Part shown: positions 1 to 64,000 of the stretch, piece after piece
How the letters are laid out: each line of letters begins with the position of its first letter
Numbering within the stretch: the stretch's first letter is position 1
Source: a virus
Length of the DNA stretch: 64,000 nt
IMG/VR virus record: IMGVR_UViG_3300022198_002714
Coordinates: 1-64,000 of that record
Direction: 5' to 3' (one strand)
Notes under the pieces: generated by a model
The model's input: only the letters and a program-made list of their open reading frames with translations
What the model was told of the DNA's origin: nothing
The model's database searches: none
Made by a program: the position numbers and the translations under genes

Positions 1-5
1 TGCAG

Positions 6-806
6 ATGGATGCTGCGTCGTATCAGTCCTACAAAACCGGCGGCAACGCCGCTTTGCTTTCACAGTCAAAGAACGTAACCGATGCCCTACCAAGTGGCGG
101 CGTCGTGTTCGTGCGTGACGGCGTGAATGACCACGTGTGCGCCGCGCTGAAGAAGGCGGGCATCATGGTCGTGCGGCGTGTTCCTGAGTCCACCATGCGT
201 GCGCTGAGCCGTGCTACGGGTGCGACCATCCATCAGACACCTTCCGACGCGAGCGAGGCTACACAGGCCACCGTGCGCCGTGAGCGGCACAACGACGTGT
301 GGTACCTGTTCGTGGAGAACGACCATGAGAGCAACGAGGCTACCCTCGTTCTGCGCGGTGCGACGACGCACACGCTTGACGAAGTGGAGCGGGGCTTCGA
401 TGATGCCCTCGGCGTCGTATCGCTTGTCATGCGCGACGGCAAGGTGGTTGTGGGCGGTGGCAACGCATACGCTCGCATGGCGATGCATCTGCGTACTCAC
501 GCAAGCACCATCGGTGGACGCGCTCAGATGGCGATTGAAGCCTTCGCTGATGCCTTGGAGTCCATCCCTGCTACCATCGCTGAGAACGCGGGTCACGACC
601 CCCTTGACACCATCCTCGCCATGCGACACGAACTGATGAGCGGCAACGTGCTTGCAGGCCCGGACGTGGAGAACGGCGGCGTGAAGATGCTTGACGAAGT
701 GGTGGAACCTGCCGCGCTTGTACGTCAGGCCGTGCTGAGTGCAGCCGAAGTCACCAACGCCATCCTGCGCATTGACGATATCATTGCACGACGGGGTGTT
801 GAGTGA
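6..806 (+). CDS. Group II chaperonin (thermosome-like), C-terminal part; probably begins upstream of the window
   Basis: TCP-1/Cpn60 motifs ATLVLRGATTHTLDEVERGFDDAL, VVVGGGNA, AFADALESIPATIAENAGHDP, VVEPAALVRQAVLSAAEVTNAILRIDDII. Confidence 0.95.
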   Translation: MDAASYQSYKTGGNAALLSQSKNVTDALPSGGVVFVRDGVNDHVCAALKKAGIMVVRRVPESTMRALSRATGATIHQTPSDASEATQATVRRERHNDVWYLFVENDHESNEATLVLRGATTHTLDEVERGFDDALGVVSLVMRDGKVVVGGGNAYARMAMHLRTHASTIGGRAQMAIEAFADALESIPATIAENAGHDPLDTILAMRHELMSGNVLAGPDVENGGVKMLDEVVEPAALVRQAVLSAAEVTNAILRIDDIIARRGVE

Positions 807-1075
807 TGGCTAAAGTGAAGCGTTTGTATGACCGAATCCCTGCTCTCATCATGTGGCTCTTCTTCGGCTATCTCGTCGTTGTGAACAGTCAGTATTCGGC
901 TGAAACCTACACCAATTATCCGGGTATGGAACACATCACGCTGAATACGCTACGTCTTGGGTACGCAATTATTGGTGGTGCAATTTTCGACTTTTTCTTT
1001 CTGTCTATTCGTGACCATCACTACCGTACACAGGAGTTGCTGAAGCCTGTTGTTTTTGCCGAGGATGATGAGTGA
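803..1075 (+). CDS. Small membrane protein (2 predicted TM segments)
   Basis: Overlaps the chaperonin stop; hydrophobic stretches IPALIMWLFFGYLVVV and LGYAIIGGAIFDFFFL. Confidence 0.7.
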   Translation: MMAKVKRLYDRIPALIMWLFFGYLVVVNSQYSAETYTNYPGMEHITLNTLRLGYAIIGGAIFDFFFLSIRDHHYRTQELLKPVVFAEDDE

Positions 1076-1182
1076 TGGCTACCTGCATCAGTTGTAGTCG
1101 CTCATGCTTACAGGAGCATCTGATTGACGGTGATTGGTGCATTGACTGTTGGGACCGTGAGTACGATGGGGAGACTCCTTGA
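1075..1182 (+). CDS. 35-aa CxxC...CxxC zinc-finger microprotein (not in ORF track)
   Basis: TGATG coupling to the upstream stop; MATCISCSRSCLQEHLIDGDWCIDCWDREYDGETP. Confidence 0.6.
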   Translation: MATCISCSRSCLQEHLIDGDWCIDCWDREYDGETP

Positions 1183-1348
1183 CCGCCTCAAATCAAAGTG
1201 CAGGCGATGTGGGCATTGGCATATCCCACGTCGTTTAACTGCGAAGTATTTGGACGAAACACAAGAGCGAATCAACCTGTACCAATGCCGCGAATGCGGG
1301 CACTATTGGCCTACGCAGCCATCCAAGCCTGTACCTGAGCAAGCGTAG
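1166..1348 (+). CDS. Zinc-ribbon protein (TFS/RpoM-like ribbon)
   Basis: CRRCGH...YQCRECGHYW; ATG at 1166 overlaps the preceding microprotein. Confidence 0.65.
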   Translation: MGRLLDRLKSKCRRCGHWHIPRRLTAKYLDETQERINLYQCRECGHYWPTQPSKPVPEQA

Positions 1349-1481
1349 GTGCGGCATCAGGCCAATCGTCAGGCCATGCTTCAGGACAGTACACGTAGTC
1401 GCCATCCCATCCTACTACGCCATATTCGTGAAATGGAAAATCAGGGTATTGCTCAGCAAGTGCATCAGGCATTGTCTTCAT
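1311..1481 (-). CDS. 56-aa protein after the tail fibre, possible fibre assembly/XkdW-like (not in ORF track)
   Basis: GAGGTGA SD directly upstream of ATG; MKTMPDALAEQYPDFPFHEYGVVGWDGDYVYCPEAWPDDWPDAAPTLAQVQAWMAA. Confidence 0.65.
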   Translation of the reverse strand: MKTMPDALAEQYPDFPFHEYGVVGWDGDYVYCPEAWPDDWPDAAPTLAQVQAWMAA

Positions 1482-1491
1482 TTATTTCACC

Positions 1492-3792
1492 TCAAGCAAT
1501 CTTGAACACCAACATTTCAGCGGTGTTTGTGTTCTTTGCGGAGCCGGAGTTTTGGTACGTCGTCACACCAAGTTGGTCACCCGGATTCAACACAATGACC
1601 TGACGTAGTGTACGACCATTACCACCGACGATTTCCCCACCTGCATCCCAATTTTGCAACCCACTATTCAGTACCCAACGTGACTGATAGAAGTTTGATG
1701 TAGTAGCGGTAAAAGCCGACAAGGACACACGGACTTCGACAATATACGTTCCGGGGTCAACAACGATGAAACCGTTGCTCGCTCCTGCCGCATAACCGAC
1801 AATCGGTGATGTAACACCAACCGAAGCAGTACCAAGCGGAATGTTCGTGTGCGTAGTATTGTTGATTGATGTAGCGGCAGCGTTCGTAGCAGCATACACC
1901 ATCGTCACGGTACCTGCGGGTACACTCGTCAAGTAGCCTGCCGCCGCATGGTCGCCCCATCCGTAGGCGGTTTCGCCCTGCGAAATGTCGCCACCACCTG
2001 CAACCGTCACACCTGCTGCGGGATGCGCGGTGAACACAGGGTCAGTCTCAGTCACGGACACGGCACCAAGCGCGGTGTCAATGCCGCTCAGGTGACCTTC
2101 AACGGTGGCTGCTGAGGGCGTGTAGTTCGCTGCACTTGCCGCAGCGGTCACTTGGCTATCGTCAACAGTCAGCGCAGCCTGATGCTGCGTGACGGACGAC
2201 TGTGTGATGTTGGCGTCAGGTACATTGGCCCACGTCACCGCAGCGGTCAAATCGTTTGTTTCAGACTGAAGTGCAGAAGCAATCAAACCACGTTCAGCAG
2301 TCGTGATGATGGCACCTGAGCCTGCGTCAGTCACGTCGCTGAGTTCGGTGACGCTATCCGTAGCGTGAATTACCTTCTTGTCGGTTCCCTCATCGTCCGT
2401 GAAATAGAGGCGATTTGGTGCATCGTTCTTGACCCAAAGCAGACCTTTCGCGGCTACGGTGGAGTGGCCTGTGGCTGCGACGTTGGCTTTCTCATCAATG
2501 ACTAAGCCGGTTGGGTCAATCAGACCACTTACGTTGAGTTTGCCGGTGATGGTAAGTGCAGCGGGGCTTGAGGTCCACGTAAGGTTTGCATCGCTTGTGA
2601 ACCCGCCTACGCCGTCAGACAACTGCACGTAGCCTGAGCCGCCGTGTGCGTTGGGCGACACCGCACCACTTGCGAAGATGACGCTTTGCCAATTGGTACC
2701 GTCGTACACAAAGACACCGGCTTCCTTGCCGTCCAACACCGCGCCAAGCCCACCGTTGTCGAAGGTGATGGCGTTGGTACCGTGGGCTGCGTGGTTGCTC
2801 ACGAAGACCGTGTGGCCCGCAGGGAACGTGCCGGTCGGGTTGAACTGATGCGCAGCCGTAGGCGTGATGACGAATACATTACTCTCATTGAACGTGAACG
2901 TCGTGGTGGTGCTTGGCGTCAGGGACTTGATGCCCGATGGCCCAAGCACATGCGTATGCCGCGTACCGCCGCTATCCTTGGCTGAATAGTATAGGAGTGA
3001 ATCGCCGTCAGCGTTGTACGATTGCCATAGCGCACCCATGCGGCTACTCGCCAAGTTACCCGCTTCGTCGCCGGAGTGTACCGTATCAATGTCGGTAACT
3101 GCGTTGGTAGCAGCAACCGAGCCACTTGTAACAGGAGTGAAGTAAATTGGTGACGGACGAGCGAATACACGCTTGTCGTTGCATTCTTGAATGTCCATCT
3201 TGAGGTCGCCACCTGCGCCGTTATACACGACGCGCAACGTAGCAAGGACGCAGGTGTTCTTGTTCGTCAACGAGCCGGGTGCGTTGAGGAATGCAGACGG
3301 CGAGGTGGGGTAGGTGTTGCTTGCCGTGGTGACAGGCGTACCCATCTCCCAATACACATTGTCGGGCGTACCACCGTCTGATGAGACGTACACCACAACG
3401 AGGGCTTCCTGACCCGATGTAAGGGCCGTAGGCGAGCCTGTCTTGTGTACGCTTGTGGTGGTGATAGGCACATCAATGCTACCGGAGTGTCCGCCTGCGA
3501 ATGAGTACAGTACGCCGTCAAGGATGGCCGTACCGCCCGTGACGCGGAACGTGTACGTGTTCGTCACTTGGTCGCACGTACCGGGTAGGTTCTCAGGCAC
3601 GTCACGGTCGCTATCACCGTACGCGGTGTCCTCTTCAAGCAGAATCCCGTTGCCGTGGATTCCCTCAAGGTAGTTCGTCATGGTCGGACTGAGGATATGG
3701 TCCCCGTCCGTCAGTCCATCAACGGCGGTAGCCGTGCCGGTCAGCGTCAAGTTGGCCTTCGTGTGGCCTGAAAGTGGGTTGCCTGTCATCAT
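1492..3792 (-). CDS. Tail fibre/receptor-binding protein with C1q/TNF-like C-terminal domain
   Basis: Thr/Ala/Gly/Ser-rich; fibre motifs ETDPVF and TAYGWGDHA; C-terminal GFIVVDPGTYIVEV...LNPGDQLGVTTYQNSG. Confidence 0.7.
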   Translation of the reverse strand: MMTGNPLSGHTKANLTLTGTATAVDGLTDGDHILSPTMTNYLEGIHGNGILLEEDTAYGDSDRDVPENLPGTCDQVTNTYTFRVTGGTAILDGVLYSFAGGHSGSIDVPITTTSVHKTGSPTALTSGQEALVVVYVSSDGGTPDNVYWEMGTPVTTASNTYPTSPSAFLNAPGSLTNKNTCVLATLRVVYNGAGGDLKMDIQECNDKRVFARPSPIYFTPVTSGSVAATNAVTDIDTVHSGDEAGNLASSRMGALWQSYNADGDSLLYYSAKDSGGTRHTHVLGPSGIKSLTPSTTTTFTFNESNVFVITPTAAHQFNPTGTFPAGHTVFVSNHAAHGTNAITFDNGGLGAVLDGKEAGVFVYDGTNWQSVIFASGAVSPNAHGGSGYVQLSDGVGGFTSDANLTWTSSPAALTITGKLNVSGLIDPTGLVIDEKANVAATGHSTVAAKGLLWVKNDAPNRLYFTDDEGTDKKVIHATDSVTELSDVTDAGSGAIITTAERGLIASALQSETNDLTAAVTWANVPDANITQSSVTQHQAALTVDDSQVTAAASAANYTPSAATVEGHLSGIDTALGAVSVTETDPVFTAHPAAGVTVAGGGDISQGETAYGWGDHAAAGYLTSVPAGTVTMVYAATNAAATSINNTTHTNIPLGTASVGVTSPIVGYAAGASNGFIVVDPGTYIVEVRVSLSAFTATTSNFYQSRWVLNSGLQNWDAGGEIVGGNGRTLRQVIVLNPGDQLGVTTYQNSGSAKNTNTAEMLVFKIA

Positions 3793-4133
3793 TCCACCTC
3801 AATTACAATCTGAATCTTCATTTCATTGGACCCATTTTTCGTGAAGGGTGCAATGTTGAATCGTGCCACCGGAAGGAAGTCGTTGGTGTCGCGCATCTGC
3901 ACGTACACTTCGCGCAGCGACTCGCTGAACGATTCGTCAAAGGGCACGGTTGCTTCGATTAGGACTGAAGAATCGTCAACGATGGTCACCGCAGGTACGA
4001 GCGTGATGGCGGGTCGGCCTGCTGAACCGTCGTCGCTCGTCGCGGGTGTGCCGTCAAAGCCGAGCGTCACCTCGTTGATGTTCGCGGCCACCGTCTCAAT
4101 CAACAAACGGCGCAGATGGTTGGAGACAGGCAT
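3789..4133 (-). CDS. Putative baseplate/fibre-attachment protein
   Basis: LGFDGTPATSDD...LREVYV...VARFNIAPFTK resembles tail-collar/fibre N-terminal domains; lies between hub and fibre. Confidence 0.5.
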   Translation of the reverse strand: MPVSNHLRRLLIETVAANINEVTLGFDGTPATSDDGSAGRPAITLVPAVTIVDDSSVLIEATVPFDESFSESLREVYVQMRDTNDFLPVARFNIAPFTKNGSNEMKIQIVIEVE

Positions 4134-4645
4134 CACATACCCTCCCATATGCCGCTCGGATGACTCCAAACCAATTTTTCCGGGTCAAGATTCGCTTGAT
4201 GTTGTGCAAACGTCTCTTCAAAATCCAACGGTGCTGATTCGTATTCATCTTCGTGCATACCAAGCAACGCAGGTGTGGGGTCTATTCCCATTCTGTCAAT
4301 TGGTTTTGGTAATTTTCCTCGATAACCCATAACCATACCCACAGGGTCACTTGCTGCCGCAAATCCCGACGCACCCTCATGTGCTTCGGGTGTATTGCCC
4401 TTAGCCCACCATGAACCCATTCCGCTAATTGAAAAAGGTGCAATCCCTTCATACGGGTTTGAATGCCACTTTTCAGCATCTTGTGGTTGTACACCCTCAA
4501 TCATATTCTGTGGTACTCGGCCCCCGTGAATCCCTCTAAACGCGGTCACAGGCTCCATACCGGGGTAGTCTTCGATGTAGTTGTACAACTTCATCTGCCG
4601 ACTTGCTTTCAGCAAGGTCCAAGCAGCATCCATTGGACTCATCAC
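4133..4645 (-). CDS. Tagged accessory protein: N-terminal PMDxAW tag, PIP-like peptide, ADP-ribosyltransferase-like domain
   Basis: MMSPMDAAWTLLKA-SRQMKLYNY; VTAFRG...GSWWA...FEETF; more AT-rich than flanking tail genes. Confidence 0.6.
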   Translation of the reverse strand: MMSPMDAAWTLLKASRQMKLYNYIEDYPGMEPVTAFRGIHGGRVPQNMIEGVQPQDAEKWHSNPYEGIAPFSISGMGSWWAKGNTPEAHEGASGFAAASDPVGMVMGYRGKLPKPIDRMGIDPTPALLGMHEDEYESAPLDFEETFAQHQANLDPEKLVWSHPSGIWEGM

Positions 4646-6033
4646 ACTTCCTCCGTCGGTCCCTTGGTCATGCCGATGGGCAAACCGTTGCCACCAATTT
4701 TACCACGTGTACGGGTGCCTTTAACGCCGCCGATGAGAATAGCCGTGTTGTTCACCCTACGGCTCGTAACCGTCGTTGTCACGATGAGGTCCACTTCACC
4801 GAAGAACGACAGGTTATGCCCTACGCGCTGCACGTAGGTCGAAGGACTCTCGTTGTTGCTCATGACCGTCGAGGACTCTCCGATGCCCTGCAACACCCCC
4901 TCAAGGCCCGTTTCAAGGTTCAGCAGCGTTAGGTCGCTTGTGGCTTCAAGCGGGTGGTGAATGATTTCGGTGATGACCTTGTTATTCCCACCGTACTTGA
5001 TGACCATGCCGGGGCGCATGTACGTGAGGTCGAGGTGTCCCGAAGACGTGATAGCACCCTTGCTCAAGGCTTGACCCTTGAGGATTTGACGGGCCACACG
5101 CCGCGCTGCATTTGTGGTACGTACGGTGTGGTCAACAATAGGCGTGGGGCTTTCACGCACTTCCTCAGCCTGACTCTCAGCATCGCTCACGGTGACAATC
5201 ACCAAGTCGTTGAGGGCCAACGGCAAACCCTGTACCGTCACGGTGTTGTCCGAGTTGTCCACAGGTGATTCGCTTTGCGTACCGGTGCGCAGGTTTTCGT
5301 CAATGTTCACGTTGCTCTCGCTAAACGACACAGGTACGTACAACAGGTTGCCGAAGCGGTCGAGCAGAATGATGCGGCTATCGTGCCGCCCAAGGAAGCG
5401 TAGCGCGGTCATGAGGTTCGTGTTGGTGAAGTCTTGACCGACGAAGCGTGTGCTATGGTTGCGGTAGGATGCGGTCAGGTTACGCGGTCGGGACAGGCCG
5501 ATGCTTGTCGTGCCGTTGGTCGCGCTTTCCGCGAGTCTGATGGCAAGGTCGCTTGTGCGCAGACCTACACCGATGGGCTGCCCAAGCCGTACCGAATCGC
5601 CGGTAAAACCAATCCCATTTAACGTGCGACCTTTCATGTTACGGAGTGAAAAAAGCACCCCGTTGCTTGAGGTTGAAATACCATCTCCGATGAGTCGCTG
5701 CGAAAAATCAGACCCATTAAACATCAGCATGGGCTTGTTGGCGTCCGAAAGTACATCAGAACCAAAGAACGGTGAGCCTGCAAACGTGTGACCGGCTGCG
5801 CTCTTATGCGTCAGTTGGACGGTTGACTCACCCTCCACGACCGTGTACTCACGCTCAGGCATGACCTGCAACGTGCGCGTCATGTTTTGCTCAACGGTGA
5901 CCTTGGGTTTGCCACTCTTCTGCACGCTGAGTCGCCCGTAGTGAATGGCGTTATCCACAAACACAGGCTTGCGTACGTGGGTCATGATGGCATCAGGCTC
6001 GCCATCATAGCGTGTGCCTTGTATTACCGTCAT
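4642..6033 (-). CDS. Putative baseplate hub/tail-tip protein
   Basis: ALRFLGRHDSRIILLDRFGNLLY and ARRVARQILK...YMRPGMVI pattern of hub (gp27/Tal-like) proteins; tail-module context. Confidence 0.55.
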   Translation of the reverse strand: MTVIQGTRYDGEPDAIMTHVRKPVFVDNAIHYGRLSVQKSGKPKVTVEQNMTRTLQVMPEREYTVVEGESTVQLTHKSAAGHTFAGSPFFGSDVLSDANKPMLMFNGSDFSQRLIGDGISTSSNGVLFSLRNMKGRTLNGIGFTGDSVRLGQPIGVGLRTSDLAIRLAESATNGTTSIGLSRPRNLTASYRNHSTRFVGQDFTNTNLMTALRFLGRHDSRIILLDRFGNLLYVPVSFSESNVNIDENLRTGTQSESPVDNSDNTVTVQGLPLALNDLVIVTVSDAESQAEEVRESPTPIVDHTVRTTNAARRVARQILKGQALSKGAITSSGHLDLTYMRPGMVIKYGGNNKVITEIIHHPLEATSDLTLLNLETGLEGVLQGIGESSTVMSNNESPSTYVQRVGHNLSFFGEVDLIVTTTVTSRRVNNTAILIGGVKGTRTRGKIGGNGLPIGMTKGPTEEV

Positions 6034-6039
6034 ACAACA

Positions 6040-6855
6040 TCAAAACCCCGGTGGTCGTCTTACGTCAGTTGATGGGAGTGGCGGCAAAACTCCAACAAGC
6101 CCCATCTCAACCAAATCTTCAAGGGTTGCAGGCTTCCCTCTATCCGCTTCCCACCGTGTAGCACGGATTTCAGGTTGCATCCCCAAATCAGCAAACCAAT
6201 CGGCCTTCTGTTCTCCTTCGGAATCGTATGCTTGCAAAGCATCCAATGCAAAATCTTGCATCTGAGCAGGAGTACGCACACGCTCACCAAACATGTTTGG
6301 AAGTGGAATGTTCACAAATTGTTCGGGTTTATATCCGCCGTATTGGAAGCCTTCAGGATAGCCGTGCAAAAGGTTGTGTCGCCAATACTGCGGGCTTTCA
6401 GTAATTCCAAGTAGTGTGTGTGGTTCAGAATAGCGTGATGTAATGTCAGGATGAGCGAGTGCCATGGCATCAGCAGGTGATACCCATGTACCGCTTACTG
6501 TGTCAATTTTTGGGTTAAACACACCCGGAAGTGCTTCCCTGCCATGTTGCCTCATTTGATATTCAAATTGGAGAGGTTGCCCTAACTTTTCACCGATGAT
6601 TGGCCGAGCCTGATGGTACGTTGATGTACGCCGTTGTGGAATCCATCGAAGTGCGGCGAGGTCTTCACCGCTCCAATCAGCCAAAGGTGGCACCTGCTTG
6701 AGCAAGTACGCCCAAGCAAGGTCCATGGGCGATGGAGCCTTCTGCACCCGCTCAGGTAACTTCTTACCCTTGGGTGTCTTGCTCTCGTACTCTTCAGCCA
6801 ACTCAGGTTCTTTGGCGTGCATATAACGCCGTTGAGCCTGACTGACAAACGGCAT
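6040..6855 (-). CDS. Tagged accessory protein: basic MPFVSQAQRR N-domain, tag, variable (ART-like?) domain
   Basis: VQKAPSPMDLAWAYLLKQ separates a short basic N-domain from an AT-richer domain with STYHQ...GTWVS...YPEGF. Confidence 0.6.
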   Translation of the reverse strand: MPFVSQAQRRYMHAKEPELAEEYESKTPKGKKLPERVQKAPSPMDLAWAYLLKQVPPLADWSGEDLAALRWIPQRRTSTYHQARPIIGEKLGQPLQFEYQMRQHGREALPGVFNPKIDTVSGTWVSPADAMALAHPDITSRYSEPHTLLGITESPQYWRHNLLHGYPEGFQYGGYKPEQFVNIPLPNMFGERVRTPAQMQDFALDALQAYDSEGEQKADWFADLGMQPEIRATRWEADRGKPATLEDLVEMGLVGVLPPLPSTDVRRPPGF

Positions 6856-6857
6856 GT

Positions 6858-8369
6858 TCACCACTTCACTTTGTCAGCCCAATACGCCGCACTCAGTTTG
6901 CCACGGCTGATGTTCTTGGCGTGGCGAGCCTTGAACGACTCACGACGCTTGCGGTATGAATCAGACTCGCCTTCCTTCTTTGGAGAGCCGGACACGCCTT
7001 GCTGACCGAAGCGAATGGTCTTGACCTGCCCTCCTTCACGGGCCACGACAACGTGGCTCTTCTTCGGGTGGTTGGGTGTGCGCTTGGGCTTGTTGAAGCC
7101 ACTCACGCCTGCGCGAGCGAGTCGTGGGTCGCGCTCGGCTTTCTGCATGCTGAGTGGCGAGCCGCACGTCTGACATGCACCTGCGGTTGCGGGAGTCTGA
7201 GCCAAGCAGTTCGGGTTGGCACACGTCGCCATGCCTTGTTGTACGCCAATCATTCGACGCTTTACGAGTACGTCGCTCTTCTCGACCTTCTCTTCCTTCT
7301 TGGGACTTCCAAGAGCAATGACCACGACCATGCCTTTCTTTGCCTTCTCTTCCTTCTCGGCTTTTTGAACCCCCACCGGCATTCGGCTACGCAGGTCGTT
7401 CACCATGTTTGCGTACGCGGGGTTCCCGTATTCAAACAATTTCATCTGATTTGGGTCTTGTTGTATGGAAGACAAGAATTGCAACGTGTCACGGGCTTGC
7501 ATGTAATCCGTCATACCACCCTGCCATGCGCGATTAGACAAATCTCCTTCCCACACGTCCAACATGGGTCGGTAGTTCTTTACTCGCTGAGCCAATTCAG
7601 CAAGTTTGTCTTTGTCCACACTACCGAATTGGTTTCGTAGGTTCACACCGTAGTTTGGGTCAAACTCGCCACGTTGGTAATCAATGGGTACGTAGCGATG
7701 ACCACGAAACGAGCGAAAAGCGGGGTCAAATACTCTCACTTGTCCATCTTGCAATCCAACATTGGGACCTTTAGCGTCTGAAAGACTCAAAAATTGCATC
7801 AATGGGTCAGAAACAATTGATTCCACTTCTTGCTCATGTCCGTGAAAATTGTCCCTACCCGGACCAAATACCTTCTCCATCTGTTGTTGTTCAACCGCCC
7901 CACGCACAGGCGTTTCAGGCACAATGGGGAGGTTCATGTCCGCAAGTGCTTGGGAAAGTGCAAGCGTAGCAAAACGATTTGGTGCGTGTGCTGAGTCATG
8001 TGGCACCTTCCGCACAGGTTGAGACTTGTCATCGGGAATTGTAGCGGTGCGATAGAAACCTGAAGTCGTGCGGGCCTTGACAATCGTTGGCTTCCCGCCA
8101 ACGCCCTGCTTCTTTGCACGCTTACGCTTGGTTGCGGCACGCTTCTCACCCTCGCTCATTGAGCCTGATGTACGAGGCGTCTTGGAACTGACCTTGACTG
8201 ATGGGCGACACTTGGGGTAGCCCTTGCTGCTCTTACTTGCCTTGGGGCGACCACAGGGCGGGTGCTTCCCGTCCTTGTCCTTTCGGCTCACGTCCACCCA
8301 CTTTTCCTTGAACCAACGATTCAAGTCCTTGATGACAAGCACATCGTGGCAGGTGCAGCGGTCGCTCAT
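6858..8369 (-). CDS. Modular polyprotein: basic domain, kinase-like domain, Zn ribbon, basic domain
   Basis: LNRWFKEKWVDV..PCGR..YPKCRP; SGFYR..VRKV..SDAKGPN..RVFDP; CANPNC..CQTCG; NKPKRTP..KTIRFGQQG..SFKARH..AAYWADKVKW; ATG at 8369 coupled to the upstream stop. Confidence 0.65.
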   Translation of the reverse strand: MSDRCTCHDVLVIKDLNRWFKEKWVDVSRKDKDGKHPPCGRPKASKSSKGYPKCRPSVKVSSKTPRTSGSMSEGEKRAATKRKRAKKQGVGGKPTIVKARTTSGFYRTATIPDDKSQPVRKVPHDSAHAPNRFATLALSQALADMNLPIVPETPVRGAVEQQQMEKVFGPGRDNFHGHEQEVESIVSDPLMQFLSLSDAKGPNVGLQDGQVRVFDPAFRSFRGHRYVPIDYQRGEFDPNYGVNLRNQFGSVDKDKLAELAQRVKNYRPMLDVWEGDLSNRAWQGGMTDYMQARDTLQFLSSIQQDPNQMKLFEYGNPAYANMVNDLRSRMPVGVQKAEKEEKAKKGMVVVIALGSPKKEEKVEKSDVLVKRRMIGVQQGMATCANPNCLAQTPATAGACQTCGSPLSMQKAERDPRLARAGVSGFNKPKRTPNHPKKSHVVVAREGGQVKTIRFGQQGVSGSPKKEGESDSYRKRRESFKARHAKNISRGKLSAAYWADKVKW

Positions 8370-8530
8370 CAGTACACCCCGACCATTTTCTTGAGATTCT
8401 TTTGTTGATGAAGTAAAGCGTAACAAGGACAACGAGGGGAACTATCGGAGCATTGGTTGCCCTCGTACATGCAGACGCAGGGCGTTTTCTTGGTTGCCCC
8501 GCAGCAACATTTGTCCTTCTTCAGTTTCAC
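8369..8530 (-). CDS. Small Cys-rich basic protein
   Basis: GTG overlapping the upstream stop; KCCCG..PCVC..QC..RCPCY (8 Cys in 53 aa). Confidence 0.55.
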   Translation of the reverse strand: MKLKKDKCCCGATKKTPCVCMYEGNQCSDSSPRCPCYALLHQQKNLKKMVGVY

Positions 8531-8691
8531 TTCTTGTCCCCCTTCTTCTTGCGGAACTTGCCCTGACAGTACTGCACGGCCCAACCGTTCGCATATGCGG
8601 AGGGGTACACCTTGAACTTCCGCTTAGCGGCCTTCTTGCCCGCTTCGCACAATTCCTTCAACACGGCCCAAGATTCGTCCATCGGCGTCAT
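8527..8691 (-). CDS. 54-aa tagged basic protein (not in ORF track)
   Basis: ATGA overlap with the giant gene stop; MTPMDESWAVLKELCEAGKKAAKRKFKVYPSAYANGWAVQYCQGKFRKKKGDKK. Confidence 0.7.
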   Translation of the reverse strand: MTPMDESWAVLKELCEAGKKAAKRKFKVYPSAYANGWAVQYCQGKFRKKKGDKK

Positions 8692-11600
8692 GACGCATCA
8701 CCCGAATGGTCTGATTCACCGTAGTCAACATCTCCTTTATGCCCCTTCGGGTGCAGGGATTGGCTGAATCGAGCCTTCACGGTGTAGTCTGCACGTCGTT
8801 CGGTGTCGTCGCTTTCCGCACTCGTACGCCTACGTGCAGCGTCACTACGATGGTGCTGCAAGGAGTTCTCGCTGATGACAAGCCGAGTCACGTCGTTGTC
8901 CAACTTGCTTGTGTCCATGCCGTTTGAGCCGCCGAGGTTTGGCCCCTTGCTATCGGGCACGGTGTCGCTCGTTGCAATCACCATGTGGTACACAGGCGCG
9001 TAGGGCGGGTTGGTGTCAGGGTTGGTGGCCCTGATGTACTCGCCCGCAGACGCACGTGCTGAGGGCATCTCGTAGGCGTACACGCCGTATTTGCCGCCAC
9101 CCGTGGTCGAGAAGTAGTTGGAGCCGTACTGCGGGCTGCTGCTATGCAGGTTGTTGTTGGGGCGGAACATCTCAACGTGCTGCTCGTCAAGCAGACGAAC
9201 AGGCCTGAACAAGAACGAGATGGTCTTGTCGGTGTGGTTCATCTGCGCTGAAGTACTGTCAAACGTGGACGTAGCATACGGGTTGCTCGCCTTGTCTGCA
9301 CCCACCGGTCCCCAACCGTAGTCGCTGACCGCAGCGAGGTAGTTGCGCGTTTCTGCCACGTACGTGCCACCAAGCGGGTTGAAGTTGCTTGTGTGACTAA
9401 ACCGGGCCACACCACCAACCGGCTGCGCACCAAAGTTCAGTCCTGTATAATCGAGGTTGCCGATGGTCTGCGAGCCTGCGGTCATGCCGCCGACAAGCAC
9501 AACACGCTGCCCTACTCCACGGTCCGCGTGCAGACTGTGCGCTTCGGTGTTGAGTGCGATGAGGTTGTCGTCCACGCCTTCCACGTTCTCCGTGTCAAGA
9601 CCGATACGCGGGGCTGAACGGGACACCGCATCGGTGTGCTTGGTCGAGCCGCTGATGGTTTCCACACGCGGGCTGACGACCGCTTCAGGCTTGAGCAGCC
9701 CGTCCTCGTCAACGCTGAGTCGTGCGCTAATGCCGCGCGGTACCTCGTCGCTCGCCAACTCATCGTTGCGCGGTCGGATGAATCCGTCACCAAACACAGG
9801 CTCAGCGGTGTGGTGCGACAAGACAACGCCGGTTGTGTAATTAGCCTCATCTAACGCGGTCAGCCGGTCTTCGTTGAACTGCGTCGGGTAGCGAATGCCA
9901 CGCCCGTTGCCCATGTCACCTACGCGCATCGCGTTGGCAGGCATGAACACGTCAATCAGCGTGTTCGCGTTGTTGTTATTCGTCGTGTTTTGACGACCAC
10001 CAAAGCGTGGGATGGTGACGCCGGGAGCAAGTGAGATATTACTTGAGGCTGAATCAACAATGCCCTTGAGGTTGACCAACGGTGAGCCGTCGTTGTACAG
10101 TCGTTCGTACGGTGTAGCATCCGTGCTGCGTCCGGGGTCGTAGGCGTCACCCGCATCCCACGCGGGCCTGATGCCGAAGCCGCGCACAGGGAAGCGGCGC
10201 ACGTCCTCACCGCGTGTGTTGCCCCACCAATCCACCAAGTAGTACATCACAGCCTCGTCAATGTTAGCAATCTCCTTGCCGTTGTCGTCGCCCCACCAAT
10301 CACGAATCACCGTGGACTTGTTGCGCAGGGTGCGTACAGGCGCACCAAAAGAGCGCGTCATGCGCATTCCGTCGCTATACCGAACCTGCCGCTCAGCCAT
10401 GTCCACGCCAAGCATGCCGCTAAAGTTGGTCTGCCGTTCCATGATACCCACGTAGGTTTCAGGGTACGTCACAGGCGGCAACGCATTGTGATGCACCCAC
10501 GACTGAGTTTCACGCTGCACCAACGGTCCGTGTTGGTAGTCGGCGGTGTAGTAGCCAACAGTAACACCTGCCCGGTATGCTCGCATCCCATAGAAGGACC
10601 ATTGGGGCTTGTTGTAGGGCTGACGCAGACCAAAGCGGTACCCGAATGGCAACGGGGTGGTTGGGTTGCTGAGACTGTCGTAGGTCGAAGTCGTCACACC
10701 GGTTCCATCTTGCTGCCAAACACGCCGCTCGTAGCCGTAGTCACCCGCATAGGTCCACGATGCTGCAACCGCGCCGTACCCGTCAAGGCTGCTGACAAGT
10801 GGACCACCACGACTACCGCTCGGCCACATGTTGTTGAGCATCACCTTCGTGGAATCATCACCTGAATCGGTCTGTCCACCTTGTGCGACGTACTCCCCGC
10901 TGCTTGTGATGCTTTCAGCCGTTTGTACTGCATTGTTTCCTCCACGGTAAGCAATTGTACCTACCGGGATTTCAGCATCAGGTGTTTGGTCAACGGTAAT
11001 GCTTCCTATTAGACTGACGCTTGCTACCGTGTAGGCACGCCCTGCAATACTGATGACCTCACCTGTAACGATGTTTGTTCCTACGTGCGGTCCTACTTGG
11101 AAAGCAATTCTCTTCGTTGAGGGTGTCACGGAAGTCACGGCTGCGGGGTTACCGTCAAAGGTGGCCTTAACGAGCGGCGGCGGGGTCTTGATAGCCAAGC
11201 CAAAGGGTCCAACGCTACCGAAGTACGGTGCATCGTGGTAGTGAATTGTCTCAAAATGCTCAGGCATTGAGTTGTATGGCTTGTTGTCCACCGCTCGGTC
11301 AGTCAACGGGTTGAGGAACGTGCGGGCTGAATCTGAGTAAAACGTGTACGGTCGCCCAAGGTTGGGATGCCACATGCACAGGAACGCATCAGCCAAGTGC
11401 AGGCTATTCGTATCACGGCTACCTTGCAAGGTCTGAGGTAGCATGCGCGTGATGATGCTTGTCTTGGAGTCAGTAAAGATGGCACCTGACGGGCGGAAGT
11501 CGTACGCACGGGTAAGGCGCAACTTTGTGCCTGCCGTCAAATTGTTGGTAAAGTCAGCATTGGCGGGGTGATTGATGATGACTTGTGTGCTTCCTGCAAT

Positions 11601-14600
11601 CACATCCGTGTACTCAGTTGTACGCCGTACGCCGTTTGCATCTGTGTACTCCAACTTCTGTCCGTAGTAGGGGTATTCAGGGAAGCCGCGAGCATCGTCA
11701 ACGACCACGGCGAACGTGCTTGCACTCACAACGGTTGCAACCGGGTTAAGGCTGATGAGGTTGAACAACTTGGAATACATGTCCGGTGCGCTGCTTGGGT
11801 AGCCTGCGAGTGTGATTTGAGAAGCCACGTTGCCCGCATTTGCACGTGCAAACTCGTAGTAGTTGTCAAAGCGGTGCCACGTCAAATGACGAAAGCCTTC
11901 AGAATCAGCGTGATTTGGTGGCCTGCGGTGTACAATGCTCCACCACGGAATGTTGGTGGTAAGCCCCGGTGTCGCATCAGCAAACATGCCGGGATGGTAG
12001 GGCAGGCTCATGCGCGTGAACGCAGGTGCTTCGGTTTCCTGTACACCGAATGAGTTGTACAGGAGCAGCGGTGGAATGTTGGTGAATTGGCTGCCGTGGT
12101 CGGGGTCGTGGTCAATCATCACTTCGTTGATGAATACTTCACAACCACGCACGTCAGCCTCGGTCGTCTGAGCAAGCACAAGCCCAAGTGCGCCGGTTGT
12201 CCCGTCCACTTCACGAATACCAACAACGAGTGCGACCTGTTGGCTCGTCAATTCGTTTGCTGCGTTTTCGTGATAACCAATGAACTGCGACTTGTTCAAG
12301 TTCGGCTGAATGACAATCTGATACGCACCAACCTCAGCGGGGTCGGGGAAGTGATGCTTCAGCGAATACGTCGCTGCGGCCTCAAGGATGATGGTCTGCC
12401 CACCCTGACTGTTGATGGTTCCCGCTGCACCTTCCGATGCAAGGACACCGTACCCATCGTGGCGTACCTTTGTTTCAAACATCAGCGTGAACGCGCCACC
12501 GTGAATGTCGCTCGGTCCACCCGGAGTGGCGGTCAGCGTACCAATACGCAGTTGTGGGTCAAGACCGAAGAATTGGTCTGTGGTCGTCGTCGTAATGTCA
12601 CTCTTGACTTCATTGAATCCGAGTGACTCCATGAGTGACTGTTCCACGTACTTGTGCGAGGATGCACGAATTGCACGGTGTTTGTCGTACAGGCCTTGGT
12701 AGGCAGGATGCGCCCAATGTCCGGGCAGCATAGCCATGGTCGGCGTGACGTAGTGGTGACCCATACGTGGCAGGGCCATCGGGGTCAACACAGGCTTGGT
12801 AAAGATGCTATGCGCGGTTGTGTTTGCATCCACATTGGTGTAGTACAACGTGTGCGCCATGTCGGGACTGTTGCCGCTCACTTCAGCGTGGTCACGCAGA
12901 CGGCGTGCTGCATAGAAGCGTGTGCTACCCGCAGGCATGTAGTATGAAGGCACGACCTTGAGGCCGCTCACGCCGTTAGCAACCAAGGCGTCAAACTCAG
13001 CGTCACCGACGCAGCCGGTGAACGTGTCACCGCTGATGCCCGTGAACGAGGCCACACCACCCCGGTCGGTAGCAGCATCGTACAGACGAAGGAAGCGGCG
13101 GTTGTCCGCAGCCTCTTGATTCCCGAAGGTCGTGGGGTATAGGGCAGCATCAATCGTCGCATCCACAGTCAGCGTGCCGGACGAGAATCCTGTGGCTGAC
13201 AGGTCGTTGTTCTGCACACCATTTGCATGCGTGTAGTGCGTCGGATAGCGGTGCGTGTGCGTGTTGCCACACTTTGTCACGTGGAAGAAGAGCGTACGGT
13301 CGTGCAACTCGTAGGACGATTCAAGCGGCGCGTTGCCTGTCGCTGCACTCCAACCCTTGCGCGTCATGTCGGGGAAGGCCTCACCGCTTGCAGACTGACT
13401 GATGTGGTCCCATTCGTGGTCGCTATACGTCGGTCCACGACGCGGCCCATCCACCTCATCGGTGAATTGGTGCTTGAGAGCGTCAGCAAGGCCGGGTCGC
13501 ATCATGCCACCGCTGCCCATTGTTTCAGTCTGATAGGCTTGCAGCCGGTCGAATCCTGAGCGCACGATGATGTTGCCCGGAATTGTGTTGGGGTCGGGCA
13601 GGCGCACCTTCAGGTTCGGCTCCACGCCGCTGCCTGCGATAGCAGGGGCAAGCCCTTCTGAGGTGCGGTTGGACAACTTACGGAAGGCCCGAACAATGGT
13701 ACCGAACGGTGAGCCACCCTCGATTGTGTGGATTTGGCCGGTATCATCTTCAACCTCAATTGAATCAAACTGAATCTCTTCGTTGGGCACCATCAGGACG
13801 TTGCGCAACTCGTCGGGGTGGCGAGCAGCAATCTGCGGGTGCGCCAACTCTTGCGCTTGGATGATTGGGAACATGGCCGAGTTGGTCGTTTCAAAGGAGA
13901 AGCGCACGTTGCCGTACAACTTCTCACCCGTGGTGTAGGCAGTACCACCGCTGACGCGGGTGACGAACGGTACACCGCCAAGACCGCGAGCATTCAAGGC
14001 AGGCAGCGACAGGTTGCCGCCGTCCATTCGCTTCCACACGACATGCTCGACGCTGAAGTTGCGCATTGGTGTGCGGGCAAGCGATTCGTAGCCGTTGGTC
14101 TGTGCAAGCCAATAGCGGAGGTCATCGTGCTTGGCGTTGAAGTCGGTACCCCCACCTGCGGTGCGCATGTCCACCATTAGGTTGCGCTCAACCTCACTTG
14201 CATCGTTGAGCAGGTAGGAACCTACGCTCTTGTCCAAGTCGAAGAATAGGTCACCAATTTGCGCGAAAGCAGGCGTAGCGTTGTACAATGAATTGTCGCT
14301 TGACGCACCCAAGTGGAAGTCGTATTGTGCCACTTCAGGGTCATTGGTAGCCGCGCTTGCCGGTGTTGCCGTGCCGCTGACAATCAGGGCCTCGACGTTC
14401 GGTCCACCTGTTGCGGGGGCATAGAACCGTTCAGGACCGTGGATGCGCTCGTCCCATTGCGCGGTACCCGCGAACGTAATGGCCGTTGCAGCAGCCGTAC
14501 CTGCACGGGTCTTGGAGACAACTGCAAGCCAATCACCGGTTGCCGTAATACCGTCACGGTCACGCTTGGCAACTAACGCCAATTCACTTTCATAAGAAAC

Positions 14601-17600
14601 AACGAGGAAGCCCTTGGAGAAGACGCCCTGCGGGTGGTACAACTCGCGCGGGATGCTGAAGTCGGTCAGACTGTTCGTGAGGTTGATAGCACTATCCGCC
14701 GCCTTGTACGCACCCGTGCTATCAGCGTTGTACGCCGTGTACGAAATGCTTCCCGTCTCAACAGTCCATGAATCGTAGGGCGTACCCACGCCGTCATAGT
14801 TTGCATAGACGAGTGATTCAGGAGTGTTGTACAACGCATACGTGTGCGGTACGTGTCCATACGCAGTCATAACAGTCGAAGCCGAGCCGTAGGGAGAGAA
14901 GCCCAACTTTGGATGCCACGCACCACGCCCCGCACCGTAGCCTTCCGAACCAACCTTGAGGGAATTGAGGTACGAGTACCGCTCACCGGACCACCCAACC
15001 GCACCTACCGGACGAGTGCGGTCAATGGCGTCCACAATGCCTGCAAAGTGAACCTGCGTCATGTGGTCGCGCGTAGCGTCGTCCTCGTTGTTGAAGCGAT
15101 GAACACCGGCTTTGCTCCACACGTACACCTTCGTGACACCACTCAAGTCAACTGCGGTGGGCAGGGTTGAGTCATCGAAAGTCTGTGCATCCTCCAATTC
15201 AGGATTGCCTGTCAAACGGTTGGGAGCAAGCCAAAACCGCACCTTCCAAGTTGACGGGAAAACACCAATGTCATAGTACACTTCACGGCTATGGTAGGGC
15301 GCAAAAGCAGGCAAGTCAACCGTGTGGAGCGTACGACCTGCGTTGTCCGTACGAATCCATCCCGATGCGGGCAACTGTTCCAAGATGGCTTGTGTACCAC
15401 CTGAAAGTGTAGCCTCAACGTAGGAGTACGATTTTGTTGCATCAATCGTATAATCATCGTAGTCGAGTTCGACCCAACCGTAGCGGTCCTGCCGCATCGC
15501 GCTGCCCATCGAAGGGAGGTGCGTACCACCCATGGCCTTGAGCGCACCTTTGCCGGGATTTTCGTTGATGGCCTGTCCAAGCAGGGCTGCGAGTTCCTCA
15601 CCGTTCTGACACCGCGTAGCATCCACGACGATAATTTCACGGTCGAAGTCGTCGCCTTCTTCAGCAGATGCACCCGCGAGAACCTGCTTTGCAAGCACAC
15701 CTGAAACACGGAACGCAGTTGGGTTGACCTCGTTCCACGAATCACGGGTCACGCGATAGTCGCTTGGCTCAAGCGGTGCGTTGAATGAGAGTTGATTGTC
15801 AAGCCATGAACCGCCGGGATGGTAGCCGCCGTCCATGTGAAACGTCAAGTCAGCCTGTGAAGCAATACCGTAGCCAACGATGGGTGCGTGCTTGTAGGGG
15901 TGGGCAGCAGCGTAGTCGCTGATATTGAGTGAAGATACCGTGGCTTGCAGGTTGAAGTGTTCACCAAAGTGGTACCCATGCTCGGGCCGCTGCCACAGGC
16001 TGACACCACTCGACACCGCGCCAACGCGAGGGATGCCCTCAGCGGGACTCCAATTCCATGTCGAGTACCAATGGTAGCGTTGACGGTTGCTTTGGTAGGT
16101 TGAGGTTGGTGGGCCGTAGTCGTTCTTGTCGTTGGTGATTGGGTTGGGCAGTTGCTTGCTATGTGGCACCTTGCTCCACGTGTTGCCCACCGTCACGACG
16201 AAACCGGGGTGTGGCTCAACGTCTGCGTTAGCAGCGGTTGTTTCGGTGAAGGGAAATGCTTGGCCCGGTCCATAGATGACGTAGGTGGTGTGGTTGGTGA
16301 TGCTATTGCGTGCATCGTCGTAGCGAGCCGTTGGGTGACCCATGCGCAGCACAAGCGGAATTGGGCGTTGATACACCATACCGGCGGTGTAGCGAGCCGT
16401 AACGTGTGCAGGCAAATCGTTGTGCTTCGTTGCGAATCCTACGTCAACGTCAGTCGTAAGGATGCTATCCTTGTTGTACGCAGGTGGGTGAATAGAGCCA
16501 CGGTGCTGATTGAGTAGCGCGGTACCGGGGAAGAAGGCAAGCAGCGCGTTGCAATCCACCAAAGCGAATGAGGTTGAAATCTCGTTGGCATTCTGAATGC
16601 CCGCAGTACCCGTAGGTCCTGTTGAGTACGGGTGCGTATAGAAGTCAGCGTAGTCGTTCTGCGTACCGTCGTTCACGTCAAGCACGACGCCGCTGAACCC
16701 ACCGCCGAAGTACAATGGTACATCGTGGTCGCTGCTATCCCTTGCGCCACGGAAGTACACGATAGGCTCGGAATCCACGCTTCCGTGCAAACGGTACCCG
16801 TCAAACTCTCCAATTGATGAAATGAAGTAGTAATCCTGATTCAAGGTCTTTCCACCAAACTCATCAAACCATTCATCAGACGCTTCTCTTTCGTTGAAAG
16901 TGAACTCAGTAAGTGCGTTTGCACCTTGGTTAGCAAATACAACTGAGTAGTTATTTCTTGCATGATACAATTGAATCTTCTGACCGAACGCCAACAACCG
17001 GTCCGTTGTGGTATAGGTGCCCGTAATTGTTCGGGTGCAACCCACAATCATTGCATGGCCGAGTTTGTTTGTTGCGGCCATTGTGAACACGTTGCTTGAG
17101 ACTGATTGAGTCTTCAAAAGTGGGTTGCTCAGACAAGGCAGAATGTGGTCACCGGGGCGAGAAAGGAAGCGGACACCCTTGAGGTTCTCATCCCACCGCT
17201 TGAGGTTCACAGGGTCGTTGTATGAATCCACAAGGATAGGCGTAGGTGTGTTGGCATGGTAACCACGACCACGGGTACGAACCTGAACGATGGTACGCGG
17301 AATGTACCCGCACGTCAATTGTTTCGACGATGCAATTTGTGCATCACTTAATGGGGGAATTAGTCCGGCAGTTACGCTCCATGTAGCGCTTGTTTTGGCT
17401 ATTTTTTGATATTCACCGAACTCAATGTGGGCTGCTTGAATACCATAGTCGCGGTGAAGACTTGCGCTGAACATCTGTGAAAGTGGCTTGATTCCACGTT
17501 GCGGGTTATGCGCACGAATGATGATGGCATCTTCACCAACACCCCAATCTCCGAGTGTCCGACCGTCTGCTGCGTACAAATGGCGCACATCAACAGAATA

Positions 17601-20600
17601 CCCGTCTTCCATGTTGGGGTCTTGCATGTTGATTGCAGCAACAGTAGCGTACGCAATCACCTCATCGGTCAACAACGTCGTCCAATTCAAACGCGGGGAA
17701 AGGATGAGTTGGTGAGTGTTTCCGGCTTTGAACGACACACCCGAGGGTACGTCGGTGACAACAAACGATGCAGAAGTGTGAGTGGCGGTAAAATCAGCAC
17801 CTCGCACACCATAGAACGTGTGCGTACCTGTCGTGTCGTTGCTTGTACGGGATTCATAGGAGAACGTGTTTCCAACCACACCATGCAATGTCGTAGCACT
17901 TCCGCTATATGGGTCCGTCAATTGCATGATACCGTTGGTCTTGGGGAAACCAAGGTAGCCAAGAATGTCGGGATGGTTGTTGAACTCGGTGCTACCCGTA
18001 TCGTAAGGGGTGTCGAGGACTACGGTGATGGTATCTGAACTGTACGTTGCTTGACAGTTCAAACCGGCATCTGCGGCAAAGACACCACGCCAACGGTTAC
18101 CCACCCATGTTGCTTCGGTCATGCCACTCTTCGGCTCCAACCGTCCTGTTGCATCTCCTACACCCGCCATGTGGTGTCCAATGGTAAAACCGCCCTGTGC
18201 AACGTCTCGGTCATCAAAATGAATGATGATTTCATCATCTAAGGTTGAAGGTAGTGTTGTCAGTTCATTGGCAAATGGTTGATTTACACAACGATAGACG
18301 TACCTGACACCATAACCTCGACCTCGGTGGTCGGTGAAACGCATGCCGTACAACGGTGTGTCACCAATAGCGTCCTCGGTGACCTCTTCCGTATTCACGT
18401 GACTTGTGTATTCGCTCGCGTTGGTACCGTAGCGGGAAAAGTGGCGAGTGCTTCCACGCCGACCAAATCCAAACGCTCCTGCGTCCGGTGCGAAACCCGG
18501 TACACCCGCTTCAACCAACCCACCGAAGTTGATACGGCCCACAGCCGTGCTACCACGACGTAGCCCTTCAACCAACGACGTAGCGGGGCTTTGTGCCTCA
18601 AAGGACTCATCAGCAACCGAGTTGTTGACCGTACCGCCCATCGTCGCTGACACCTTACGAGCAAGTGCATTCTTTTCCACGTCGTTTCGTGCTGCAACAT
18701 CGAGATTGCTTGCAAACATGTCATCAGGCTCTTCTTGAGCCACGTATTCTCGGAGTGAAGTAATTGGAGCAAAGGGCCGTCCGTGCTTATTCAACGGCAA
18801 CGGAGCGGGGTGCATGTTCTCACCGGAAACCTCGTCCGGTTGCGACCAAAAGTTGCGGAACCGACCACCGTGACCGATGAGGTACTGTGGTTTGTAAGAG
18901 GACTGTCCCTTACTATTGTCAAGCCAAGCGCAGAAGTTGCGACCACTTGCACCGGGAATGGTACTGTGAATGACGATGGAGAAGCCTTCGTTGCCATCGA
19001 GGTCCTCAACCACGCGACCAATGTGCGCACGGAGGTACCCCATGTGGCTCCCACGGTCGTGACTGTCGAATGCTTCGTCAGGGTACCACCAAGGCGCGGG
19101 GTCGTAAGTGGAACCCGTGGCGGCAAAGTCAGCAAAGATGTGGGCGCTCGTTGGGTCACGATTTGGATTACCAATATCCTGTCGAACGCCAATACGTGTT
19201 AAATCAAGACGCTCGCTTTCACCGGGATATTGCTGAGAGGGGCGACGTGCGTGGGTTCGACCGTTCGCAGCACCGCCTTGGTTGATGAGCCGCACAATCT
19301 CACGCGCCGCTGCCTCAATGTCAGTCACACCTTCTTTCACACCGATTTCACCGAAATCCACGGTCATGCGGCGTACGAAGTCCATTTGCGTCCAATGCGG
19401 AAGATGCTGAAGTCGCTCTTCGTCGTGACCGCTGAGGTCAAGAGCAATGCTACGCTTCCCCTTCAGACTCAAGAAGGCCGAGATGGTGCGCGTCCCATCA
19501 GGCGTGTCAAAGAGCGTACTTGGGTCCTTCAGCGTGTGCGTGTTCGGGTTCTGTTCTGCCCGATGTACGCGAAGTGCTGTAATCAACGGATGCGAGTCAG
19601 CGTTGATGCGCGAGAGTTGGTGGATTGCATTGCTCCAATACGGAGATGCAACCGCAGGTTGAGTACGGGGTAGGGTACTGTCACCAACGGTGAGGTCGCT
19701 GCTCCCCTTTTCGTGGTACAGACCTGTGTGAACAAAGTGTCCGTGGCCCTTGGATGCAAAGAGGACGTTGTACGTATCAACATCAGGATTGTTCAGCACG
19801 GTCCACGATTGCTCGCTGCTCGCGTTGTACGGGTTCTGATTTACCCCGCCAATGACGTTATGTGCATATGCACCTTCAATGAACTTGGATTGCTGCGTAG
19901 CCCGCAGGAATGGGTTCTCGCTTGGGTAGCCGTTGGCTACGTCAATCTGAGTTGTCAGATAGTGTGGTGCTGCACCGTTACGACCCATCAGGAACTTGTC
20001 GAGGTTGATGGTGCCATCCTTGTAGGCGAGTTGTCGAGTGTAACCGATGGTTGGCGTTGCTGCACTTGACTGAACCTGCATATGCAAGTCGTGGAATGCG
20101 ATGAACTCGCGGTCGTGGCCCACGTCGTACAGGAGAACGCGAGCATGCCCGTCTGTTGCAAGGTACGGGTCAACATACGCTACGACAGGAGCCTGTTCAG
20201 CATCGAGGCCCATTGACTCATAGTTCATCTGCACAGTTTTGTTGACGTGTTGCGCGTAGTTGATGGCCGTCTCAAGGCAAGAGTCTCCAATCAGGAAGTT
20301 CTCAAGCGGGATGCTATTACGGGGCCGGTCAGCAAGTGTACCTGAGCCACCATTGAAGCCCTTCCAAACGAGGCCGTCATTGAACACACCACGGCTCTTG
20401 GCGAACAATCCTTCGGTAGCATGCGGGTTGTTGATGCTCATGTTGGCCCACACGGTGTCACCGTGACGCAGACCACCGGTCGCATACGGGTGAACCCAAG
20501 CACGGTTCAGGATAGCCTCGTCGTCAACGGTCATTACCGACTCAGCAGCAACACGAATCTTGTTACCTGAAGTGATGGCTGCAAGGTTGTTTGCTGCCAA

Positions 20601-23600
20601 GATGATACGGTCGGAGCCGCCCGAGACTTCTGCTGACTCGACCTTAGACACTTGGCCGAGATAATTGATGGCTGAGCCGGTGTCCACGTACACGTGGTCG
20701 TCAGGTCGAATGTTCAGACCAACCACGTTTGCATGGGCCATTAGGTCAGCCGTGGTGCAAGTGATGTTGAGCGTGGTTGTGGTACCACCACCGTATGAGG
20801 ATGAGAAGGTCCATTGGTCTGCGGTTGCGGAAGGCAAGAACGTGACGACTTTCTTTTCCTCAGTTACCGCGCTTGCAGGGTTGCTTAGCGTATGCAGCGC
20901 GTGTGCAACGTGCTTCAAGCGCAGCGTAGCACCGACCAACGTAGGGGTTGAAGTAGCGACAATTGCAATTGTGTTCTGCGTGAACGTGTTGTTGAATCGT
21001 CCAAGGTAGTACACGTCTTGGGTCGAGCCATCAGCCTGAATTACTTCAGCAATATACAACGGGTCACCCGTTTCAAACTGAATGACGTTACTTGCATCTC
21101 GCGTGAACGGCACGTCAGGGAAAAGCGACCCATCTTCAAGCGTAATCGTGTAGGTGTTTCCACTCACAGATGGGACTGAAAGAATCGTGGACGCTGCACG
21201 TTTAGACACAGTACGTGGGGCGTGTGGGTTAGCGAGTGGACCGGCCTTGAACTCAACCGCGCTGACGTACTGACGCATACCGTAGTCGAGATTACCTCCT
21301 TGTGTTTGTACGTTGGCCGCGTCGTAGTAGTACGGGGAACGTCCCTCAAAGTCAGACGAAGGTGTACTTGCATCCGAATCGGTCGGGACAAGAGTTTCAC
21401 TACGGAATCCTTGAGCCACGAAAAGTGCAGCACCGGGGATGGCGTTGGTAAAGAAGCCCTCAATGAAGGTACCGTGATTTTTGGATGAAGGGACAGGTAC
21501 CTTGATGAATCCGTCCGTCGTAGGGTCATTGACGTACAACGCACTCATGCCGTTCGCAAGGAAGCATCGGCGGTAGTAGCCGACGCTTTTCATGTTCCCA
21601 ACGCTTCGTGGCAATGAGCCTTCGTCAGCATTGGGAAAAATCTCAGGGAAGTCAACGTAAATCTCATAGAATCCCGGCGATGGAATGGGGTTCTTGACAA
21701 TGCGCTCAATGTGAGCCGCCGCAACAAATCCTTCCCTGTTGGAACCGTACGCCGAGGATGCTTGCTTGTCTGCTTGTCCAATGTCGTTGGCACGGCGACC
21801 CACGGGCGTCGGGTTCCATGAGTGAGCGGTGTAGGTTGCATCGAGGTGCAACTTCATCGAGTTGTCAGGACCGGGAAAGATGCCCTGTTCAGGATGGTCG
21901 AAGAACTGCTGCGGGAAGACAGGAATCTCGACCATGGCCCGTGTGCTTGCAAACTGCGTACCGAGTTGGTAGTCGTGTGTCACCGTGTCCATGGACTGAA
22001 ACAGTCTGTCGTTCACGGTGCTGCCATCTTGAGCCATCGCATCGTCTGCAAAGTTTGGGTCGTTGTACAGGGTCAGCGAAGTCTGCACGTCGGCAGGGGA
22101 TGAGGTCGTCTTCATCAAACCGACCGCGTTGCACCACAGGAAGAAGTTGGAGTACTCTTCTCCATCAGCACCAAGGTAGCGGCCCGTACCGCTTGCGCTG
22201 ACGTTGGTGAAGATAAAGCCGGAGCCACCCTTGCTTGCGTATTCCGCACTCGCGCCATTGTCGAGGTACACTCGCCCCACCTTCGGGAACGCGATGGTGC
22301 CCCACGATGCAATATCGGGTGAACCGTTGTTTAGCGGTGCCACGCTGAGAATGTTTTTTGTGGTCACGGTGTCGTTTTTGGCGTACACGTGAGTCGCACG
22401 TACAGCGCAGGAACGGCGCGTTGAGCCGGGAAGCCTCATCAGCGGGCTTGGGTCGAACGTCGGCTTCGTGTTCACCGCACCTTGTCCCGGTCCTCCAAGC
22501 GTCACCGTGACCACAGGTGCATTCGGCTCAATCTCCTTGACGATGTAAGAGTCAGGTGAACCTTCACCAACCGCGCTGACGTTGCGGTTCAGCACGGACT
22601 CCACGACACCCGCACCGGTGACGGTGATGGTCGTCAAGTTTGATTCAGGGTCATTTTCCTCGCTGATGCTTCGGAGGCGCGTCCGTGCCATCATCAGCAT
22701 TATTGTGATGGACGAGTCGTCCTCAAGAGCAGAAAGCAGTTGGTTGCTCCGCCGCCGGTCTGTTGGTTGCACAAAGATATGCAATTTGCCCGATGGCGCA
22801 AGGTAGTTGTCAATCACGTCAAACGTCTCATGCACCGGACTGATGCCGTCAGGGATGCCCACGTCGAAGACACCCGCACCGGTCTTTTCCTCGGTGGGAG
22901 TGACCCGCTTGTAGCCACCAATCTCGGTCAGGTCGTCTTCGGTCACGATGCCTGCCTTGGTGAACGTGAGTCGGTTGTACACCGATTCGTGGTCCAAGGA
23001 AACGTGAGAGGCACGTACAGGAGCAGGTGGTGTACACGGCTCAGCGTCAACGCTCGACACAGGTGTGTACTCAGCAGGGGTGCGGGTGAAGTCCAACTCA
23101 GAATCGTAATCAGCACCGCCCGTGTTGTCCCCAATCAGACTGTGCGACTCAAACATGTACTCGTTGCTGCTCTTCACATCAGGGTCGAGAATCAGCATAC
23201 CGCCCGGAGCATACATCGTAGCGTCAAGAGCAGCAGCAATGAGGTCGTACACGTACGTCCCACCACCAAGGTCAAGAGAAGCCGCAGGGACCGTCTTCTC
23301 GACCATCAGCATTGGTCCGCTGATGCCCATGCTTGCACCCGTCAGGTCAATTGCGTTGTAATGAATCTCCACGAAGGGAGCCATGTTGTGCGAGGTTTGC
23401 AAAGCAGGGACGTTGAGGATAGCAACACGGGACGTGGTTTCAGGAACAAGGTGATACAACCGCGTTGTATCATTCACATCTGAGCCGGACAATGGCGCAG
23501 GTCCTTTCAGCAAGAAGGGTCGGAAGTCGAAGTCAGCACCACCGATGCCGATGACTTCACGGGCAGCAGATGGCAAGCCGTTGTGAACGACTGAAGACGC

Positions 23601-25250
23601 CGTGGTGCTTGACACGATTTCAGTCACCGTAGCCGTGGCATCTTCGCTAAACACGTCAGTCAGGGCGTTCATGGCAAACGAATTGCGCAGCGAACGGGAC
23701 ACGTTGTCGTAGCGCATTGTCACAATGTCCGCTGCACCGGTCACCGTTTGGTCCACAACCAAGTCCGACGGCACCGGATAACGGCGCATGAACTCATGAC
23801 CGACAACGTGCGAGAAGGTGTGCCGCCCGCTATGTCCAATTTGGAACAAGGGGTCAACATCGCTCGGCCACACGACCGCGAACGGATTGTTTGGGTCGTC
23901 GGTGGTGGTTGCCATACGCGATGAGTACACCATGCCGTGCTGCTCGTTGTCCGTTTCGTCAATCACCATCTGACCGGTGCGGTCGAAGACTTGCGTACCG
24001 TAGTGCGGTGGTTGGTACGGCTTACCCGTACCGTTGTCAATCAGCAGGTCGGCACCGACTACGACGAAGTAGTTGTCCACGTCAGCCGTCCGGTTGTGCA
24101 GCAACCCGCGCAGCCCACCCGTACCGTTCACAAAGTCAACGTGAATGCTCGTCAACTCGATGACACCCGTGCTGCCGTTGATGCTCTTGACACGCACACG
24201 CTCCGGTGGCTTCTGATTAGGCTTCTGCGTGGCCCGCGTGATGGCACCGGGGTTGATGAGCAGGTTGTAGGGTACGTGGGCAATTGAGAGCGTTGAAGGG
24301 GTGCCTGAGCCGGTGTAGTAGTCCACGACCTTGTACGACCCCATACTGTACGGTTTGGCCGTGAAATCAACGGTAGGGGAGGCAGAATCGTACGGCTTAC
24401 CGGTGAACCGTACAATGAGTGCTTGAGCATCGCTTGCAGACACCGTGATGCTCGTAGCGTTTGCGCTCACGGCGTTGAACGAATACGTTCCTTCCACCAC
24501 GTCAATCGGCTCTTCAAAGCGGTACAGACCGGTGGACACGTCCGATTGGGTCGGCATGTGCGACTCAACGGTGGACTTGTCGTAGTGGCCGAGAAAGTGC
24601 AGGGCTTCGACCGCACCACGGAACTCACCGCCCTTGCCGCCCACGTACACGTGTTCGGTGGAACGTGCGATGCGCATGTCAGCATCGAGTTTCTGCGATG
24701 CGATGAGGTCGCCGTTCACGTACAGAAACGCCTGACCGAAGGAAAATCCTGCAACGACGTGGTACAGGGGTCTGTGCGCAGCGTTGAGGTTGGTCGCCTC
24801 ACCGTAGGTACCGGTGTCAAAGCGGTTGTACGAGTCGTGTACGCTGCCCGCGTGGTGAGGATAGACGATACCATCCCATCGGTCGCTGGCATCAATTGCC
24901 GAAGTCAAATATGCCTGAAACAACCCTGCGCTGCCCTCAAGCAGCAGGTCGAAGGTTGCGGGGCCGGGAGTGTCCACGGTACCAAGCGAAAGCGTGAACT
25001 GCCCCTCACGGTGAGCAATCACACCACCGCAGTCGGGCACGACCCATGCCTCGATAACGAAGTCGCCGTTGGCCTTGGGAATCAGCGGGCTTTCACCACC
25101 GCTACGCCGCTCTTTCTGAAGCAGGTTGGTGACCACCTTCCCGTCCGGCGTGGGCTGACCCGTACCGATGTAGTTGCCTTGCGGCAGAATGACCGAATCA
25201 CTTACGCCGTCAAAGAAGAGGGCGTGACTCGTTCGACCGACTGCAACCAT
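8688..25250 (-). CDS. Giant 5520-aa tail/adsorption protein with N-terminal LamG (concanavalin-like) domain
   Basis: Uninterrupted 16.5-kb ORF with GAGGTGA SD; FFDGVSDSV..FVIEAWV..YHVVA..LYVNG..FRGAVEAL LamG pattern; follows the TMP and distal tail genes. Confidence 0.8.
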   Translation of the reverse strand: MVAVGRTSHALFFDGVSDSVILPQGNYIGTGQPTPDGKVVTNLLQKERRSGGESPLIPKANGDFVIEAWVVPDCGGVIAHREGQFTLSLGTVDTPGPATFDLLLEGSAGLFQAYLTSAIDASDRWDGIVYPHHAGSVHDSYNRFDTGTYGEATNLNAAHRPLYHVVAGFSFGQAFLYVNGDLIASQKLDADMRIARSTEHVYVGGKGGEFRGAVEALHFLGHYDKSTVESHMPTQSDVSTGLYRFEEPIDVVEGTYSFNAVSANATSITVSASDAQALIVRFTGKPYDSASPTVDFTAKPYSMGSYKVVDYYTGSGTPSTLSIAHVPYNLLINPGAITRATQKPNQKPPERVRVKSINGSTGVIELTSIHVDFVNGTGGLRGLLHNRTADVDNYFVVVGADLLIDNGTGKPYQPPHYGTQVFDRTGQMVIDETDNEQHGMVYSSRMATTTDDPNNPFAVVWPSDVDPLFQIGHSGRHTFSHVVGHEFMRRYPVPSDLVVDQTVTGAADIVTMRYDNVSRSLRNSFAMNALTDVFSEDATATVTEIVSSTTASSVVHNGLPSAAREVIGIGGADFDFRPFLLKGPAPLSGSDVNDTTRLYHLVPETTSRVAILNVPALQTSHNMAPFVEIHYNAIDLTGASMGISGPMLMVEKTVPAASLDLGGGTYVYDLIAAALDATMYAPGGMLILDPDVKSSNEYMFESHSLIGDNTGGADYDSELDFTRTPAEYTPVSSVDAEPCTPPAPVRASHVSLDHESVYNRLTFTKAGIVTEDDLTEIGGYKRVTPTEEKTGAGVFDVGIPDGISPVHETFDVIDNYLAPSGKLHIFVQPTDRRRSNQLLSALEDDSSITIMLMMARTRLRSISEENDPESNLTTITVTGAGVVESVLNRNVSAVGEGSPDSYIVKEIEPNAPVVTVTLGGPGQGAVNTKPTFDPSPLMRLPGSTRRSCAVRATHVYAKNDTVTTKNILSVAPLNNGSPDIASWGTIAFPKVGRVYLDNGASAEYASKGGSGFIFTNVSASGTGRYLGADGEEYSNFFLWCNAVGLMKTTSSPADVQTSLTLYNDPNFADDAMAQDGSTVNDRLFQSMDTVTHDYQLGTQFASTRAMVEIPVFPQQFFDHPEQGIFPGPDNSMKLHLDATYTAHSWNPTPVGRRANDIGQADKQASSAYGSNREGFVAAAHIERIVKNPIPSPGFYEIYVDFPEIFPNADEGSLPRSVGNMKSVGYYRRCFLANGMSALYVNDPTTDGFIKVPVPSSKNHGTFIEGFFTNAIPGAALFVAQGFRSETLVPTDSDASTPSSDFEGRSPYYYDAANVQTQGGNLDYGMRQYVSAVEFKAGPLANPHAPRTVSKRAASTILSVPSVSGNTYTITLEDGSLFPDVPFTRDASNVIQFETGDPLYIAEVIQADGSTQDVYYLGRFNNTFTQNTIAIVATSTPTLVGATLRLKHVAHALHTLSNPASAVTEEKKVVTFLPSATADQWTFSSSYGGGTTTTLNITCTTADLMAHANVVGLNIRPDDHVYVDTGSAINYLGQVSKVESAEVSGGSDRIILAANNLAAITSGNKIRVAAESVMTVDDEAILNRAWVHPYATGGLRHGDTVWANMSINNPHATEGLFAKSRGVFNDGLVWKGFNGGSGTLADRPRNSIPLENFLIGDSCLETAINYAQHVNKTVQMNYESMGLDAEQAPVVAYVDPYLATDGHARVLLYDVGHDREFIAFHDLHMQVQSSAATPTIGYTRQLAYKDGTINLDKFLMGRNGAAPHYLTTQIDVANGYPSENPFLRATQQSKFIEGAYAHNVIGGVNQNPYNASSEQSWTVLNNPDVDTYNVLFASKGHGHFVHTGLYHEKGSSDLTVGDSTLPRTQPAVASPYWSNAIHQLSRINADSHPLITALRVHRAEQNPNTHTLKDPSTLFDTPDGTRTISAFLSLKGKRSIALDLSGHDEERLQHLPHWTQMDFVRRMTVDFGEIGVKEGVTDIEAAAREIVRLINQGGAANGRTHARRPSQQYPGESERLDLTRIGVRQDIGNPNRDPTSAHIFADFAATGSTYDPAPWWYPDEAFDSHDRGSHMGYLRAHIGRVVEDLDGNEGFSIVIHSTIPGASGRNFCAWLDNSKGQSSYKPQYLIGHGGRFRNFWSQPDEVSGENMHPAPLPLNKHGRPFAPITSLREYVAQEEPDDMFASNLDVAARNDVEKNALARKVSATMGGTVNNSVADESFEAQSPATSLVEGLRRGSTAVGRINFGGLVEAGVPGFAPDAGAFGFGRRGSTRHFSRYGTNASEYTSHVNTEEVTEDAIGDTPLYGMRFTDHRGRGYGVRYVYRCVNQPFANELTTLPSTLDDEIIIHFDDRDVAQGGFTIGHHMAGVGDATGRLEPKSGMTEATWVGNRWRGVFAADAGLNCQATYSSDTITVVLDTPYDTGSTEFNNHPDILGYLGFPKTNGIMQLTDPYSGSATTLHGVVGNTFSYESRTSNDTTGTHTFYGVRGADFTATHTSASFVVTDVPSGVSFKAGNTHQLILSPRLNWTTLLTDEVIAYATVAAINMQDPNMEDGYSVDVRHLYAADGRTLGDWGVGEDAIIIRAHNPQRGIKPLSQMFSASLHRDYGIQAAHIEFGEYQKIAKTSATWSVTAGLIPPLSDAQIASSKQLTCGYIPRTIVQVRTRGRGYHANTPTPILVDSYNDPVNLKRWDENLKGVRFLSRPGDHILPCLSNPLLKTQSVSSNVFTMAATNKLGHAMIVGCTRTITGTYTTTDRLLAFGQKIQLYHARNNYSVVFANQGANALTEFTFNEREASDEWFDEFGGKTLNQDYYFISSIGEFDGYRLHGSVDSEPIVYFRGARDSSDHDVPLYFGGGFSGVVLDVNDGTQNDYADFYTHPYSTGPTGTAGIQNANEISTSFALVDCNALLAFFPGTALLNQHRGSIHPPAYNKDSILTTDVDVGFATKHNDLPAHVTARYTAGMVYQRPIPLVLRMGHPTARYDDARNSITNHTTYVIYGPGQAFPFTETTAANADVEPHPGFVVTVGNTWSKVPHSKQLPNPITNDKNDYGPPTSTYQSNRQRYHWYSTWNWSPAEGIPRVGAVSSGVSLWQRPEHGYHFGEHFNLQATVSSLNISDYAAAHPYKHAPIVGYGIASQADLTFHMDGGYHPGGSWLDNQLSFNAPLEPSDYRVTRDSWNEVNPTAFRVSGVLAKQVLAGASAEEGDDFDREIIVVDATRCQNGEELAALLGQAINENPGKGALKAMGGTHLPSMGSAMRQDRYGWVELDYDDYTIDATKSYSYVEATLSGGTQAILEQLPASGWIRTDNAGRTLHTVDLPAFAPYHSREVYYDIGVFPSTWKVRFWLAPNRLTGNPELEDAQTFDDSTLPTAVDLSGVTKVYVWSKAGVHRFNNEDDATRDHMTQVHFAGIVDAIDRTRPVGAVGWSGERYSYLNSLKVGSEGYGAGRGAWHPKLGFSPYGSASTVMTAYGHVPHTYALYNTPESLVYANYDGVGTPYDSWTVETGSISYTAYNADSTGAYKAADSAINLTNSLTDFSIPRELYHPQGVFSKGFLVVSYESELALVAKRDRDGITATGDWLAVVSKTRAGTAAATAITFAGTAQWDERIHGPERFYAPATGGPNVEALIVSGTATPASAATNDPEVAQYDFHLGASSDNSLYNATPAFAQIGDLFFDLDKSVGSYLLNDASEVERNLMVDMRTAGGGTDFNAKHDDLRYWLAQTNGYESLARTPMRNFSVEHVVWKRMDGGNLSLPALNARGLGGVPFVTRVSGGTAYTTGEKLYGNVRFSFETTNSAMFPIIQAQELAHPQIAARHPDELRNVLMVPNEEIQFDSIEVEDDTGQIHTIEGGSPFGTIVRAFRKLSNRTSEGLAPAIAGSGVEPNLKVRLPDPNTIPGNIIVRSGFDRLQAYQTETMGSGGMMRPGLADALKHQFTDEVDGPRRGPTYSDHEWDHISQSASGEAFPDMTRKGWSAATGNAPLESSYELHDRTLFFHVTKCGNTHTHRYPTHYTHANGVQNNDLSATGFSSGTLTVDATIDAALYPTTFGNQEAADNRRFLRLYDAATDRGGVASFTGISGDTFTGCVGDAEFDALVANGVSGLKVVPSYYMPAGSTRFYAARRLRDHAEVSGNSPDMAHTLYYTNVDANTTAHSIFTKPVLTPMALPRMGHHYVTPTMAMLPGHWAHPAYQGLYDKHRAIRASSHKYVEQSLMESLGFNEVKSDITTTTTDQFFGLDPQLRIGTLTATPGGPSDIHGGAFTLMFETKVRHDGYGVLASEGAAGTINSQGGQTIILEAAATYSLKHHFPDPAEVGAYQIVIQPNLNKSQFIGYHENAANELTSQQVALVVGIREVDGTTGALGLVLAQTTEADVRGCEVFINEVMIDHDPDHGSQFTNIPPLLLYNSFGVQETEAPAFTRMSLPYHPGMFADATPGLTTNIPWWSIVHRRPPNHADSEGFRHLTWHRFDNYYEFARANAGNVASQITLAGYPSSAPDMYSKLFNLISLNPVATVVSASTFAVVVDDARGFPEYPYYGQKLEYTDANGVRRTTEYTDVIAGSTQVIINHPANADFTNNLTAGTKLRLTRAYDFRPSGAIFTDSKTSIITRMLPQTLQGSRDTNSLHLADAFLCMWHPNLGRPYTFYSDSARTFLNPLTDRAVDNKPYNSMPEHFETIHYHDAPYFGSVGPFGLAIKTPPPLVKATFDGNPAAVTSVTPSTKRIAFQVGPHVGTNIVTGEVISIAGRAYTVASVSLIGSITVDQTPDAEIPVGTIAYRGGNNAVQTAESITSSGEYVAQGGQTDSGDDSTKVMLNNMWPSGSRGGPLVSSLDGYGAVAASWTYAGDYGYERRVWQQDGTGVTTSTYDSLSNPTTPLPFGYRFGLRQPYNKPQWSFYGMRAYRAGVTVGYYTADYQHGPLVQRETQSWVHHNALPPVTYPETYVGIMERQTNFSGMLGVDMAERQVRYSDGMRMTRSFGAPVRTLRNKSTVIRDWWGDDNGKEIANIDEAVMYYLVDWWGNTRGEDVRRFPVRGFGIRPAWDAGDAYDPGRSTDATPYERLYNDGSPLVNLKGIVDSASSNISLAPGVTIPRFGGRQNTTNNNNANTLIDVFMPANAMRVGDMGNGRGIRYPTQFNEDRLTALDEANYTTGVVLSHHTAEPVFGDGFIRPRNDELASDEVPRGISARLSVDEDGLLKPEAVVSPRVETISGSTKHTDAVSRSAPRIGLDTENVEGVDDNLIALNTEAHSLHADRGVGQRVVLVGGMTAGSQTIGNLDYTGLNFGAQPVGGVARFSHTSNFNPLGGTYVAETRNYLAAVSDYGWGPVGADKASNPYATSTFDSTSAQMNHTDKTISFLFRPVRLLDEQHVEMFRPNNNLHSSSPQYGSNYFSTTGGGKYGVYAYEMPSARASAGEYIRATNPDTNPPYAPVYHMVIATSDTVPDSKGPNLGGSNGMDTSKLDNDVTRLVISENSLQHHRSDAARRRTSAESDDTERRADYTVKARFSQSLHPKGHKGDVDYGESDHSGDAS

Positions 25251-25254
25251 GTAT

Positions 25255-25261
25255 TCACCTC
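25255..25261 (-). promoter_or_regulatory. Archaeal-type Shine-Dalgarno GAGGTGA (example; recurs near 1487, 28594, 30457, 34724, 62519)
   Basis: TCACCTC on the + strand a few bases from many - strand starts. Confidence 0.75.
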
Positions 25262-26417
25262 ACAGGATTACGTCAGCCGGTAGGAAGATGATGGTGAATT
25301 GGTACAACGGTTCGCCGCCCAATCGCACAAACGTAGCCTTGTCCACGCCACCCTTAATCCCTGTGTAGGAGTTCTTCGCATCGCTGAATTGAACACCTGC
25401 GAGGGTAGCGTTCTCCACGTCTTTTGTCTCAGGATTTTGCAAATGGTACGTCCCCGTCGTCATGAAATGGTTGACGGCGGAATACTTCTCACCCGACGCT
25501 GCGTTGACCATTGACTCAAATGGAATCTGAATACCAATGATGTAATCTCCACCACCGCGTGTATTCCTACGCCCGGTCACATCATCTCGTTGACGTAGGC
25601 TTCCTTTCTCAAGCCCCCGTCCGCCGTCCTGCGAGTTGTTTAGCACACCCCACAAGTGCTGCACCTTGTCGCCCGCACTCATGCCTGTGGTACCTGCTCC
25701 TTCTTGGTAGCCAACGTATTTTGTAATGATGAGTGGTTCCTTTGCACCGCTGTTCCATTTTTTGAACTTCGGGTATTTGGTGTTATTACCGTTTGCAGTA
25801 CGAGTGATGCTCACTACGGCGTTTGCCTGTCCGGTGTAGGGTGAAGTGCCCGTTGAAGTAGTGTAAGGGGCACCCATAGCAGCAATACGATTTGCAATTC
25901 CTTGAGCAATAGATGCTGCTGATTTGGCGGTCGAGGTTGACGCATCGTACGTGCTTACCCAATGAACTGAGTTTGGAGCGAAGAAACCATCCGATGCTGA
26001 GTCTTCCACAAAGTAAATTACATTCGTATCATCGAGAGCAAGTCTTGGTGTATTGAGATTGGAAATAGTAGTAGGTTCCCAATATCCTAAAGCACTTACC
26101 TTGACCACTTCCTCTTTTTCAGCATCAGTAATTTCATCTCCAATTTTTCGTACTCCGTCTATCCTGTACGAAAAATCAATTGAAGCACTCGCTTGCGTGC
26201 TTGACGACACAAACACCGCATCATCATCGGTCATGACACCTTCCAATTGAATGACGGCACGGGTCAGGTTGGAGTCGGTAGCGACACGGTGAGAACCTGA
26301 GTACACAAGTGGCTTGGGGTTGAACTTGCGGTCCACGTCCATTGTGACCGTCGTGACGTTCAACTCAATGATGCCGCCGTTGCGCTGAATCAGACGAATC
26401 GGTGTACCGTTCGCCAT
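25260..26417 (-). CDS. Putative distal tail/baseplate protein
   Basis: Directly after the TMP; conserved-looking beta-rich termini around an AT-rich variable middle. Confidence 0.5.
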   Translation of the reverse strand: MANGTPIRLIQRNGGIIELNVTTVTMDVDRKFNPKPLVYSGSHRVATDSNLTRAVIQLEGVMTDDDAVFVSSSTQASASIDFSYRIDGVRKIGDEITDAEKEEVVKVSALGYWEPTTISNLNTPRLALDDTNVIYFVEDSASDGFFAPNSVHWVSTYDASTSTAKSAASIAQGIANRIAAMGAPYTTSTGTSPYTGQANAVVSITRTANGNNTKYPKFKKWNSGAKEPLIITKYVGYQEGAGTTGMSAGDKVQHLWGVLNNSQDGGRGLEKGSLRQRDDVTGRRNTRGGGDYIIGIQIPFESMVNAASGEKYSAVNHFMTTGTYHLQNPETKDVENATLAGVQFSDAKNSYTGIKGGVDKATFVRLGGEPLYQFTIIFLPADVIL

Positions 26418-27475
26418 CAGAACCGCCCCCTCATGGTGGTGCCGCCAAGGTTGCGGGCCAACTCCTGCTGAATCATGTTGCCAATCTCACGGGCCAATTG
26501 CCGCTTGTCGGTACGGTCGGTGATGCCTCCCGCGTTGACTGTGATGTTGTAGGTTTGATTGCCGCCCGGAGCGTTGTCGCCCGTAAGCGGCACAACCGCT
26601 TCGGGGCCTGCCTCACCGATAAGTGCAAGCGTAGGGGAGTTGACGATACCACCCTTAGCGAGTGCAGGAATCGTCCAACTGCTGAGGTCCATGCCTACCG
26701 TTTGTTCACCGAATGGCCCAAGGTCGAATGTCTTTGAGAAGTTCAAAGCACCAACAACTGCATTCCATCCCTCAATGATGATGTTGAGTGGTGCTTTCAT
26801 CAAGTCACCAAATTGAGTAGCAAGGTTGCTGAAGAAGGTCGTAATTGACTCACCCGTAGCCGCAAGCGTACCGCTTGGGTCGGCAATGAAATCCATGAGC
26901 CATCCAATGACAGTACCACCGACGTTCATAGCGAAGTCAAAGAAGTCCCCGACCTTCGTAATGCCAAAGTTTGCCACACCACTCAGCAGGTTGACGATGG
27001 TGCTGAGCGGTTCGGGTAGCGCACCAATGGCAAGGTCAATCCGGTCCTTGATGGAGAACGATGCAAACGCACCGCTGCCCGTAATGAAGTCGAAGACGAG
27101 TTGAAGCGGCTCAGGAATTACAAGAGCGAAAATACCCGCCCAATCAATTGAGAATCCGTCAAAGAGTCCTGTCCAATACTCTTTGGTGAAGACTTCAGGT
27201 AATTCAAATCCGGTGAACAGGGCAAAGATACCTTCGACTTTTTCCATCACCCCGTCCTTGATTTCCTGCCAACGAGCCATCACATTTGTCTTGAACTCGT
27301 CCCACCAAAGTTTGAGGTTCTCCCACTTTTCCAAGATGGGGGTCACCACGTTGTCGTTCACGAAGGTCTTGATGGACTCAAATGCCTTGATTGCCGTCTT
27401 ACCAATGTCCTCAAACGCAGGGGCGATGCCTTGTACGAGGTTCGACAAGGACGCCATGGTTGAGAGCAGCGTCAT
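26417..27475 (-). CDS. Tape measure protein (short, 352 aa)
   Basis: Trp/Phe-periodic amphipathic helices; C-terminal LAKGGIVNSPTLALIGEAGPEAVVPL typical of TMPs; follows the chaperone pair. Confidence 0.8.
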   Translation of the reverse strand: MTLLSTMASLSNLVQGIAPAFEDIGKTAIKAFESIKTFVNDNVVTPILEKWENLKLWWDEFKTNVMARWQEIKDGVMEKVEGIFALFTGFELPEVFTKEYWTGLFDGFSIDWAGIFALVIPEPLQLVFDFITGSGAFASFSIKDRIDLAIGALPEPLSTIVNLLSGVANFGITKVGDFFDFAMNVGGTVIGWLMDFIADPSGTLAATGESITTFFSNLATQFGDLMKAPLNIIIEGWNAVVGALNFSKTFDLGPFGEQTVGMDLSSWTIPALAKGGIVNSPTLALIGEAGPEAVVPLTGDNAPGGNQTYNITVNAGGITDRTDKRQLAREIGNMIQQELARNLGGTTMRGRF

Positions 27476-27479
27476 ATCT

Positions 27480-27755
27480 TCACTCCCAATTCAAGAACGA
27501 GTAATCGAGGCTTACGGTTTCGCGGTCGCCGCCCTTCGCCTGTTGTCTCCTACGTTCGCTCTCCTTTGTCTTCTCTTCGGTCGCCACCATTGCCCAAACG
27601 AGGGACTGCTTGAAGAGCCGAGGACTGAGGGCGTACACTTCTGCAAGGGACATACCGTAGTGCTGCGAGATGATGTAGGCCCACAGTTCAATCTGTGTCG
27701 CTAAATCCTCTCCGCTATCGTACGTTGTCTTCTTGAGAAAGCGTTCGACCCTCAC
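27480..27755 (-). CDS. Tail assembly chaperone, second (gpT-like) ORF
   Basis: Between chaperone and TMP; HYGMSLAEVYALSP; -1 frame relative to the upstream ORF. Confidence 0.6.
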   Translation of the reverse strand: MRVERFLKKTTYDSGEDLATQIELWAYIISQHYGMSLAEVYALSPRLFKQSLVWAMVATEEKTKESERRRQQAKGGDRETVSLDYSFLNWE

Positions 27756-28120
27756 TCGCTCGGCGTCATAAACCCCCCTTGCATGGCCTCCGCAATCTCA
27801 TTTGGCTGCGGAAGCACACGCGACACGGCTTCACCGATAGGTCCCTTCAGGGACAGGAGTTCAGCACCCGTCAGGGCGGGGTTGGTGCGCACAATCCAAT
27901 TGGAGAAGGCATGCTCCCAATACGCCTTGAGCGAGAGAGAGATTTCACCGTTTTGAATAAAGACCATTTTTTGTGCGGCGTCCTGAATATCGAGGAACGA
28001 AATGTCGCGCACCCAAACCTCAATGACCTGCGAGGGGTCATTGGGATTCACGGGTACAACGTGCATCGTTTCATCATTCGTCTTCAACAACAGGCTCTTG
28101 TCCGTCACTACTTGTGTCAT
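27752..28120 (-). CDS. Tail assembly chaperone (gpG-like)
   Basis: 122 aa, between tail tube and TMP; ends with a GGGGGGTTT run. Confidence 0.6.
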   Translation of the reverse strand: MTQVVTDKSLLLKTNDETMHVVPVNPNDPSQVIEVWVRDISFLDIQDAAQKMVFIQNGEISLSLKAYWEHAFSNWIVRTNPALTGAELLSLKGPIGEAVSRVLPQPNEIAEAMQGGFMTPSE

Positions 28121-28589
28121 TCAATTCATCTCCAATGGGTGCAGCCGCCTCTTCTTCGACGGGGGCATCCGACTCGACTTCAGGGGCCGCTTCTTCAGCG
28201 GGGCCTTCCGTCTCATCTTCTTCGATTTCGATGCCGTTGTCGTGCTGACGCAGGCGCAGTACAATCTCGGCCTTAGTGCCGTACACCGGCAAGCCGCGCT
28301 CCTTGCACAAATCACGCAGTTCGGCAACGGTCATGGCGTCATACGCCAAAGTGGAGGGAAATGGGGTGTCCTCTTCAGTCACGACCTCTTCAGCAGGTTG
28401 TTCCACCACTTCAACCTCTTCGACCACCGACTCTTCCGGTACGGCAAGACGCTCTCGTACCCAAGTAAGGATGGCCGAGTGGCTTGAGACAGGGCATTCC
28501 GCTGCATGCTCGACGCCATTCTGTTCACACACCCAAAGAGCGTACTGCTCAAGCCCAAGCCGTCGGCACATAGCGGTGGATATAATCAT
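28074..28589 (-). CDS. Acidic SAP-domain protein
   Basis: MTVAELRDLCKERGLPVYGTKAEIVLRL is a SAP motif, flanked by Glu-rich tracts. Confidence 0.8.
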   Translation of the reverse strand: MIISTAMCRRLGLEQYALWVCEQNGVEHAAECPVSSHSAILTWVRERLAVPEESVVEEVEVVEQPAEEVVTEEDTPFPSTLAYDAMTVAELRDLCKERGLPVYGTKAEIVLRLRQHDNGIEIEEDETEGPAEEAAPEVESDAPVEEEAAAPIGDELNDTSSDGQEPVVEDE

Positions 28590-28598
28590 TCTCTCACC

Positions 28599-30452
28599 TC
28601 AGTATTTCAGCAGGGTATCACGTGACAGGACGCGCATGGACTTGGGCATGACCTTGAGTTGGCTCTTGACAACACCCTTGTCTTCGGGGATTTGGAGGGG
28701 TGCCTCAACGATGTAGTACTCGTCAATGAGGATGACCATGCGTTCGCTATTTCCAGCAGCCGTGTTACCGAGTGGCTTCTCAAACTCAATGACGATTTGC
28801 CCGTTTGTGGCACCGGTTTTGTGAACGCTGAACTCGGTGGCCGAGCGCATCTTGTTGAAGAACAACGGGTCGTCCACCATGACTTCAAGCGACAACTCGT
28901 AGGAGGTCTTGCCTTCAACCATCAGGGCGGTGTTGCGGCTACCACCGAAGGGTACGGCTTCATCAGCGGTACCTGAGTTCTGCGTTGAGCCGTTGATGGT
29001 GTGGAATGCCTGTATGCCGGTCTGCCCACTCAGGGTGAAGTTCAGCACCTTCCCTGCTTGCACACCGGCAATGTTGATGCTACCGTCATAGAACATGAAG
29101 GGCTTCTGCGTACCCAAACCGATGCCCGAGTTGAGGCGGTTGACATGGTTGTTGGCCGTGTCGTCAAACAGGCGGTGTGGGTCGTACCGGTCCGTGGACG
29201 TACCGGGGTTTTCCAAGCGACCCGCATCCGTGTAGCAAAGGGCCGAGTTGAAGTTGACCGCAAGACGCAGGGCAGCGTCGTTGTCGGTGGAGAGGGTAAA
29301 GTCCGTCACCTTGCAGCCACGAAACACACGGGTCAGCGTCTTGGCATCGGTCACACCACCGTCATTCACAGTATCGGCGTCCTTGTCAAGACGGCGGTGG
29401 GACACCTCAAGGCTGAACGAAGGGGTGTGCGAGCGAGCGAAAAGCAGGTGCGTCACAGGATTCGTAATCGCACACGTCGAAGCAGCAATGGAAGGTGCGT
29501 TACCCGCGTTGTACACGTGGTGACTGACTGTACGCCCCGTAGTGTGGTCGTAGGCCAACGGCTCGTCAAGGAAAATGACATTGCCTCTCTTTCCAACAAT
29601 ACGACGGATTTCATGGGGGTATGCGTTATCAAAAAGTCGGGCATCAACCGATTTGTCCCATACCGAGGTAATTGGCTCATGGTCAAGAACAACAGGCAAA
29701 GCGGTAACATCATCTTTGATATGAATGAAATTGCCAACCGCGAATGAACTTGCGTCAGCGAGCGTCACAGACGTAGCACCAACTTTCGTTTCGCCGTTCA
29801 AAGTGGACGTAGTACCGGAGTCAGGCAGCGTTGAAATCTCGTTGCCAAGGCAATACTTGAGCCATCGAGCGGTGTGCATCGCCACCTCAAAAGAACCACC
29901 TTCGGTGATGAACTTGCCCGGAACCTGCACGGCGGTATCTCGACCAAGACCGACAACGTGGTACCGCTTGAGGTCCACCTTGGTTTCAGGCAGCGTGAGT
30001 GCGGTAGCAATACCGAGGAATTGGTCGGTAAGAACATTCTCCGTAGGTCCACTACTTGCATACGCATTGTTTAGAGCGTCCACAGGCGGTGTCTTGTACG
30101 GCAGGACGTGCAATGAATGCGAGGTACCGGTACCGGCCAAAAGAGCAGGCGAAAAGTTCAGCGTATTACCGTCGTTTCCGGTGATGGTGAACACGCGACC
30201 ATCAGCAGCGTTATCCCCACTACCCACAGGTGTTTGACCGGTCAACACAAACTGAGAGCCAACAAGTATGTCTTTGGGAAACATCAATCGGTTGCTACCG
30301 TCAAAGAAAGGAGCAACACCGGACGTGAAGGTGAACGACGTATCACCTAACGCTCCCTCAAAAGAAGCATCCGTTCCATGTACGAGCGTAAAACCCGTCT
30401 CCGTTGCGAAGGAAACCTCCGCCAAATCACCCTTGTACACAGTACCCGGCAT
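28599..30452 (-). CDS. Major tail (tube) protein with inserted beta domains
   Basis: AEVSFATETGF..PSFSLEV..RVFRGCKVTDFTLS..PFMFYDGSI pattern of tail tube proteins; SD; follows the terminator. Confidence 0.7.
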   Translation of the reverse strand: MPGTVYKGDLAEVSFATETGFTLVHGTDASFEGALGDTSFTFTSGVAPFFDGSNRLMFPKDILVGSQFVLTGQTPVGSGDNAADGRVFTITGNDGNTLNFSPALLAGTGTSHSLHVLPYKTPPVDALNNAYASSGPTENVLTDQFLGIATALTLPETKVDLKRYHVVGLGRDTAVQVPGKFITEGGSFEVAMHTARWLKYCLGNEISTLPDSGTTSTLNGETKVGATSVTLADASSFAVGNFIHIKDDVTALPVVLDHEPITSVWDKSVDARLFDNAYPHEIRRIVGKRGNVIFLDEPLAYDHTTGRTVSHHVYNAGNAPSIAASTCAITNPVTHLLFARSHTPSFSLEVSHRRLDKDADTVNDGGVTDAKTLTRVFRGCKVTDFTLSTDNDAALRLAVNFNSALCYTDAGRLENPGTSTDRYDPHRLFDDTANNHVNRLNSGIGLGTQKPFMFYDGSINIAGVQAGKVLNFTLSGQTGIQAFHTINGSTQNSGTADEAVPFGGSRNTALMVEGKTSYELSLEVMVDDPLFFNKMRSATEFSVHKTGATNGQIVIEFEKPLGNTAAGNSERMVILIDEYYIVEAPLQIPEDKGVVKSQLKVMPKSMRVLSRDTLLKY

Positions 30453-30461
30453 CTTCTCACC

Positions 30462-30911
30462 TCAAGGAATCAGTTCTGCAAGTGTTACAACTTCAATCTG
30501 AAATGTCATCCGGTGCATGTGTTTGCTACGGTCTGACAGGTCGGTGCGCGTCTTGAACACCATACGGTCGAAGTTGATACCATCCCCCTTGCGCTTTGAA
30601 TGGACGAGCCGTCGTATCTCGTTCTCAAGTTTTTGCAAGTGCTTCCGTCCTTTAACCGTTCGGGCATCAACGGTGATGTTGATTCGCGTTGTCACAAAGT
30701 CGTAAAACAACTCAGGAGCCTCTTCGTTATGCGCCGTTTCGTACAGGAGAATGAAGTCGTGCTTCTGCAAGTCAAGACGCTTACCATGTTCAGGGTCCGT
30801 GGTCGTAATGTCAATCACAACAGGGCGGTAGTTGCCCGTGTTGGCGCGGTTCCAATTATCCTGAAACAACCCAACCATAACGTCGAGGCCTTCAGTCCAC
30901 GTTGCAACCAT
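30462..30911 (-). CDS. Putative tail terminator/completion protein
   Basis: 149 aa immediately before the tail tube; RINITVDART..LENEIRRLV..RMTFQIEV. Confidence 0.55.
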   Translation of the reverse strand: MVATWTEGLDVMVGLFQDNWNRANTGNYRPVVIDITTTDPEHGKRLDLQKHDFILLYETAHNEEAPELFYDFVTTRINITVDARTVKGRKHLQKLENEIRRLVHSKRKGDGINFDRMVFKTRTDLSDRSKHMHRMTFQIEVVTLAELIP

Positions 30912-31279
30912 TACCGAATCCCCTCCGTACGCTTCATCTCTTTCAGGTCACGGTAGTCAAGGGGTACAAAAAAACCATCCTTGTACTGCAATTGCTGCTC
31001 ACGAATCTGAAAGTTGGCAGCAAGCATTTGCCGGTCCACCGAATCGTTAATTGATTCAACCACCATTTCATTTGCAGGCTCACCCTCTTCGTTGATGATT
31101 TGACCCTCGATGAACTCGCAATCAGCCGCGCCTGCTTCGATGCGAAGGAACATTTCACGCATGCTCGCAGGCTCTTGGGTGAAGTATTCACGCAAGTCGG
31201 CCTGCAACTTCTTGTCTTTCATGTACATCTCGGTAAGCCCATCAACAAGAGCCATGCCTTGCTTCGTGAACTCCCTCAC
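30911..31279 (-). CDS. Hypothetical neck-region protein
   Basis: Coupled ORF between adaptor and terminator. Confidence 0.5.
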   Translation of the reverse strand: MREFTKQGMALVDGLTEMYMKDKKLQADLREYFTQEPASMREMFLRIEAGAADCEFIEGQIINEEGEPANEMVVESINDSVDRQMLAANFQIREQQLQYKDGFFVPLDYRDLKEMKRTEGIR

Positions 31280-32862
31280 TCAAACACCACCAACTCAACA
31301 TAGCGGGGCAGGGTTCGGTCAATTTCAGCCTGATACAGTTGCACCTTGCTTGCAAGGTCAATGTTCTGCGTACCTTCAGGAATCAGTACGCTGCGGTCGT
31401 CAGCCATCAGCAACTCGATGGCAACCATCTTTGTGCAAACGTCTTCAATTGCTTTTTCGATGTACCGCTCGCCATAGATGTAAGCGACCTTAATTGCGTT
31501 CCATTCAAAGAAAGGATAGGAGTTGTTGAAGTAAATGATACCCTGCTCCGGGTCAAGCCACCAATCGCGCAGACGGCCCACGTCACCGCTGCTGCTGCCG
31601 CCTTGCAGGTCCACTTGGAAGGTCTGCTGCGAGATGGTACCCGTCACGGCAGTATGGTCACCGGCCACGTCAGCGCAACCCGTGAATGTGGTTGCTGTCT
31701 TGCCCGTGTAGCGGAAGACAATGGCTCCGTTGATGGCAACACCGGCATTCACGAACCCCTCAGTCGAGTTCACCGTGATAGTCCCCGACACGGCAGAAAC
31801 CACCGTAGCCGTCCGTCCCGCCGTCTGCTCAATCACAATGTCAGACGAGGTGGACACGATGCTGCACGTTTCACCGCTCTTAACGGGGCGCATACTTGTG
31901 ATTTTGACGACTCCCGTACCAAGGTCAGCGTTCGCGCTTGCGAGGAACTCGTTGTGTACGGCGACATTGGTAGTGGAGCCTTCAAGCGTAAAAGCAGGAC
32001 TAAACGTCACCGCAGCCTTGTTCACCCTGTCTTCCTTGTTGATGAGGTCAGCAAGATTTTGAGCCGCCGTGGTCGCGTCAAAATCTCCACGCCAATTAGT
32101 ACTGCCGCTACCAACAGAAAGAGTGCCAACACTCCCGTTACCACTACTAACGTACAGACTCTTCCCACCCAAGCCCGAAACATCTGCCAATTTGATGCGG
32201 GCTTCGGCTGCTCCGATTTCACGGTAGTCGTCTCCTTGCCACAACTCAATTCGCAACACTTGTTGTACGTTACGGAACATAAGTGGGGCTGTACCTACAT
32301 AATCGGTGTAGTAGCGGCGGCGGTAGGGCTTGTACGTGTCGAAGTTGATGTACTCAGCCGTGACAAGGTAGGGTCGCCAAGCGTTGTGCGTGATGTTGTC
32401 AATCCGGTCTTGCATGCGCTGAATCACATGCTCGACCTTGGCCTTGGTCACACCACGGGTCTTGCCGTTGGTGAATGAGGCTTGGTTCTGAATGTAGCCG
32501 TTGTCAGCGACTTGGTAGTCAGCAGCCGTCAACGGGGAAGTCGTGAAGGTGATTTTGACGTGTCCCTTGCCTGCTGAGTCCCCTGCGGTACTCGCAGCGA
32601 TGGTACTGATTACCAAATCTTCGTGACCAAACGGGTCAGCATCGCTATACACCCGAACAAGGTCACCAACCTCAAAACCGTGGCTGCGGAACTCGGTCCC
32701 TGTGATGTACACGGCATCTGTGTCTGCATCAGCACTCATCAGCACCGCGTCTGCGGGTCCAATGTCGAGCAGGTCAGCGACTTTCTGAACGGTTGTGTAC
32801 ACGATTGCCGATGGGTCCAAGGGCCGAGTTTCCGGCTCACCGGGACTGAAGACAACGGGCAT
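31276..32862 (-). CDS. Head-tail adaptor/connector with insertions
   Basis: YTTVQKVADLL N-terminus; AIKVAYIYG..AIEDVCTKMVAIELL C-terminus (gp15/gp6-like adaptor pattern). Confidence 0.6.
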   Translation of the reverse strand: MPVVFSPGEPETRPLDPSAIVYTTVQKVADLLDIGPADAVLMSADADTDAVYITGTEFRSHGFEVGDLVRVYSDADPFGHEDLVISTIAASTAGDSAGKGHVKITFTTSPLTAADYQVADNGYIQNQASFTNGKTRGVTKAKVEHVIQRMQDRIDNITHNAWRPYLVTAEYINFDTYKPYRRRYYTDYVGTAPLMFRNVQQVLRIELWQGDDYREIGAAEARIKLADVSGLGGKSLYVSSGNGSVGTLSVGSGSTNWRGDFDATTAAQNLADLINKEDRVNKAAVTFSPAFTLEGSTTNVAVHNEFLASANADLGTGVVKITSMRPVKSGETCSIVSTSSDIVIEQTAGRTATVVSAVSGTITVNSTEGFVNAGVAINGAIVFRYTGKTATTFTGCADVAGDHTAVTGTISQQTFQVDLQGGSSSGDVGRLRDWWLDPEQGIIYFNNSYPFFEWNAIKVAYIYGERYIEKAIEDVCTKMVAIELLMADDRSVLIPEGTQNIDLASKVQLYQAEIDRTLPRYVELVVFE

Positions 32863-32886
32863 TCAACAACTCACCTCACGACTTCA

Positions 32887-34239
32887 TCAATAATAATCGC
32901 TACCGTCGAAATCAGGGTCTTTTAATGCGGCCCTGCAATTTTCGCAGAACTTCCATGCAGGTTCAGCCGATGAGTGAATGCTAAAGATGTGACCGCATTT
33001 TTCGCACTCTTTTTGGACGATAGGGTCAATGCCCCCAAGGTAAGGATTCCAAGATTGCTTCATCAGGCTCCAAGCGTCATTGAACGGTGTGCTACGGGTG
33101 AAGGCCTTGCCGTACATGTCATCATCACCGCCCTCGCCGGGGTCACGCATTTCAGGTATAGAGGTTTGAGATGGCATAACGTCTTCTTCCAAAAGACACT
33201 CAAGACATTTTTTTGCGTATTGTAAAGTGTACAAATCATCCTCTTGCTCAACGTAAATACCGCTTTTGCAAACCGGACAATGCGCAAAATACTCCTGACC
33301 CTGCCAATCGTAAGGTCCGAGAGGGGTTACGTTTCCATCTGCGTCGTAAGATTGTTGCCAATCTCGCTTGACAATTCTCCAAGCGTCATTGAACGGTGTG
33401 CTACGTGCGAAGGCCTTGCCGTACATGTCATCATCACCGCCCTCACCGGGGTCACGAATAGGTGGCTTCACGGTGCTACTCAAGCCAATTCTCATGTACT
33501 CAAGCACCTTTGCTTGGTCTTCAGGACTGAGTGAAGCCATCTGCGACAGGAAAGCATCGCTGCCGGTGACGGGGGGTGTCTCAGGCTCAACCTCAACAGG
33601 CTTTGGCGCACGTGCAGATGCCGACATGTCCGGCGCGGCAGGCAATTTTTCAGACAAGTTTCCTTCTTCGTCAAACAATTCCTTTGCCCCTTCAGGCATG
33701 GGGAAGCCATACGACTCAGCGTTCTTGGCCTGCGCACTATCCTGCATGGCTTGCAACTTCTTTGACTGACCTGCCTTGCCTGCGAGGGTTTGCACTTGCT
33801 TTGTGCCACTACGCATGGCGTTTTCTCGCTCAGCAGCACGCTGCTGCTTTGGCGTCATAAATGACTTGTGGTCGTCACCGGGACGATTAAACTCAGCAAA
33901 AACGTCCTCAAGGCTCTTACCCTTCATTTCTGCCTGTCTTTCAGGGTCAATGTCCATAGGGTCATTTACAAACTCAAGGTCGTGCATTTTAGGATTGGCA
34001 AGCATCTGCAACATGATGAGTTCACGAAGACGGTCAGCAGCGGGGCCGTAATTCGGGTCAGCCTGATTCGTCCAACCCATCTCACGCAACTGAGGATAGG
34101 CAATCTTGTTAGCAACACGCGACAAAGGGTGTGGCCCAAGACCTGCCTTCTTACCTCCGGTGAGGGGATAGTACACCTTTTGTCGCTGAGGTGTCATTTC
34201 ACGTCGGGCTTTGACAAGTACGTATGCCATTTTATTCAC
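32887..34239 (-). CDS. Tagged modular protein with two tags and two Zn-ribbon modules
   Basis: RDPGEGGDDDMYGKAF[AT]RSTPFNDAW twice; CPVC..CLEC and CEKC..CENC modules. Confidence 0.7.
   Translation of the reverse strand: MNKMAYVLVKARREMTPQRQKVYYPLTGGKKAGLGPHPLSRVANKIAYPQLREMGWTNQADPNYGPAADRLRELIMLQMLANPKMHDLEFVNDPMDIDPERQAEMKGKSLEDVFAEFNRPGDDHKSFMTPKQQRAAERENAMRSGTKQVQTLAGKAGQSKKLQAMQDSAQAKNAESYGFPMPEGAKELFDEEGNLSEKLPAAPDMSASARAPKPVEVEPETPPVTGSDAFLSQMASLSPEDQAKVLEYMRIGLSSTVKPPIRDPGEGGDDDMYGKAFARSTPFNDAWRIVKRDWQQSYDADGNVTPLGPYDWQGQEYFAHCPVCKSGIYVEQEDDLYTLQYAKKCLECLLEEDVMPSQTSIPEMRDPGEGGDDDMYGKAFTRSTPFNDAWSLMKQSWNPYLGGIDPIVQKECEKCGHIFSIHSSAEPAWKFCENCRAALKDPDFDGSDYY
33068..33456. repeat. 80-bp direct repeat (33068-33147 and 33377-33456, 77/80 identical), in frame, encoding the tag
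   Basis: Direct comparison of the two copies; spacing 309 nt. Confidence 0.9.
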
Positions 34240-34529
34240 AACCTGTTCTTTTCGTCTCGGTGTCCGAGGTTGTACTCCATAGGACGCTCACACGCACCAC
34301 AGGTTGCCCGCCACAGGAAGTGGAGGAACCCGCAATGCACGCACCGCGTACCTGAGCCGATGTTCAGCACATCACCGATATTTGCATTCCGGTTGCGCTG
34401 AGCCGCCGTGACGCCCGCGAGGGGGCGGTCGGTGTTGGTGACGACCGCGTTCTCAAGGTCGTACTTGACGCCCTGCTTGCCTGCGCGAACGAGGTCTTCA
34501 AGTTCGATTGAACGTGCATCAAACCCCAT
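34236..34529 (-). CDS. Zinc-ribbon protein
   Basis: RCVHCG..TCGACER; GAGGTGG SD before ATG 34529. Confidence 0.7.
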   Translation of the reverse strand: MGFDARSIELEDLVRAGKQGVKYDLENAVVTNTDRPLAGVTAAQRNRNANIGDVLNIGSGTRCVHCGFLHFLWRATCGACERPMEYNLGHRDEKNRL

Positions 34530-34540
34530 CGTACCCCACC

Positions 34541-34717
34541 TCATGTGAAGGACACGACAAGATAGATGTTTCCAAGCACCGTGATTGGTTCTGCGCTAAC
34601 GATAGAGTTGGCACCGATGGCCGCAGCAACGTCAGTAGCAACCGCTGAGTTCAACGCCGTAAGGTCGCTGAAGTCCTTGGGCGAGTATGGCCCAATCACC
34701 TTCGCTCCTTCCGCCAA
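34541..34717 (-). CDS. 58-aa small structural protein (not in ORF track)
   Basis: GAGGTGA SD then TTG; MAEGAKVIGPYSPKDFSDLTALNSAVATDVAAAIGANSIVSAEPITVLGNIYLVVSFT fills the gap between neighbours. Confidence 0.6.
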   Translation of the reverse strand: MAEGAKVIGPYSPKDFSDLTALNSAVATDVAAAIGANSIVSAEPITVLGNIYLVVSFT

Positions 34718-34728
34718 GAGGAATCACC

Positions 34729-35070
34729 TCAAGCGCGGCGACCGATGGCGAAGAAGGTCCCTGCAACGGTTGAGCCGGGAGTAGCGGGGGCAGCGCCACC
34801 ACCGTCAGGGTCAAGTTCCTTCTGAGCAGGGTACACCGTAATGGTGGTTCCGCTCACCGTAGCCACGTCGAGAAGGTTCAGGGTACCGGTACCCGTACCA
34901 TCATCTTGCGTAAAGCCCTGCTCCACCACAGACGCGGGGTTAATTGTGAACGTGTCAATGCTGCTGAAAAACGCGCTCAGGTTAATGGTCGTTTCACCGG
35001 CATCATACGAACCGGTCACAATGAAGCGGTCACCAAAAACGGTCGGTCGGGGGTCAATAGTTACTGCCAT
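34729..35070 (-). CDS. Small beta-rich virion protein (decoration-like)
   Basis: Thr/Gly-rich, ends in TFFAIGRRA; post-MCP position. Confidence 0.55.
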   Translation of the reverse strand: MAVTIDPRPTVFGDRFIVTGSYDAGETTINLSAFFSSIDTFTINPASVVEQGFTQDDGTGTGTLNLLDVATVSGTTITVYPAQKELDPDGGGAAPATPGSTVAGTFFAIGRRA

Positions 35071-35076
35071 TTATCA

Positions 35077-35418
35077 TCACTCCTGTGTTTCTTCGGTTGG
35101 TGCCGTCGGATTTAGGTGTTCCTCAACCAAGGCAAGTCCTGCCGCCTTGGTCACGTAGCCGGAATACTCCACGCCCTGTTCGTCAAGCCAATCGAGAATG
35201 TCTTTGCGGGACCATCCGGCGTCAGGCAGGCCATCGCCGCCTTCATCCACCGTGATGCCTGCATCACCCTCGATGACAAACTGACTTTCAGGGAGGTGAG
35301 TACGCCACGTGTCGAGCCACTCCTGACTGACCTCCACGGACTTATGCCGCCTGAACACGCTTGGGCCATCAGGCCTTCGCCGCTCAAACGAGCGTCCCAC
35401 GTAGGTCACGACGGGCAC
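35077..35418 (-). CDS. Protein with C-terminal HeH/LEM/SAP-like motif
   Basis: WSRKDILDWLDEQGVEYSGYVTKAAGLALV; such proteins often follow MCPs. Confidence 0.6.
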   Translation of the reverse strand: MPVVTYVGRSFERRRPDGPSVFRRHKSVEVSQEWLDTWRTHLPESQFVIEGDAGITVDEGGDGLPDAGWSRKDILDWLDEQGVEYSGYVTKAAGLALVEEHLNPTAPTEETQE

Positions 35419-35427
35419 TCAACCACC

Positions 35428-35883
35428 TCACAGTACGAGGAAGGTCACGGTACCGGCGTTGCCGACTGCGACAGTCAACTCAAGGTCACCCGTGAGGGTC
35501 ACGGAAGAGCCACCGGTTTCGCCCGTAAGAGCAACAATCTTGGTGACGGGGGTACCATCATCCGTGTCATCACCGCTGCCTGAAGCACCGGAAGACAAGG
35601 TGATGGTCACCGCCGCCGTCGTGACTGCACCGAGGTTCAGCGAAATCATTCGCAGCGAACCCGCAGCGTTACCGTCCGTGTTGCTCGCGGTAAAAGCCGC
35701 GAGGCCCGCCGCGCCACCGGGGTACGTACCCCCGGAGTTACCGCTGAGCCAACCCGTCTCACCGAGCAGCGTGCCGGTGCGCATGTCGAGGTCGAGGGCG
35801 ACCGACAACGATGCAAGGTTTGCATCAGTTGCAACCGTGTACTTGATTCCTTTGTTGTAGTATGGTCCTGCCATTTCATTCAC
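35428..35883 (-). CDS. Putative capsid decoration/cement protein
   Basis: Immediately after MCP; Gly/Thr/Ala-rich; MCP-like GC3-rich codon use. Confidence 0.55.
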   Translation of the reverse strand: MNEMAGPYYNKGIKYTVATDANLASLSVALDLDMRTGTLLGETGWLSGNSGGTYPGGAAGLAAFTASNTDGNAAGSLRMISLNLGAVTTAAVTITLSSGASGSGDDTDDGTPVTKIVALTGETGGSSVTLTGDLELTVAVGNAGTVTFLVL

Positions 35884-35913
35884 TCCTTGTTTTCAGTTTG
35901 TCTCCAATGGACC

Positions 35914-37080
35914 TCACTTCAGGTCACGGATGGAAGCGTGACCACCAAAGAAAGTGGTCCACAACTCACCCATGGTGCGGTACATGCCTTCCTGACCCAG
36001 CCTGTTGATGGCGAAGGGGTCGCCCGTCTCGATGCCGGACTCGAAGTACTGAGTCGGGATGGCGGTGGAGAAGTACAGGTAGTCCGTGTCGAGGAAGTAC
36101 ATGCGGGACAGGGTGTCCTTTGCAACGTCCTTGGAGGGGATGATGGGAATACCGTTGTAGGTCGCCACGATGAAACCGGCCTCGATACCGGGCACACCCT
36201 TCACACCGTTGTAGGTGGGGGTGACACGCTTTTCCTCAAGGAACCGCTGCTGCGACTGCAAGAGTTGCTGCAAGCGCATGAGGGTGTCGTAGCCCGTCAG
36301 GATGACCTTGGGGTTGCCACCGCGCTCCCACGTCAGGCGGAAGATTTCATCGAGGTGGTCGAGGGACAGAACACGGTCCGTACCCTTGGTACCGGAGGTG
36401 CTGACTTCGGCGTGGGACCAAGCGTTTGCGTCACGGTTAATCGAGTACATGTCTTCGTCACCGGCTTCTCCGTAGTCACCGGCTGCCCCACCAAAGTCCA
36501 TGGTGTTCGCCACGTTACCGGATGCCGTGATAGCACCCGCCGTCACACGGTCGAGCGACTCAAAGTCGTTCCCGGCAACGGTCGTCACGTCCTCGGTGAG
36601 CATCTTGTTGATGTGTTCTGCGTGGTGCTTGCCCATCTCTTCCTTCAGCACGGCGCGAATGTCACCGAGGCCGTCGTCCTTGTCAGCAAGGAACATCGCC
36701 GTCTCCGACATGTCGAAGGTGTGCGCGATGGTCTTGGGCTTCGCAGCAATGTGTTGGAAGGTCGGCTTGGTGGTGTCGGGGAGAGTCGAGTTCTCCGCGA
36801 GGCCACCGCCCTTGGCGAAGGAGGGACGCTCCGTGATGACGCGCCACCCGCTGCGCTCCCAAGGCCGCTTGGGGAGGATGGAGAAGGCGTTGAACTCTTG
36901 GTTGAGTTGGCTCCACACCTTGCGGCCATAGATGGCCTGATAGATACCCGCCGTGGTGGAGAGCATCGGTGCGTCAGCCTTCAAGAGTTCGCTGCCGGAG
37001 TAAGAGTACCCCATGGCGTTTCCTGCGCCATAGAAGTACCGCTCCATGTCGGTAATTGTCCTGATGTAGTCACGTGCCAT
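35914..37080 (-). CDS. Major capsid protein (HK97 fold)
   Basis: Follows the protease; GGLAENSTLP, GNDFESLDRV, NPKVILT, ATYNGIPII, MYFLDTDYL; strong codon bias. Confidence 0.9.
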   Translation of the reverse strand: MARDYIRTITDMERYFYGAGNAMGYSYSGSELLKADAPMLSTTAGIYQAIYGRKVWSQLNQEFNAFSILPKRPWERSGWRVITERPSFAKGGGLAENSTLPDTTKPTFQHIAAKPKTIAHTFDMSETAMFLADKDDGLGDIRAVLKEEMGKHHAEHINKMLTEDVTTVAGNDFESLDRVTAGAITASGNVANTMDFGGAAGDYGEAGDEDMYSINRDANAWSHAEVSTSGTKGTDRVLSLDHLDEIFRLTWERGGNPKVILTGYDTLMRLQQLLQSQQRFLEEKRVTPTYNGVKGVPGIEAGFIVATYNGIPIIPSKDVAKDTLSRMYFLDTDYLYFSTAIPTQYFESGIETGDPFAINRLGQEGMYRTMGELWTTFFGGHASIRDLK

Positions 37081-37106
37081 TTCATTCACTCCTTTGTTTG
37101 ATTCCT

Positions 37107-38480
37107 TCACTCACCCCGGACCGCTCGGCCCGCGAGGGTGTGAACTTCGTCCCACGACATGTTCGCAAGGTCGCCCGTGGTGGGGACCTCGACCTTCGTG
37201 GAGGACTTTGCAATGGTGGTGCCAACCGCAACGCTGCCGGTGGACAGGTTGTCGAGGCGGTCACTCAGCGACTCAATGGACTTGAGAACCTGAGCGAGAG
37301 GGGCACGCGGGTCAAAGTTGTCGCGCTCGACCTGAGCCTTGGCAATCTGCATCTCCTGAGAGAAGCGGGAAGAGAACTGCTGCTCAAGGTTGCCACGGAA
37401 GGCCTGCTCAAGAGCAGCGGCCTTGTACACTTCGTAGGCAGCCTCAATGTCGGAGTCGGAAGCCGAGGTGACGTAGGACTTGCCGAGTTGGACAGGTCCA
37501 AGGGCACCGGAGGGTTCTCGACCGCCGCCGGAGGTGAGGGCGGAGATGGCACCCGTGGAGGGGCTACCCTTCTCCTGACCGCGACCGCGAACCTGACCGG
37601 CAAAGTAGTCGGCACCGTCCACGGAGTCGGGGTTGTCAAAACCGCCCATCTGAGCCTTCGACATTTGGTCGAAGTGCAGTCGGGCCGCGTGGGTGTCAAC
37701 ACCCGCGCTCTTCAGCGTGTCTTCCATCCATGAGAGGTATTCAGCGGTGATAACGTCGCTGTATTCTCCCTTTTCCATATCTTCAGGCATGTCTTCGTCC
37801 TCCTTGTTGTCTTTTTGGGACTCTTTTTCTTCGGAGTCCTTGGACTCCTTCTTTCCTTCCTTCATGCTCTCACGGAGAGCAGGAGGAAGTTCGCCCTTTT
37901 CCATCGCATCGAGGCGGGCTTCAAGTCGGCTCATAATGTCGGTCAAATCGTTGTCTGCACTCATAGTGGTGTCCTCCTTTAAGATGCTGAACTGCGCTTC
38001 AGGGTTAATCCCCTTCTCGCAAATCGTAATCTCATGGAGTTCCATTTTGGAGATTTCCTGATAATCTCCGTGGATTGAGTCAGACTTGCGAACACGCTTG
38101 AACGCCTGACCCCCAATAGAGAAGCCACGCAAGTTGCCCTTGCGGATTTCCGCAGCAACCTCACGGGCCTTCTCAATGTCGTTGCGGAGTTGCACAACGA
38201 CGAACATGCCGGTGTCGTCACACTCAGACTTCCACATGCGACCGTTGGAGTCCACGTAGGAGTCAATGACTTCACCGACTTGAATGTTGGAGTGAGCGAG
38301 TTGCACGTTGCGGTACTTGTCGCTCTTCATAAAACCATCAAAGGCATCCTTGAGGGCACTCCGCGTAATGAGGTCGCCCTGCTTATCCACCAATTCGACG
38401 GAAGCATAGCCCGCAACCACAAGGTCAGACCCGCTCTTCAGGAGCGAGAGTCCGACTTCAGGTCGCTGAACCGTAAGCAT
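37107..38480 (-). CDS. Prohead (maturation) protease fused to scaffold region
   Basis: VAGYASVELVDKQGD, LAHSN, LRGFSIGG, LHEITIC..GINPEA (HK97-type protease); acidic coiled-coil C-terminus. Confidence 0.9.
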   Translation of the reverse strand: MLTVQRPEVGLSLLKSGSDLVVAGYASVELVDKQGDLITRSALKDAFDGFMKSDKYRNVQLAHSNIQVGEVIDSYVDSNGRMWKSECDDTGMFVVVQLRNDIEKAREVAAEIRKGNLRGFSIGGQAFKRVRKSDSIHGDYQEISKMELHEITICEKGINPEAQFSILKEDTTMSADNDLTDIMSRLEARLDAMEKGELPPALRESMKEGKKESKDSEEKESQKDNKEDEDMPEDMEKGEYSDVITAEYLSWMEDTLKSAGVDTHAARLHFDQMSKAQMGGFDNPDSVDGADYFAGQVRGRGQEKGSPSTGAISALTSGGGREPSGALGPVQLGKSYVTSASDSDIEAAYEVYKAAALEQAFRGNLEQQFSSRFSQEMQIAKAQVERDNFDPRAPLAQVLKSIESLSDRLDNLSTGSVAVGTTIAKSSTKVEVPTTGDLANMSWDEVHTLAGRAVRGE

Positions 38481-38518
38481 TGTCTCCCCAATCCCTTGTT
38501 ATAGTACATAAAGTGCTA

Positions 38519-41500
38519 CTATGCGGGCGATATCTTCGCTTGGTCGTTTTCATAGTCTAAAACGATAGGCTGCTCGCCATCCACAGGAATAACGACATGT
38601 TCCGTACGCTTCTTCTCATCAGTCTTCCGACCTACACCCTTTGGGTCGTAATCGGGAAGGTTTTGCTCGTCCGTAACCTTGGTAGGACCCTGTGGTGACT
38701 CAATAGGAGTAGCAAGGTCAATGCCCAATCCCTTTGGTCCCGTCCACGTCATGCGCTCTTTTGCCAACACATCAAGGGTTCGGGCAATCACGTCCAACGC
38801 TTTTTTCGTTCGTGGCTTGAGTAGCCGCTCTTCGTCGTCCTCTTCCAACAGACCTGCTGATTCTTCTTCCTGTTGTTCAAGATTCGGAACTTTTCCCTCC
38901 ATCTTGACCAAGATGTTCTCCATCATGAGCGGCACAAAGGGCGACCAATACGATGCAATGGATTCAGCAAGTTGAACAGGATAGTCGCTCTTGTACAAGT
39001 CACCAAGGGTGGACTTGGGCGAGTGAACGTACCACGCATGATTGAACTTCTCCACTTGGTAGGTCACACTATCCATGTCGTTGAACAAGAGATTGATGCC
39101 TCCTTCCGTTAGTTCAATGTCAAAAGGCACGAAGGTTGTTCCATACGACTTGGTAAGCAAATCAAGTGATTCTGCACTTGCGGCACCTTCACCTTCACCG
39201 TCACCCTCAATTTGTCGCACGTGAATGTCGTACACATTGCGCCCGCCTCGCACCTTCTTGGTCACACCTGAGATAGAAACACGAACAATGTCACCGACTT
39301 TGAATGCCTTCTGTTGGTTGCGAGCCGTACCTACGTCCATGTAGTCGCTGCCCTTGTACTCCACCGCACGGTTTCCAAGCACCGACCCGTCGAGGATTGG
39401 CCCTGCGCCAAGTTGGTAGGTGTAGGGACCGGTACCCCTGCGGTCAAGGATGATGAAGTTGTAGTCACGGCTTGGGCGAAGCAGTACCCACTTGGGGTGA
39501 CGACGTTCGCCACGCATGTAGGTGGACTTGCTATCGCGCAGCAAGATGTTCTCATGCTCACCTTGCAGCCCGTTGACCGCTTCCTCAAGACCTTCTTCGT
39601 CGGTCATCTTGGTGTCGTGTGGGCCGGGAATGATGACGCATTCACGGCTATCGAATTGGCTGCGCAACACCTTCAATCGCTCATGCATCTGCATGTCGGA
39701 CACGTTGTTGTTGTCGTAGTTCACAATGTCAACGATGTTGAGTTCTTCGTCACCCAAGATGCCATCAAGGGTGTAGTTGCGGTCGTTCAACTGTTCTAAG
39801 GCCTCACGAAACTTTTTCTTCACGTTGACTTTGCGGTTGTTTTCATCAAGCACCGTAATCTCGTCACCGTTCTTGATGATGATGACACGCTTCCCATCGT
39901 ACCACTTGGACACGGCCCAAGAGTTGCTGAAGCCGCGAAGGTGTTGCAGGTCAGTCAACTCAAAGATGCGATGCATAGGACGGATGGGAGCAATCCATTC
40001 AGGCTCATCTGATTTTGCAATCAAATCATTTCCTTCAAGCAAGTTGTTGATGAAAGCCGTAGTTTCAGATGCATTGATGATGTACGGGTCATTGCTTACT
40101 ACGTCCAAACCATCTTCAGTAAGACGGGAGAAGGGGAACGAAGTGTCCATTGGCGGAGGCAAGTTTGGTTGTACACTCCTTACCCACTCTTTGCCCATCA
40201 CTTCTTCTTGATTGTTCGTAGGAACAGGAATGGGAAGGAAGGGAACAGGATTGTTGCCGTACACAGGTGTACCGTCTTCCATAAAGTCAAATCCACCTGA
40301 AGAGGTGACGGGCGAACCTGAAAAATGCACATTCATACCTGTGTTAAACGTAGGCATAATTGGGTATTGAGTGGGATGAGAGCCGCCAACAGGCATACCC
40401 GCATGCCACCCACGGGTTGTTGAGGTGTTGCTCATTGTTTCCTCTCGGGGCGGAGATTGGTCTTGCATTGGGTCATAGACAATCAGGGTATCAGCCTTGT
40501 TTCGGGTGTTGATGTTCTGCCACGTGAACGTGTTTTTGCTTCCTTCCGCTTTTCCATGCGGGTCGCCTTGATGAAGTTGCAAACCCAACAATTCCAATGA
40601 ATCGCTGAACTGATTTGGTCGCATACGTTGTACAATAGCACCTGCGGCACGATGAATCCCGTGGGCTTTCCACGCACTAAGATTTGACTTACCCTGATAT
40701 TTTGCCTGTTGAAGTTTTTCAACACCCTTAGAATATCCATGCGTGTGAATTGTATGGTTGATTTCATCTTCTCCATCAAGGTCGTGAATGTTCTGTTGCA
40801 TGAACTCTTCATCCCTTGGATGAAGGAATGATGTATCGTAGTTGCCAATGTTCTGTACAACACCACTTGTCAGCAAATTGCCTACGTTGTTCACATGCAA
40901 CGGATAGCCACGGTTTTGTGCTTCTTGAATCAAAGAAGCGGCGTATTCCTTTGTGTAGGGTGTAATTTCAATTCCAAGATGCCCAAGCACATCTTCGGGA
41001 TTTTCATTCCCGTGTACTTCAAGTCCACTTTCTGTGAGGTAATCACGAATGTCATGTAGCACATCGCTATCCTTGCTCTTCATGTCTTTGACTTCAGTAC
41101 GGAAACCGTAGGCCTGACGGGTAAGACCTGTTACTTGAGCAGGATGAGAAAGAATCCATCGTTCAGCATCGTGAAAAAGTCGGAGCATGTTAGCATGAGC
41201 CTTTGCAGGGTCCGCAGCATCAAACGCACTTGGGTCTTGTTCTTCCCATAGTGGCTTCAGCACGTTAGCAGCAACGAATGTCACCAATTTGCGAGACTCG
41301 TCCATCTCTTTCATTGCGTGGTCTTCGTGGGCTTTCCACCAATCGCTATTCACTTCTCCAAGCGCACCCTTCTGCGCTTCAAGTTGCAGTTCAACCAATC
41401 GTTCTTTGACTTCTTGGTAGCGTTGACGAATACTTTCAACGTCCAAGTTTGGGTCGCTTTCAATTTGTTCAAGAATGCCCATCATTTCATTTTGCAAGTC

Positions 41501-44395
41501 TTGTTCTTCTTGCATAGCGGGCAACGCGCCACCCACCTTCATCATGTGAGCAATACCGCGACGTGGCGCGTCTTCTTTGATTCCTTGAGCCGTTCCCTTC
41601 TTGTTTTTCGCCGCCACCTTGGAATAGTAGGGCACGTCGTTCAAAGCATGATTTACCTGATTGATTACCTCTTGTTGACTGTATTCCCTTTGGTATCGTT
41701 CGTTGAGGTAATTCATCAGTTGAGTGAAGTCACCGTCATCTCCTTCACGCAAATATCGTTCAACATCAGCGGGGTTTGTTGTGTTCAACATTTGTGCAAT
41801 GTCACGCACAGTACTCAACCCCTGTCGGTCAGCCTTCACATCAAGGAACATGTCTTTCATGCTCTCAAATGTAGGCTTCTTGGCCGAGCCTTCCCATCCC
41901 ATCATGGACAGGAAGTCGTTGAGTGTTTCACCTGCGGGGAAGGGAACCAATCCTCGCATAACATCTGTATATGACGAAACGGACTTGGCTCGCGGCTGAG
42001 TGTGGTGGGCATCGAGTCCAAGGTACATGGCGTGTCGCAGGGCGTCAATCACCATGCTTATTCCACTACCCGAAGCAGCGTAGTTTTCCTTTCCCCCTGT
42101 CTTAGAAAATTGATTGTGAGAAAGAGTTGATGACATGTGTTCAAGGTTCATCCCTTGAGTCTGAACCTTGTCTTTCATTGCATCTGCTTCTTTTTTGGTA
42201 ATACGACCTTGAAAGTATTCATATTCCGGTGAAAAGGAGTGAGCAAACAACGTGTAGTTGTGCTTGAAGTTACCATCGTCATGTCCTTGTGTGTGCAGAC
42301 GGGTTACATTTGCAGGAGAAAGCATATTGCGAATTGGAAATGATTTGGGTAAGTACTGAAAGTTTCTTTTTGTCTCGTCATACACCCCTTCGGTGACCGT
42401 CTGTGGTGTCATAAAATGATACATCAAGAAGCCGTTTCCCGTCGCTTCTGTTGAGTCTTGACCGTTTAACGCCACACCCTTGAACATGTGTGAATTACCT
42501 TCTTCGTCTGAGTGCGGTGAGTGAATTATGTCGTGGTAGGTGTTGAGTGACATGTTTTGTCCACCGTAAGGAGCAAACGGCATGTCCCAAAATCTTCCCG
42601 GCCCATAGGTGTATGCACCATCGTCACTTATCTGCCATATGTCAGGTAGGTTGTCTTCACTTGGATGAGGCCCAACTGCTGCTTTCAAATAAGCCATATC
42701 GTTGTTAATGTCCTTGGCCGAGCGTTCAAGCGATTCCAAACCTTGAGCCTCTTCAGCCATTTCTTCCAAAACTGACAAATTGATAGTTGGCTCATTGGGA
42801 TTTTGTACACCGTACATGGGGTGGTTTGCCATCACAGTACGAGTACGAGGGTCATAACCTGCAAGAAAAAGAAGATTGTCAAAGTCAAATCGGGTACGAA
42901 GCAATTCCTCTTGCTTACCTTTTTTGAAATGACTGCGAGATGCTTCCTTGATATCATCCCAAGTCATTGTTGAATCAAGCACTTCAGGATTATTTTTGAA
43001 GTCAAACTTAGGCAAGAGGCTTAGTTCCCACTTGCTCTTTTTCTTTGCCGCTGTTGCTTTTGATGAAGTTTCGTCAATTTCATTGAGAATCTCGTCAACG
43101 CCGTGTGCCTCGTACAACATACTCAAAACTTTGTCGTGAAACGACATTGGTATAGGCGTACCGTCTTCGGTGAAACTTTCAGACAAACTTTCCAATGGCA
43201 CTCGCGTAGCATTACCAAGTCCGTGTTGCAAAAACTTTCCTTCGTCTCCTTGGCCGTAGTCCCTATCGTTGTCTTCAAGCATCAGATAGTTGCCTCTTCC
43301 ACTATGACGCGGCTTTCGCGTGGCCCAATCCATTTCAGGTGTCATACGCAAAACGGCATTCCAAGCAATGCGAGAAGTAGGAAACAAAGTTCCATCGGGC
43401 AATTGAATAGCATAATGATTTTTTGACCCGTTGATACCTCCGGGTTGGTTTAGGGCTTCCATTACCACATGTCGTTCTTCAGGCGTAAGCCATTCAAGAC
43501 CGTACATGTAATCGGTGTGACCCAATTTTGTTGGGTGTTCTTGGTCAACGTCTTCTTCTAACCAACCTCGCTTTCGGTCATCAAAGTGCTGATGACGCAA
43601 TGCTTCTTCGACACTTGAATATCCCCTGTCAGCCATTTCAGCCTGATGGGTTATCCAATACTGCTCAGCATCGAAGTTGTTTGCCAACCAACGTGTAAAA
43701 TCACGCTCATAGAGGTCAACAGCGTGTTGAGCATTTGGAGACGTGCCGTGAGTGAGGTCACCAAGCAATTTGAATTGTTTAGCATATCCGTCATTTTTTT
43801 CACGCTTATACGGTATGAAATCGTTCAATAGTGGACTGTTCTTTTCTCTCAAGTGATTGAGAAACGCTATCTCCATGTCCTTTTCTTTCTGAGCATGTCC
43901 TCCTAAGTAAAATCGGCGCAGTACATTCACAAAAGTAGGTTCACCTGTACCCGGACTAACACGCAGCAAAGGATGGTTAAACTCATGAAAAGGGAAGTTG
44001 AAGTGTTGGTATGCATGGCGGGCTGACGGAGGGTGGTACGTAGGCCAATGAGCGCGACCATGAGCCGGATTTTCAGCGGCCATCAAACCATCAAGCCATG
44101 CGTGACGACTCAACGGTGCGCTCGCATCAAAGGCTACCAAGGGTACTTTGCCCGGATAAATGTACTTGTCCCACGATAACTCAGGGTCTTCAGATGCAAC
44201 CGTGATATCTTCTTCTTCCTTCAAAATGTATTCCGCAGCACTCTTGAGTAAAGTGTGAGTAGCGTCACCGTTGGGTGAATTGTCCAATGATTCCCACGCA
44301 ATGATGTATTCAGCGGCAGAATCACGCAGGTCCTTACCATCACTCAACGACTTGAGCAGGTTGAGTGTTGCGTAATCGAACTGCTCAAAGGACAC
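38519..44395 (-). CDS. 1958-aa head-module protein with C-terminal degenerate ATP-dependent DNA ligase-like domain
   Basis: SKWYDGKR, TLDGIL, IVDIV, ENILLRD..YMRG.R..WVLL, then an OB-fold-like segment. Confidence 0.7.
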   Translation of the reverse strand: MSFEQFDYATLNLLKSLSDGKDLRDSAAEYIIAWESLDNSPNGDATHTLLKSAAEYILKEEEDITVASEDPELSWDKYIYPGKVPLVAFDASAPLSRHAWLDGLMAAENPAHGRAHWPTYHPPSARHAYQHFNFPFHEFNHPLLRVSPGTGEPTFVNVLRRFYLGGHAQKEKDMEIAFLNHLREKNSPLLNDFIPYKREKNDGYAKQFKLLGDLTHGTSPNAQHAVDLYERDFTRWLANNFDAEQYWITHQAEMADRGYSSVEEALRHQHFDDRKRGWLEEDVDQEHPTKLGHTDYMYGLEWLTPEERHVVMEALNQPGGINGSKNHYAIQLPDGTLFPTSRIAWNAVLRMTPEMDWATRKPRHSGRGNYLMLEDNDRDYGQGDEGKFLQHGLGNATRVPLESLSESFTEDGTPIPMSFHDKVLSMLYEAHGVDEILNEIDETSSKATAAKKKSKWELSLLPKFDFKNNPEVLDSTMTWDDIKEASRSHFKKGKQEELLRTRFDFDNLLFLAGYDPRTRTVMANHPMYGVQNPNEPTINLSVLEEMAEEAQGLESLERSAKDINNDMAYLKAAVGPHPSEDNLPDIWQISDDGAYTYGPGRFWDMPFAPYGGQNMSLNTYHDIIHSPHSDEEGNSHMFKGVALNGQDSTEATGNGFLMYHFMTPQTVTEGVYDETKRNFQYLPKSFPIRNMLSPANVTRLHTQGHDDGNFKHNYTLFAHSFSPEYEYFQGRITKKEADAMKDKVQTQGMNLEHMSSTLSHNQFSKTGGKENYAASGSGISMVIDALRHAMYLGLDAHHTQPRAKSVSSYTDVMRGLVPFPAGETLNDFLSMMGWEGSAKKPTFESMKDMFLDVKADRQGLSTVRDIAQMLNTTNPADVERYLREGDDGDFTQLMNYLNERYQREYSQQEVINQVNHALNDVPYYSKVAAKNKKGTAQGIKEDAPRRGIAHMMKVGGALPAMQEEQDLQNEMMGILEQIESDPNLDVESIRQRYQEVKERLVELQLEAQKGALGEVNSDWWKAHEDHAMKEMDESRKLVTFVAANVLKPLWEEQDPSAFDAADPAKAHANMLRLFHDAERWILSHPAQVTGLTRQAYGFRTEVKDMKSKDSDVLHDIRDYLTESGLEVHGNENPEDVLGHLGIEITPYTKEYAASLIQEAQNRGYPLHVNNVGNLLTSGVVQNIGNYDTSFLHPRDEEFMQQNIHDLDGEDEINHTIHTHGYSKGVEKLQQAKYQGKSNLSAWKAHGIHRAAGAIVQRMRPNQFSDSLELLGLQLHQGDPHGKAEGSKNTFTWQNINTRNKADTLIVYDPMQDQSPPREETMSNTSTTRGWHAGMPVGGSHPTQYPIMPTFNTGMNVHFSGSPVTSSGGFDFMEDGTPVYGNNPVPFLPIPVPTNNQEEVMGKEWVRSVQPNLPPPMDTSFPFSRLTEDGLDVVSNDPYIINASETTAFINNLLEGNDLIAKSDEPEWIAPIRPMHRIFELTDLQHLRGFSNSWAVSKWYDGKRVIIIKNGDEITVLDENNRKVNVKKKFREALEQLNDRNYTLDGILGDEELNIVDIVNYDNNNVSDMQMHERLKVLRSQFDSRECVIIPGPHDTKMTDEEGLEEAVNGLQGEHENILLRDSKSTYMRGERRHPKWVLLRPSRDYNFIILDRRGTGPYTYQLGAGPILDGSVLGNRAVEYKGSDYMDVGTARNQQKAFKVGDIVRVSISGVTKKVRGGRNVYDIHVRQIEGDGEGEGAASAESLDLLTKSYGTTFVPFDIELTEGGINLLFNDMDSVTYQVEKFNHAWYVHSPKSTLGDLYKSDYPVQLAESIASYWSPFVPLMMENILVKMEGKVPNLEQQEEESAGLLEEDDEERLLKPRTKKALDVIARTLDVLAKERMTWTGPKGLGIDLATPIESPQGPTKVTDEQNLPDYDPKGVGRKTDEKKRTEHVVIPVDGEQPIVLDYENDQAKISPA

Positions 44396-44407
44396 AAGAC
44401 CACCCCC

Positions 44408-44980
44408 TCAACGGAGTGGCCTAAACTGCGGGCAAGCGAAAATGTCCATATCGGGATGAACACCACAACCGGATTGTGTAGTACCTCCACATTTGGCACA
44501 GACAACCGGCGCACCGCTTTCAGCAGCAGCACGCAATTCAGGAGCCTTCTTCATTGAGCCACCTTCAGCATCTTCGCGGTCCGCACCGGTTCCCTCATGC
44601 GGATTCAACCGACTTCCAAGGGATTCAAGACTGACCTTGCTGCTATCCTTAGCACGCTTAGGCTTGTGGTCTTCCGTCTGAATGGGACGGTCACGGGTGG
44701 AGTAGTACGCGGTACGAGTCTGTCCGCCCGTCTCGGTCAGAAAGTGAGGGTTCACCTCGGTAATCTTCTCATTCGTTTGTTCGTCGGCCTTCTTCATAGG
44801 GCCACCGCAACCGGCCTTTAGGCATCCCATCTTTGCCATCTTACCGCCACACTTCGGGCAAGACTTGCACTCACAGGGTTCCTTACCACAGTCACACTTA
44901 GCCTTCTCCAAGGCATCAATGCGAGCAGCCATGTTGCGGGCCTTTGTCAGTATTTCAGATTCAACGGGTCGTGGCTTCAT
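44408..44980 (-). CDS. Cys-rich basic protein
   Basis: CDCGKEPCECKSCPKCGG..CLKAGC and CAKCGG..C..H..C clusters. Confidence 0.65.
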   Translation of the reverse strand: MKPRPVESEILTKARNMAARIDALEKAKCDCGKEPCECKSCPKCGGKMAKMGCLKAGCGGPMKKADEQTNEKITEVNPHFLTETGGQTRTAYYSTRDRPIQTEDHKPKRAKDSSKVSLESLGSRLNPHEGTGADREDAEGGSMKKAPELRAAAESGAPVVCAKCGGTTQSGCGVHPDMDIFACPQFRPLR

Positions 44981-45315
44981 TCAAGTACCCCCTTTGCTTG
45001 TTGTGCCATTTCGTGAATATCTTCCCATGACATGTTGTGAAACTCTTCGTTTGTCTGCGGAATGGACGAAACCGGACCGCCTTTGAGAATGGAATTGCCC
45101 TCAATATCCATACGGAGGGGGTCAGGCATCAAGTCGTCGGTGAACGGCGTGGACACCGGGACAAATCCGGCCTTACGAAACAGACCGGCAGGGGATGAAA
45201 TCAGGCTCTTGAGTCGCTCATTCTCAGCCTTCAGGAGTGCAAGGTCGTTGTCCATGCTCTCCATCTTGGTGACAAGGACGGTCATCAGTTGCTCAGCCGA
45301 TGATGCGTCTCCCAT
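44977..45315 (-). CDS. Coiled-coil protein with scaffold-like C-terminal motif
   Basis: Coiled coil; NMSWEDIH matches the protease/scaffold NMSWDEVH. Confidence 0.65.
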   Translation of the reverse strand: MGDASSAEQLMTVLVTKMESMDNDLALLKAENERLKSLISSPAGLFRKAGFVPVSTPFTDDLMPDPLRMDIEGNSILKGGPVSSIPQTNEEFHNMSWEDIHEMAQQAKGVLE

Positions 45316-45320
45316 TGGAT

Positions 45321-45677
45321 TCAACCCCAACGACCAAAGGTACCCTGAGCGGGCGAAAGGCGGGAACCACGGTGCCCGCTTGAAATGATACCGGGTAGGC
45401 GGGTACCCTCAAGGGTCACCGTCTCCGGCTCGACAACGAACTTGCGCACAGGTACACCGCCTGCAAACAAGTCGTTTGGTCCCTGAGCGTTTTGCAGAAC
45501 GTCTTGGGACTTGGCAATCTCGGTGTTGAGGTCTTCAAGGAGGAAGTCGCTCAACTTGTTGACTTCGGACAAATGCTCCTTAGCAAGACTTCCATCACCG
45601 CTCTCAAGAGCGGTAAGGAAAGCCTTCTGAGCCTGTTCCATTTTTCGGGCCATTGGGTGCATCTTCAAGAGGTCCAT
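45321..45677 (-). CDS. Hypothetical head-module protein
   Basis: ORF after the portal with host-like codon use. Confidence 0.6.
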   Translation of the reverse strand: MDLLKMHPMARKMEQAQKAFLTALESGDGSLAKEHLSEVNKLSDFLLEDLNTEIAKSQDVLQNAQGPNDLFAGGVPVRKFVVEPETVTLEGTRLPGIISSGHRGSRLSPAQGTFGRWG

Positions 45678-45720
45678 GAGATTCCCTCGCTTTATGCAGT
45701 CGTGGGGCGGTTATCAAGGT

Positions 45721-47493
45721 TTAGGCACCGCGAGGCCTTCGGGCGTTCATCAGCGCATTGCTGACGTTTTCTTGTAGGTTAGGCTGCGGACCCCGTTGTT
45801 GAACGCTACTAAACGGTGCGCCGCTACCAACCACGGTCCTTCGCTCAGGCGCAGCAGGCCCTCGATTACGCAGACCAACACCTTGACCACCGGGTTGAGG
45901 TGGCGGCATTGGCATGCCCGGAGGCATTCCACCAACCATTTGCGGTGGCATACCCGGAGGCATACCCGGAGGCATACCCGGAGGCATACCCGGAGGCATA
46001 CCCGGAGGCATACCCGGAGGCATGCCCGGAGGTGCGCCACCCGGAGGCATACCCGGCATGCCTTGTTGTGGCTGCGGTTGTGGCTTGCGGTACACAAAGC
46101 GAATGTCGCGGTTAGAGGGGTCCTCAAGCAGTTCCGGTTGGAAGCCCAACTGAGCCATGCGTTGAGCGACGTTGAGTTCTTGTTCGTCACGACGGAGACG
46201 GGTAATTTCGTCTTCTTCCTCGTTGGGGTACAAGGTGAGTTTCCAATCGTTGACGTTCATCTGTTTAAGCAGACGAGGAAACAGAACATCTGTGTACACC
46301 TTTTGACCGTACTCAACTGCACGGTTGGTGACAAGAATCTGCATACCTTCATTGTTCAGTCCACCGGACTTGCCGGTGTCCACCATGAAGATGCTTGAAA
46401 CGCCATAGAATGCGGCAATTCTGTTGCGAATCTCGTCACGGACCGGAATGTATTGCATTTCCTCCAAGGTGTCCATGAACTTGACCCAATTCACGCCACC
46501 CTTGCCGGTTTGCGATTCAATACCAACACGGGGAATGTAGTGGGGGTCACGCTCCATCTTCTCGTCAACGGACTTCCAAAATGACTTCATGGACTCAAGA
46601 TTGTCCGTAGTCACCGAGATGATACCCTTGGGCATCCGTCGCTTTTGATAGGCCGTGTACATGTAATTGTCCATAGCCGTGAGCGTCATGGCTTGACGCC
46701 ACATGGTGTTGACGGGACTGCGACCGTACAACTTTGACGGAGTGTACTTGCTGACGTGAATTACTTCACCTTCAACGAAGTACTGCGTCTTTCCGCTACC
46801 GGCCATGTTGACGTAGTGAACGTCTTCAAGGTCACGACCACAGTTCTCGCACACCTTGTCGTCAGCATGCGTCTTCACTTCGTCACGATGGATGATGCAG
46901 ACTTTGAATCGGCCACCGCGCACACCACGTTTGTCGGCCACAATCCGCATGAAGATGGGGTCACCGCGAACCATCTCCTTGACACGATAAAACGCAATCT
47001 CCTTGCTTTCAGGGTCAATGAAGTATTCTTTGACCAAGATGAGGAAAGCGTCATCCACGATATTGAGGTCATTCTCAACTTCATGAAGCAGATGGACAAA
47101 AGATTGTTCCATCGAGTTTTCCTGTTTGAGCAACCATTTTGGGTACGTCAACTCATCAGGGTCAGGCTTGCGCACTTCGCCACCGCATTGCTTGCAGGAT
47201 TCCATTTCCTGTTGGTATTCTTCATCGCACACCGTACATTTGACTGTGAACTTCTTTTCCCAATAGTAGCCGCGACGAAACATCTCCTGACGCAACTTGG
47301 AAAGAACGGTGCGCAAAATTAGCGACTCGTTGCTGACTGCATAAAGCGCAGGGATGGTGATGCCCTGAGCCATTACGGGTTCCTGAATGCCGCTTGACCA
47401 CAACGGCATGGTCGGCGTAGGAGACTCACGCGACTTGAACGGGCTACGAAGGCCTGACAGGAACCGAGAAATGCGTCCTTCTTCTGCCATCAT
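45721..47493 (-). CDS. Portal protein with Zn-ribbon insertions and PPGM tail
   Basis: [25 protein letters not shown] portal motifs; position after TerL. Confidence 0.9.
45947..46030. repeat. 7 x 12-bp tandem repeat GGCATACCCGGA (PPGM in portal)
   Basis: 6 perfect copies plus 1 variant. Confidence 0.95.
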
Positions 47494-48788
47494 AGCCCCT
47501 CCGCGTATGCACCTATGGTATCGGCATCAATTCCCCACTTATCAAGAAGCCCGTTGGCTTTCACCGTATGGTCCTTCCAATTTGAAAAGGTGACAAGTCG
47601 GTACAATTCCTGCTTTCGCATAAAATCATCTTCATCCACATACGATAGCATGGCTCTTGCTTGTGTGGTCTTGAGCATCATGTGAGGAAGTGTAGCCTTA
47701 AGGACACGGCGAATGTCGTCCTTGCGTGAAAAAATAAGTCGGTGTACACTCTTCTTGGTGTTGTGAGACACCTTTTGGTCCGTGACAAGACGACCACATC
47801 CGGTAGCCTTGTGCAAGTCTTCGCACAGTTGTTTTCCTGAATCGCCACTTGCTACAAAGGTCACACGGGGGTCACCGCGTTCGCTGATAAAAATACTGCC
47901 GTCAGAATCGAGTGAACCCGCCATGTACGCCCAAATGTCCTTGATGATGAATCCATCACGACCTAAAAGAACGTAGTCACCACGTGATGTACTTTTGAAG
48001 ATGTTTAATTCTTCACCGTACATTTTGAGCAGCGCACCCATTCGTTGCGCCGTCATGTTGCGGTCCAACGTGTCTGCACCACGGCGAAGCAACTCTCGGC
48101 TGCTTAAGTGTCCATGAGCCTGCAACTCTTCTGCTGCAAAGTACAGGGCATCTTGTTCTGCTTTGTTCAGCGTGTCCACTTGATGCAGTACATTTTGCCA
48201 CATTTTGCGAGCATCTTTCTGCAATTGCATAGCGTCAACCCACGATTGTTGGTCGTTTTCATCCCAATCCACTTTGTCGTTGAGCATTTGCAACACGGTG
48301 TTGGCCTTGAGGAATTGATGACAAGCCTTTTGCAACGACACGCTACGGTTTTCACCAAACTTTCGCAACGCCTTGAGGCTGCGGTCGGATAGCCCCATCT
48401 GTTTAATCACACTCTCCATGCCTTCAGCCCACGACAGATTGTTGATGGTCGCTTCAACCTCCATGGCCTTCAGTTGTCGAACAAGTCCAATCGTTTCGTC
48501 GTATTCGTCACGGTTGTCTTTGTCGTGCCGCCGCATCTTGCGACACTCACGAATAATGGTGTCAGCATCCTTGCCCCAATACGTTTCAAGCCATCCGTCA
48601 CCGTTCTTTGGAAACTCGCGCTTTCGCAGGTCTTCTTTGATAAATACAGTTGAGGTGGTTTGCAGCGGCAAATCGTTCTCATTGAACATAGGATGCTGAG
48701 AAAGCGCGTTGAGTACCATTTTTGTCAAGGGGTCTTCAACGACCATGGGCACGTCGTACACGTCACCCACCAATGCACTCCCCCACAT
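47490..48788 (-). CDS. LAGLIDADG-family endonuclease-domain protein with long helical N-terminus
   Basis: WAYMAGSLDSDGSI single LAGLIDADG motif; LPHMMLKTTQA; free-standing between TerL and portal. Confidence 0.8.
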   Translation of the reverse strand: MWGSALVGDVYDVPMVVEDPLTKMVLNALSQHPMFNENDLPLQTTSTVFIKEDLRKREFPKNGDGWLETYWGKDADTIIRECRKMRRHDKDNRDEYDETIGLVRQLKAMEVEATINNLSWAEGMESVIKQMGLSDRSLKALRKFGENRSVSLQKACHQFLKANTVLQMLNDKVDWDENDQQSWVDAMQLQKDARKMWQNVLHQVDTLNKAEQDALYFAAEELQAHGHLSSRELLRRGADTLDRNMTAQRMGALLKMYGEELNIFKSTSRGDYVLLGRDGFIIKDIWAYMAGSLDSDGSIFISERGDPRVTFVASGDSGKQLCEDLHKATGCGRLVTDQKVSHNTKKSVHRLIFSRKDDIRRVLKATLPHMMLKTTQARAMLSYVDEDDFMRKQELYRLVTFSNWKDHTVKANGLLDKWGIDADTIGAYAEGL

Positions 48789-48841
48789 AATGACCACTCA
48801 CTTGACCATTGGTTAAAAACCCCACTCAGGAAACGGGTAAA

Positions 48842-50329
48842 TCAGGGGGTAAGCCATCCATCAAAGCCTCCTTTTTCTTCCTGATTACCACCACTAAGCC
48901 AATCGGCAAATCCGGGCATGTAGTCGTCAAGCATAACAAGCGAGCCACGGAACTCCTTGGTACCCCAATTCGCCAAAGCAAGGGCCATTGCCAAGTCGTC
49001 GTGCGTACCCACGCTTTCCAACTTCCCGTTTTTCTGCATGCCGAAACGGTTGAGTTCTTGCTCCAACTTGTGCGTGAACTCACGGCTCCGCTCATCCCCA
49101 TAGGGTGTGCGAATCTGACCTTGCTCAAACGCCATGAGCAAGGACATGAACATGGATTCCTTACGCTGACGGGTGGTCATGAACGTCTTGATGGGAATGT
49201 CGTTGCGCATGTCTTGCAGTTCAGCAGCAAACATGCGTTGGAAGTTGTTTCCTTCAAGTTCAATCAAATCAGGTTGGAAGCGGTTGTTCATCATCAGGAT
49301 TTGCCGTTTCTGCGCAGCACCGCTCATTCCACGTTCGTGATGCGCACCAATGATTTGTTTGGTACCGTCATCGGGTAACGTACGTAACACAAGCATAGCG
49401 GTAAAGTCAGCGTTCTTGTCCGAGGCAATAGCCGTGTCCCATCCGATGAAATGCTGACCAAAGATGCCTGTTGATTCACCTTCTTCGTCGTATTCCATTT
49501 CAGCGCGGTCAAGCAACACAAGTTCCTTGTCCCTTGCTTTTTCAAGAATGTCGTTGGGAAACATACTCGCAACGTCGTGAATCGGCTCGCACAGGTATTC
49601 ACGGGAGAATTGAATAGCAGGCATGGAAAGTCGCCGTTGGTCAAGCGATTCCAAATCCCATCGCTCAGGCCACAGGGCTTTTCCTTCGTTGTTGATGGCA
49701 GGGTAGGTTTCAACGGTGAATGCCTCACGTTGCTCAAGTTCTGCGTACAGGTCGTTGTACGAAAAAGGTGTACCAACAATCATCATGCGACCGGAGTGGT
49801 GCAGCACAGGAAGCAGCACACCATAGAACCAATCAGCAGCACGTTGCAATTCAGTACCGGTCGTACCCCACAGAATGTCGTCGCACACAACCACGTTCGG
49901 GTGGAAACCACGGGTACCACCACCCACGGACTTTGCCATCATACGGCTTCCGTTTGCAAAGTCAAAGTAGGTTTTTCGCCACGGTCGCCCTTCGGGAATA
50001 AGGTGTTTCAGACACGGGGTGGTTTCGATGTTGTTGCGAATGAACCGCATGTGTTCAAGCGTCTGCTCAAGTGAGTGGCTGAAAATCATGATGTGAGTGT
50101 TGGGTTGAAACGCCGCAATCCACAGGGCATAGGACATGAAAAACACGGACTTGCCGTGGTCACGGCTTGCTTTGACACAGTAGTAGCGGTTGTCACTCAA
50201 CCCTTTGTCCCAACATTCGTGATGGAACGAATAGTCATAGCCAAGAATCTCGGTGAAGAAGTACCTGAAGGACTTGGCCGACATTTCACGGTCCATCTCA
50301 AGGATGAACTGATTCATGTCTTCCTTCAT
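48842..50329 (-). CDS. terL: Terminase large subunit
   Basis: Walker A SRDHGKS, Walker B VVVCDD, IVGTP, LWPERW, RNase H IGWDTA..DFTA and HDDLAMAL. Confidence 0.95.
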   Translation of the reverse strand: MKEDMNQFILEMDREMSAKSFRYFFTEILGYDYSFHHECWDKGLSDNRYYCVKASRDHGKSVFFMSYALWIAAFQPNTHIMIFSHSLEQTLEHMRFIRNNIETTPCLKHLIPEGRPWRKTYFDFANGSRMMAKSVGGGTRGFHPNVVVCDDILWGTTGTELQRAADWFYGVLLPVLHHSGRMMIVGTPFSYNDLYAELEQREAFTVETYPAINNEGKALWPERWDLESLDQRRLSMPAIQFSREYLCEPIHDVASMFPNDILEKARDKELVLLDRAEMEYDEEGESTGIFGQHFIGWDTAIASDKNADFTAMLVLRTLPDDGTKQIIGAHHERGMSGAAQKRQILMMNNRFQPDLIELEGNNFQRMFAAELQDMRNDIPIKTFMTTRQRKESMFMSLLMAFEQGQIRTPYGDERSREFTHKLEQELNRFGMQKNGKLESVGTHDDLAMALALANWGTKEFRGSLVMLDDYMPGFADWLSGGNQEEKGGFDGWLTP

Positions 50330-51078
50330 CGGCTCAACCTCTTGAGCAAGTAGTCCATCGCATGTTCAAACGGCTCAGCAGAACGATTGAATCGTTGGTC
50401 GTACAGGTTGGTTTGTCCTTGGAGTAATCGCGCTGCTTCAGCGGGGTCAACAGGTGTTCCCTGCTGCTGAGCAGGCTGAGCAGGCTGAGCAGCAGCAGGC
50501 TGAGCAGGAGGTTGTCCCGGCATCGTCGGCAAAACCCCCGCTGCATGTGCAGGGTCAACAGGTGAAGCGGTAGGTGCAGCGGTAGGTGTAGCGGTAGGTG
50601 TAGCGGTTTGAGATGGACCCATACCCGGTAGCATCATTTGGTCCGGTCGGAGTGGGGAACCATCAGGAGCAGTCGCACCCGGTGCAACAGGCTCCATGTG
50701 TGGGGGTTGCTGCTGAGTAGGTGAAGATTGAGTTTGAGGTTGAGTTTGAGGTTGAGTTTCCTTTTGCCTTTCAATGAACTGCCACGGTTGGTTTGCAAGG
50801 TACTGTGCGTACGCACCCATAGGAGCAGCGAGGTTGCCCCCTTGCATTTGGTCTGCAATTTGTTGCGTGGTAGCCGCAGCAGAAAGACCGCGACCTGCCA
50901 AATCAGCAATAGCACCAAGTCTTTGCCATCCTTGCCCTTTCTGACCTGTTTTTCGTCCAAAGGCCACGCCCGCAAGTTCACGAATTGATGGGCCTTTACC
51001 ACCAACCACCAACTGCAAACCGCCACTTGGTATCTGCTGCAACGCAGTTTCAGATTTACGAACGAGTACGGGCTTCAT
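50326..51078 (-). CDS. Q/P-rich protein with C-terminal tag
   Basis: QPQT, TATP and QPA repeats; C-terminal QTNLYDQRFNRSAEPFEHAMDYLLKR. Confidence 0.65.
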   Translation of the reverse strand: MKPVLVRKSETALQQIPSGGLQLVVGGKGPSIRELAGVAFGRKTGQKGQGWQRLGAIADLAGRGLSAAATTQQIADQMQGGNLAAPMGAYAQYLANQPWQFIERQKETQPQTQPQTQSSPTQQQPPHMEPVAPGATAPDGSPLRPDQMMLPGMGPSQTATPTATPTAAPTASPVDPAHAAGVLPTMPGQPPAQPAAAQPAQPAQQQGTPVDPAEAARLLQGQTNLYDQRFNRSAEPFEHAMDYLLKRLSR

Positions 51079-51082
51079 GATT

Positions 51083-53227
51083 TCACCTCATACTTATTTT
51101 AATGACCTTGACGACCTCGGGTTGGACGTTGTACGACTTCGCAATTTTGTGCCAATCACCCATCGTGTGATGAATGTTGGTTACTTCCTCGGAGGTAAGC
51201 CCAACGTATGAAGCCAACTGACGGGAGGACGTGCGGGAAGAACTGAGGTGTTTCACCACGTTGTTGTCCAATTCAGCCTCGCGGTACTGCATTCGCTCAA
51301 GTGCTTTCATCACTTGGTCCATCACAGGCAGATGTATGTCTTCGCTGCGCATGAACTGCGACAACAAAGTTTGGCGTGGGTCAGACAGGCCTGCTTGGGC
51401 GCGTGCTTCAACGGGAGACAACTCAGGCGAAGCAGCAGGCCGCTGCCGACCACGACCTGCGAGGTCGAGCATTTCCCTGAACTGTGCAGGGGTATAGCGG
51501 CCAATGTCCGGTCGAATGGCTTGGAAATCAGCCGACAAGGGTTGAGGTGTCCCTGCGTCTGCGAGCGGCGGAGGTGATGAGCCGCTTGTTGGGAGAGGCA
51601 CCGTAGCCGACGGATGAGCGGACGCCGGTACGGGTGCAGACGCAGGGACTTCTTGTGGTAGGTCACCGGGGTTGTAGTCAGCAAAGTCTTCAACCCACGC
51701 ATAATCGTAATTTTCCATATGTGGCTCAAGCCTAAGTTGTGGCTCAAGCATATCACCGTGATAATTCTGAATGTGCATAGGTCGGCCAAGCGGCTTGTTT
51801 GGTACCTCACCTACGTCTTTTCGCTCATGACCGCGAGCCACCATTTGATGTTCAGCAAGCCCTTCAATTAAACGACGATTGAGATTAACTTGCTCTTGTT
51901 CATCAGGAGCAATACTTTCTAATTGAACGTCACGCAATTTGGAACTGCCGTCTTCGTTAGCGCCAAACATGTTTGCAAGAGCCATGACACGTCCTGCCTT
52001 AGCATGCATACCTGTCCCTTTACCGCTCCCTCCCGCCGTGTAGTACTCGCTATGCTCGTCATGAGAAAGGCCTGAATAATCTTCAAGCCTTCCCATTACG
52101 TTGTTGAACAATTTCATGAAATTGCCTCCTTGTTGGTTTGCTCGACCAAACAAAAACATCATTGCAGGCACCGATGAAATCTCCTTAATGACCGCTTGCT
52201 GATATTCAGGAGTGAGCAGGGCTTCTTGCAACGGTCGTTGGATTCTTTGTCCTTCAAACGTAAAGGTCACAGGAAAATTAGGTATGGCGTCAACATTGCC
52301 TCCACTTAGGGCTTGTCGAATATGGTCTGCCGTCCTTCTTTGCAAATCAATGGCTTCCCTGTTTTGGGGCATTGGTTTGAAAAACACATCAGGAAGATGA
52401 TGCAGCACTTGCCACGTAAATGCTTCTTGTTGTTCTGCGGGTCTGAACTCATCAGGAAACGGAACTTTTGACCCATCAATATACGCGGAGCCGGGGTCAC
52501 GTTGTTCGGAGCGAATGTACTTCGGGGGTGTGGTGTAGTTCGCATATACAAACGGTTTGTCATGCAACAAAAATCTGACATTATGCGCAAGCATGTCAAT
52601 TACTTCAGGTGAAAAATGCTGCTCAAGCAGTTGTCGCAATTCGACGTTGAAGGGTAAGTAGTACGATTCAATGAACTTCCCATTTGGGTTTTCAGCGGCG
52701 TTGTTGTTTGTCAGCAACGTAATCTTGGTGCCGTCTTGCGAACGAGTTGGTCGAGTTGTCTTGTCAGGATGCATTTCCACCTGTTTTGGTAGGGGTGCAG
52801 AACGCAACTTTCGCCATTGAAGGCTCTCAAACGGTGCCAAATGGTGTTTTTCGTTTGGGTGCTTTTGGTTGAACAAGTCAATTGCTTGATTGAAAAGATT
52901 GACAACATCAGGAGATGAAATAGAAGGAACATGCCCTTGCAATGCACGAAGCAAGCGGTATGCAGCCGCATCAATACCGTGTTGGAAAAATCGAGGGCCG
53001 TTTGGGTGGTCCCTTTCACGGGTGTGGTAGTAGTAAATGCCGCCATCGTCTTTGGCCCATTCTCCATCATACACGTTGCCTGCACCATCGTGGGCAAAGG
53101 CAGGTAAGTCCAAGTTTCCCATTGGCTTGAAGGCCGCAGGTGGAGGGTTTCGCATGACGAACCTACCGTTAGGTCCTGAGTGAATCAGACCCCACGCCTT
53201 CTGAATGATGAACGAATTGTACATCAT
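51083..53227 (-). CDS. 714-aa hypothetical protein (PIP-like peptide, degenerate tag, C-terminal HTH-like)
   Basis: Coupled ORF; RQTLLSQFMRSE..PVMDQVMKAL; WHKIAKSYNVQPEVV. Confidence 0.65.
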   Translation of the reverse strand: MMYNSFIIQKAWGLIHSGPNGRFVMRNPPPAAFKPMGNLDLPAFAHDGAGNVYDGEWAKDDGGIYYYHTRERDHPNGPRFFQHGIDAAAYRLLRALQGHVPSISSPDVVNLFNQAIDLFNQKHPNEKHHLAPFESLQWRKLRSAPLPKQVEMHPDKTTRPTRSQDGTKITLLTNNNAAENPNGKFIESYYLPFNVELRQLLEQHFSPEVIDMLAHNVRFLLHDKPFVYANYTTPPKYIRSEQRDPGSAYIDGSKVPFPDEFRPAEQQEAFTWQVLHHLPDVFFKPMPQNREAIDLQRRTADHIRQALSGGNVDAIPNFPVTFTFEGQRIQRPLQEALLTPEYQQAVIKEISSVPAMMFLFGRANQQGGNFMKLFNNVMGRLEDYSGLSHDEHSEYYTAGGSGKGTGMHAKAGRVMALANMFGANEDGSSKLRDVQLESIAPDEQEQVNLNRRLIEGLAEHQMVARGHERKDVGEVPNKPLGRPMHIQNYHGDMLEPQLRLEPHMENYDYAWVEDFADYNPGDLPQEVPASAPVPASAHPSATVPLPTSGSSPPPLADAGTPQPLSADFQAIRPDIGRYTPAQFREMLDLAGRGRQRPAASPELSPVEARAQAGLSDPRQTLLSQFMRSEDIHLPVMDQVMKALERMQYREAELDNNVVKHLSSSRTSSRQLASYVGLTSEEVTNIHHTMGDWHKIAKSYNVQPEVVKVIKISMR

Positions 53228-55227
53228 CCCATATGCCCCCGTTGTGAGACAAGATAGCCCGCCGGGTCAAGACCAAACTGCTTAGCGTCTGTCTCGTCGT
53301 TTTCTGTCGGTCCTTCAGGGTCCGACTCATTTTTGGGACTTACACCGGCAGGATGAGCAGGAACGTGACCGTTCTCCATTGCGCTTTGTGTACCTGCTTT
53401 TTCCAACTTATTTACTCGCTCCAATGCAGCCATGATGCGGCGCATAATGTTGAGTCGCTCAGTTGTGCGAGCGGCTCGACCCTTGAGCATCTCACTCTCG
53501 GTACGCTCTTCACTCATCATAATGGACGAGGGAGCAGATGGAGCAGATGGAGCAGATGGGATGCCGGGGACCATGGACGATTGCGGTGAAGGCATCATTG
53601 GCGGCATGGGTGGCATCGGTGGGCGTGGCATACGGGGCATACGGGGTTGATGGACTCTCAATGGACGAAGTGCGGGTTGCCTCATTTGTCCTGCTTGACC
53701 GGGCAAGAGTCCGCTGAGTCTTCCTGCTCCGGTGGGTCCGGCATAACTGCCTCGCTCGGCGTAGCGGGCGTGGGGTGAGAAAGTTGTGCGTACATTGCCG
53801 AGAATCTTGCGAGCCTCAGATTGGCCCATGTACTGACGGTACTTTTGCGGGTCTTTCGACATGGGTTGTTTCGTCGCAATGCCACGGTGACTCATCTCCA
53901 CAGATAGGTGAGGTAACATCAACCCCGTTTTCTTTCCACCCTTGATACCACGCATGCGAGCGCGGAAGCGCCGCATGGTAGCACCGCTTGGGTCCATGCC
54001 GCCGGGTGGCCGCTTAAATTGTCCTGTGGAGGGACGAAACTCGCGCCGCGCTTCACGACGGCGACGGGCTTCGATGGTACCGGGTGTTTCACGTTTCAAC
54101 AACGCAGACCAAGCATCTTCCATTGGTTCAGCACGGTTGAGGTCTTGCCATCCATAGCCAAACATAGGATTTTTGTTTTCCATGATGCGAGTGTTTGCCT
54201 CGTCAAAATACGGTTCACGCTCTTCTGCTGAAAGATTGTCAAAGTCAGGATGCATCATTATGTCAGCGAGTGCTTGGTGGCTAAGGTTCATGTGCGGTCG
54301 TTCTGCCAAACCTTCCATCATCATGCTTTGACGCAGTTTTTCTTGTTGCCGCTCATGAGCAATAGCATCGTCTTCTTTCAGCAACGTGGACCAAGCATCT
54401 TTCATTGGTTCACTTGCCAATTTTTTCCATTGAGAAGGGTGTACCGCATGCGCTCTTGTTACGTCACGGGCCATGTGGTCAGTTCTTGGCGTTGTTCTCC
54501 CTAAATCAAAATCAATTCCACCGGGCATTTCCAATTGACTGTCTTGCCATGCGTCAAACATCATCTCCCAAATTGAATTGTCAATGTCTTCTTGACTCAA
54601 TTCAGGAAAATCGCCGTACATTCGTTGCATACCTCTTTGCATGAATGGATTACCTTGAAGCCTTAGCCACTCAATTTTTTCATCATTGGACATACCTTCA
54701 ATGTAATCCCACAAAGAATTGGTGACGCCCATCAAATGCTCATCTGCTTCATCATTCCAAATCTGCTCATCAGGATGAATGTAGTCTTCGTCTTCTTTCA
54801 GCAACGTGGACCAAGCATCTTTCATTGGCTCGCTCATAAAGAGCGGTACAGGACCGGTCATTGCGCTACCGGTACCTGTCTTGGCCCCCGTAGCCATGTC
54901 AAGCATATGACCGCGACTGCCCGCAGGACCGCCCTGCAATCCGAGTTCTCGCTCTAAGTCCTGCTTGTTGCCGTCGTCCTCACCCATTGGTGACTCGGCA
55001 CCGTCAAGAGGCAACTTTGCGCTGACCTTGATGTGCTTGATTTTGCTGCGCTTTTCTTTGCGCTCTTGTTCACGCTGCTTCCGCTCTTCGCGGCGGCGTT
55101 CCATGTCTTCCGGGGACGTGGGCGAGTACTTGTCCTCGTCCTCGTTAGCCGACGAGTACATCTTGTCGGACTCGCTACGCGGCGAGTACATACGAGTGTC
55201 CGAGCCGCGTCCCATCATCGGCATCAC
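53224..55227 (-). CDS. Tagged polyprotein with three tags
   Basis: EPMKDAWSTLLKE twice and EPMEDAWSALLKR separate acidic and Arg-rich segments. Confidence 0.7.
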   Translation of the reverse strand: MMPMMGRGSDTRMYSPRSESDKMYSSANEDEDKYSPTSPEDMERRREERKQREQERKEKRSKIKHIKVSAKLPLDGAESPMGEDDGNKQDLERELGLQGGPAGSRGHMLDMATGAKTGTGSAMTGPVPLFMSEPMKDAWSTLLKEDEDYIHPDEQIWNDEADEHLMGVTNSLWDYIEGMSNDEKIEWLRLQGNPFMQRGMQRMYGDFPELSQEDIDNSIWEMMFDAWQDSQLEMPGGIDFDLGRTTPRTDHMARDVTRAHAVHPSQWKKLASEPMKDAWSTLLKEDDAIAHERQQEKLRQSMMMEGLAERPHMNLSHQALADIMMHPDFDNLSAEEREPYFDEANTRIMENKNPMFGYGWQDLNRAEPMEDAWSALLKRETPGTIEARRRREARREFRPSTGQFKRPPGGMDPSGATMRRFRARMRGIKGGKKTGLMLPHLSVEMSHRGIATKQPMSKDPQKYRQYMGQSEARKILGNVRTTFSPHARYAERGSYAGPTGAGRLSGLLPGQAGQMRQPALRPLRVHQPRMPRMPRPPMPPMPPMMPSPQSSMVPGIPSAPSAPSAPSSIMMSEERTESEMLKGRAARTTERLNIMRRIMAALERVNKLEKAGTQSAMENGHVPAHPAGVSPKNESDPEGPTENDETDAKQFGLDPAGYLVSQRGHMG
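54368..54828. repeat. 41-bp perfect direct repeat (54368-54408 and 54788-54828), in frame, encoding the tag
   Basis: TCGTCTTCTTTCAGCAACGTGGACCAAGCATCTTTCATTGG twice, 420 nt apart; a diverged third copy near 54091-54130. Confidence 0.9.
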
Positions 55228-55904
55228 TCCACCCCCATGTTCTCCATCAATTGCGCCTTAAGTCGCGCCCATACTTCAGGACTCTCCTTGCTCAATTCGA
55301 CTTGCAAGATGTTGAAGGTCTGATTGACCTGCTGCGTGTCGCTTTGCGCACCCCATTGGTCTTGGAATCGAAGCAGGTCTTTGACTGTTTCACGAACTTC
55401 TTTGTGCAGCGACACCGCATCGCGCACGAAACCGTCTTCGTGAACGCTACCTTCGTCAAGCAATTCGCTCAACTTGTGGTTGAGCCGCTCAGCGTTGCTT
55501 CGCAACAAATCAATCTCGGTCCCTGCACGCAGGGCGACTTCGATGGCAGCCGTCTTTTGCACAAGCGGCTGAAAATGATTCTTCATGTGTTGATAGACCA
55601 CGTTTTCGCTGACTTCTAATTCCTGAGCAATAAGGTCGCTATTGCCTGTGTTAAAGTACATCTCTTCGTAGGCCGCACGCTGATGAGACGTACAGACAGG
55701 ACAACCGGAGTTGGATGCGAGGTGAAACTCGCCCATGTGGTTGCGGTAGTGCCGCTCGGTGGTGTTGCTTCGCCACTCCTTGTCTTTGTCCAACTGCTTT
55801 GGTGAAATGTGACCGTCGAGTAGGCCTTGTTCAAGCCCATCCCGTTCTTCGTCCATGCAGAAAGCGCATGACCGTTTGTACACACGGTCGTCGCTCATGT
55901 GCAT
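55224..55904 (-). CDS. Probable terminase small subunit (tandem Zn-finger/HTH plus coiled coil)
   Basis: CAFC..RHYRNH and CPVC..QHMKNH repeats followed by helices; upstream of TerL. Confidence 0.55.
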   Translation of the reverse strand: MHMSDDRVYKRSCAFCMDEERDGLEQGLLDGHISPKQLDKDKEWRSNTTERHYRNHMGEFHLASNSGCPVCTSHQRAAYEEMYFNTGNSDLIAQELEVSENVVYQHMKNHFQPLVQKTAAIEVALRAGTEIDLLRSNAERLNHKLSELLDEGSVHEDGFVRDAVSLHKEVRETVKDLLRFQDQWGAQSDTQQVNQTFNILQVELSKESPEVWARLKAQLMENMGVE

Positions 55905-55935
55905 TCTTAAGTGAGTCTGCTTCAAAAGCGTTCTG

Positions 55936-56178
55936 TCATCGAATGATGCGAGCATACACACCGGTCAACGCAAGAACGCTACCAAACAAGCCAACTACGT
56001 AGTAGGACATGGAAGATGCAGGCAAATTGTTACCCTTGAATAAAATGATAGCCGTGAGGACAAGAATAGCCGAAATGAACTGAACCATAATCATGTCAAC
56101 AATGACGCTGCGCTCAGGGTTCAACACGTCAAGAGTGGTCGTGGCAATTCCACGTGGCATGTACGATTTATCCTGCAT
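55936..56178 (-). CDS. Small membrane protein (2 TM)
   Basis: Two hydrophobic segments. Confidence 0.65.
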   Translation of the reverse strand: MQDKSYMPRGIATTTLDVLNPERSVIVDMIMVQFISAILVLTAIILFKGNNLPASSMSYYVVGLFGSVLALTGVYARIIR

Positions 56179-56179
56179 A

Positions 56180-56809
56180 TCATCGTCCTCCGGTAATAAA
56201 GGAGCGGGCGGTGTTGCCGATGAAGCCGCCCGCCTTCTCCACCATGCCTTGGTCCATTGCAGCAGCCAATGCTGAGTTCATCATGGACTGACTCGCCATG
56301 TTGTTGAGTTGCATTTGCTGCCCTTCAGCGTTCTGAATGTTCTGCTGTGCAGCGGACTGCAAAGCCGTAAAGTCAGCCTTGACGTTTTCAGCACTCATGG
56401 TCTGCAAATGCTGCGGCAAGGAGGTAATCTCCATTTTGAGACTACCATCGTCGTCGGCCACAAACACCGCATTCTTGAGAATCTCCAAGACCGAGAAAGA
56501 GACGATGTTGTTGAACATCTCAACCAAAACCCCCATTTGCGGGCTTGCAATAAATCGGTCCACCGGTACAATGCCACGAAGCAGCATGATTTGCATTTCA
56601 AGTTCACTCGGTGGAGCCATTGGCTGCTGTGGTACACCGGCACCGGTAGCAAAGGCTCCCATGGCTCCCATCTGTTGAGGTTGTTGTCCCCATGCTTGTT
56701 GTTGCGGCCACGGATTCTGTTGTGCGGGAATAGGTTGACCCCAACCGGTCACTCCAAGACTCAACGAACCGCCCTGCGGTTGTGGTTGTTGACTGTTCAA
56801 TCTAAGCAT
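56180..56809 (-). CDS. Gln/Met-rich hypothetical protein
   Basis: Low-complexity Q/P/G N-terminus, helical core, amphipathic C-terminus. Confidence 0.6.
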   Translation of the reverse strand: MLRLNSQQPQPQGGSLSLGVTGWGQPIPAQQNPWPQQQAWGQQPQQMGAMGAFATGAGVPQQPMAPPSELEMQIMLLRGIVPVDRFIASPQMGVLVEMFNNIVSFSVLEILKNAVFVADDDGSLKMEITSLPQHLQTMSAENVKADFTALQSAAQQNIQNAEGQQMQLNNMASQSMMNSALAAAMDQGMVEKAGGFIGNTARSFITGGR

Positions 56810-56810
56810 G

Positions 56811-57743
56811 TCACTCAACCACCGGAAGCATCTGTTGCTCATGAGGTTTTTCACCGCTGAGCATGGATTGGAAAGCAGCGGTAGGTTGGTTTGCCATTGC
56901 TAACTCTTGTTGGAAAATCCGCAGGTCAAAGGCAATCATTGTCACGTCGTTCAAACCCGTAGCCGGGTTTTCGTAGTACATAATGGAGATACCCTTTGTC
57001 TTCTTGCTATCTTTTTCCAATTCAGCAAAAAACGGCTCGTACTTCTGCAAGAAGGATGGCGTAGGGTCCTTGACCTTAACCGCCGCTACGGGAACGGTCA
57101 CCATTGAAACACCCTTCTTCATGCGGTCACGCAAACGTCGAGGGTTGGCCTCGCTTACCTTGTCTTCTTCAGCCTCCCACTTGCAAAGCAGGTGATAGAG
57201 GTGAAGATGCTCAGGGCAATAGGTACCTCGCATCTTGCGACCGCTTGTCACTTTGTCCTTGGCGACAAAGGCTTCAGCCTGTCCGGTAACGGGGTTTTTC
57301 CAATAGTACTCCCACAGGCTTACTCCGGTTTCATCATCCATGATTTTGTTGTACAAATTGTCAACTTGAATAAGAGCGGCACAATCGCAGCCGTCAATAA
57401 CACAGACGTGGGCTTGCTTGTCGTAGCGGTACTTACGACCCAAAAGGGTACGCACAGGGTTGAGCAGGTGTCGCTTGGTAGGTGTTAGCAAACGGTACGC
57501 TTGTCGAATGTCCTTTCTGCGAGCCTTTAGGGGGTCAGGATGGCGGCTTGGATAGAAGTTGACTTTGGGGACTTGCAAATTGGCTCCGGCAGCAACTTCC
57601 TGCATAGCCGCTTGAGCCGTAGCCTGTGCCATCAACGCTTCGTGGGTTAGCATAGAGTTGCCCTGTTGCGAAAGTGCGTACACGCTCGCCACGTTGAGGT
57701 CACCAAGGTTTTGCTGCGGTGCTTGACCACGAAACGGAATCAT
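56811..57743 (-). CDS. Hypothetical protein with CxxxxC...CxxH zinc site
   Basis: CVIDGCDC..YCPEH. Confidence 0.6.
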   Translation of the reverse strand: MIPFRGQAPQQNLGDLNVASVYALSQQGNSMLTHEALMAQATAQAAMQEVAAGANLQVPKVNFYPSRHPDPLKARRKDIRQAYRLLTPTKRHLLNPVRTLLGRKYRYDKQAHVCVIDGCDCAALIQVDNLYNKIMDDETGVSLWEYYWKNPVTGQAEAFVAKDKVTSGRKMRGTYCPEHLHLYHLLCKWEAEEDKVSEANPRRLRDRMKKGVSMVTVPVAAVKVKDPTPSFLQKYEPFFAELEKDSKKTKGISIMYYENPATGLNDVTMIAFDLRIFQQELAMANQPTAAFQSMLSGEKPHEQQMLPVVE

Positions 57744-57913
57744 TCTTCTTCCACCACCCGCATGTGTGCCGAATACGTGTTTTCCTCACGAATGACGTTC
57801 CATTCAACGATGCTGCCCTTCTTCAATCGCATCAACTTAGCAATCCACAACGGAATTACAGTCCGAAGGGACTGACTTGCCGAGCCGACTGACGCTACTT
57901 TTGTTTTATCCAT
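57740..57913 (-). CDS. AbrB/SpoVT-like swapped-hairpin DNA-binding protein
   Basis: SLRTVIPLWIAKLMRLKKGSIVEW. Confidence 0.75.
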   Translation of the reverse strand: MDKTKVASVGSASQSLRTVIPLWIAKLMRLKKGSIVEWNVIREENTYSAHMRVVEEE

Positions 57914-57918
57914 GTTTC

Positions 57919-58635
57919 TCACACCGTCAACAGGTTGACCATTGTTGGTTCCACGTTCCATCCAATTCGGGTCGCCATAAACGACCTGCGGGTTGGAATA
58001 CCCGCTTTTTGCAAGCGAATAAGGTCATCTCGGAAGGGGTCGAAGATAGGATGCTCTCCAATTCGCCCTTCAGCGTACAATTTGGCCGCAGTATCGTCAA
58101 AATACCGGTCAGCCTTGTTTGCAACAAGCATAATCAGACTTGGAGCGTATGATTTACCGTTCCATCGGCTTTTGAGTGTCCGATATCGGTAATTTCGACC
58201 CGTAATTGCGTCAACAAGGAAGCGAAAGCCTGCAATTTGCTGAATGGCATCGTTTCCGCCCTTAATTGCTCGGTCATCAAACAAATAGACGACTGCACGG
58301 ACTTGCCGGGACACCATATCGTCAATCCACAGGTTCCAAAACCGTTCTTGACCACCAACGTCGGCAGAAAACACAACACGCTTCTCGCCTTCCCAACTTA
58401 CACGCTTGCGAGAAGGTTTTGGCAGCAGGTAACGCCCGAGAATCTTGACATGTTCGGTCCGTTCCTCTTCAGGAATCTCTTCCATTTCCCCCGGAGTGGT
58501 CATGTAGCGGTCAAGGGTGGTTTTGCCGGTCAGTCCTGCACCGTAAATGCCGACTTTGCGCGGCCTCCACGAATTGTACAGGCTCTTGCCCCACACCATT
58601 GCACCGACCAATGCGGTTCCCGCAGGCTCAACCAT
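57919..58635 (-). CDS. Ras-superfamily (Arf/Rab-like) small GTPase
   Basis: G1 GAGLTGKTT, G2 T (ERTEH), G3 DVGGQ, G4 NKAD, G5-like MAT; hydrophobic N-terminal helix. Confidence 0.85.
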   Translation of the reverse strand: MVEPAGTALVGAMVWGKSLYNSWRPRKVGIYGAGLTGKTTLDRYMTTPGEMEEIPEEERTEHVKILGRYLLPKPSRKRVSWEGEKRVVFSADVGGQERFWNLWIDDMVSRQVRAVVYLFDDRAIKGGNDAIQQIAGFRFLVDAITGRNYRYRTLKSRWNGKSYAPSLIMLVANKADRYFDDTAAKLYAEGRIGEHPIFDPFRDDLIRLQKAGIPTRRSFMATRIGWNVEPTMVNLLTV

Positions 58636-58894
58636 TGACCCACCCCGTTAGCCAAGAAGCCAAATCGCCCATCTTGAGCCAAAACCACTTTACGGTGCTT
58701 TCCCATACGCTGCGGTCAGTTCTTAATTCGTACAGGCTTGTCATTAAGACGGCTATGCCGCTGAACACAAGTGTACGAATCCAACCAAGTCCTTTTTCGT
58801 AGTACGTGTCAAGGGTGTTTTGTGTATGCATTGCCCTCAAGGTGGCTTCCGTGGAATCATCCACGGGCGTCTTAAAGATTCGACCCATGTTCAC
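58628..58894 (-). CDS. Small membrane protein
   Basis: TM segment plus Trp-rich amphipathic C-terminus. Confidence 0.6.
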   Translation of the reverse strand: MNMGRIFKTPVDDSTEATLRAMHTQNTLDTYYEKGLGWIRTLVFSGIAVLMTSLYELRTDRSVWESTVKWFWLKMGDLASWLTGWVNG

Positions 58895-59454
58895 TCGTCG
58901 TTTCTATACCGCTTGTCAGGCGTGCCGTCTTTTTTCAACGGCACTTCTTCCTTGACGCCAAGATTGACAGGTTGATTGACTTCAGCAGTATGCTTGGGTG
59001 CGCCTGTCATTTGTGCCATGTCGTACTGACTCACCAACGACGGTGCGCCTCCTTGGACACCCCAACTTGGAGGCATCTGACCGGGGTTGGCTTCCATCCA
59101 CCGCAGTTCACGCTCAAGTTGGGCTTCCTGCATCCGCAGTTCCATCTCAGCGCGTCGGTTGTCGAAGGTGTTCTGCATGTTGCGGAAACGGTACTGCCGC
59201 TCTCGCTCCATGTTGGTTGCCGCAACACGTTCCTGCATGTTCTGCTCAAAGAACATCTTGAACACGTAGTAGGCAACGCCCTGCACAAAGAATGCGGCCA
59301 TGGCGTAGGTGAAACCGTTCACCCACGCATCATCGTTGTTCAGCCACATGCCTGCATCAAACAGGCCAATGGCAAGTCCGACAAGGGCTGACTGCGAGAT
59401 AATCAGACCCATCAGACGAATCTCGGCTTCGTTGGACTGAGGCATAGAGGACAT
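58891..59454 (-). CDS. Membrane protein (2 TM) with coiled coil
   Basis: Two TM segments, an E/R/Q coiled coil, C-terminal PLKKDGTPDKRY. Confidence 0.7.
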   Translation of the reverse strand: MSSMPQSNEAEIRLMGLIISQSALVGLAIGLFDAGMWLNNDDAWVNGFTYAMAAFFVQGVAYYVFKMFFEQNMQERVAATNMERERQYRFRNMQNTFDNRRAEMELRMQEAQLERELRWMEANPGQMPPSWGVQGGAPSLVSQYDMAQMTGAPKHTAEVNQPVNLGVKEEVPLKKDGTPDKRYRNDE

Positions 59455-59504
59455 GCTGCTCAGGCTTGGTCACAGGAATGGTCATCTTAAGGCTTGCGAG
59501 TCAA

Positions 59505-59660
59505 TAGTCACTTTTGTCACCACTTACTTCACCAAAATGAGTATTCACCATTGTACTCTTACACTCTCTCTATTTATTGAGAGTAGTACCTATGAAATAA
59601 TGACAACTCGTTTTGTCATTTACATGAGTAAGGTGGTGACAAAAGTGACAAAAGTGACTA
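59505..59660. repeat. Non-coding nested inverted repeat with GTGACAAAA units (candidate origin/packaging/regulatory site)
   Basis: TAGTCACTTTTGTCACCACTTACT (59505-59528) versus AGTAAGGTGGTGACAAAAGTGACAAAAGTGACTA (59627-59660), plus inner hairpins. Confidence 0.8.
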
Positions 59661-61190
59661 CTCCACTTTGTCAATCTGCCTCAACGTACCACGATTCTTG
59701 AAATGACGGGCACGGTTGTCGTGTTCACTTTCGAGGGTCAGTTTGTTACCTTGAGTGTGGCTCACGTCCATGTGGTCGTGGCTTCCCATAATTCCACGGC
59801 GACGACGCTCACGGTTGAGTTCTTCACGGTACTTGACGCGCTCAGGAGAAGATTCGTACTGTTTGTCGTATTCCAACTTGTGCCGCATGGCTTCGGGACT
59901 TACACGCTCTTTGAGCAACCGCATAGCGATGTCCATTGGTTCGCCTGTTTGAACTTCTTGTGGTGTATAATATACAGAATAAATAGTAGGGTTTTCTTCC
60001 GTACCCCATTTACCTCTATGAATAGGGGTCGCTCCCTGCCTTTTATCAAAGTCATCCCACACCTCTTGGTGCAATTGTTCGGCTGAGCAATTAGGATTTA
60101 TTGATAGATTGCACATATCAGTAAATCCTTCAAAATGAACAGTATGGTCACCTAATCTTTCAACACCTGTATCATCCGGTGTTAATTGATTAAGAAATGC
60201 CTCAACATGTTGTAGTGGGTTATCATCTTTAAGCAGACGGAAGGCCAAGTCCATTGGACTTGCACTCATCTGAATGTCACCATACTGCGGTTGCGACATG
60301 TCAAAGCCCTGTCCAACTTGCTTTGCAGCCATGGCAGGATGCATGCCGCCCTGCACAAGTTGCGTAAATTGGTCGTAGTGCATAGGGTGAACGTCGTACA
60401 TGTTTGCCGTGTTGAGTTCAAACTGCTCTCGCGCAGGAGCGGTGGGGTCACGCGCGTACTGCAAAATCTGCTGAAGTTCGTCCTGTGGTGGGGGACGAGG
60501 TTCTTGATATGACATGTTGGTACCGCTTACTCCGGTTTTTCGCCTTAAATTGAGCAACAATTCTTCCAATTCGTCACTTTTAGGTTGGCTTTCAGTCCTT
60601 GTAGGCCCTCCAATCAAAACAGGTAAAGCATCAGCAGCAATTTTTTTCTGTGCATAAGTACTCAAATGGTCCAAAGGAGTACGATAACCGAAGTTTTCAT
60701 ACGGATTTTTCAAACTACTAAAGGTGGTACCTACACTACTGTCATAGAGTTCGGCTTTTTCCGGCTCAACATACCTTGACAAAAAATTGGACATTGCTTG
60801 CCTCATTGCATCACGGTATTGTTTTGCATTTGCTTCTTGCAATTCTTTTTCCTTTGCTTCTATGTCCAAAGTGTAATCTGCGTTTTGCAAAGCATCAAGC
60901 GTAGCACGCCAATTTTTCATCGCTTTAGACTGTTCACGAAGTGCTTGCTGCGATGGAAGCATCCTTTCAGTTTCCGGCGTGGTCACCAAAGGCTCAAACT
61001 TGGATGACAAATCTTGGACTGAAACATCTTTCTGATTTATGCGGTCTCTAAACACTCCATTAGTTGCTTGCGCCGATAAGTCGTTTTGTGCGTAAATAGC
61101 CTGAAGGAGAGCCTTTAGGCGGGCAACGTGTTCGTCAGATGATAGGGGCATCTGTGCCGCATCAGCAAGTTTCTCGCTAAATGAAGGCAT
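59658..61190 (-). CDS. Tagged polyprotein with two tags and C-terminal HNH-like domain
   Basis: SPMDLAFRLLKD and EPMDIAMRLLKE flank a very AT-rich insert; C-terminal DVSH..LTLESEHDNRAR. Confidence 0.65.
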   Translation of the reverse strand: MPSFSEKLADAAQMPLSSDEHVARLKALLQAIYAQNDLSAQATNGVFRDRINQKDVSVQDLSSKFEPLVTTPETERMLPSQQALREQSKAMKNWRATLDALQNADYTLDIEAKEKELQEANAKQYRDAMRQAMSNFLSRYVEPEKAELYDSSVGTTFSSLKNPYENFGYRTPLDHLSTYAQKKIAADALPVLIGGPTRTESQPKSDELEELLLNLRRKTGVSGTNMSYQEPRPPPQDELQQILQYARDPTAPAREQFELNTANMYDVHPMHYDQFTQLVQGGMHPAMAAKQVGQGFDMSQPQYGDIQMSASPMDLAFRLLKDDNPLQHVEAFLNQLTPDDTGVERLGDHTVHFEGFTDMCNLSINPNCSAEQLHQEVWDDFDKRQGATPIHRGKWGTEENPTIYSVYYTPQEVQTGEPMDIAMRLLKERVSPEAMRHKLEYDKQYESSPERVKYREELNRERRRRGIMGSHDHMDVSHTQGNKLTLESEHDNRARHFKNRGTLRQIDKVE

Positions 61191-61191
61191 A

Positions 61192-62517
61192 TCAATACGT
61201 CCTAAGTTTCTTGTACGCAGCAAGCGCAGATTCTATCATTTCAGGAGACAATTTATCCAAACCTTGTGGGAACGAGCCATGCCTCATGATACCAAGTGGT
61301 GTGTTACTGTATATTGCTTTTGATGCCAACTGACCCGGAATGAACTCTATATTCGATGTAATCTCTTTAACCGATTTATCGTCTGCCTGACGCCTCATAG
61401 CATCAATCAACTCAAGTTTTTCTTCGGTCGTCATCTCACGACCTCCGGGTTGAAGGGGAAAACCTTCCTTGTCGTACGCTCCTTCAAGTGCAGGATGAAT
61501 GGCGGACATTGGAAATTGCGAAGCGTATTCTCGCCATGCTGCTTGTTGTGGACTGACTATTGTTTTGTAAGGATTATCCCTTCTATCAAGCGGATTCAAT
61601 CTTCGTAGCCTCTCTTCAATTGCTGTTGGCTGCATTCGTTCATATGTCATCCAATCCGTATCTTCAGACTTAATTCTCCAATTTGTTGCATTAGGCGTAT
61701 CGCTTTTCCATGAACCACTTGCACGTAAAGGCGTCAAACGACTGTTATCAATGGGTGTCATCGCTACGTATTCGGCGGACTCACCCCCCTTGAATCGTGG
61801 CCGTTCTTGTACCAAATCTCCGGGGTAAAACCCAAGGCCGCGAACGCCAAACAGATTTTCTTTCTTTTCAGAAAGAACCTCATTCATTTCTTTTACATTG
61901 GGTGGAACAAGAAACTGCATGGGCATGCCTTCTTCTGTCTTATATCTGTAAGGTAAAGGGTTGCTCACGTTTTCCTCATAAGAACCAACGTAACTTCGTC
62001 CACTCATAGGGATGAGTTGACCACCGGGAGTGGTCATGACACGCGATGCAATGTCTCCTGTGAAGCGGTATGCGTTGATGGGTGGGATTGAGCCGGGAAT
62101 TACCGTGTTGGTCTGCGGGTCAAGCCACCGCTCGGTGGTCAAACCCGGAATCAGTTGCGGTAGTTTCATCTGCGTGGTAAAACGCACGTTGGGCGGGCTT
62201 TCCCTACCGGCTTCCCAAAGCATACTGTTTGGGTCAAAATCAGCCTGAGCATTCGCTTCGCCTATGTTGAGAATATCTCTCACGGTATTACCGTAAGTGT
62301 AGCCAAAATCCGGACGGCGGGTAAAATCATCAGGGTCAATTGAGTCTTCATACACCGTTTCCATGGTCGGAAACTCAAGCGATTCAGTAGGAACGTGAAT
62401 GGGACCTAAGTACTCACCCCTGTACCTGTTGCGCGGATTTTCAGGAAAACCAAAGTCGCCGGTAAGGGTCGTTTGCCGCTTCAGCAAACGCCATGCCGAC
62501 TCCATTGGGTCCAACAC
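61192..62517 (-). CDS. Tagged protein: N-terminal tag, PIP-like peptide, ART-like domain
   Basis: DPMESAWRLLKR-QTTLTGDF; NAYRF..GRSYVGS..EYVAMTPIDNSRL; SD GAGGTGA. Confidence 0.6.
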   Translation of the reverse strand: MLDPMESAWRLLKRQTTLTGDFGFPENPRNRYRGEYLGPIHVPTESLEFPTMETVYEDSIDPDDFTRRPDFGYTYGNTVRDILNIGEANAQADFDPNSMLWEAGRESPPNVRFTTQMKLPQLIPGLTTERWLDPQTNTVIPGSIPPINAYRFTGDIASRVMTTPGGQLIPMSGRSYVGSYEENVSNPLPYRYKTEEGMPMQFLVPPNVKEMNEVLSEKKENLFGVRGLGFYPGDLVQERPRFKGGESAEYVAMTPIDNSRLTPLRASGSWKSDTPNATNWRIKSEDTDWMTYERMQPTAIEERLRRLNPLDRRDNPYKTIVSPQQAAWREYASQFPMSAIHPALEGAYDKEGFPLQPGGREMTTEEKLELIDAMRRQADDKSVKEITSNIEFIPGQLASKAIYSNTPLGIMRHGSFPQGLDKLSPEMIESALAAYKKLRTY

Positions 62518-62518
62518 T

Positions 62519-63466
62519 TCACCTCAGCATTTTGAGCATGCGCCATGCAAGGTCCATTGGATGCCCGGTTTGCACGGTACCGTTCATCTCGTCCCAAACA
62601 CGTTGTTCGTACTGACGCTGAAGGACTGAAGGATGGGTCTGAGGGTTTGCAATCTGCTTGTTTTCCAAGAAAACTTCACCGGTATCGGGGCACGAAATGG
62701 TGTGCATCTGCCCCAAGTAGTCGTGACCGGGCACAAGGGGTTGCGATTCAATGGTCAAGTCGCTTGGTCGAGGCTGACCTTGCAGGCTACGCATAGTACG
62801 CTGCTTGTCGGCTTCTTCTTGCGCAAGTCGCTTCGCATTGTTAGCCACTTTTGTTTCATAGGCACGCCTGCCTGCGTCCGAGCGCACCTGTGCAGCCTCT
62901 TGAGCAAGCCGCTGCCGCTGCATCTCAATGGCCTCACCCATACCGCGCTGCTCTTCGTTGGTCAACACGGTTGGACTGTTAACCTTGGTTGTGGCAATGT
63001 TTTGCTTGACTTGCTGTTCGGTTTGCCACTCTTCGTCGGTTTGCTCTTTTTCACGGAAGTTCTTCTTGCTACTTGAGGGAGCCATCATTTCAAACTCGCG
63101 CTCGTAATCCTTTTTGGCCTGTACGGGCTTCTTGATGGTTGAAGCAATGGGCTTGACTATTCTTTGCTGCTCGAACCGCTTCTCCTTGGCCTTCTGTTGA
63201 TTGTGCCGTTTGGCTTTTAACATCAACAAAAAATCCCATGCAAGGTCCATTGGCTCGCCGGTCTGAATCTCAGCACCCTGCTTGGCCTGTTCAGCGGCCT
63301 GTTGCGCTTCGGCTACCTGTTGGTCCTTGCGCTTTTCACCGCCCATCATTGCACCAAGGCCTGATGTTGCCGCACCAATCGCGGCTTGACCCTGTGGGCT
63401 TGCAGCAGCAGTAGCCGCTTTACCGGCAGCAGCGGCAATCGGTGCAGCAACCGCAGGCAAAGGCAT
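62519..63466 (-). CDS. Tagged protein with two tags
   Basis: IQTGEPMDLAWDFLLMLKA and C-terminal VQTGHPMDLAWRMLK; Ala/Gly-rich N-terminus. Confidence 0.65.
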   Translation of the reverse strand: MPLPAVAAPIAAAAGKAATAAASPQGQAAIGAATSGLGAMMGGEKRKDQQVAEAQQAAEQAKQGAEIQTGEPMDLAWDFLLMLKAKRHNQQKAKEKRFEQQRIVKPIASTIKKPVQAKKDYEREFEMMAPSSSKKNFREKEQTDEEWQTEQQVKQNIATTKVNSPTVLTNEEQRGMGEAIEMQRQRLAQEAAQVRSDAGRRAYETKVANNAKRLAQEEADKQRTMRSLQGQPRPSDLTIESQPLVPGHDYLGQMHTISCPDTGEVFLENKQIANPQTHPSVLQRQYEQRVWDEMNGTVQTGHPMDLAWRMLKMLR

Positions 63467-63491
63467 ACTTGTCGCAGAAGGTCATAGGTTT

Positions 63492-63989
63492 TCAACAATG
63501 CGTAGTGCAGACTTCCGGCTGAGGGTTCCGCAATCCGTACGCCAATTCGCTTGCTGAGCGCAGTAATCCAGTATCTATGCCGGTTTTGAAACCCCATGCG
63601 TGCAAATGATTCACAAGCGTTTCAGTTGACAAATTGGCTCCGCTGCCTTTAGCAAACGGGCAACCGCCGAGTCCGCCGATGCTGCTATCGAACTCAGTCA
63701 CACCTTCAAGCAACGCTTTGCGCACCAACATGAGCGCACGCTCTTCCTTGTCACGGTGGTGCAGGTGCAGCGCGACGTTCAATCCCTCATCGCGGGCCAT
63801 TTCCACCATCCACGGCAATTCGTGCGGCGCAGCCGCGCCCACGGTGTCAGCAAAAACCACGGTGTTACCAAACATTTTGGCGTCACGTAAGCATGAGCGC
63901 ATGGTGTTCTCGCTGACAAGCCCGCTATCAGGGCTACCAAACGCCATCGAGAGGTACACGCGCACGTTTTCCTTGGGTACATCTTGCAT
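63492..63989 (-). CDS. Hydroxymethylglutaryl-CoA lyase-like (DRE-TIM) enzyme, C-terminal part; probably begins beyond the window end
   Basis: YLSMAFG, FADTVG, ALHLH, FDSSIGGLGGCPFA..NLSTETLV..GFKTGID. Confidence 0.9.
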   Translation of the reverse strand: MQDVPKENVRVYLSMAFGSPDSGLVSENTMRSCLRDAKMFGNTVVFADTVGAAAPHELPWMVEMARDEGLNVALHLHHRDKEERALMLVRKALLEGVTEFDSSIGGLGGCPFAKGSGANLSTETLVNHLHAWGFKTGIDTGLLRSASELAYGLRNPQPEVCTTHC

Positions 63990-64000
63990 AAACGTGCGGT

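Follow-up and report, generated by a model that had tools for sequence, protein, structure and literature searches.

A short amphipathic-helix tag on unrelated late proteins of Poseidoniales-type tailed archaeal viruses: a candidate docking peptide

We describe a helical peptide of 10 to 16 residues, with the consensus PMDxAWxLLK, that recurs on a dozen otherwise unrelated late proteins of a tailed virus whose archaeal hosts are marine or estuarine and is specific to its lineage of Poseidoniales-type viruses. The window analyzed here is the stretch of DNA comprising positions 1 to 64,000 of IMG/VR record IMGVR_UViG_3300022198_002714 (full record, 89,752 bp; completeness, 83%). Our preferred reading, to which we assign a probability of roughly one-half, is that PMDxAWxLLK is an autonomous amphipathic-helix docking peptide, i.e., a short linear motif, and that its common receptor is probably the procapsid. 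The searched literature contained no description of this tag.

Occurrence of the tag

A preliminary description of the window had counted 14 copies of the motif in nine unrelated ORFs, and a six-frame regular-expression scan recovered all 14 peptides in frame on the minus strand (Table 1). Three additional tags lie beyond the window in the same record (65011, 65501, and 66220), together with a degenerate N-terminal copy at 65533-66627; the genome encodes twelve tagged proteins. In the six-frame scan of the genome, the strict motif gave zero matches on the plus strand and zero in noncoding frames. The motif is not a chance product: shuffling of residues within predicted proteins (2000 trials) yielded a mean of 0.0185 tags and a maximum of 1, and the expectation based on composition is 0.013 tags versus 14 to 17 observed. 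A tag HMM set true tags (4.7 to 18 bits) apart from all other sequence, with a single borderline match in the plus-strand gene at 76994-78217. Motif and HMM scans found no tag in TerL (48842-50329), the portal (45721-47493), the major capsid protein (MCP), the protease, the tape-measure protein, or a giant protein of 5520 aa, in agreement with the earlier statement that the motif was not seen in tail structural proteins, TerL, or portal.

Table 1. Tag copies and capsid-related genes in the window.
Feature	Coordinates	Strand	Context
Tag PMDAAWTLLK, residues 4-13 (N-terminus)	4607..4636	-	ORF 4133-4645, 170 aa; 18.1 bits
Tag PMDLAWAYLLK, 11-mer form, residue 46	6697..6729	-	ORF 6040-6864, after 45-aa mini-module
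Tag PMDESWAVLK, N-terminal	8656..8685	-	54-aa ORF 8527-8691, similar to N-terminal half of DUF5872
Tag PFNDAWSLMK	33058..33087	-	ORF 32887-34239, then CxxC...CxxC zinc-ribbon-like module
Tag PFNDAWRIVK	33367..33396	-	ORF 32887-34239, then another, different zinc-ribbon-like module
Prohead serine protease, S78 domain residues 28-170	37107..38480	-	long scaffold-like C-terminal extension
HK97-fold major capsid protein	35914..37110	-	candidate maturation site ...GSELLK/ADAP
Tag PFEHAMDYLLK, 4 residues from C-terminus	50341..50373	-	ORF 50326-51078, low-complexity protein directly upstream of TerL
Tag PMEDAWSALLK	54094..54126	-	ORF 53224-55227, ahead of Arg-rich basic C-terminal module
Tag PMKDAWSTLLK, internal	54376..54408	-	ORF 53224-55227
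Tag PMKDAWSTLLK, internal	54796..54828	-	ORF 53224-55227
Tag (QTGE)PMDIAMRLLK	59910..59939	-	ORF 59658-61223, ahead of small basic phrog_6437 module
Tag PMDLAFRLLK, internal	60228..60257	-	ORF 59658-61223
Tag PMESAWRLLK, N-terminal	62479..62508	-	ORF 61192-62517, then RQTTL leader
Tag (QTGH)PMDLAWRMLK, 3 residues from C-terminus	62531..62560	-	ORF 62519-63466
Tag (QTGE)PMDLAWDFLLMLK, long form, residue 72	63215..63253	-	ORF 62519-63466

Lineage distribution and virus identity

A search of IMG/VR with the tag pattern retrieved 120 loci, 114 of which are syntenic with this genome. Genome scans of the haloarchaeal relative HVTV-1, whose MCP is 35% identical, found no tags, and none were found in cyanophage S-CBS2. 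Across 185,579 prokaryote genomes, 13 tag matches were obtained versus about 17 expected, which is the level of chance; one of the 13 lies on a virus contig that was misbinned, and the remainder are short or out of frame. Equal abundance of the motif in host proteins would have spoken against the initial proposal and is not observed. Because cellular genomes are without the tag, the tag does not imitate a motif of the host.

The habitat is estuarine or aquatic. Despite this habitat and the MCP identity to HVTV-1, we withheld an outright magrovirus label, since a Pfam search of ten plus-strand proteins from the 83% complete record found no DNA polymerase; on the same grounds, the virus could also be of the Adrikavirales type. 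Among relatives, contigs from metatranscriptomes span portions of both tagged and structural genes; as such contigs cannot prove transcription or its level, no claim about expression is drawn from them.

Tag position and exchange of payloads

Among the tags collected, 143 are N-terminal (about 54%), 93 are internal (35%), and 31 are C-terminal (12%), with up to 6 tags per polyprotein placed exactly at module borders. The tag had been said to sit at termini or between unrelated domains, and this is supported: it behaves as an autonomous module marker in a fast-changing repertoire of late-operon proteins. Two forms can be distinguished. N-terminal tags follow M-[TSN]-P[MF][DE]xAWx[LIV]LK, and many are directly followed by an RQxxLxx[FYW] stretch that is confined to this subset. 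Internal and C-terminal tags follow [FKIVL]-x-[TAKR]-[GS]-E-PMD[IL]A[WMF][RQ]LLK, in which the [GS]-E directly before Pro (E in 76%, G/S in 82%) is a feature that N-terminal tags lack and that the preliminary description had missed.

The same payloads occur with the tag in different arrangements. In this genome (G000), the protein at 4133-4645 is a stand-alone payload with an N-terminal tag; in the relative L094, its counterpart (84% identity) forms part of a fusion and follows an internal QTGE-tag. The C-terminal module of 59658-61223 closes proteins of 138 to 906 aa, and in the relative L038, the 45-aa mini-module with its tag seems to be a small C-terminally tagged protein (similarity judged by eye). 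The payload segments of the relatives form about 129 clusters, one of which (cluster 3, 19 members) comprises the Arg-rich C-terminal module of 53224-55227, and the gene content of tagged islands varies between syntenic genomes. The phrog_6437 module of S-CBS2 gp045 carries no tag, nor do homologous modules of marine bacteriophages. The tag is therefore not an integral part of a folded payload, as it flanks unrelated modules, is missing from the phage homologs, and falls outside the confidently modeled AlphaFold2 core. The sequence itself ruled out that the tag is a 2A-like ribosome-skipping peptide (NPGP) or a signal peptide.

Relatives swap modules exactly at tags, and tag positions 59911/59946, 60232, and 63279 are points of divergence between contigs of related strains. 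Near-identical repeats coincide with tags in two ORFs: a 102-nt direct repeat (88% identical) in 32887-34239 includes the tags at 33058 and 33367, and a 47-nt repeat (96% identical) in 53224-55227 links the tag at 54376 with a copy at 54788. Such patterns would be expected if the tag had no function as a protein and were a conserved DNA microhomology, serving as a recombination joint for cassette swapping. We consider this highly improbable: DNA identity among most copies is only about 70%, the Pro, Ala, Leu, and Lys codons vary synonymously while the peptide is kept, and conservation tracks a helix face rather than codon positions. Because the copies use different synonymous codons, selection acts on the peptide, and recombination at tags is better read as a consequence of shared sequence. 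Per-genome biases (Ile at position 8 in G007; Met at position 6 in one L045 polyprotein) were not taken as signs of receptor coevolution, as local duplication can explain them.

Helix geometry

On a helical wheel, the high-information positions M2, A5, W6, and L9 fall within 40 to 140 degrees and the variable positions 4 and 7 are on the other side, with the reservation that positional conservation is partly imposed by the search pattern and regular expression used to collect the tags. In an AlphaFold2 model of a tagged protein, the tag occupies a low-confidence helix (residues 2 to 19) that is followed by a linker and a confident core (residues 30 to 115); structural alignments of this model span residues 29 to 127 only. 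For the family of 4133-4645, a tagged protein of the window itself, the model (pLDDT 43) was unusable for fold searches and again predicted an N-terminal helix. The flanks of internal tags have a hydrophobic fraction of 0.23 to 0.26 versus 0.31 for the proteome. Since the tag sits at either terminus or between modules, it would act by binding one common receptor rather than as part of a payload fold.

Genomic placement and candidate receptors

Tags are confined to accessory islands on the late strand. The complete relative G007 has 10 tags and 0 in its 24- to 62-kb early block, and four near-complete relatives have all 13 of their matches on a single strand. Within 10 kb on either side of the MCP gene, only about 5 tags were counted in 858 kb, all in homologs of 32887-34239. 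Two hot spots are apparent: hot spot A is immediately downstream of the gene for the giant 5520-aa tail protein, among tail-fiber-like genes, and hot spot B flanks a conserved membrane-protein operon (55224-59454). As the islands adjoin these genes rather than those for MCP and protease, gene order is equally consistent with a receptor in the tail or the membrane. In the relatives, no Rosetta-stone protein was found that joins the tag to MCP, protease, portal, or TerL.

This placement speaks for a somewhat unlikely reading in which the tag docks to a common receptor other than the capsid interior. Candidates include the giant tail protein or baseplate (with cohesin-dockerin-like or T6SS/eCIS-like loading of effectors), the membrane-protein operon, and host hubs such as the sliding clamp, a chaperone, or the proteasome. 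The hydrophobic triad of the tag, spaced i, i+4, i+7, suits a generic groove-binding helix; this spacing is typical of groove-binding helices such as p53-MDM2-type peptides. However, a self-BLAST of the 5520-aa, 1958-aa, and 714-aa proteins revealed no repeated receptor modules that could offer multiple sites. The RQxxLxx[FYW] stretch resembles a PCNA-binding PIP box, but the logo of the tag lacks the required Gln of Qxx[LIM]xx[FY][FY], and Pfam detected no sliding clamp gene among the ten plus-strand proteins of this 83% complete record. The chance-level counts in cellular genomes likewise argue against the tag imitating a host motif.

Capsid protein, prohead protease, and cleavage

The preliminary description proposed that the tag is a maturation-protease site, on the basis that its end resembles LLK-type sites in the MCP and the protease. 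Those sites exist and are conserved in relatives: the candidate MCP site aligns to ...GGMSK/ADNL of HVTV-1, and the protease contains three conserved [LIVM][LIVM]K sites (K15, K168, and K400). The protease is a candidate tag receptor or processing enzyme. A reading in which the tag mainly serves as a recognition and cleavage site for a protease (S78 prohead or other) that splits polyproteins, with no role in targeting, could account for the position of tags at module borders, for payloads that occur both fused and separate, and for the [LIV]LK end, which is like ELLK/AD of the MCP (MSK/AD in HVTV-1) and [LIV][LIV]K/[SG] of the protease. The [GS]-E before Pro in internal tags would offer a second cut site; prohead proteases of the T4 and phiKZ types cleave after Glu.

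Several observations nevertheless make this reading distinctly unlikely. For over half of the tags there is no polyprotein to cut, as they lie at the very N-terminus of proteins with a single module. The residue after the tag Lys is unconstrained (R, A, M, E, D, or S), whereas a small residue (A, S, or G) follows [LIV][LIV]K in the MCP and at two of the three sites in the protease. Cutting C-terminal tags would be pointless, since only 1 to 4 residues follow the Lys. Finally, the one-sided conservation of a 10-residue helix with an invariant small Ala exceeds what the subsites of a serine protease need. That the prohead protease cuts at the tag is possible, yet unsupported. What stands of the earlier interpretation is a modular marker present in neither core proteins nor cells, with effector-like payloads in relatives; its proposal of a cut after Lys is doubtful.

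Payload identities

Searches of the nine tagged window proteins against Pfam and PHROGs returned only fragments of DUF5872, phrog_6437, and phrog_7595, and tblastn of 4133-4645 against 50,697 phage records gave zero matches. Relatives, outside the window, were more informative. There, the modeled RQTTL-class payload belongs by fold to the ADP-ribosyltransferase superfamily and is a putative enzyme: VIA-align matched it to KptA/Tpt1 (Z 9.7; rmsd, 2.3 Å over 80 residues), nearly all of the best 50 VIA-align matches are ADP-ribosyltransferases, and Foldseek gave an E value of 5e-4 for the payload with this fold. An invariant H-G-T in the payload matches the H-x-[ST] NAD-binding motif. Another tagged payload in relatives carries an HD_4 domain (hydrolase). 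By analogy to the packaged T4 Alt and internal proteins, the payloads of relatives look effector-like, and the enzyme-fold, HD_4, and Arg-rich basic payloads fit a role as cargo.

Proposed function

We propose that this lineage attaches the tag to a large, rapidly exchanged accessory set in the late (structural) operon and that the tag would dock these payloads onto one common receptor. The likeliest receptor is the assembling procapsid, through either the inner face of the MCP or the scaffold-like tail that the protease carries; the procapsid is probably the receptor, a choice made from analogy and gene neighborhood. Enzymes, zinc-ribbon proteins, and Arg-rich basic proteins that bear the tag would in that case be packed into the capsid and delivered along with the DNA. 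We infer receptor, encapsidation, injection, and any proteolysis alike, with packaging and injection argued by analogy with T4. A stronger version, in which the tag is a general, position-independent address, any module bearing it is head-loaded, singly or in strings, and injected into the archaeal host together with the DNA, and the tag is excised after [GS]-E and [LIV]LK by the HK97-type protease, we regard as unlikely.

Whatever its receptor, the tag makes it possible to recognize by sequence alone those accessory proteins that have a fate in common, and it explains the precise shuffling of modules in these genomes. The tagged proteins amount to a list of effectors that may be delivered by the virion, among them ADP-ribosyltransferase-fold and HD enzymes, in a host-virus pair as yet beyond bench study. 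Should the tag serve to load capsids, archaeal viruses would join T4 and encapsulins as systems with cargo targeting, in a form that works at any position, is compatible with polyproteins, and might be used as an engineering handle. Were head-loading with excision true, archaeal viruses would gain their first known system for cargo loading and protein injection, and the tag would be a natural plug-and-play packaging signal whose shared DNA drives cassette exchange.

Comparison with known systems

Encapsulin cargo-loading peptides, like the capsid-targeting tail at the C-terminus of the HK97 protease, dock cargo inside an HK97-fold shell, and the tag would likewise be a short peptide that docks cargo to the interior of such a shell. 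Encapsulin cargo, however, usually has one terminal peptide each and is encoded beside the shell gene, whereas tags occur far from the MCP gene and include internal copies; their motif is unrelated to cargo-loading peptides. The polyvalent proteins of phages and conjugative elements are large late proteins built from strings of unrelated enzymatic or binding modules and are thought to be codelivered with DNA. To our knowledge, no universal junction peptide has been reported for them; here, in contrast, one conserved tag marks both junctions and single-module proteins. The MIX motif of T6SS effectors and the N-terminal packing signals of eCIS are short markers on polymorphic effectors that use one delivery machine. 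Their likeness to the tag is one of description; these markers are found solely at N-termini and serve machines of bacteria.

In T4, IPI-III and Alt share a capsid-targeting peptide of ~10 residues on unrelated, rapidly diversifying accessory proteins encoded at variable loci (PMC3012670). The tag is likewise a short peptide common to unrelated proteins of variable loci; moreover, one class of tagged payload has an ADP-ribosyltransferase fold, like Alt, and the virus encodes a prohead protease. The two signals differ in that they share no sequence similarity and in that the T4 signal is strictly N-terminal and removed by gp21 after Glu, while a third of tags are internal and a tenth C-terminal. 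In addition, a single protein can bear as many as 6 tags, and the virus, an archaeal one, encodes a protease of the S78 (HK97) type. With these differences, the tag may be a functional equivalent of the T4 capsid-targeting sequence that is independent of position and present in multiple copies in polyproteins.

Occurrence of the tag

The preliminary description had listed 14 copies of a short peptide, here called the tag (10 to 16 residues, consensus PMDxAWxLLK). A six-frame scan recovered 14/14 at the listed sites, in the coding frames of nine minus-strand ORFs, with zero strict-motif matches in noncoding frames or anywhere on the plus strand. Beyond the window, the record carries three more tags (at 65011, 65501, and 66220), as well as a degenerate N-terminal copy in ORF 65533-66627. 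From composition, 0.013 matches are expected; residue shuffling of the predicted proteome gave a mean of 0.0185 chance matches (maximum, 1), and a tag HMM left a clear score gap between tags and all else. Synonymous choice for the Pro, Ala, Leu, and Lys codons varies among copies, and the conserved entity is therefore the peptide. Recent DNA-level duplication around tags was found only in two ORFs (one case spans 102 nt at 88% identity, the other 47 nt at 96%).

Searching IMG/VR with a back-translated PMDxAWxxLK pattern retrieved at least 120 loci. Among the matches listed, the 120 loci hold ∼250 tags, and 114 of these loci have other genes in common with this genome. In four relatives that are 94 to 100% complete, the pattern matched 13 times on one strand and 0 times on the other, and a reversed control pattern gave 0 matches. 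The whole genomes of HVTV-1 and cyanophage S-CBS2 contain no tags. A scan of 185,579 prokaryotic species (one genome per species) returned 13 matches, where chance alone predicts ∼17; one comes from a contig of this virus group that had been misbinned, and the others are short or out of frame, save one that falls in a long ORF by chance. Since prokaryotic matches are at chance level and tags are confined to the lineage, the motif characterizes neither host proteins nor proteins in general; equal frequency in host proteins, named in the preliminary description as an observation that would speak against its reading, was not what we found. The tag is a property of one virus lineage. The magrovirus and Poseidoniales-virus papers that we searched do not mention it.

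A 16-kb contig (L211; NZQM01000026.1) from an alphaproteobacterial “Parvibaculum sp.” MAG, with homologs of 51083-58635, belongs to a relative of this virus and had probably been misbinned. In a complete 103-kb relative (G007; L225-L230), the consensus is P[IF]DxAWxILK instead of PMDxAWxLLK, and individual polyproteins show their own tag bias, e.g., Met at position 6 in locus L045. Such shifts suggest that tags are homogenised locally or drift in step with a receptor.

Virus and gene layout

The window covers the initial 64 kb of the 89,752-bp record, whose completeness is estimated at 83%, and nearly all genes of the window lie on the minus strand (see the table). The major capsid protein (MCP) shows 35% identity to those of the haloarchaeal siphoviruses HVTV-1 and HCTV-5, and DNA near-identical to the record occurs in aquatic and estuary metagenomes. 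The virus fits a Poseidoniales-type tailed archaeal virus, either a magrovirus in the strict sense or the polymerase-less Adrikavirales type. A plus-strand block (L001/L002, 64-89.7 kb of the record) carries genes for an SNF2-type helicase, DUF932, a Tyr/dual-specificity phosphatase, and HTH proteins; among ten proteins tested from this block of the 83% complete record, Pfam detected neither a DNA polymerase nor a sliding clamp. Portal and protease flank a 1958-aa protein that lacks both a PHROG match and a tag; nucleotidyltransferase/ligase-like motifs (KWYDGKR, LDGILGDEE, and KWVLLRP) were noted by eye in its C-terminal third.

Coordinates of core genes, tagged islands, and associated features
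Feature	Position	Strand	Remarks
Island A	4.1-8.7 kb		between giant tail gene and tail-fibre-like genes
RQxxLxx[FYW] copies	4577-4600, 62455-62478, 64987-65010	-	also in many relatives
phrog_7595 module	6861-7139	-	in 524-aa ORF 6858-8432 (-)
Cys-rich ORF, 71 aa	8369-8584		between two DUF5872 parts
Tagged ORF, 54 aa	8527-8691	-	like N-terminal third of DUF5872
Giant ORF, 5520 aa	8688-25250		
Tape-measure-like	26417-27475		
Tagged gene	32887-34239		head-to-tail connector region
HK97-fold MCP	35914-37110	-	matches SU10_MCP and phrog_24667, E 7e-58
S78 prohead protease	37107-38480	-	long C-terminal extension
1958-aa protein	38519-44395	-	
Portal	45721-47493		
TerL	48842-50329		
Island B	50.3-55.2 and 59.6-66.6 kb		late operon start and around TerL
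phrog_6437 module	59661-59954	-	with tag, last ∼90 residues of 59658-61223
HMGL-like gene	63492-64337	-	

On the late strand, tagged genes cluster in two variable islands, and one further tagged gene lies in the head-to-tail connector region. The layout recurs in G007, where 0 of 10 tags fall in the early block (24-62 kb), and only ∼5 tags occur in 858 kb surrounding the MCP genes of 80 relatives. An HMGL-like gene (aldolase/pyruvate carboxyltransferase TIM-barrel), conserved in ∼20 related loci, lies untagged within a tagged island.

Cassette borders coincide with shared tag DNA, the modules of syntenic relatives differing exactly at tags. Matches to metatranscriptome-library contigs of related strains likewise end exactly at tag positions 59911, 59946, 60232, and 63279, a pattern that would arise if tag-bounded cassettes vary among natural variants. 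We read module exchange at tags as a by-product of shared sequence, not as the function of the tag.

Anatomy of the tag and cleavage

Of 267 tags, 143 begin 1 to 4 codons past the start codon and 31 are found ≤12 residues from the stop, the other 93 being internal. The N-terminal form reads M-[TSN]-P-[MF]-[DE]-x-A-W-x-[LIV]-L-K. A longer form characterizes tags at internal and C-terminal sites, [FKIVL]-x-[TAKR]-[GS]-E-P-M-D-[IL]-A-[WMF]-[RQ]-L-L-K, in which position -1 is Glu in 76% and position -2 is Gly or Ser in 82%; hydrophobic residues are depleted in the flanks of internal tags. On a helical wheel, the high-information residues M2, A5, W6, and L9 fall inside a 100-degree arc, with variable positions 4 and 7 opposite, residue conservation being partly forced by the search patterns. 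Directly 3′ of many N-terminal tags, ahead of unrelated domains, is a second short motif, RQxxLxx[FYW] (e.g., RQTTLGEF, RQMKLYNY, and RQKKLSDF), which is PIP box-like.

The tag had also been proposed to be a maturation-protease site. Its end, [LIV]LK, does resemble the conserved MCP site ELLK/AD, aligned with MSK/AD of HVTV-1, and three conserved protease sites. Three features argue against the Lys being simply the cut residue: the residue that follows it is unconserved, C-terminal tags end 1 to 4 residues past it, and [GS]-E precedes internal and C-terminal tags only. Excision of the tag at both ends is conceivable.

Payloads

The segments between tags group into ∼129 clusters, and the same payload (the segment joined to a tag) can occur in different contexts. 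That of ORF 4133-4645 is single and N-terminally tagged here and, at 84% identity, fused behind an internal QTGE-preceded tag in locus L094; its family aligns over both forms. A tag plus the phrog_6437 module forms the C-terminal end of proteins of 138 to 906 aa. This module and the phrog_7595 module, both small and basic, are small stand-alone proteins (identity up to 74%) in marine phages that infect cyanobacteria, roseobacters, and SAR116; the translated copies in S-CBS2, gp045 and gp046, have no tag. Such similarity indicates exchange of these modules between archaeal and bacterial viruses.

In the AlphaFold2 model of the commonest N-tagged family of relatives, the tag lies in a low-confidence helix (residues 2-19), followed by a linker and a confident core (30-115), and structural matches span residues 29-127 only. 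VIA-align matched this module to KptA/Tpt1 (Z 9.7, rmsd 2.3 Å, 80 residues); almost all of the top 50 matches were ADP-ribosyltransferases, Foldseek was concordant, and H-G-T is invariant. Its predicted fold is that of an ADP-ribosyltransferase. Another module in relatives is an HD_4 domain. Window payloads comprise modules (zinc-ribbon-like, Arg-rich basic, and small basic phrog_6437), DUF5872-like pieces, and low-complexity proteins. DUF5872 itself is split, its C-terminal half resembling the start of the 524-aa ORF; in relatives, the parts are likewise separate genes (payload clusters 6 and 14).

Interpretation

We consider the tag to be a docking short linear motif bound by one common receptor (probability, roughly 0.8), because it combines a one-sided conserved helix with positional freedom, payload independence, and restriction to a single lineage. 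The receptor may be the tail, a membrane complex, or a host protein. The procapsid, to which the preliminary description had assigned the tag, is the favoured candidate by analogy, because tagged genes run in the same direction as the structural genes, the payloads resemble internal or ejected proteins of phages, and T-even phages offer a direct precedent for one tag on diverse proteins: their diverse internal proteins have only a capsid-targeting sequence in common (PMC3012670).

Follow-up and report, generated by a model that had tools for sequence, protein, structure and literature searches.

In the phages T4 and RB69, clamp-binding C-terminal peptides of gp43, gp33 and gp55 tie late transcription, and packaging via gp55-gp17, to the gp45 clamp. 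T4 also possesses a capsid targeting sequence, which is carried by the internal proteins IPI-III and removed by the gp21 prohead protease. PIP boxes bind PCNA in a hydrophobic pocket beneath its interdomain connector loop. The canonical PIP box, Qxx[LIMV]xx[FY][FY], is exemplified by FEN1 (QGRLDDFF), p21 (QTSMTDFY) and MSH6 (QSTLYSFF), and positive charge in its flanks modulates affinity (PMC6881253). Magroviruses, which are among the most abundant archaeal viruses in the surface ocean, carry a replication module of PolB, sliding clamp, RFC, AEP primase, MCM and ligase (Philosof et al., 2017; PMC5434244); all of them are reported to encode a clamp, which is divergent and of low sequence similarity (PMC5434244). 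Neither that study nor the profile of the Aoguangviridae (PMC10768690) mentions PIP-like peptides, the AW-LK tag described below or a small zinc-ribbon protein coupled to PolB.

The magrovirus peptides analysed here follow the consensus [KR]-Q-x-x-L-x-x(x)-[FY], with RQTTL as the commonest core, and lie in what appear to be flexible segments, either after an N-terminal AW-LK tag or between a long Pro/Ala/Ser-rich linker and a tag-like helix. They have the form of a PIP-box core: position 1 is Q, position 4 is L (where PIP boxes have an aliphatic residue), and a single aromatic stands at 7 or 8; like PIP boxes they are terminal or apparently flexible, often preceded by K or R and conserved only at such positions, and a related PolB-adjacent peptide, RQTTLDEFF, is a full match. 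Unlike PIP boxes, the five peptides have one aromatic each, their spacing differs from one orthologue to the next, acidic or neutral residues flank them on the C-terminal side, and they are paired with the AW-LK tag on late or structural proteins without DNA-metabolism domains.

The T4/RB69 clamp peptides offer a second likeness, in that a virus with its own clamp equips many proteins other than the polymerase with one short hydrophobic peptide, some of these proteins having late functions; the genes for two of the magrovirus carriers (714 and 250 aa) stand immediately upstream of the one for the terminase large subunit. The T4 peptides differ in being extreme C-terminal and lacking Gln, and in the magrovirus the clamp is known from the literature and an ESM lead only, with no late transcription factor identified. 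As with the T4 capsid targeting sequence, unrelated proteins have in common an amphipathic peptide of about 10 residues, usually at the N-terminus, and the genome encodes a prohead protease; the AW-LK tag is the same short peptide at the head of unrelated proteins of one virus, and the Q-motif could belong to a longer form of such a leader. Unlike the T4 sequence, the tags are also internal and extreme C-terminal, and the Q-motif also occurs without a tag in replication-module proteins.

Contig, virus and host

The window analysed (64,000 nucleotides) is part of a 90-kb contig of a magrovirus, a tailed virus of marine, presumably Poseidoniales, archaea. The virus has thermosome subunit and SNF2 helicase genes, as reported for group A magroviruses, an HMG-CoA-lyase-like gene of a kind listed in the Aoguangviridae profile (PMC10768690), an S78 prohead protease gene, and a portal that matches archaeal tailed viruses only and is related to halovirus portals. 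That the host is archaeal is suggested by the presence of a thermosome gene and by a gene content of magrovirus type; judging from the portal relatives and the published work (PMC5434244), it is presumably one of the Poseidoniales and would therefore have PCNA. The viral thermosome fragment gave no match on Poseidoniales genomes when compared with genome contigs. We rejected a provirus in a cellular genome, as this is an IMG/VR viral contig and magroviruses are known to carry thermosome and HMG-CoA lyase genes as cargo. PolB is present in close relatives; the record itself lacks the PolB and clamp region because it is cut at the thermosome gene.

Five peptides, their carriers and their conservation

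The initial annotation had listed five PIP-box-like peptides, QMKLYNY, QMKLFEY, QTLLSQF, QTTLTGDF and QTNLYDQRF. All are present exactly at the positions given there, on the minus strand; they are absent from plus-strand translations, and a plus-strand reading was discarded. In the 170-aa ORF (4133-4645, minus strand, as for all features below), QMKLYNY(IEDYPGMEPV) (4547..4597; QMKLYNY at residues 17-23) starts four residues after the tag PMDAAWTLLK (4607..4636) and forms the core of an invariant block. In the 441-aa ORF (61192-62517), QTTLTGDF(GFP) (62443..62475; QTTLTGDF at residues 15-22), which holds the recurrent core RQTTL, follows the tag PMESAWRLLK (62479..62508) by one residue. These two peptides do lie directly after a tag, as had been claimed, and at most 25 residues from the N-terminus. 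The 714-aa ORF (51083-53227) contains DPRQTLLSQFMRS (51344..51382), with QTLLSQF at residues 619-625, the best-kept short motif of its family; C-terminal to it is the tag-like helix PVMDQVMKALER (51293..51328). QTNLYDQRF (50389..50415; residues 222-230 of the 250-aa ORF 50326-51078) lies five residues N-terminal to the C-terminal tag PFEHAMDYLLK (50341..50373). In the latter two proteins the motif precedes, rather than follows, the tag-like helix, and the proposal that cleavage at the tag exposes the motif found no support. The weakest case is PNQMKLFEYGNP (7419..7454; QMKLFEY at residues 329-335), located in the variable middle module of the 524-aa ORF (6858-8432). Peptide forms in the tagged proteins are RQTTLTGDFGF, ASRQMKLYNYIEDY and DPRQTLLSQFMRSED, with MRQTTLDEFFD as their PolB-adjacent counterpart.

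Gln at position 1 and an aliphatic residue (L/I/M/V) at position 4 are present in all five peptides, yet none has the canonical PIP-box form Qxx[LIM]xx[FYW][FYW]. Positions 7-8 read Y-I, Y-G, F-M or D-F, never two aromatics; QTTLTGDF has its aromatic at position 8 only, and QTNLYDQRF is out of PIP register. Among relatives of the five, canonical forms (QTRLSDFY and QTTLDEFF) occur only outside the window. The residue ahead of the after-tag motifs is K or R; on the C-terminal side the flanks are acidic (IEDY, RSED). QTTLTGDF, QMKLYNY and QTLLSQF are good motif members, QTNLYDQRF is degenerate and QMKLFEY is doubtful. The genes for the carriers lie in the late/structural genome half. Pfam and PHROGs assign no family to four of them, and to the 524-aa protein only DUF5872, PHROGs of unknown function and a weak minor-head-protein match; these searches revealed no enzymatic domain in any of the five, leaving their description as enzymatic cargo unsupported. 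Nor do the carriers show a DNA-metabolism domain, the sole exception being a weak HTH at the C-terminus of the 714-aa protein.

The caution that so short a motif could match by chance proved apt for the window as a whole and not for particular sites. Qxx[LIM]xx[FY] occurs 13 times, compared with 8.3 ± 2.8 in shuffled proteins (fraction at or above the observed count, 0.07); the looser definition of the initial annotation gives 16 versus 12.1 (0.17), and the canonical form 2 versus 0.8, both in proteins absent from its list. The expected enrichment in tagged proteins is likewise not seen (in three magrovirus genomes, 0.67 motifs per 1000 aa for tagged and 0.68 for untagged proteins). With the loose pattern Qxx[L]xx[FY], about 0.7 matches per 1000 residues turn up whichever of these proteins is searched, and they mean nothing unless conservation and position add evidence; here both of these exceed chance. 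Strong tags number 11 in eight window ORFs and about 40 across the three genomes; Qxx[LIM]x{2,3}[FYW] follows within 14 residues in 7 of 40, against 0.73% of background windows.

The initial annotation had named a lack of conservation at the Q, L and aromatic positions as grounds for refuting its reading; for four of the five proteins, homologues retain these positions. Across 56 distant representatives of the 714-aa family (mean column identity 16%), the columns for Q, L and Y/F in DPxQxxLxx[YF] rank with the best conserved: P617 is found in 52 of 54 sequences and Q619 in 51 of 52, position 622 is always hydrophobic (L35/F10/I4/W2), and position 625 is Y or F in 45 of 46 (Y25/F20). Next comes [MLV][KR]S, and the x positions are free to vary. 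At position 8, 34 of 55 sequences have M, L or V, and aromatic residues never predominate. The shortened family members P0035, P0058 and P0062 end at the tag-like helix with a C-terminal tag, e.g. PMDGALDVLKR. In the AlphaFold2 model of the 714-aa protein, pLDDT is < 50 at residues 624-633, with a disordered linker (522-562) before and a confident C-terminal helical/HTH domain after this stretch; residues 622-631 are modelled as a helix. Neither Foldseek against the PDB nor a profile search of PDB sequences returned a match for this protein, VIA-align gave only weak HTH matches at residues 674-714 (Z 3-3.9), and an HMM of the family motif did not recover the other Q-motifs at significant scores. 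DPxQ is also a classical helix N-capping box.

In the 170-aa family, RQMKLYNY is invariant in 18 members, as part of a block, LKASRQMKLYNYIEDYPGxEPVTA[YF]RG, that is invariant or nearly so in proteins ∼40% identical elsewhere. The block has undergone unusually little synonymous change, though some synonymous variation is present; the AlphaFold2 model (mean pLDDT 49) is too poor for judging disorder. Among 10 homologues of the 441-aa protein, for which the ESM Atlas gave no usable match, Q15, T17 and L18 are invariant and F22 is at least 90% conserved; the distant P0010 reads QQTLAQYG, and the relative G003 has the canonical QTRLSDFY. The 250-aa homologue in G001 reads QTGLFTY, and the distant one in G003 QKMLKAFI followed by a tag-like C-terminus. 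The module of the 524-aa protein with QMKLFEY (residues 121-356) is missing in the G001 homologue, and the G002 and G003 homologues match residues 25-119 only, leaving P0030 (78% identical; QTKLFEY) as the sole homologue with the motif. Beyond QMKL[FY]xY, the 524-aa and 170-aa proteins show no homology.

The RQTTL core and the sliding clamp

RQTTL is found in six ORFs compared with 0.07 expected, an approximately 80-fold excess. Its codons differ in each ORF, which argues for selection on the protein and led us to reject a DNA-level repeat. Without a tag, RQTTLxx(x)F occurs in two small proteins of the replication module and also internally in proteins of G003. On 11 related contigs, a small CxxC zinc-ribbon protein whose start overlaps the last PolB codons contains MRQT[TK]L[DN]EF[FM], which in relatives takes the textbook PIP form RQTTLDEFF; a ∼100-aa protein encoded after a PD-(D/E)XK nuclease contains [VFYM]RQT[TS]Lx[KE]F[LM] (FA in G004). 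The PolB-adjacent motif, whose C-terminal flank is acidic too, is probably a true PIP box, and the window peptides have the flavour [KR]QxxLxx[FY] in common with it. Replication-module proteins also bear C-terminal EEE tails, which are most simply ribosome-binding sequences of the next gene.

With the PCNA_N and PCNA_C profiles (PF00705, PF02747), no clamp was detected either in this record or in the complete relatives; knowledge of a clamp in this lineage therefore comes solely from the literature and from one lead: the nearest named ESM Atlas neighbours of a 253-aa ORF immediately upstream of the G003 PolB gene are gp45-type sliding-clamp clusters (0.93-0.94), a match that serves as a lead only. 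Pfam found no clamp among ten replication-module ORFs of G003. Other clamp-binding motifs were rejected. The bacterial beta-clamp motif (QL[SD]LF) does not fit peptides with L at +3 rather than QLxLF in a virus whose signs are archaeal; the tag, A-W-x-[LFI]-L-K, lacks the basic residue before W of APIM ([KR][FYW][LIVA][LIVA][KR]) and has one residue too many between W and K, and the Q-motifs do not show this five-residue consensus either. The AW-LK tag is absent from the structural region of halovirus HVTV-1.

Docking, leader, fold or cleavage site

The peptides represent a real short linear motif, PIP-like in form, on which selection acts at the protein level in magroviruses. We infer a docking function, with the clamp as a candidate partner. 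It would act as PIP boxes do, folding on binding so that Q, L and the aromatic side chain enter a pocket of a hub protein, for which the best single candidate may be the sliding clamp, either the divergent clamp of the virus or host PCNA. Clamp docking is the leading single reading, a tentative one that is well short of probable. We favour it because the Q, L and aromatic columns are fixed in the 714-aa family while x positions vary; because the low-pLDDT motif of that family lies between a disordered linker and the C-terminal helical/HTH domain; because RQMKLYNY in the 170-aa and Q, T and L in the 441-aa family are invariant, with a canonical QTRLSDFY in G003; because the motif is in excess after tags, its core RQTTL is in excess in ORFs, and a textbook form is coupled to PolB; and because a magrovirus clamp has been reported (PMC5434244) and G003 provides the ESM lead. 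Several features count against it: no peptide has aromatics at both 7 and 8 (position 8 being I, G, M, or F after D); spacing varies between orthologues (QTTLTGDF/QQTLAQY/QTRLSDFY; QTNLYDQRF/QTGLFTY), which a general amphipathic helix tolerates better than a PCNA pocket; the flanks as a whole lack a basic character, and those on the C-terminal side are acidic, which for human PCNA speaks against binding (PMC6881253); the DPxQ of the 714-aa family doubles as a helix N-cap; the conserved 170-aa block, at ∼30 residues, is longer than a linear motif needs; and the carriers are late or structural, PCNA profiles find no clamp, and no window- or protein-level enrichment exists. The original observation is confirmed in part, and its interpretation is partly supported.

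A rather unlikely alternative would make the motif the second half of a long-form leader, an AW-LK helix plus RQxxLxx[FY]..P inherited as one N-terminal module of ∼20-50 residues, which would serve procapsid loading and/or recognition by the prohead protease, like the T4 capsid targeting sequence, with no role for a clamp. The after-tag cases, from four families that are mutually similar only in their N-terminal stretch and may have a homologous module there in common, agree with this: the 170-aa and 441-aa families align over 17 N-terminal columns (hhalign), and the 170-aa and 198-aa neighbours in G003 are 41% identical over 56 aa (E 1.6e-7). The module is also fused behind other modules, at junctions between ..QTGE and PMD.. 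(L009, L021); the tags are concentrated in the late genome half and share their strand with the S78 prohead protease, portal and terminase; and the 714-aa and 250-aa motifs adjoin tag-like helices as well. A leader does not, however, explain the tagless RQTTLxx(x)F of the two replication-module proteins and the internal G003 sites, and 33 of 40 tags lack the Q-motif, implying that the tag does not need it for its role; moreover, tags are mostly N-terminal but also internal and at the extreme C-terminus, the last unlike a cleavable N-terminal leader.

Doubtful, too, is the view that each peptide starts an amphipathic helix (N-cap, hydrophobics at i, i+3 and i+4) for the fold or oligomerization of its own family, its likeness to PIP boxes and to the other peptides being coincidence helped by a pattern-led search. 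Loose matches arise at ∼0.68 per 1000 aa across these proteomes, with the modest window count given above, and other matches are conserved without any clamp context (QNTLDTYY versus QNTLDNYY; QIELWAYI versus QFELWAYM); DPxQ suits a capping box, the AlphaFold2 model has its helix at residues 622-631, and spacing and position 8 vary. Coincidence fits poorly with RQTTL in six different proteins and different codons, with the position-specific excess after tags, with Q, L and Y/F fixed amid free x positions in 56 distant sequences, and with a 714-aa motif that is highly conserved yet of low pLDDT, which is unusual for a packed helix. A maturation cleavage site after Gln (between RQ and TT, or at ..IQ and TGE before internal tags), which would remove a leader or separate polyprotein modules, is very unlikely. 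Q-T does recur both after tags (RQTTL) and ahead of internal tags (V/I-Q-T-G-E-PMD), and a prohead protease gene is present; but we know of no protease of the S78/HK97 type that cuts after Gln, and cleavage would leave the conserved L at +3 and the aromatic at +6/+7 unexplained, as it would the motif in replication-module proteins and the freely varying P2 of the 714-aa family.

A broader form of clamp docking, which we consider unlikely in full, would place one PIP-like peptide, RQxxLxx[FY], on replication accessory proteins and on late AW-LK-tagged proteins, two of them encoded directly upstream of terminase. Virion-associated or packaging proteins might then ride the viral clamp or seize host PCNA after injection, and replication would be coupled to late functions as through T4 gp45, by a two-peptide code of tag and PIP box in an archaeal virus. 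No magrovirus is in culture, and function is unassigned for most magrovirus proteins; a docking peptide common to replication-module and late proteins, if that is what the motif is, would be a first experimental handle on these viruses. Should the partner be the clamp, packaging or injected proteins of an archaeal virus would be tied to a replication hub; should it be something else, the motif would still be a second element of the tag system of the virus and would mark a set of proteins acting through a common partner.

Carrier proteins and a short tag in a magrovirus

The source record is an 89,752-bp IMG/VR viral contig (completeness rating 83%) of which the window covers bases 1-64000, and by longest-ORF calls every long gene of the window but the first is on the minus strand. 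Pfam and PHROGs identified the terminase large subunit (48842-50329), portal (45721-47493), S78 prohead protease (37107-38480), a tail-tube-like protein (28599-30452), an HMG-CoA-lyase-like gene (63492-63998) and, truncated at the window's left edge, a thermosome subunit (6-806). A single 5520-aa ORF (8688-25250, minus strand), a quarter of the window, separates the head module from the tail-end genes. Past the window, the record encodes an SNF2 helicase, phosphatases, DUF932 and a pyrimidine-dimer glycosylase; no polymerase was found in this remainder, and PolB is present in the complete close relatives G002 (103 kb) and G003 (101 kb; terminase 85% identical). The portal had matches solely among archaeal tailed viruses, some of them infecting methanogens and the others being the haloviruses HVTV-1 and HCTV. 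According to Philosof et al. (PMC5434244), group A magroviruses of Poseidoniales have a head module like that of haloviruses together with a thermosome subunit and an SNF2 helicase, all shared by this virus, and the Aoguangviridae gene list includes HMG-CoA lyase (PMC10768690).

The five PIP-box-like peptides of the initial annotation were recovered to the letter in minus-strand translation, each in the place assigned to it, and are absent from plus-strand translations. Their carriers, all on the minus strand, are ORFs of 170 aa (QMKLYNY; 4133-4645), 524 aa (QMKLFEY; 6858-8432), 714 aa (QTLLSQF; 51083-53227), 441 aa (QTTLTGDF; 61192-62517) and 250 aa (QTNLYDQRF; 50326-51078). Pfam and PHROGs assigned none of them to a family of known function, and no finding supported the proposal that they are enzymatic cargo. 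The AW-LK tag, a short peptide (P[MF][DE]xA[WFM]xxL[LK]), is likewise real. Within the window, eight ORFs carry 11 copies between them, some at the N-terminus, some in the interior, where ..TGE often precedes them, and some at the very C-terminus; three magrovirus genomes together have ∼40. The tag HMM derives from the window's own copies; the tag was not found in the HVTV-1 structural region. At L009 and L021, two loci of the 170-aa family, longer ORFs (600 and 239 aa from stop to stop) have the 170-aa module as their C-terminal portion, with a ..QTGE-PMD.. tag at the joint, which makes the tag a marker of joints between swappable modules.

Chance expectation and conservation of the peptides

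None of the five peptides matches the canonical PIP box, Qxx[LIM]xx[FYW][FYW]. When each protein was shuffled, loose matches, for which a single aromatic residue suffices, numbered 8.3 ± 2.8 versus 13 observed in the window; the widest definition of the initial annotation gave 12.1 versus 16. Tagged proteins were not enriched, the loose motif occurring 0.67 times per 1000 aa in tagged and 0.68 times in untagged proteins of three genomes. The canonical form was seen twice (0.8 in shuffles), both times in proteins absent from the initial list. Taken alone, these counts would make the finding noise. The canonical-type QNTLDTYY (58799-58822, minus strand), in an 88-aa ORF (58628-58894) of a GTPase/membrane-protein gene cluster, is not in that list; it is kept in G003 as QNTLDNYY.

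However, conservation in homologues changes the picture: the Q/L/aromatic sites are kept in the 714-aa family, Q/T/L in the 441-aa family and the whole block in the 170-aa family, with QMKLFEY the weak case. A profile-free scan covering 1.8 billion representatives yielded 92 relatives of the 714-aa protein, of which 56 were aligned (mean column identity 16%). Counting related sequences rather than independent events, P617 is kept in 52 of 54 and Q619 in 51 of 52; position 622 is always L, F, I or W, and 45 of 46 sequences have Y or F at position 625, with [MLV], [KR] and S next; the x positions are free to vary. Three truncated members end right past the motif in a true C-terminal tag, so in the long forms the helix after the motif (PVMDQVMKALER) is probably a diverged tag.

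In the single-chain AlphaFold2 model of the 714-aa protein (mean pLDDT 82), the N-terminal domain of ∼480 residues is confident and without a PDB match; a disordered Pro/Ala/Ser-rich linker (522-562) and a confident, helical C-terminal part come after it, and confidence is low exactly at 624-633. The final three-helix HTH weakly resembles transposase, GcrA and small-terminase DNA-binding domains. The gene lies upstream of terminase, and the modelled protein could be a DNA-recognition partner for packaging.

In the 170-aa family, LKASRQMKLYNYIEDYPGxEPVTA[YF]RG is (near-)invariant in 18 members that share ∼40% identity elsewhere; the module also occurs downstream of other modules in fusions, joined to them at tags. 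Codons for QMKLYNYIEDYPG (4547-4600, minus strand; loci L007-L040) show very few synonymous changes (CCC 19/19, GGT 18/19, AAG 19/19) and adjacent four-fold sites vary freely, a pattern that may reflect extra nucleotide- or RNA-level constraint. Q15, T17 and L18 are invariant in the 441-aa family. The motif reads QQTLAQYG in the distant P0010, and in the G003 homologue it is a canonical PIP box, QTRLSDFY. In the 250-aa family, QTNLYDQRF becomes QTGLFTY (G001) or QKMLKAFI (G003), all preceding a C-terminal tag-like helix. For QMKLFEY the conservation is weak: a single homologue has its module, at 78% identity. The kinase-like module of the initial annotation, residues 121-356 in the 524-aa protein, is missing in G001, where the flanks lie 33 nt apart, and matches in G002 and G003 are confined to residues 25-119; by this comparison the segment behaves as an inserted cassette.

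The RQTTL core and the replication module

Qxx[LIM]x{2,3}[FYW] occurs within 14 residues past 7 of 40 tags, versus 0.73% of background windows. Across all fetched loci, the after-tag cases fall into four families: the 170-aa and 441-aa families, a 198-aa tandem paralogue (RQT[TE]LGEFHPDFP) and a 292-aa protein from just beyond the window (RQKKLSDFM). Since these share only their N-terminal 20-50 residues, the excess may stem from one inherited long-form leader, not four independent gains. G000 and G003 together have the pentapeptide RQTTL in six different ORFs (0.07 expected), always with F two or three residues after L. A DNA repeat is ruled out because the codons differ in each copy, which points to selection acting on the peptide.

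Two RQTTL carriers are small replication-module proteins. In 11 related contigs, an ORF of ∼75-85 residues starts within the final PolB codons (L061:4869-5123, plus strand in the locus, equivalent to G003 73416-73670, minus strand; also L058-L060, L062-L066, L068 and L069). It encodes a CxxC pair, then MRQT[TK]L[DN]EF[FM], a textbook PIP box, and usually QKRL[TY]D[YF]. A ∼100-aa protein 3′ of a PD-(D/E)XK nuclease carries [VFYM]RQT[TS]Lx[KE]F[LM] (FA in G004). PolB of G002 and G003 has no PIP-like motif at its termini, and the CxxC ORF may be a clamp-tethering accessory subunit of magrovirus PolB. The tagged-protein peptides KRQTTLTGDF, SRQMKLYNY, KRQKKLSDF and PRQTLLSQF have the same flavour as those of the replication module.

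Every magrovirus is said to encode a sliding clamp of low similarity (PMC5434244); PCNA Pfam profiles matched nothing in these genomes. A 253-aa ORF directly 5′ of PolB (G003 76035-76796), whose nearest named ESM Atlas neighbours are gp45-type sliding-clamp clusters, is a candidate clamp as a lead only, such output being a lead and not a test.

Outside the window, a 118-aa protein (L002:4599-4955, plus strand; record 87599-87955) ends in the PIP-like QSYIDDFI (QSYIDEYI in G002), directly upstream of the T4 endonuclease-V-type pyrimidine-dimer glycosylase, a DNA-repair setting. Locus L054 (G003 90542-92308, minus strand) holds five tandem small genes whose products all start MIDTDKYEGH. In G002 and G003, many proteins of the replication module have EEE as their C-terminus, probably owing to the next gene's ribosome-binding sequence at that site.

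Possible roles of the motif

That the peptides are PIP-like docking motifs with a clamp as partner is a tentative reading, to which we give rather less than an even chance. The pattern of conserved positions fits it. Against it count the single aromatic residue, the spacing shifts within orthologues, the carriers' lack of DNA-metabolism domains and the long conserved 170-aa-family block with its few synonymous changes. The DPxQ of the 714-aa family, which can be read as a helix N-capping box, also counts against docking, and family-specific helices plus chance are an unlikely though not negligible account of the peptides. Acidic C-terminal flanks (PMC6881253) speak against docking as well.

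If the motif were instead part of a tag-bearing leader, its adjacency to tags would be accounted for, but tag-free copies would be left unexplained, and we consider this doubtful. No finding here supported tag cleavage as the step exposing a PIP box, and cleavage after Gln is a very improbable function of the motif. On these grounds we rank clamp docking ahead of a leader extension, then helices with chance, then cleavage. Clamp docking is favoured because one partner accounts for both sets of carriers: a clamp would bind the same peptide on replication accessory proteins as on late tagged ones.

Follow-up and report, generated by a model that had tools for sequence, protein, structure and literature searches.

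Integrons carry whole-gene cassettes that are moved by an integrase at attC and attI sites. In polymorphic toxins (CdiA with VENN, Rhs and MuF-toxins) variable domains are swapped by recombination at a conserved junction motif; the C-terminal toxin alone varies, and it is paired with an immunity gene. Marine Group II archaea have abundant viruses that have not been cultured and whose genes are mostly without a known function.

The capsid targeting sequence (CTS) of phage T4 internal proteins loads unrelated, fast-evolving proteins into the scaffolding core, and these proteins are injected factors that counter host defence (PMC3012670). Polyvalent proteins join 2–15 disparate domains, are encoded near portal and terminase genes, and are predicted to be packaged, delivered with the DNA and released by proteolysis (Iyer et al., 2017; PMC5512222). 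They usually embed a peptidase of their own, zincin-like in ∼36% of cases; they are not known to have a uniform junction peptide, and the term 'linker' is absent from the text of that paper (PMC5512222). In the giant phages SPN3US and phiKZ, many head proteins are cut by a single prohead protease at a short motif that they share, in some cases at several sites of one protein, and propeptides may target proteins into the prohead (PMC10052503). In the literature searched on magroviruses and on archaeal prohead-protease cleavage (including PMC5434244 and PMC11706807), we found no description of in-frame domain shuffling at a translated motif for internal multi-unit arrays or for archaeal viruses.

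We analyzed a window of 64,000 nucleotides (nt), i.e., positions 1 to 64,000 of the IMG/VR record IMGVR_UViG_3300022198_002714. The contig is 89,752 bp long and has no terminal repeat. The minus strand of the window encodes an SU10-type capsid protein, an S78 protease (ORF 37107–38480), a portal protein and a large terminase, and no DNA polymerase was found among the ORFs scanned. The capsid protein matched 11 records of the phage collection, all of them archaeal viruses; the best matches were the haloarchaeal siphoviruses HVTV-1, HCTV-5 and HCTV-1 (31–35% identity). The magrovirus capsid protein is ∼33% identical to those of haloarchaeal siphoviruses, and magroviruses are described as having a ∼100-kb genome with a full replication module (Philosof et al., PMC5434244). 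On the strength of the capsid-protein similarity, this tailed virus probably belongs to the magroviruses, which infect Marine Group II archaea.

A repeated 11-residue tag in the 667-aa ORF

The gene under study lies in the late operon, three genes upstream of the large terminase and on the strand shared with portal, protease and capsid. No immunity gene was seen beside it, its neighbour being a conserved 714-aa ORF. The initial annotation had described two identical 41-bp copies, at 54368 and 54788, with a diverged copy near 54091, that split the ORF into an N-domain, two acidic inserts and an Arg-rich domain. Both the repeats and the partition were found (Table 1). Even with up to 3 mismatches permitted, a search for the 41-mer found only these two copies in the window, and none of 100 dinucleotide shuffles contained a match to it. 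A repeat search placed the two copies in a 47-nt family, whose third member, 74% identical, lies at 54086–54132; the members are spaced by 282 and 420 nt. All three copies are in frame with the ORF and encode SEPMKDAWSTLLKED (twice) and AEPMEDAWSALLKRE (once), so that the 11-residue pattern P-M-x-D-A-W-S-x-L-L-K is present three times in the protein. The exact repeat extends 8 nt past the core of tag 1, into insert 1.

Table 1. Positions of the tags, modules and LLK motifs (window coordinates unless stated otherwise)
Feature	Position	Strand	Remarks
Array-bearing 667-aa ORF	53224..55227	minus	no match in Pfam or PHROG
N-domain, residues 1–133	54829..55227	minus	mixed charge; kept in all relatives
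Tag 1, residues 134–144	54788..54828 (33-nt core 54796–54828)	minus	encodes PMKDAWSTLLK
Insert 1 (module I), residues 145–273, 129 aa	54409..54795	minus	acidic; GC3 0.395
Tag 2, residues 274–284	54368..54408 (core 54376–54408)	minus	identical to tag 1 over 41 nt
Insert 2 (module F), residues 285–367, 83 aa	54127..54375	minus	acidic; GC3 0.434
Tag 3, residues 368–378, diverged copy	54094..54126	minus	encodes PMEDAWSALLK
C-domain, residues 379–667	53227..54093	minus	Arg/Pro/Met-rich
Second array-bearing gene	59658..61223	minus	tags at 60228–60257 and 59910–59939, with a 96-aa module between
DUF5872 gene	6858..8432	minus	relative P0121 holds insert 1 between tags
Apparently N-terminal tag MSPMDAAWTLLK	4607..4636	minus	ORF 4133–4645
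Other apparently N-terminal tags	start 8685, 62508 (window); 65530, 65040 (genome positions)
Internal or C-terminal tags	start 6729, 33087, 50373, 62560, ∼63226
LLK motif near capsid protein N-terminus	36976..36990	minus	…GSELLK then ADAP…
LLK-like motif at protease N-terminus	∼38433–38447
Two LLK-like motifs near N-terminus of 1958-aa ORF	∼44348, ∼44240

Acidic residues (D+E) outnumber basic ones (K+R) by 29 to 10 in insert 1 and by 18 to 8 in insert 2, vs. 25 to 48 in the C-domain. Sequence comparison revealed no similarity between the two inserts. They had been described as more AT-rich than their flanks, and the profile agrees: GC content is 0.39–0.49 over 54100–54800 and 0.57–0.64 in the flanks, and the GC3 of both inserts is lower than that of the N-domain (0.70) and the C-domain (0.53). 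Among 774 windows of 106 codons from other genes, the insert values fall at the 6th and 12th percentiles, which is low, but not extreme.

The whole-protein model is weak (mean pLDDT 50.9), as is that of the segment from tag 1 through module 1 to tag 2 (mean pLDDT 56.5). The N-domain was modelled mainly at low confidence with one long helix, and the C-domain also mainly at low confidence. The part modelled with most confidence is insert 2 (helical, pLDDT up to 88), and tags 2 and 3 appear as short helices flanked by low-confidence stretches. The protein had no tblastn match among 50,697 phage records, and the C-domain no usable match in the protein atlas. The Pfam and PHROG scan revealed neither a peptidase nor another hallmark conflict domain (such as MPTase, ART or ArdC) in the protein.

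Modules are gained, lost, reordered and exchanged at the tag

Homologues of the 667-aa ORF form 424 clusters at E ≤ 1e-3, of which the best 120 were examined. Among these 120, 28 are insert-free and 92 have 76–439 aa between the two domains; by the tag regular expression, 0, 1, 2, 3 and 4 tags are present in 2, 36, 57, 22 and 3 proteins, respectively, and splitting at the tags gives 0–3 modules per protein. The C-domain is ∼70% identical between lineages. The inserts comprise at least 23 sequence clusters of 64–232 aa with no mutual similarity at E 1e-5, and no motif is common to them beyond the tag. In the 14 relatives scanned, the only domain found was NUDIX, which is itself a module (P0019, residues 307–421, E 3.6e-19). 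A suspected HD-like domain in tagged relatives scored under the cut-off (HD_4, 20.6 vs. 27.2 bits), and a suspected ParB-like domain gave no match. Module order varies, with B|C in P0020 and P0036 and C|B in P0011, P0013, P0060, P0072 and P0091.

Close relatives differ in the inserts that they carry, as a strain comparison should reveal if the inserts were mobile in the way first supposed. Clusters P0004–P0008 (94% identity, 426–427 aa) are insert-free and P0003 (94% identity, 521 aa) has insert 2 only; insert 2 is present in P0002 and P0003 and, in a diverged form, in P0134, an orthologue of the second array-bearing gene. The N|1|2|C layout is also that of locus L146 (88% identity in the best protein segment, ∼93% nucleotide identity in the flanks). 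Contig L001, which is ∼91% identical, has just one tag in place of the window's tag-insert-tag-insert-tag: window 58000–54797 aligns with L001 1231–4431 and 54130–53222 with L001 4396–5295, and the 36-nt overlap is the tag. The insert-free allele keeps exactly one full tag. In relatives the 3′ half of tag 3 travels with the C-domain, and degenerate tags retain just …[IL]LK ahead of it. An intein was rejected: the empty allele keeps the full tag and the modules have no common motif beyond it.

A 3037-nt contig from another study (run X15) joins 54367 directly to 54788, skipping the 420 nt of insert 1, and 41 letters at the joint fit either side. This contig has a depth of 257 and reaches at least 255 letters beyond the joint in either direction. 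It differs from the window at 1/668 nt on the C side and at 14/513 nt on the N side, hence the divergence pattern shifts at the tag. The perfect 41-nt pair flanks module 1, and module 1 is absent from an otherwise nearly identical natural variant. The perfect identity of the pair had been taken as a sign of a recent insertion. The indel is indeed recent, because the insert-less contig differs at 1/668 positions on one side, but it may be either an insertion or a deletion, since deletion between two identical repeats gives the same product; L146 already has the N|1|2|C layout. The perfect pair itself is only mildly surprising: synonymous codon differences between the window and L146 amount to ∼18% (23/133 and 39/200), and a Poisson estimate from these counts gives zero differences over ∼13.7 codons with P ∼0.09.

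The same modules are present in different genes. When insert 1 + tag + insert 2 was compared with 1.84 billion representatives, 19 matches were obtained. Eight of them (P0122, P0123, P0125, P0126, P0129, P0133, P0134 and P0135) end in the C-domain of the second array-bearing gene, which matches phrog_6437 and is His-rich in the window; one, P0121, has insert 1 upstream of the C-terminal part common with the DUF5872 gene and ends in that C-domain. Two further matches (P0131 and P0136) were taken as spurious, being long repetitive proteins without tags. Hence, as the initial annotation had proposed to look for, insert 1 is found between tags in orthologues of both other genes, and insert 2 within one orthologue of the second array-bearing gene. 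The centre of module 1 has two alleles, the window's and that of L146, and both were found again in the other host gene. The mid-modules of 120 and 126 proteins of the two families form 56 clusters, 3 of which are common to both families, and P0259 joins the N-domain of the 667-aa family to the C-domain of the second family through tags. A search of this genome with 110 module segments, drawn from arrays of other viruses, matched nothing but the two inserts of the window itself. Module B was also sought as a free-standing short gene: among 43 candidates of <318 aa there was 1 match, an array fragment, which therefore gives no gene-fission support for modules as independent units.

These data show that (i) the base form of the gene is an N-domain of ∼130 aa, one 11-residue tag and a C-domain of ∼280 aa; (ii) the tag is a hot spot at which unrelated modules are accommodated in frame, each with a tag at either end; and (iii) modules come and go, change their order and are exchanged, including from one tagged gene to another, with breakpoints that fall within the DNA encoding the tag. 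Protein parts seem to be swapped through the tag as through a universal joint. The integrase-free, in-frame cassette array suggested at the outset is thereby corroborated: the genes scanned contain no integrase, and the inserts neither are invariant among relatives nor have the codon usage of their flanks.

The tag across the genome and its proposed role

In the 89,752-bp genome the tag regular expression had 14 matches in minus-strand ORFs and none on the plus strand, whereas 200 residue shuffles gave an expectation of 0.015. The proteins that carry the tag are unrelated to one another, and the tag apparently opens five ORFs. Tagged genes have a lower GC3 (0.47, n = 8) than untagged ones (0.60, n = 23; Mann-Whitney p 1.2e-4). 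A 19-kb structural region of HVTV-1 gave no match to the expression. Comparison of 74 tags from 51 non-redundant loci shows that it is the peptide that is under selection: P, M, A, W, L10 and K never change, although their codons differ between copies (CCG/CCA, AGT/TCT, TTG/CTA/TTA, AAG/AAA). Tags are slightly more similar within arrays (0.80, n = 32 pairs) than between arrays (0.74, n = 2669), values that are uncorrected for kinship. P0138 was rejected as an orthologue of window ORF 62519–63466, their match being confined to the tags and near flanks (15/16 residues). The C-terminal tag of this window ORF may be an empty slot, but this is only a suggestion.

The LLK end of the tag recurs N-terminally in the capsid protein, the prohead protease and the 1958-aa protein. 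SELLK then AD was present in 73/73 capsid genes found across 80 loci; these capsid relatives are all at least 75% identical, so the conservation of LLK is weak evidence. In the protease, [LIV][LIV]K then [SGA] was present in 68/68 genes found across 80 loci. The LLK site of the capsid protein aligns with …MSK then ADN… of HVTV-1.

From this analysis we infer that the tag may be a capsid-loading and protease-processing signal for virion cargo. The tag would be a short amphipathic helix ending in LLK and would act much like the signal that directs T4 internal proteins to the capsid and to processing: proteins would enter the procapsid by means of it, and cleavage after LLK would be the work of the S78 prohead protease. 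The 667-aa gene would then encode a polyprotein in which a pro-region is followed by variable modules as cargo, candidates for injected effectors, and by a basic core protein, probably DNA-associated, and the pieces would be released during head maturation. Swapping would occur by ordinary homologous recombination, unequal or between co-infecting genomes, with the 33–41-nt tag-coding stretches and shared modules as substrates, and would need no dedicated recombinase. Since the tag consists of whole codons and is rebuilt on both sides, exchange would keep the frame and both neighbours. For array and exchange at the tags, homologous recombination, and the tag as a capsid-loading and protease signal, taken together, we estimate a probability of about 0.6.

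Upon a cut after LLK, the ORFs with a C-terminal tag (start 62560 and 50373) would lose merely 3–5 residues, a poor fit to cleavage, and N-terminal tags would simply be removed, which fits targeting, not pure cleavage.

It is rather unlikely, though the strongest of the alternatives, that the tag instead serves as a helix by which proteins dock onto some other partner (viral hub protein, chaperone or host factor) and the arrays are uncut multivalent adaptors; modules would still be exchanged at the tags as set out above. The tag is amphipathic with conserved M, W and LL, its N-terminal, internal and C-terminal positions suit a position-independent binding motif, and the base protein is mainly disordered in the model, like many hub-binding proteins. 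Docking, however, leaves unexplained both the recurrence of LLK by itself at three other N-termini (capsid protein, protease and 1958-aa protein) and the …LK remnant of degenerate tags at the domain junction; nor does it account for the tolerance of unrelated modules, including an enzyme, between conserved domains in several genes.

A nuclease- or recombinase-driven, homing-like mechanism aimed at the tag DNA could also move cassettes, and we regard it as improbable. Identical adjacent tag pairs around one module, in 3/24 multi-tag arrays (window, 41 nt; L017, 39 nt; L031, 37 nt), resemble a duplicated target, and the tag Ala codon is GCT in 73/74 tags. An HNH-like match in ORF 47490–48797 (phrog_5046, E 1e-4) and the His-rich C-domain of the second array-bearing gene might point the same way. 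However, the HNH match is weak and adjoins the terminase, a position that is usual for a packaging HNH, and no integrase or recombinase family was found in the genes scanned. The tag DNA is merely 67–100% identical between copies, and mosaic exchange is also observed within module 1, away from the tags, as plain homologous recombination predicts.

That the inserts are diverged tandem copies of one ancestral unit, with the tag as its best-conserved segment, is very improbable. Insert 2 is weakly similar to module C (E 0.013–0.05, 27–31% identity) and insert 1 faintly to module B (E 0.5), but the range of module lengths, the number of mutually dissimilar clusters, the NUDIX module, the presence of the same module in different genes and the single tag of the insert-free form all argue against it. 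An assembly artefact of the repeated 41-mer (chimeric or collapsed metagenome contigs) is the least probable reading. Short-read contigs do end at tags, and in run X14, which carries no flag as a possible source, the pieces match at 100% identity but break at the tags, and the 41-mer is a separate contig at ∼2x the depth of its neighbours with no piece across a tag; in runs X17 and X18 parts of the stretch lack coverage, from which no conclusion is drawn. However, the N|1|2|C order is the same in L146, the insert-less contig has the depth and the length beside the joint given above, 0.93–0.99 of the stretch's words are present in runs of seven studies (six possibly including the source), and the architectures recur across contigs (P0015, 29; P0055, 22; P0005, 9), some >100 kb.

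Implications and comparison with known systems

A recognizable tag marks and apparently mobilizes dozens of variable modules, and so offers a handle on an accessory arsenal. Tagged proteins can be listed from sequence, their turnover can be followed in metagenome time series, and the loading and cleavage hypothesis is testable without culture, with recombinant protease, capsid protein and fusions of the tag to a reporter. More generally, this would be a clear natural example of a short translated motif that doubles as a homology patch for in-frame shuffling across several genes. If confirmed, the tag could be used as a portable capsid-loading signal. On the more speculative reading taken up below, a tag-flanked module could be inserted into any tagged gene, in frame, to be packaged and released, and an arsenal of injected effectors would thereby be reshuffled in some of the ocean's most abundant archaeal viruses.

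As in the T4 CTS, a short conserved peptide is present on diverse proteins, often at the N-terminus. The CTS is confined to the N-terminus, is encoded by small genes that each stand alone, and is cleaved off by another kind of protease at an L/I-x-E site, whereas the tag is also internal and repeated, bounds swappable modules and ends in LLK. With polyvalent proteins the 667-aa family shares disparate domains in one polypeptide, an architecture that varies among relatives (with NUDIX in one of them), and a head-packaging neighbourhood near the large terminase. It differs from them in having one conserved tag at every junction and in that most modules belong to no known family. In SPN3US and phiKZ the motif is 3 residues long, and the pieces between sites are discarded propeptide fragments, not interchangeable modules that several genes have in common.

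The principle of in-frame domain shuffling at a translated motif is known in part, from polymorphic toxins. In contrast to the toxins, the modules described here are internal, multiple and reorderable, and several host genes use one pool. As in integrons, exchangeable units are arrayed at one fixed site, and every junction has a common recombination sequence; the differences are that the junctions are translated, in frame and 33 nt long, that the units are protein domains, and that the scanned genes contain no integrase. Whether the likeness goes further is doubtful: we offer only tentatively the view of a genome-wide, integrase-free domain exchange in which the tag would be both a processing and loading signal for cargo and a recombination joint through its coding DNA, i.e., a protein-level counterpart of the integron.

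The array gene and its relatives

The exact 41-nt repeat occurs only twice in the window, even with up to three mismatches allowed, and no match to it arose in 100 shuffles of the sequence. Both copies belong to a 47-nt repeat family whose third copy is 74% identical; family members are spaced 282 and 420 nt apart. Each of the three is in frame with the 667-aa ORF, where they encode the tag peptides SEPMKDAWSTLLKED (twice) and AEPMEDAWSALLKRE (once). Inserts 1 and 2 between the tags are acidic (29 D+E vs. 10 K+R, and 18 D+E vs. 8 K+R, respectively) and unrelated to each other in sequence comparison, and the C-domain is basic (48 K+R vs. 25 D+E).

Features of the window, with positions, sizes and strands
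Feature	Position	Size	Strand
Array gene	53224-55227	667 aa	minus
N-domain of array gene	residues 1-133		minus
Insert 1	between first and second tag	129 aa	
Insert 2	between second and third tag	83 aa	
C-domain of array gene	after third tag	289 aa	
Exact 41-mer copies	54368-54408; 54788-54828	41 nt	
Third copy of the repeat family	54086-54132	47 nt	
Mosaic gene next to array gene	51083-53227	714 aa	minus
Tagged ORF near 33 kb	32887-34239		minus
Repeat copies in ORF near 33 kb	33049-33150; 33358-33459	102 nt	
ORF with C-terminal tag	62519-63466		minus
ORF with HMGL-like domain	63492-64000, on to genome position 64337	281 aa	minus
Tail region ORF	8688-25250	5520 aa	minus
ORF between portal and protease	38519-44395	1958 aa	minus
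Portal ORF	45721-47493		minus
Tandem units in portal ORF	45911-46042	12 nt per unit	
ORF between portal and terminase	47490-48797	435 aa	minus

GC content is 0.39–0.49 over the inserts vs. 0.57–0.64 alongside. GC3 is 0.395 for insert 1 and 0.434 for insert 2 vs. 0.70 and 0.53 in the flanks, and the insert values stand at the 6th and 12th percentiles among 774 windows of other genes. The initial annotation, which had described exact repeats and a diverged copy splitting the ORF into its parts, two unrelated acidic inserts and an AT-richness of the inserts relative to the flanks, was right on all these points. Tagged genes of the window have a lower mean GC3 than untagged ones (0.47, n = 8 vs. 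0.60, n = 23; p 1.2e-4), and in GC-richer relatives module GC3 is below that of the flanks (e.g., in the contigs L024 and L031, 0.33–0.43 for modules and 0.44–0.57 for flanks). The low GC3 of the modules is consistent with import from a generally AT-richer pool of related viruses, although amino-acid composition and expression level may contribute to the signal.

Homologues of the 667-aa protein make up 424 clusters at E ≤ 1e-3, and the best 120 of these were analyzed. All 120 have in common an N-domain of ∼130 aa and a C-domain of ∼280 aa, each ∼70% identical across lineages, with a tag exactly at their junction. One tag and no insert are found at the junction in 28 of these 120 proteins, and 76–439 extra residues in 92. 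By regular expression, 2, 36, 57, 22 and 3 of them carry 0, 1, 2, 3 and 4 tags, a count that is blind to degenerate tags (e.g., …SNILK ahead of the C-domain). Clustering sorts the inter-tag pieces into at least 23 groups that share no similarity at E 1e-5; the common modules measure 144, ∼100 and 158 aa (35, 19 and 11 instances, respectively). The two commonest module types, B and C, occur in the order B–C in clusters P0020 and P0036 and C–B in P0011, P0013, P0060, P0072 and P0091. A NUDIX domain serves as a module in P0019 (residues 307–421, E 3.6e-19), and no Pfam match was found in the other 13 architectures scanned. At about residue 298 of P0019, a full tag is followed by a half-tag (…SSLLK, then AWWLLK…) and then by the NUDIX module; the half-tag looks like a scar of imprecise exchange.

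Exchange of modules at and between the tags

Exchange at the tags is well documented. Among homologue clusters 94% identical to the window, P0004–P0008 are without a module and P0003 has insert 2 only; P0002 (89% identity) has both inserts. The related contig L001 aligns with window positions 58000–54797 up to its position 4431 and with 54130–53222 from its position 4396, and the 36 bases common to both alignments are the single tag of L001. Public contigs aligned to the stretch are the strongest direct support. In the public sequencing run X15, from a study outside the candidate sources of the window, a 3037-nt contig (depth 257) joins 54367 to 54788, skipping 420 nt, with 41 letters at the joint that fit either side. 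This contig is the window's gene minus insert 1, with one 41-mer copy kept. On the insert-2/C side it departs from the window at only 1 of 668 positions, but on the N side at 14 of 513. The divergence pattern thus shifts at the tag, which is what a crossover at this point would produce. Pieces from the run X14 are 100% identical to the window and broken at the tags, the 41-mer forming a separate contig at ∼2× depth. Runs of seven studies contain the array stretch nearly complete; the source may be among six of these studies.

The adjacent 714-aa gene is a mosaic. Its first ∼480–520 residues are ∼49% identical to the orthologues of L001 and L149, and no nucleotide alignment is obtained over window positions 51659–53222; the flanks are 90–94% identical. 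In this variable part the contig L146 is 95% identical to the window. This part, which has no tags, appears to be hypervariable or to have been swapped between alleles.

With insert 1, tag and insert 2 as the query, a full HMMER search yielded 19 matches among 1.84 billion representatives. P0137 and P0139 are orthologues that match via other parts; P0131 and P0136, long repeat proteins without tags, were taken as spurious. In the remaining matches insert 1 (in P0134, insert 2) is flanked by tags of the subtype EPMDIA[FM][QR]LLK. P0122, P0123, P0125, P0126, P0129, P0133, P0134 and P0135 end in the C-domain of window ORF 59658-61223, and P0121 terminates in the DUF5872 part of ORF 6858-8432. In P0128 and in an ORF of the locus L153 a tag comes first, and behind it lie other modules and one resembling insert 1.

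The family of ORF 59658-61223 shows the same behaviour as that of the 667-aa protein. It comprises 535 clusters, and the best 120 listed span 291–904 aa; its members carry 0–4 tags each (126 proteins analyzed). The mid-modules of this and the 667-aa family form 56 clusters, 3 of them common to both. P0259, recorded on 2 contigs, is a natural chimera: a tag, a module of ∼150 aa and a second tag connect the N-domain typical of the 667-aa family with the C-domain of the other family. Exchange also runs through the modules, because the flanks of insert 1 are ∼93% identical between the window and L146, the module centre is 37–60% identical, and both central alleles recur in the other host gene. We infer that the mechanism of exchange is plain homologous recombination.

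These data support the initial reading of the locus as a cassette array in that (i) the inserts vary in presence among close strains; (ii) their composition sets them apart; and (iii) the same insert recurs in tagged genes of other viruses. The arrangement is of high interest, as several genes draw on one module pool via one translated joint.

Distribution of the tag and age of the insertion

The tag is a genome-wide feature. Its regular expression has 14 matches in minus-strand ORFs of the genome and 0 on the plus strand, with 0.015 expected from residue shuffles. The tag is apparently N-terminal in five ORFs (tag starts at 4636, 8685, 62508, 65530 and 65040; start codons inferred), internal at 6729, 33087, 59939, 60257 and ∼63226, and at the extreme C-terminus of two ORFs (62560, 50373). 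The two repeat copies in the ORF near 33 kb, which are the 33-kb pattern mentioned in the initial annotation, are 88% identical and code for an extended tag (…RDPGEGGDDDMYGKAF.RSTPFNDAW…K), each followed by a Cys-rich module of ∼100 aa. ORF 62519-63466 ends in …TVQTGHPMDLAWRMLKMLR and a stop; P0138 has a near-identical tag (15 of 16 residues), then an insert-1-like module and a tag. The C-terminal tag of this ORF may be an empty slot.

The tag peptide is under selection: across 74 tags from 51 non-redundant loci the residues P, M, A, W, L10 and K never change, and their codons, Ala excepted, vary freely. The Ala codon is GCT in 73 of the 74, in genomes with GC3 from ∼0.2 to 0.7, a constancy that could stem from constraint at the nucleotide level on the core …GATGCTTGG…. 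The 3′ half of the last tag travels with the C-domain.

The perfect identity of the two tags had been taken to suggest a recent insertion. The X15 variant is evidence of a very recent event, which may have been a gain, a loss or an unequal crossover. L146 has the layout of the window despite synonymous differences in ∼18% of codons (23/133 and 39/200), and therefore insert 1 is not new to the lineage. Had the two tags been separate since the L146 split, zero differences over 13.7 codons would have P ∼0.09 (Poisson estimate). Gene conversion between tags is an alternative to recency as the explanation of the identical pair. Tag-core identity is 0.80 within arrays (32 pairs) and 0.74 between them (2669 pairs), a small difference uncorrected for relatedness, and a perfectly identical adjacent pair around one module is found in 3 of 24 multi-tag arrays (the window, L017 and L031).

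The virus and a proposed role for the tag

The window is the first 64 kb of one 89,752-bp contig, in which a terminal repeat was looked for and is absent. All long ORFs of the window are on the minus strand, among them an SU10-type capsid protein, an S78 prohead protease, the portal and the large terminase, whose identity to phage records does not exceed 27%. The capsid protein matches 11 records only, every one an archaeal virus, the best being haloarchaeal siphoviruses (31–35% identity). The virus is probably a magrovirus, judging from this capsid relation, which is the same as that given for magroviruses by Philosof et al. (PMC5434244). No DNA polymerase was found in the ORFs scanned in the remaining 26 kb of the contig. 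The 281-aa ORF carries an HMGL-like domain (E 1e-21), a metabolic-type enzyme within the viral late region, and one 5520-aa ORF is located in the tail region. The tandem units within the portal ORF (GGCATACCCGGA and variants) code for a Pro/Gly/Met-rich repeat, and the 435-aa ORF weakly matches an HNH endonuclease (phrog_5046, E 1e-4).

The LLK end of the tag is found again close to the N-terminus in the capsid protein (…GSELLK, then ADAP), in the protease (…SLLK, then SG) and in the 1958-aa protein, which has two …LLK sites followed by S in its first 60 residues. In relatives at least 75% identical, the capsid site is kept in 73 of 73 capsid genes and a [LIV][LIV]K site in 68 of 68 protease genes found (80 loci). 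In HVTV-1 the sequence aligned to the capsid site is …MSK, then ADN…. The 1958-aa ORF weakly matches an ATP-dependent DNA ligase (E 6e-4, below cut-off), and its positional counterpart in HVTV-1 is a 1313-aa protein annotated 'zeta toxin'. In structure models, tags 2 and 3 are short helices with low-confidence stretches on either side, and most of the base protein of the array gene is likewise of low confidence.

We propose that the tag is a capsid-loading and protease-processing signal for cargo. The prohead protease would cut at the tags, and a module between two processing sites would be excised with its neighbours unharmed, which would explain why several unrelated genes tolerate insertion at a tag. 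On the rival reading, the tag may instead serve to dock another partner. The N-terminal tags, the C-terminal motif that the tag has in common with the usual substrates of a prohead protease and the late-operon position fit the T4 pattern. In T4, diverse injected internal proteins have nothing conserved but a capsid-targeting sequence (PMC3012670).

A term search of two magrovirus papers and further literature searches found neither the tag nor the arrays described. The tag features are also consistent with the way giant phages process head proteins at several sites (PMC10052503). The overall architecture of the array protein is like that of the polyvalent proteins of Iyer et al. (PMC5512222), but its junction tag is uniform and no peptidase is embedded in it. 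Capsid-targeting tags, polyvalent proteins and junction-motif recombination are kinds already known, and we rate the array described here as a variant of these.
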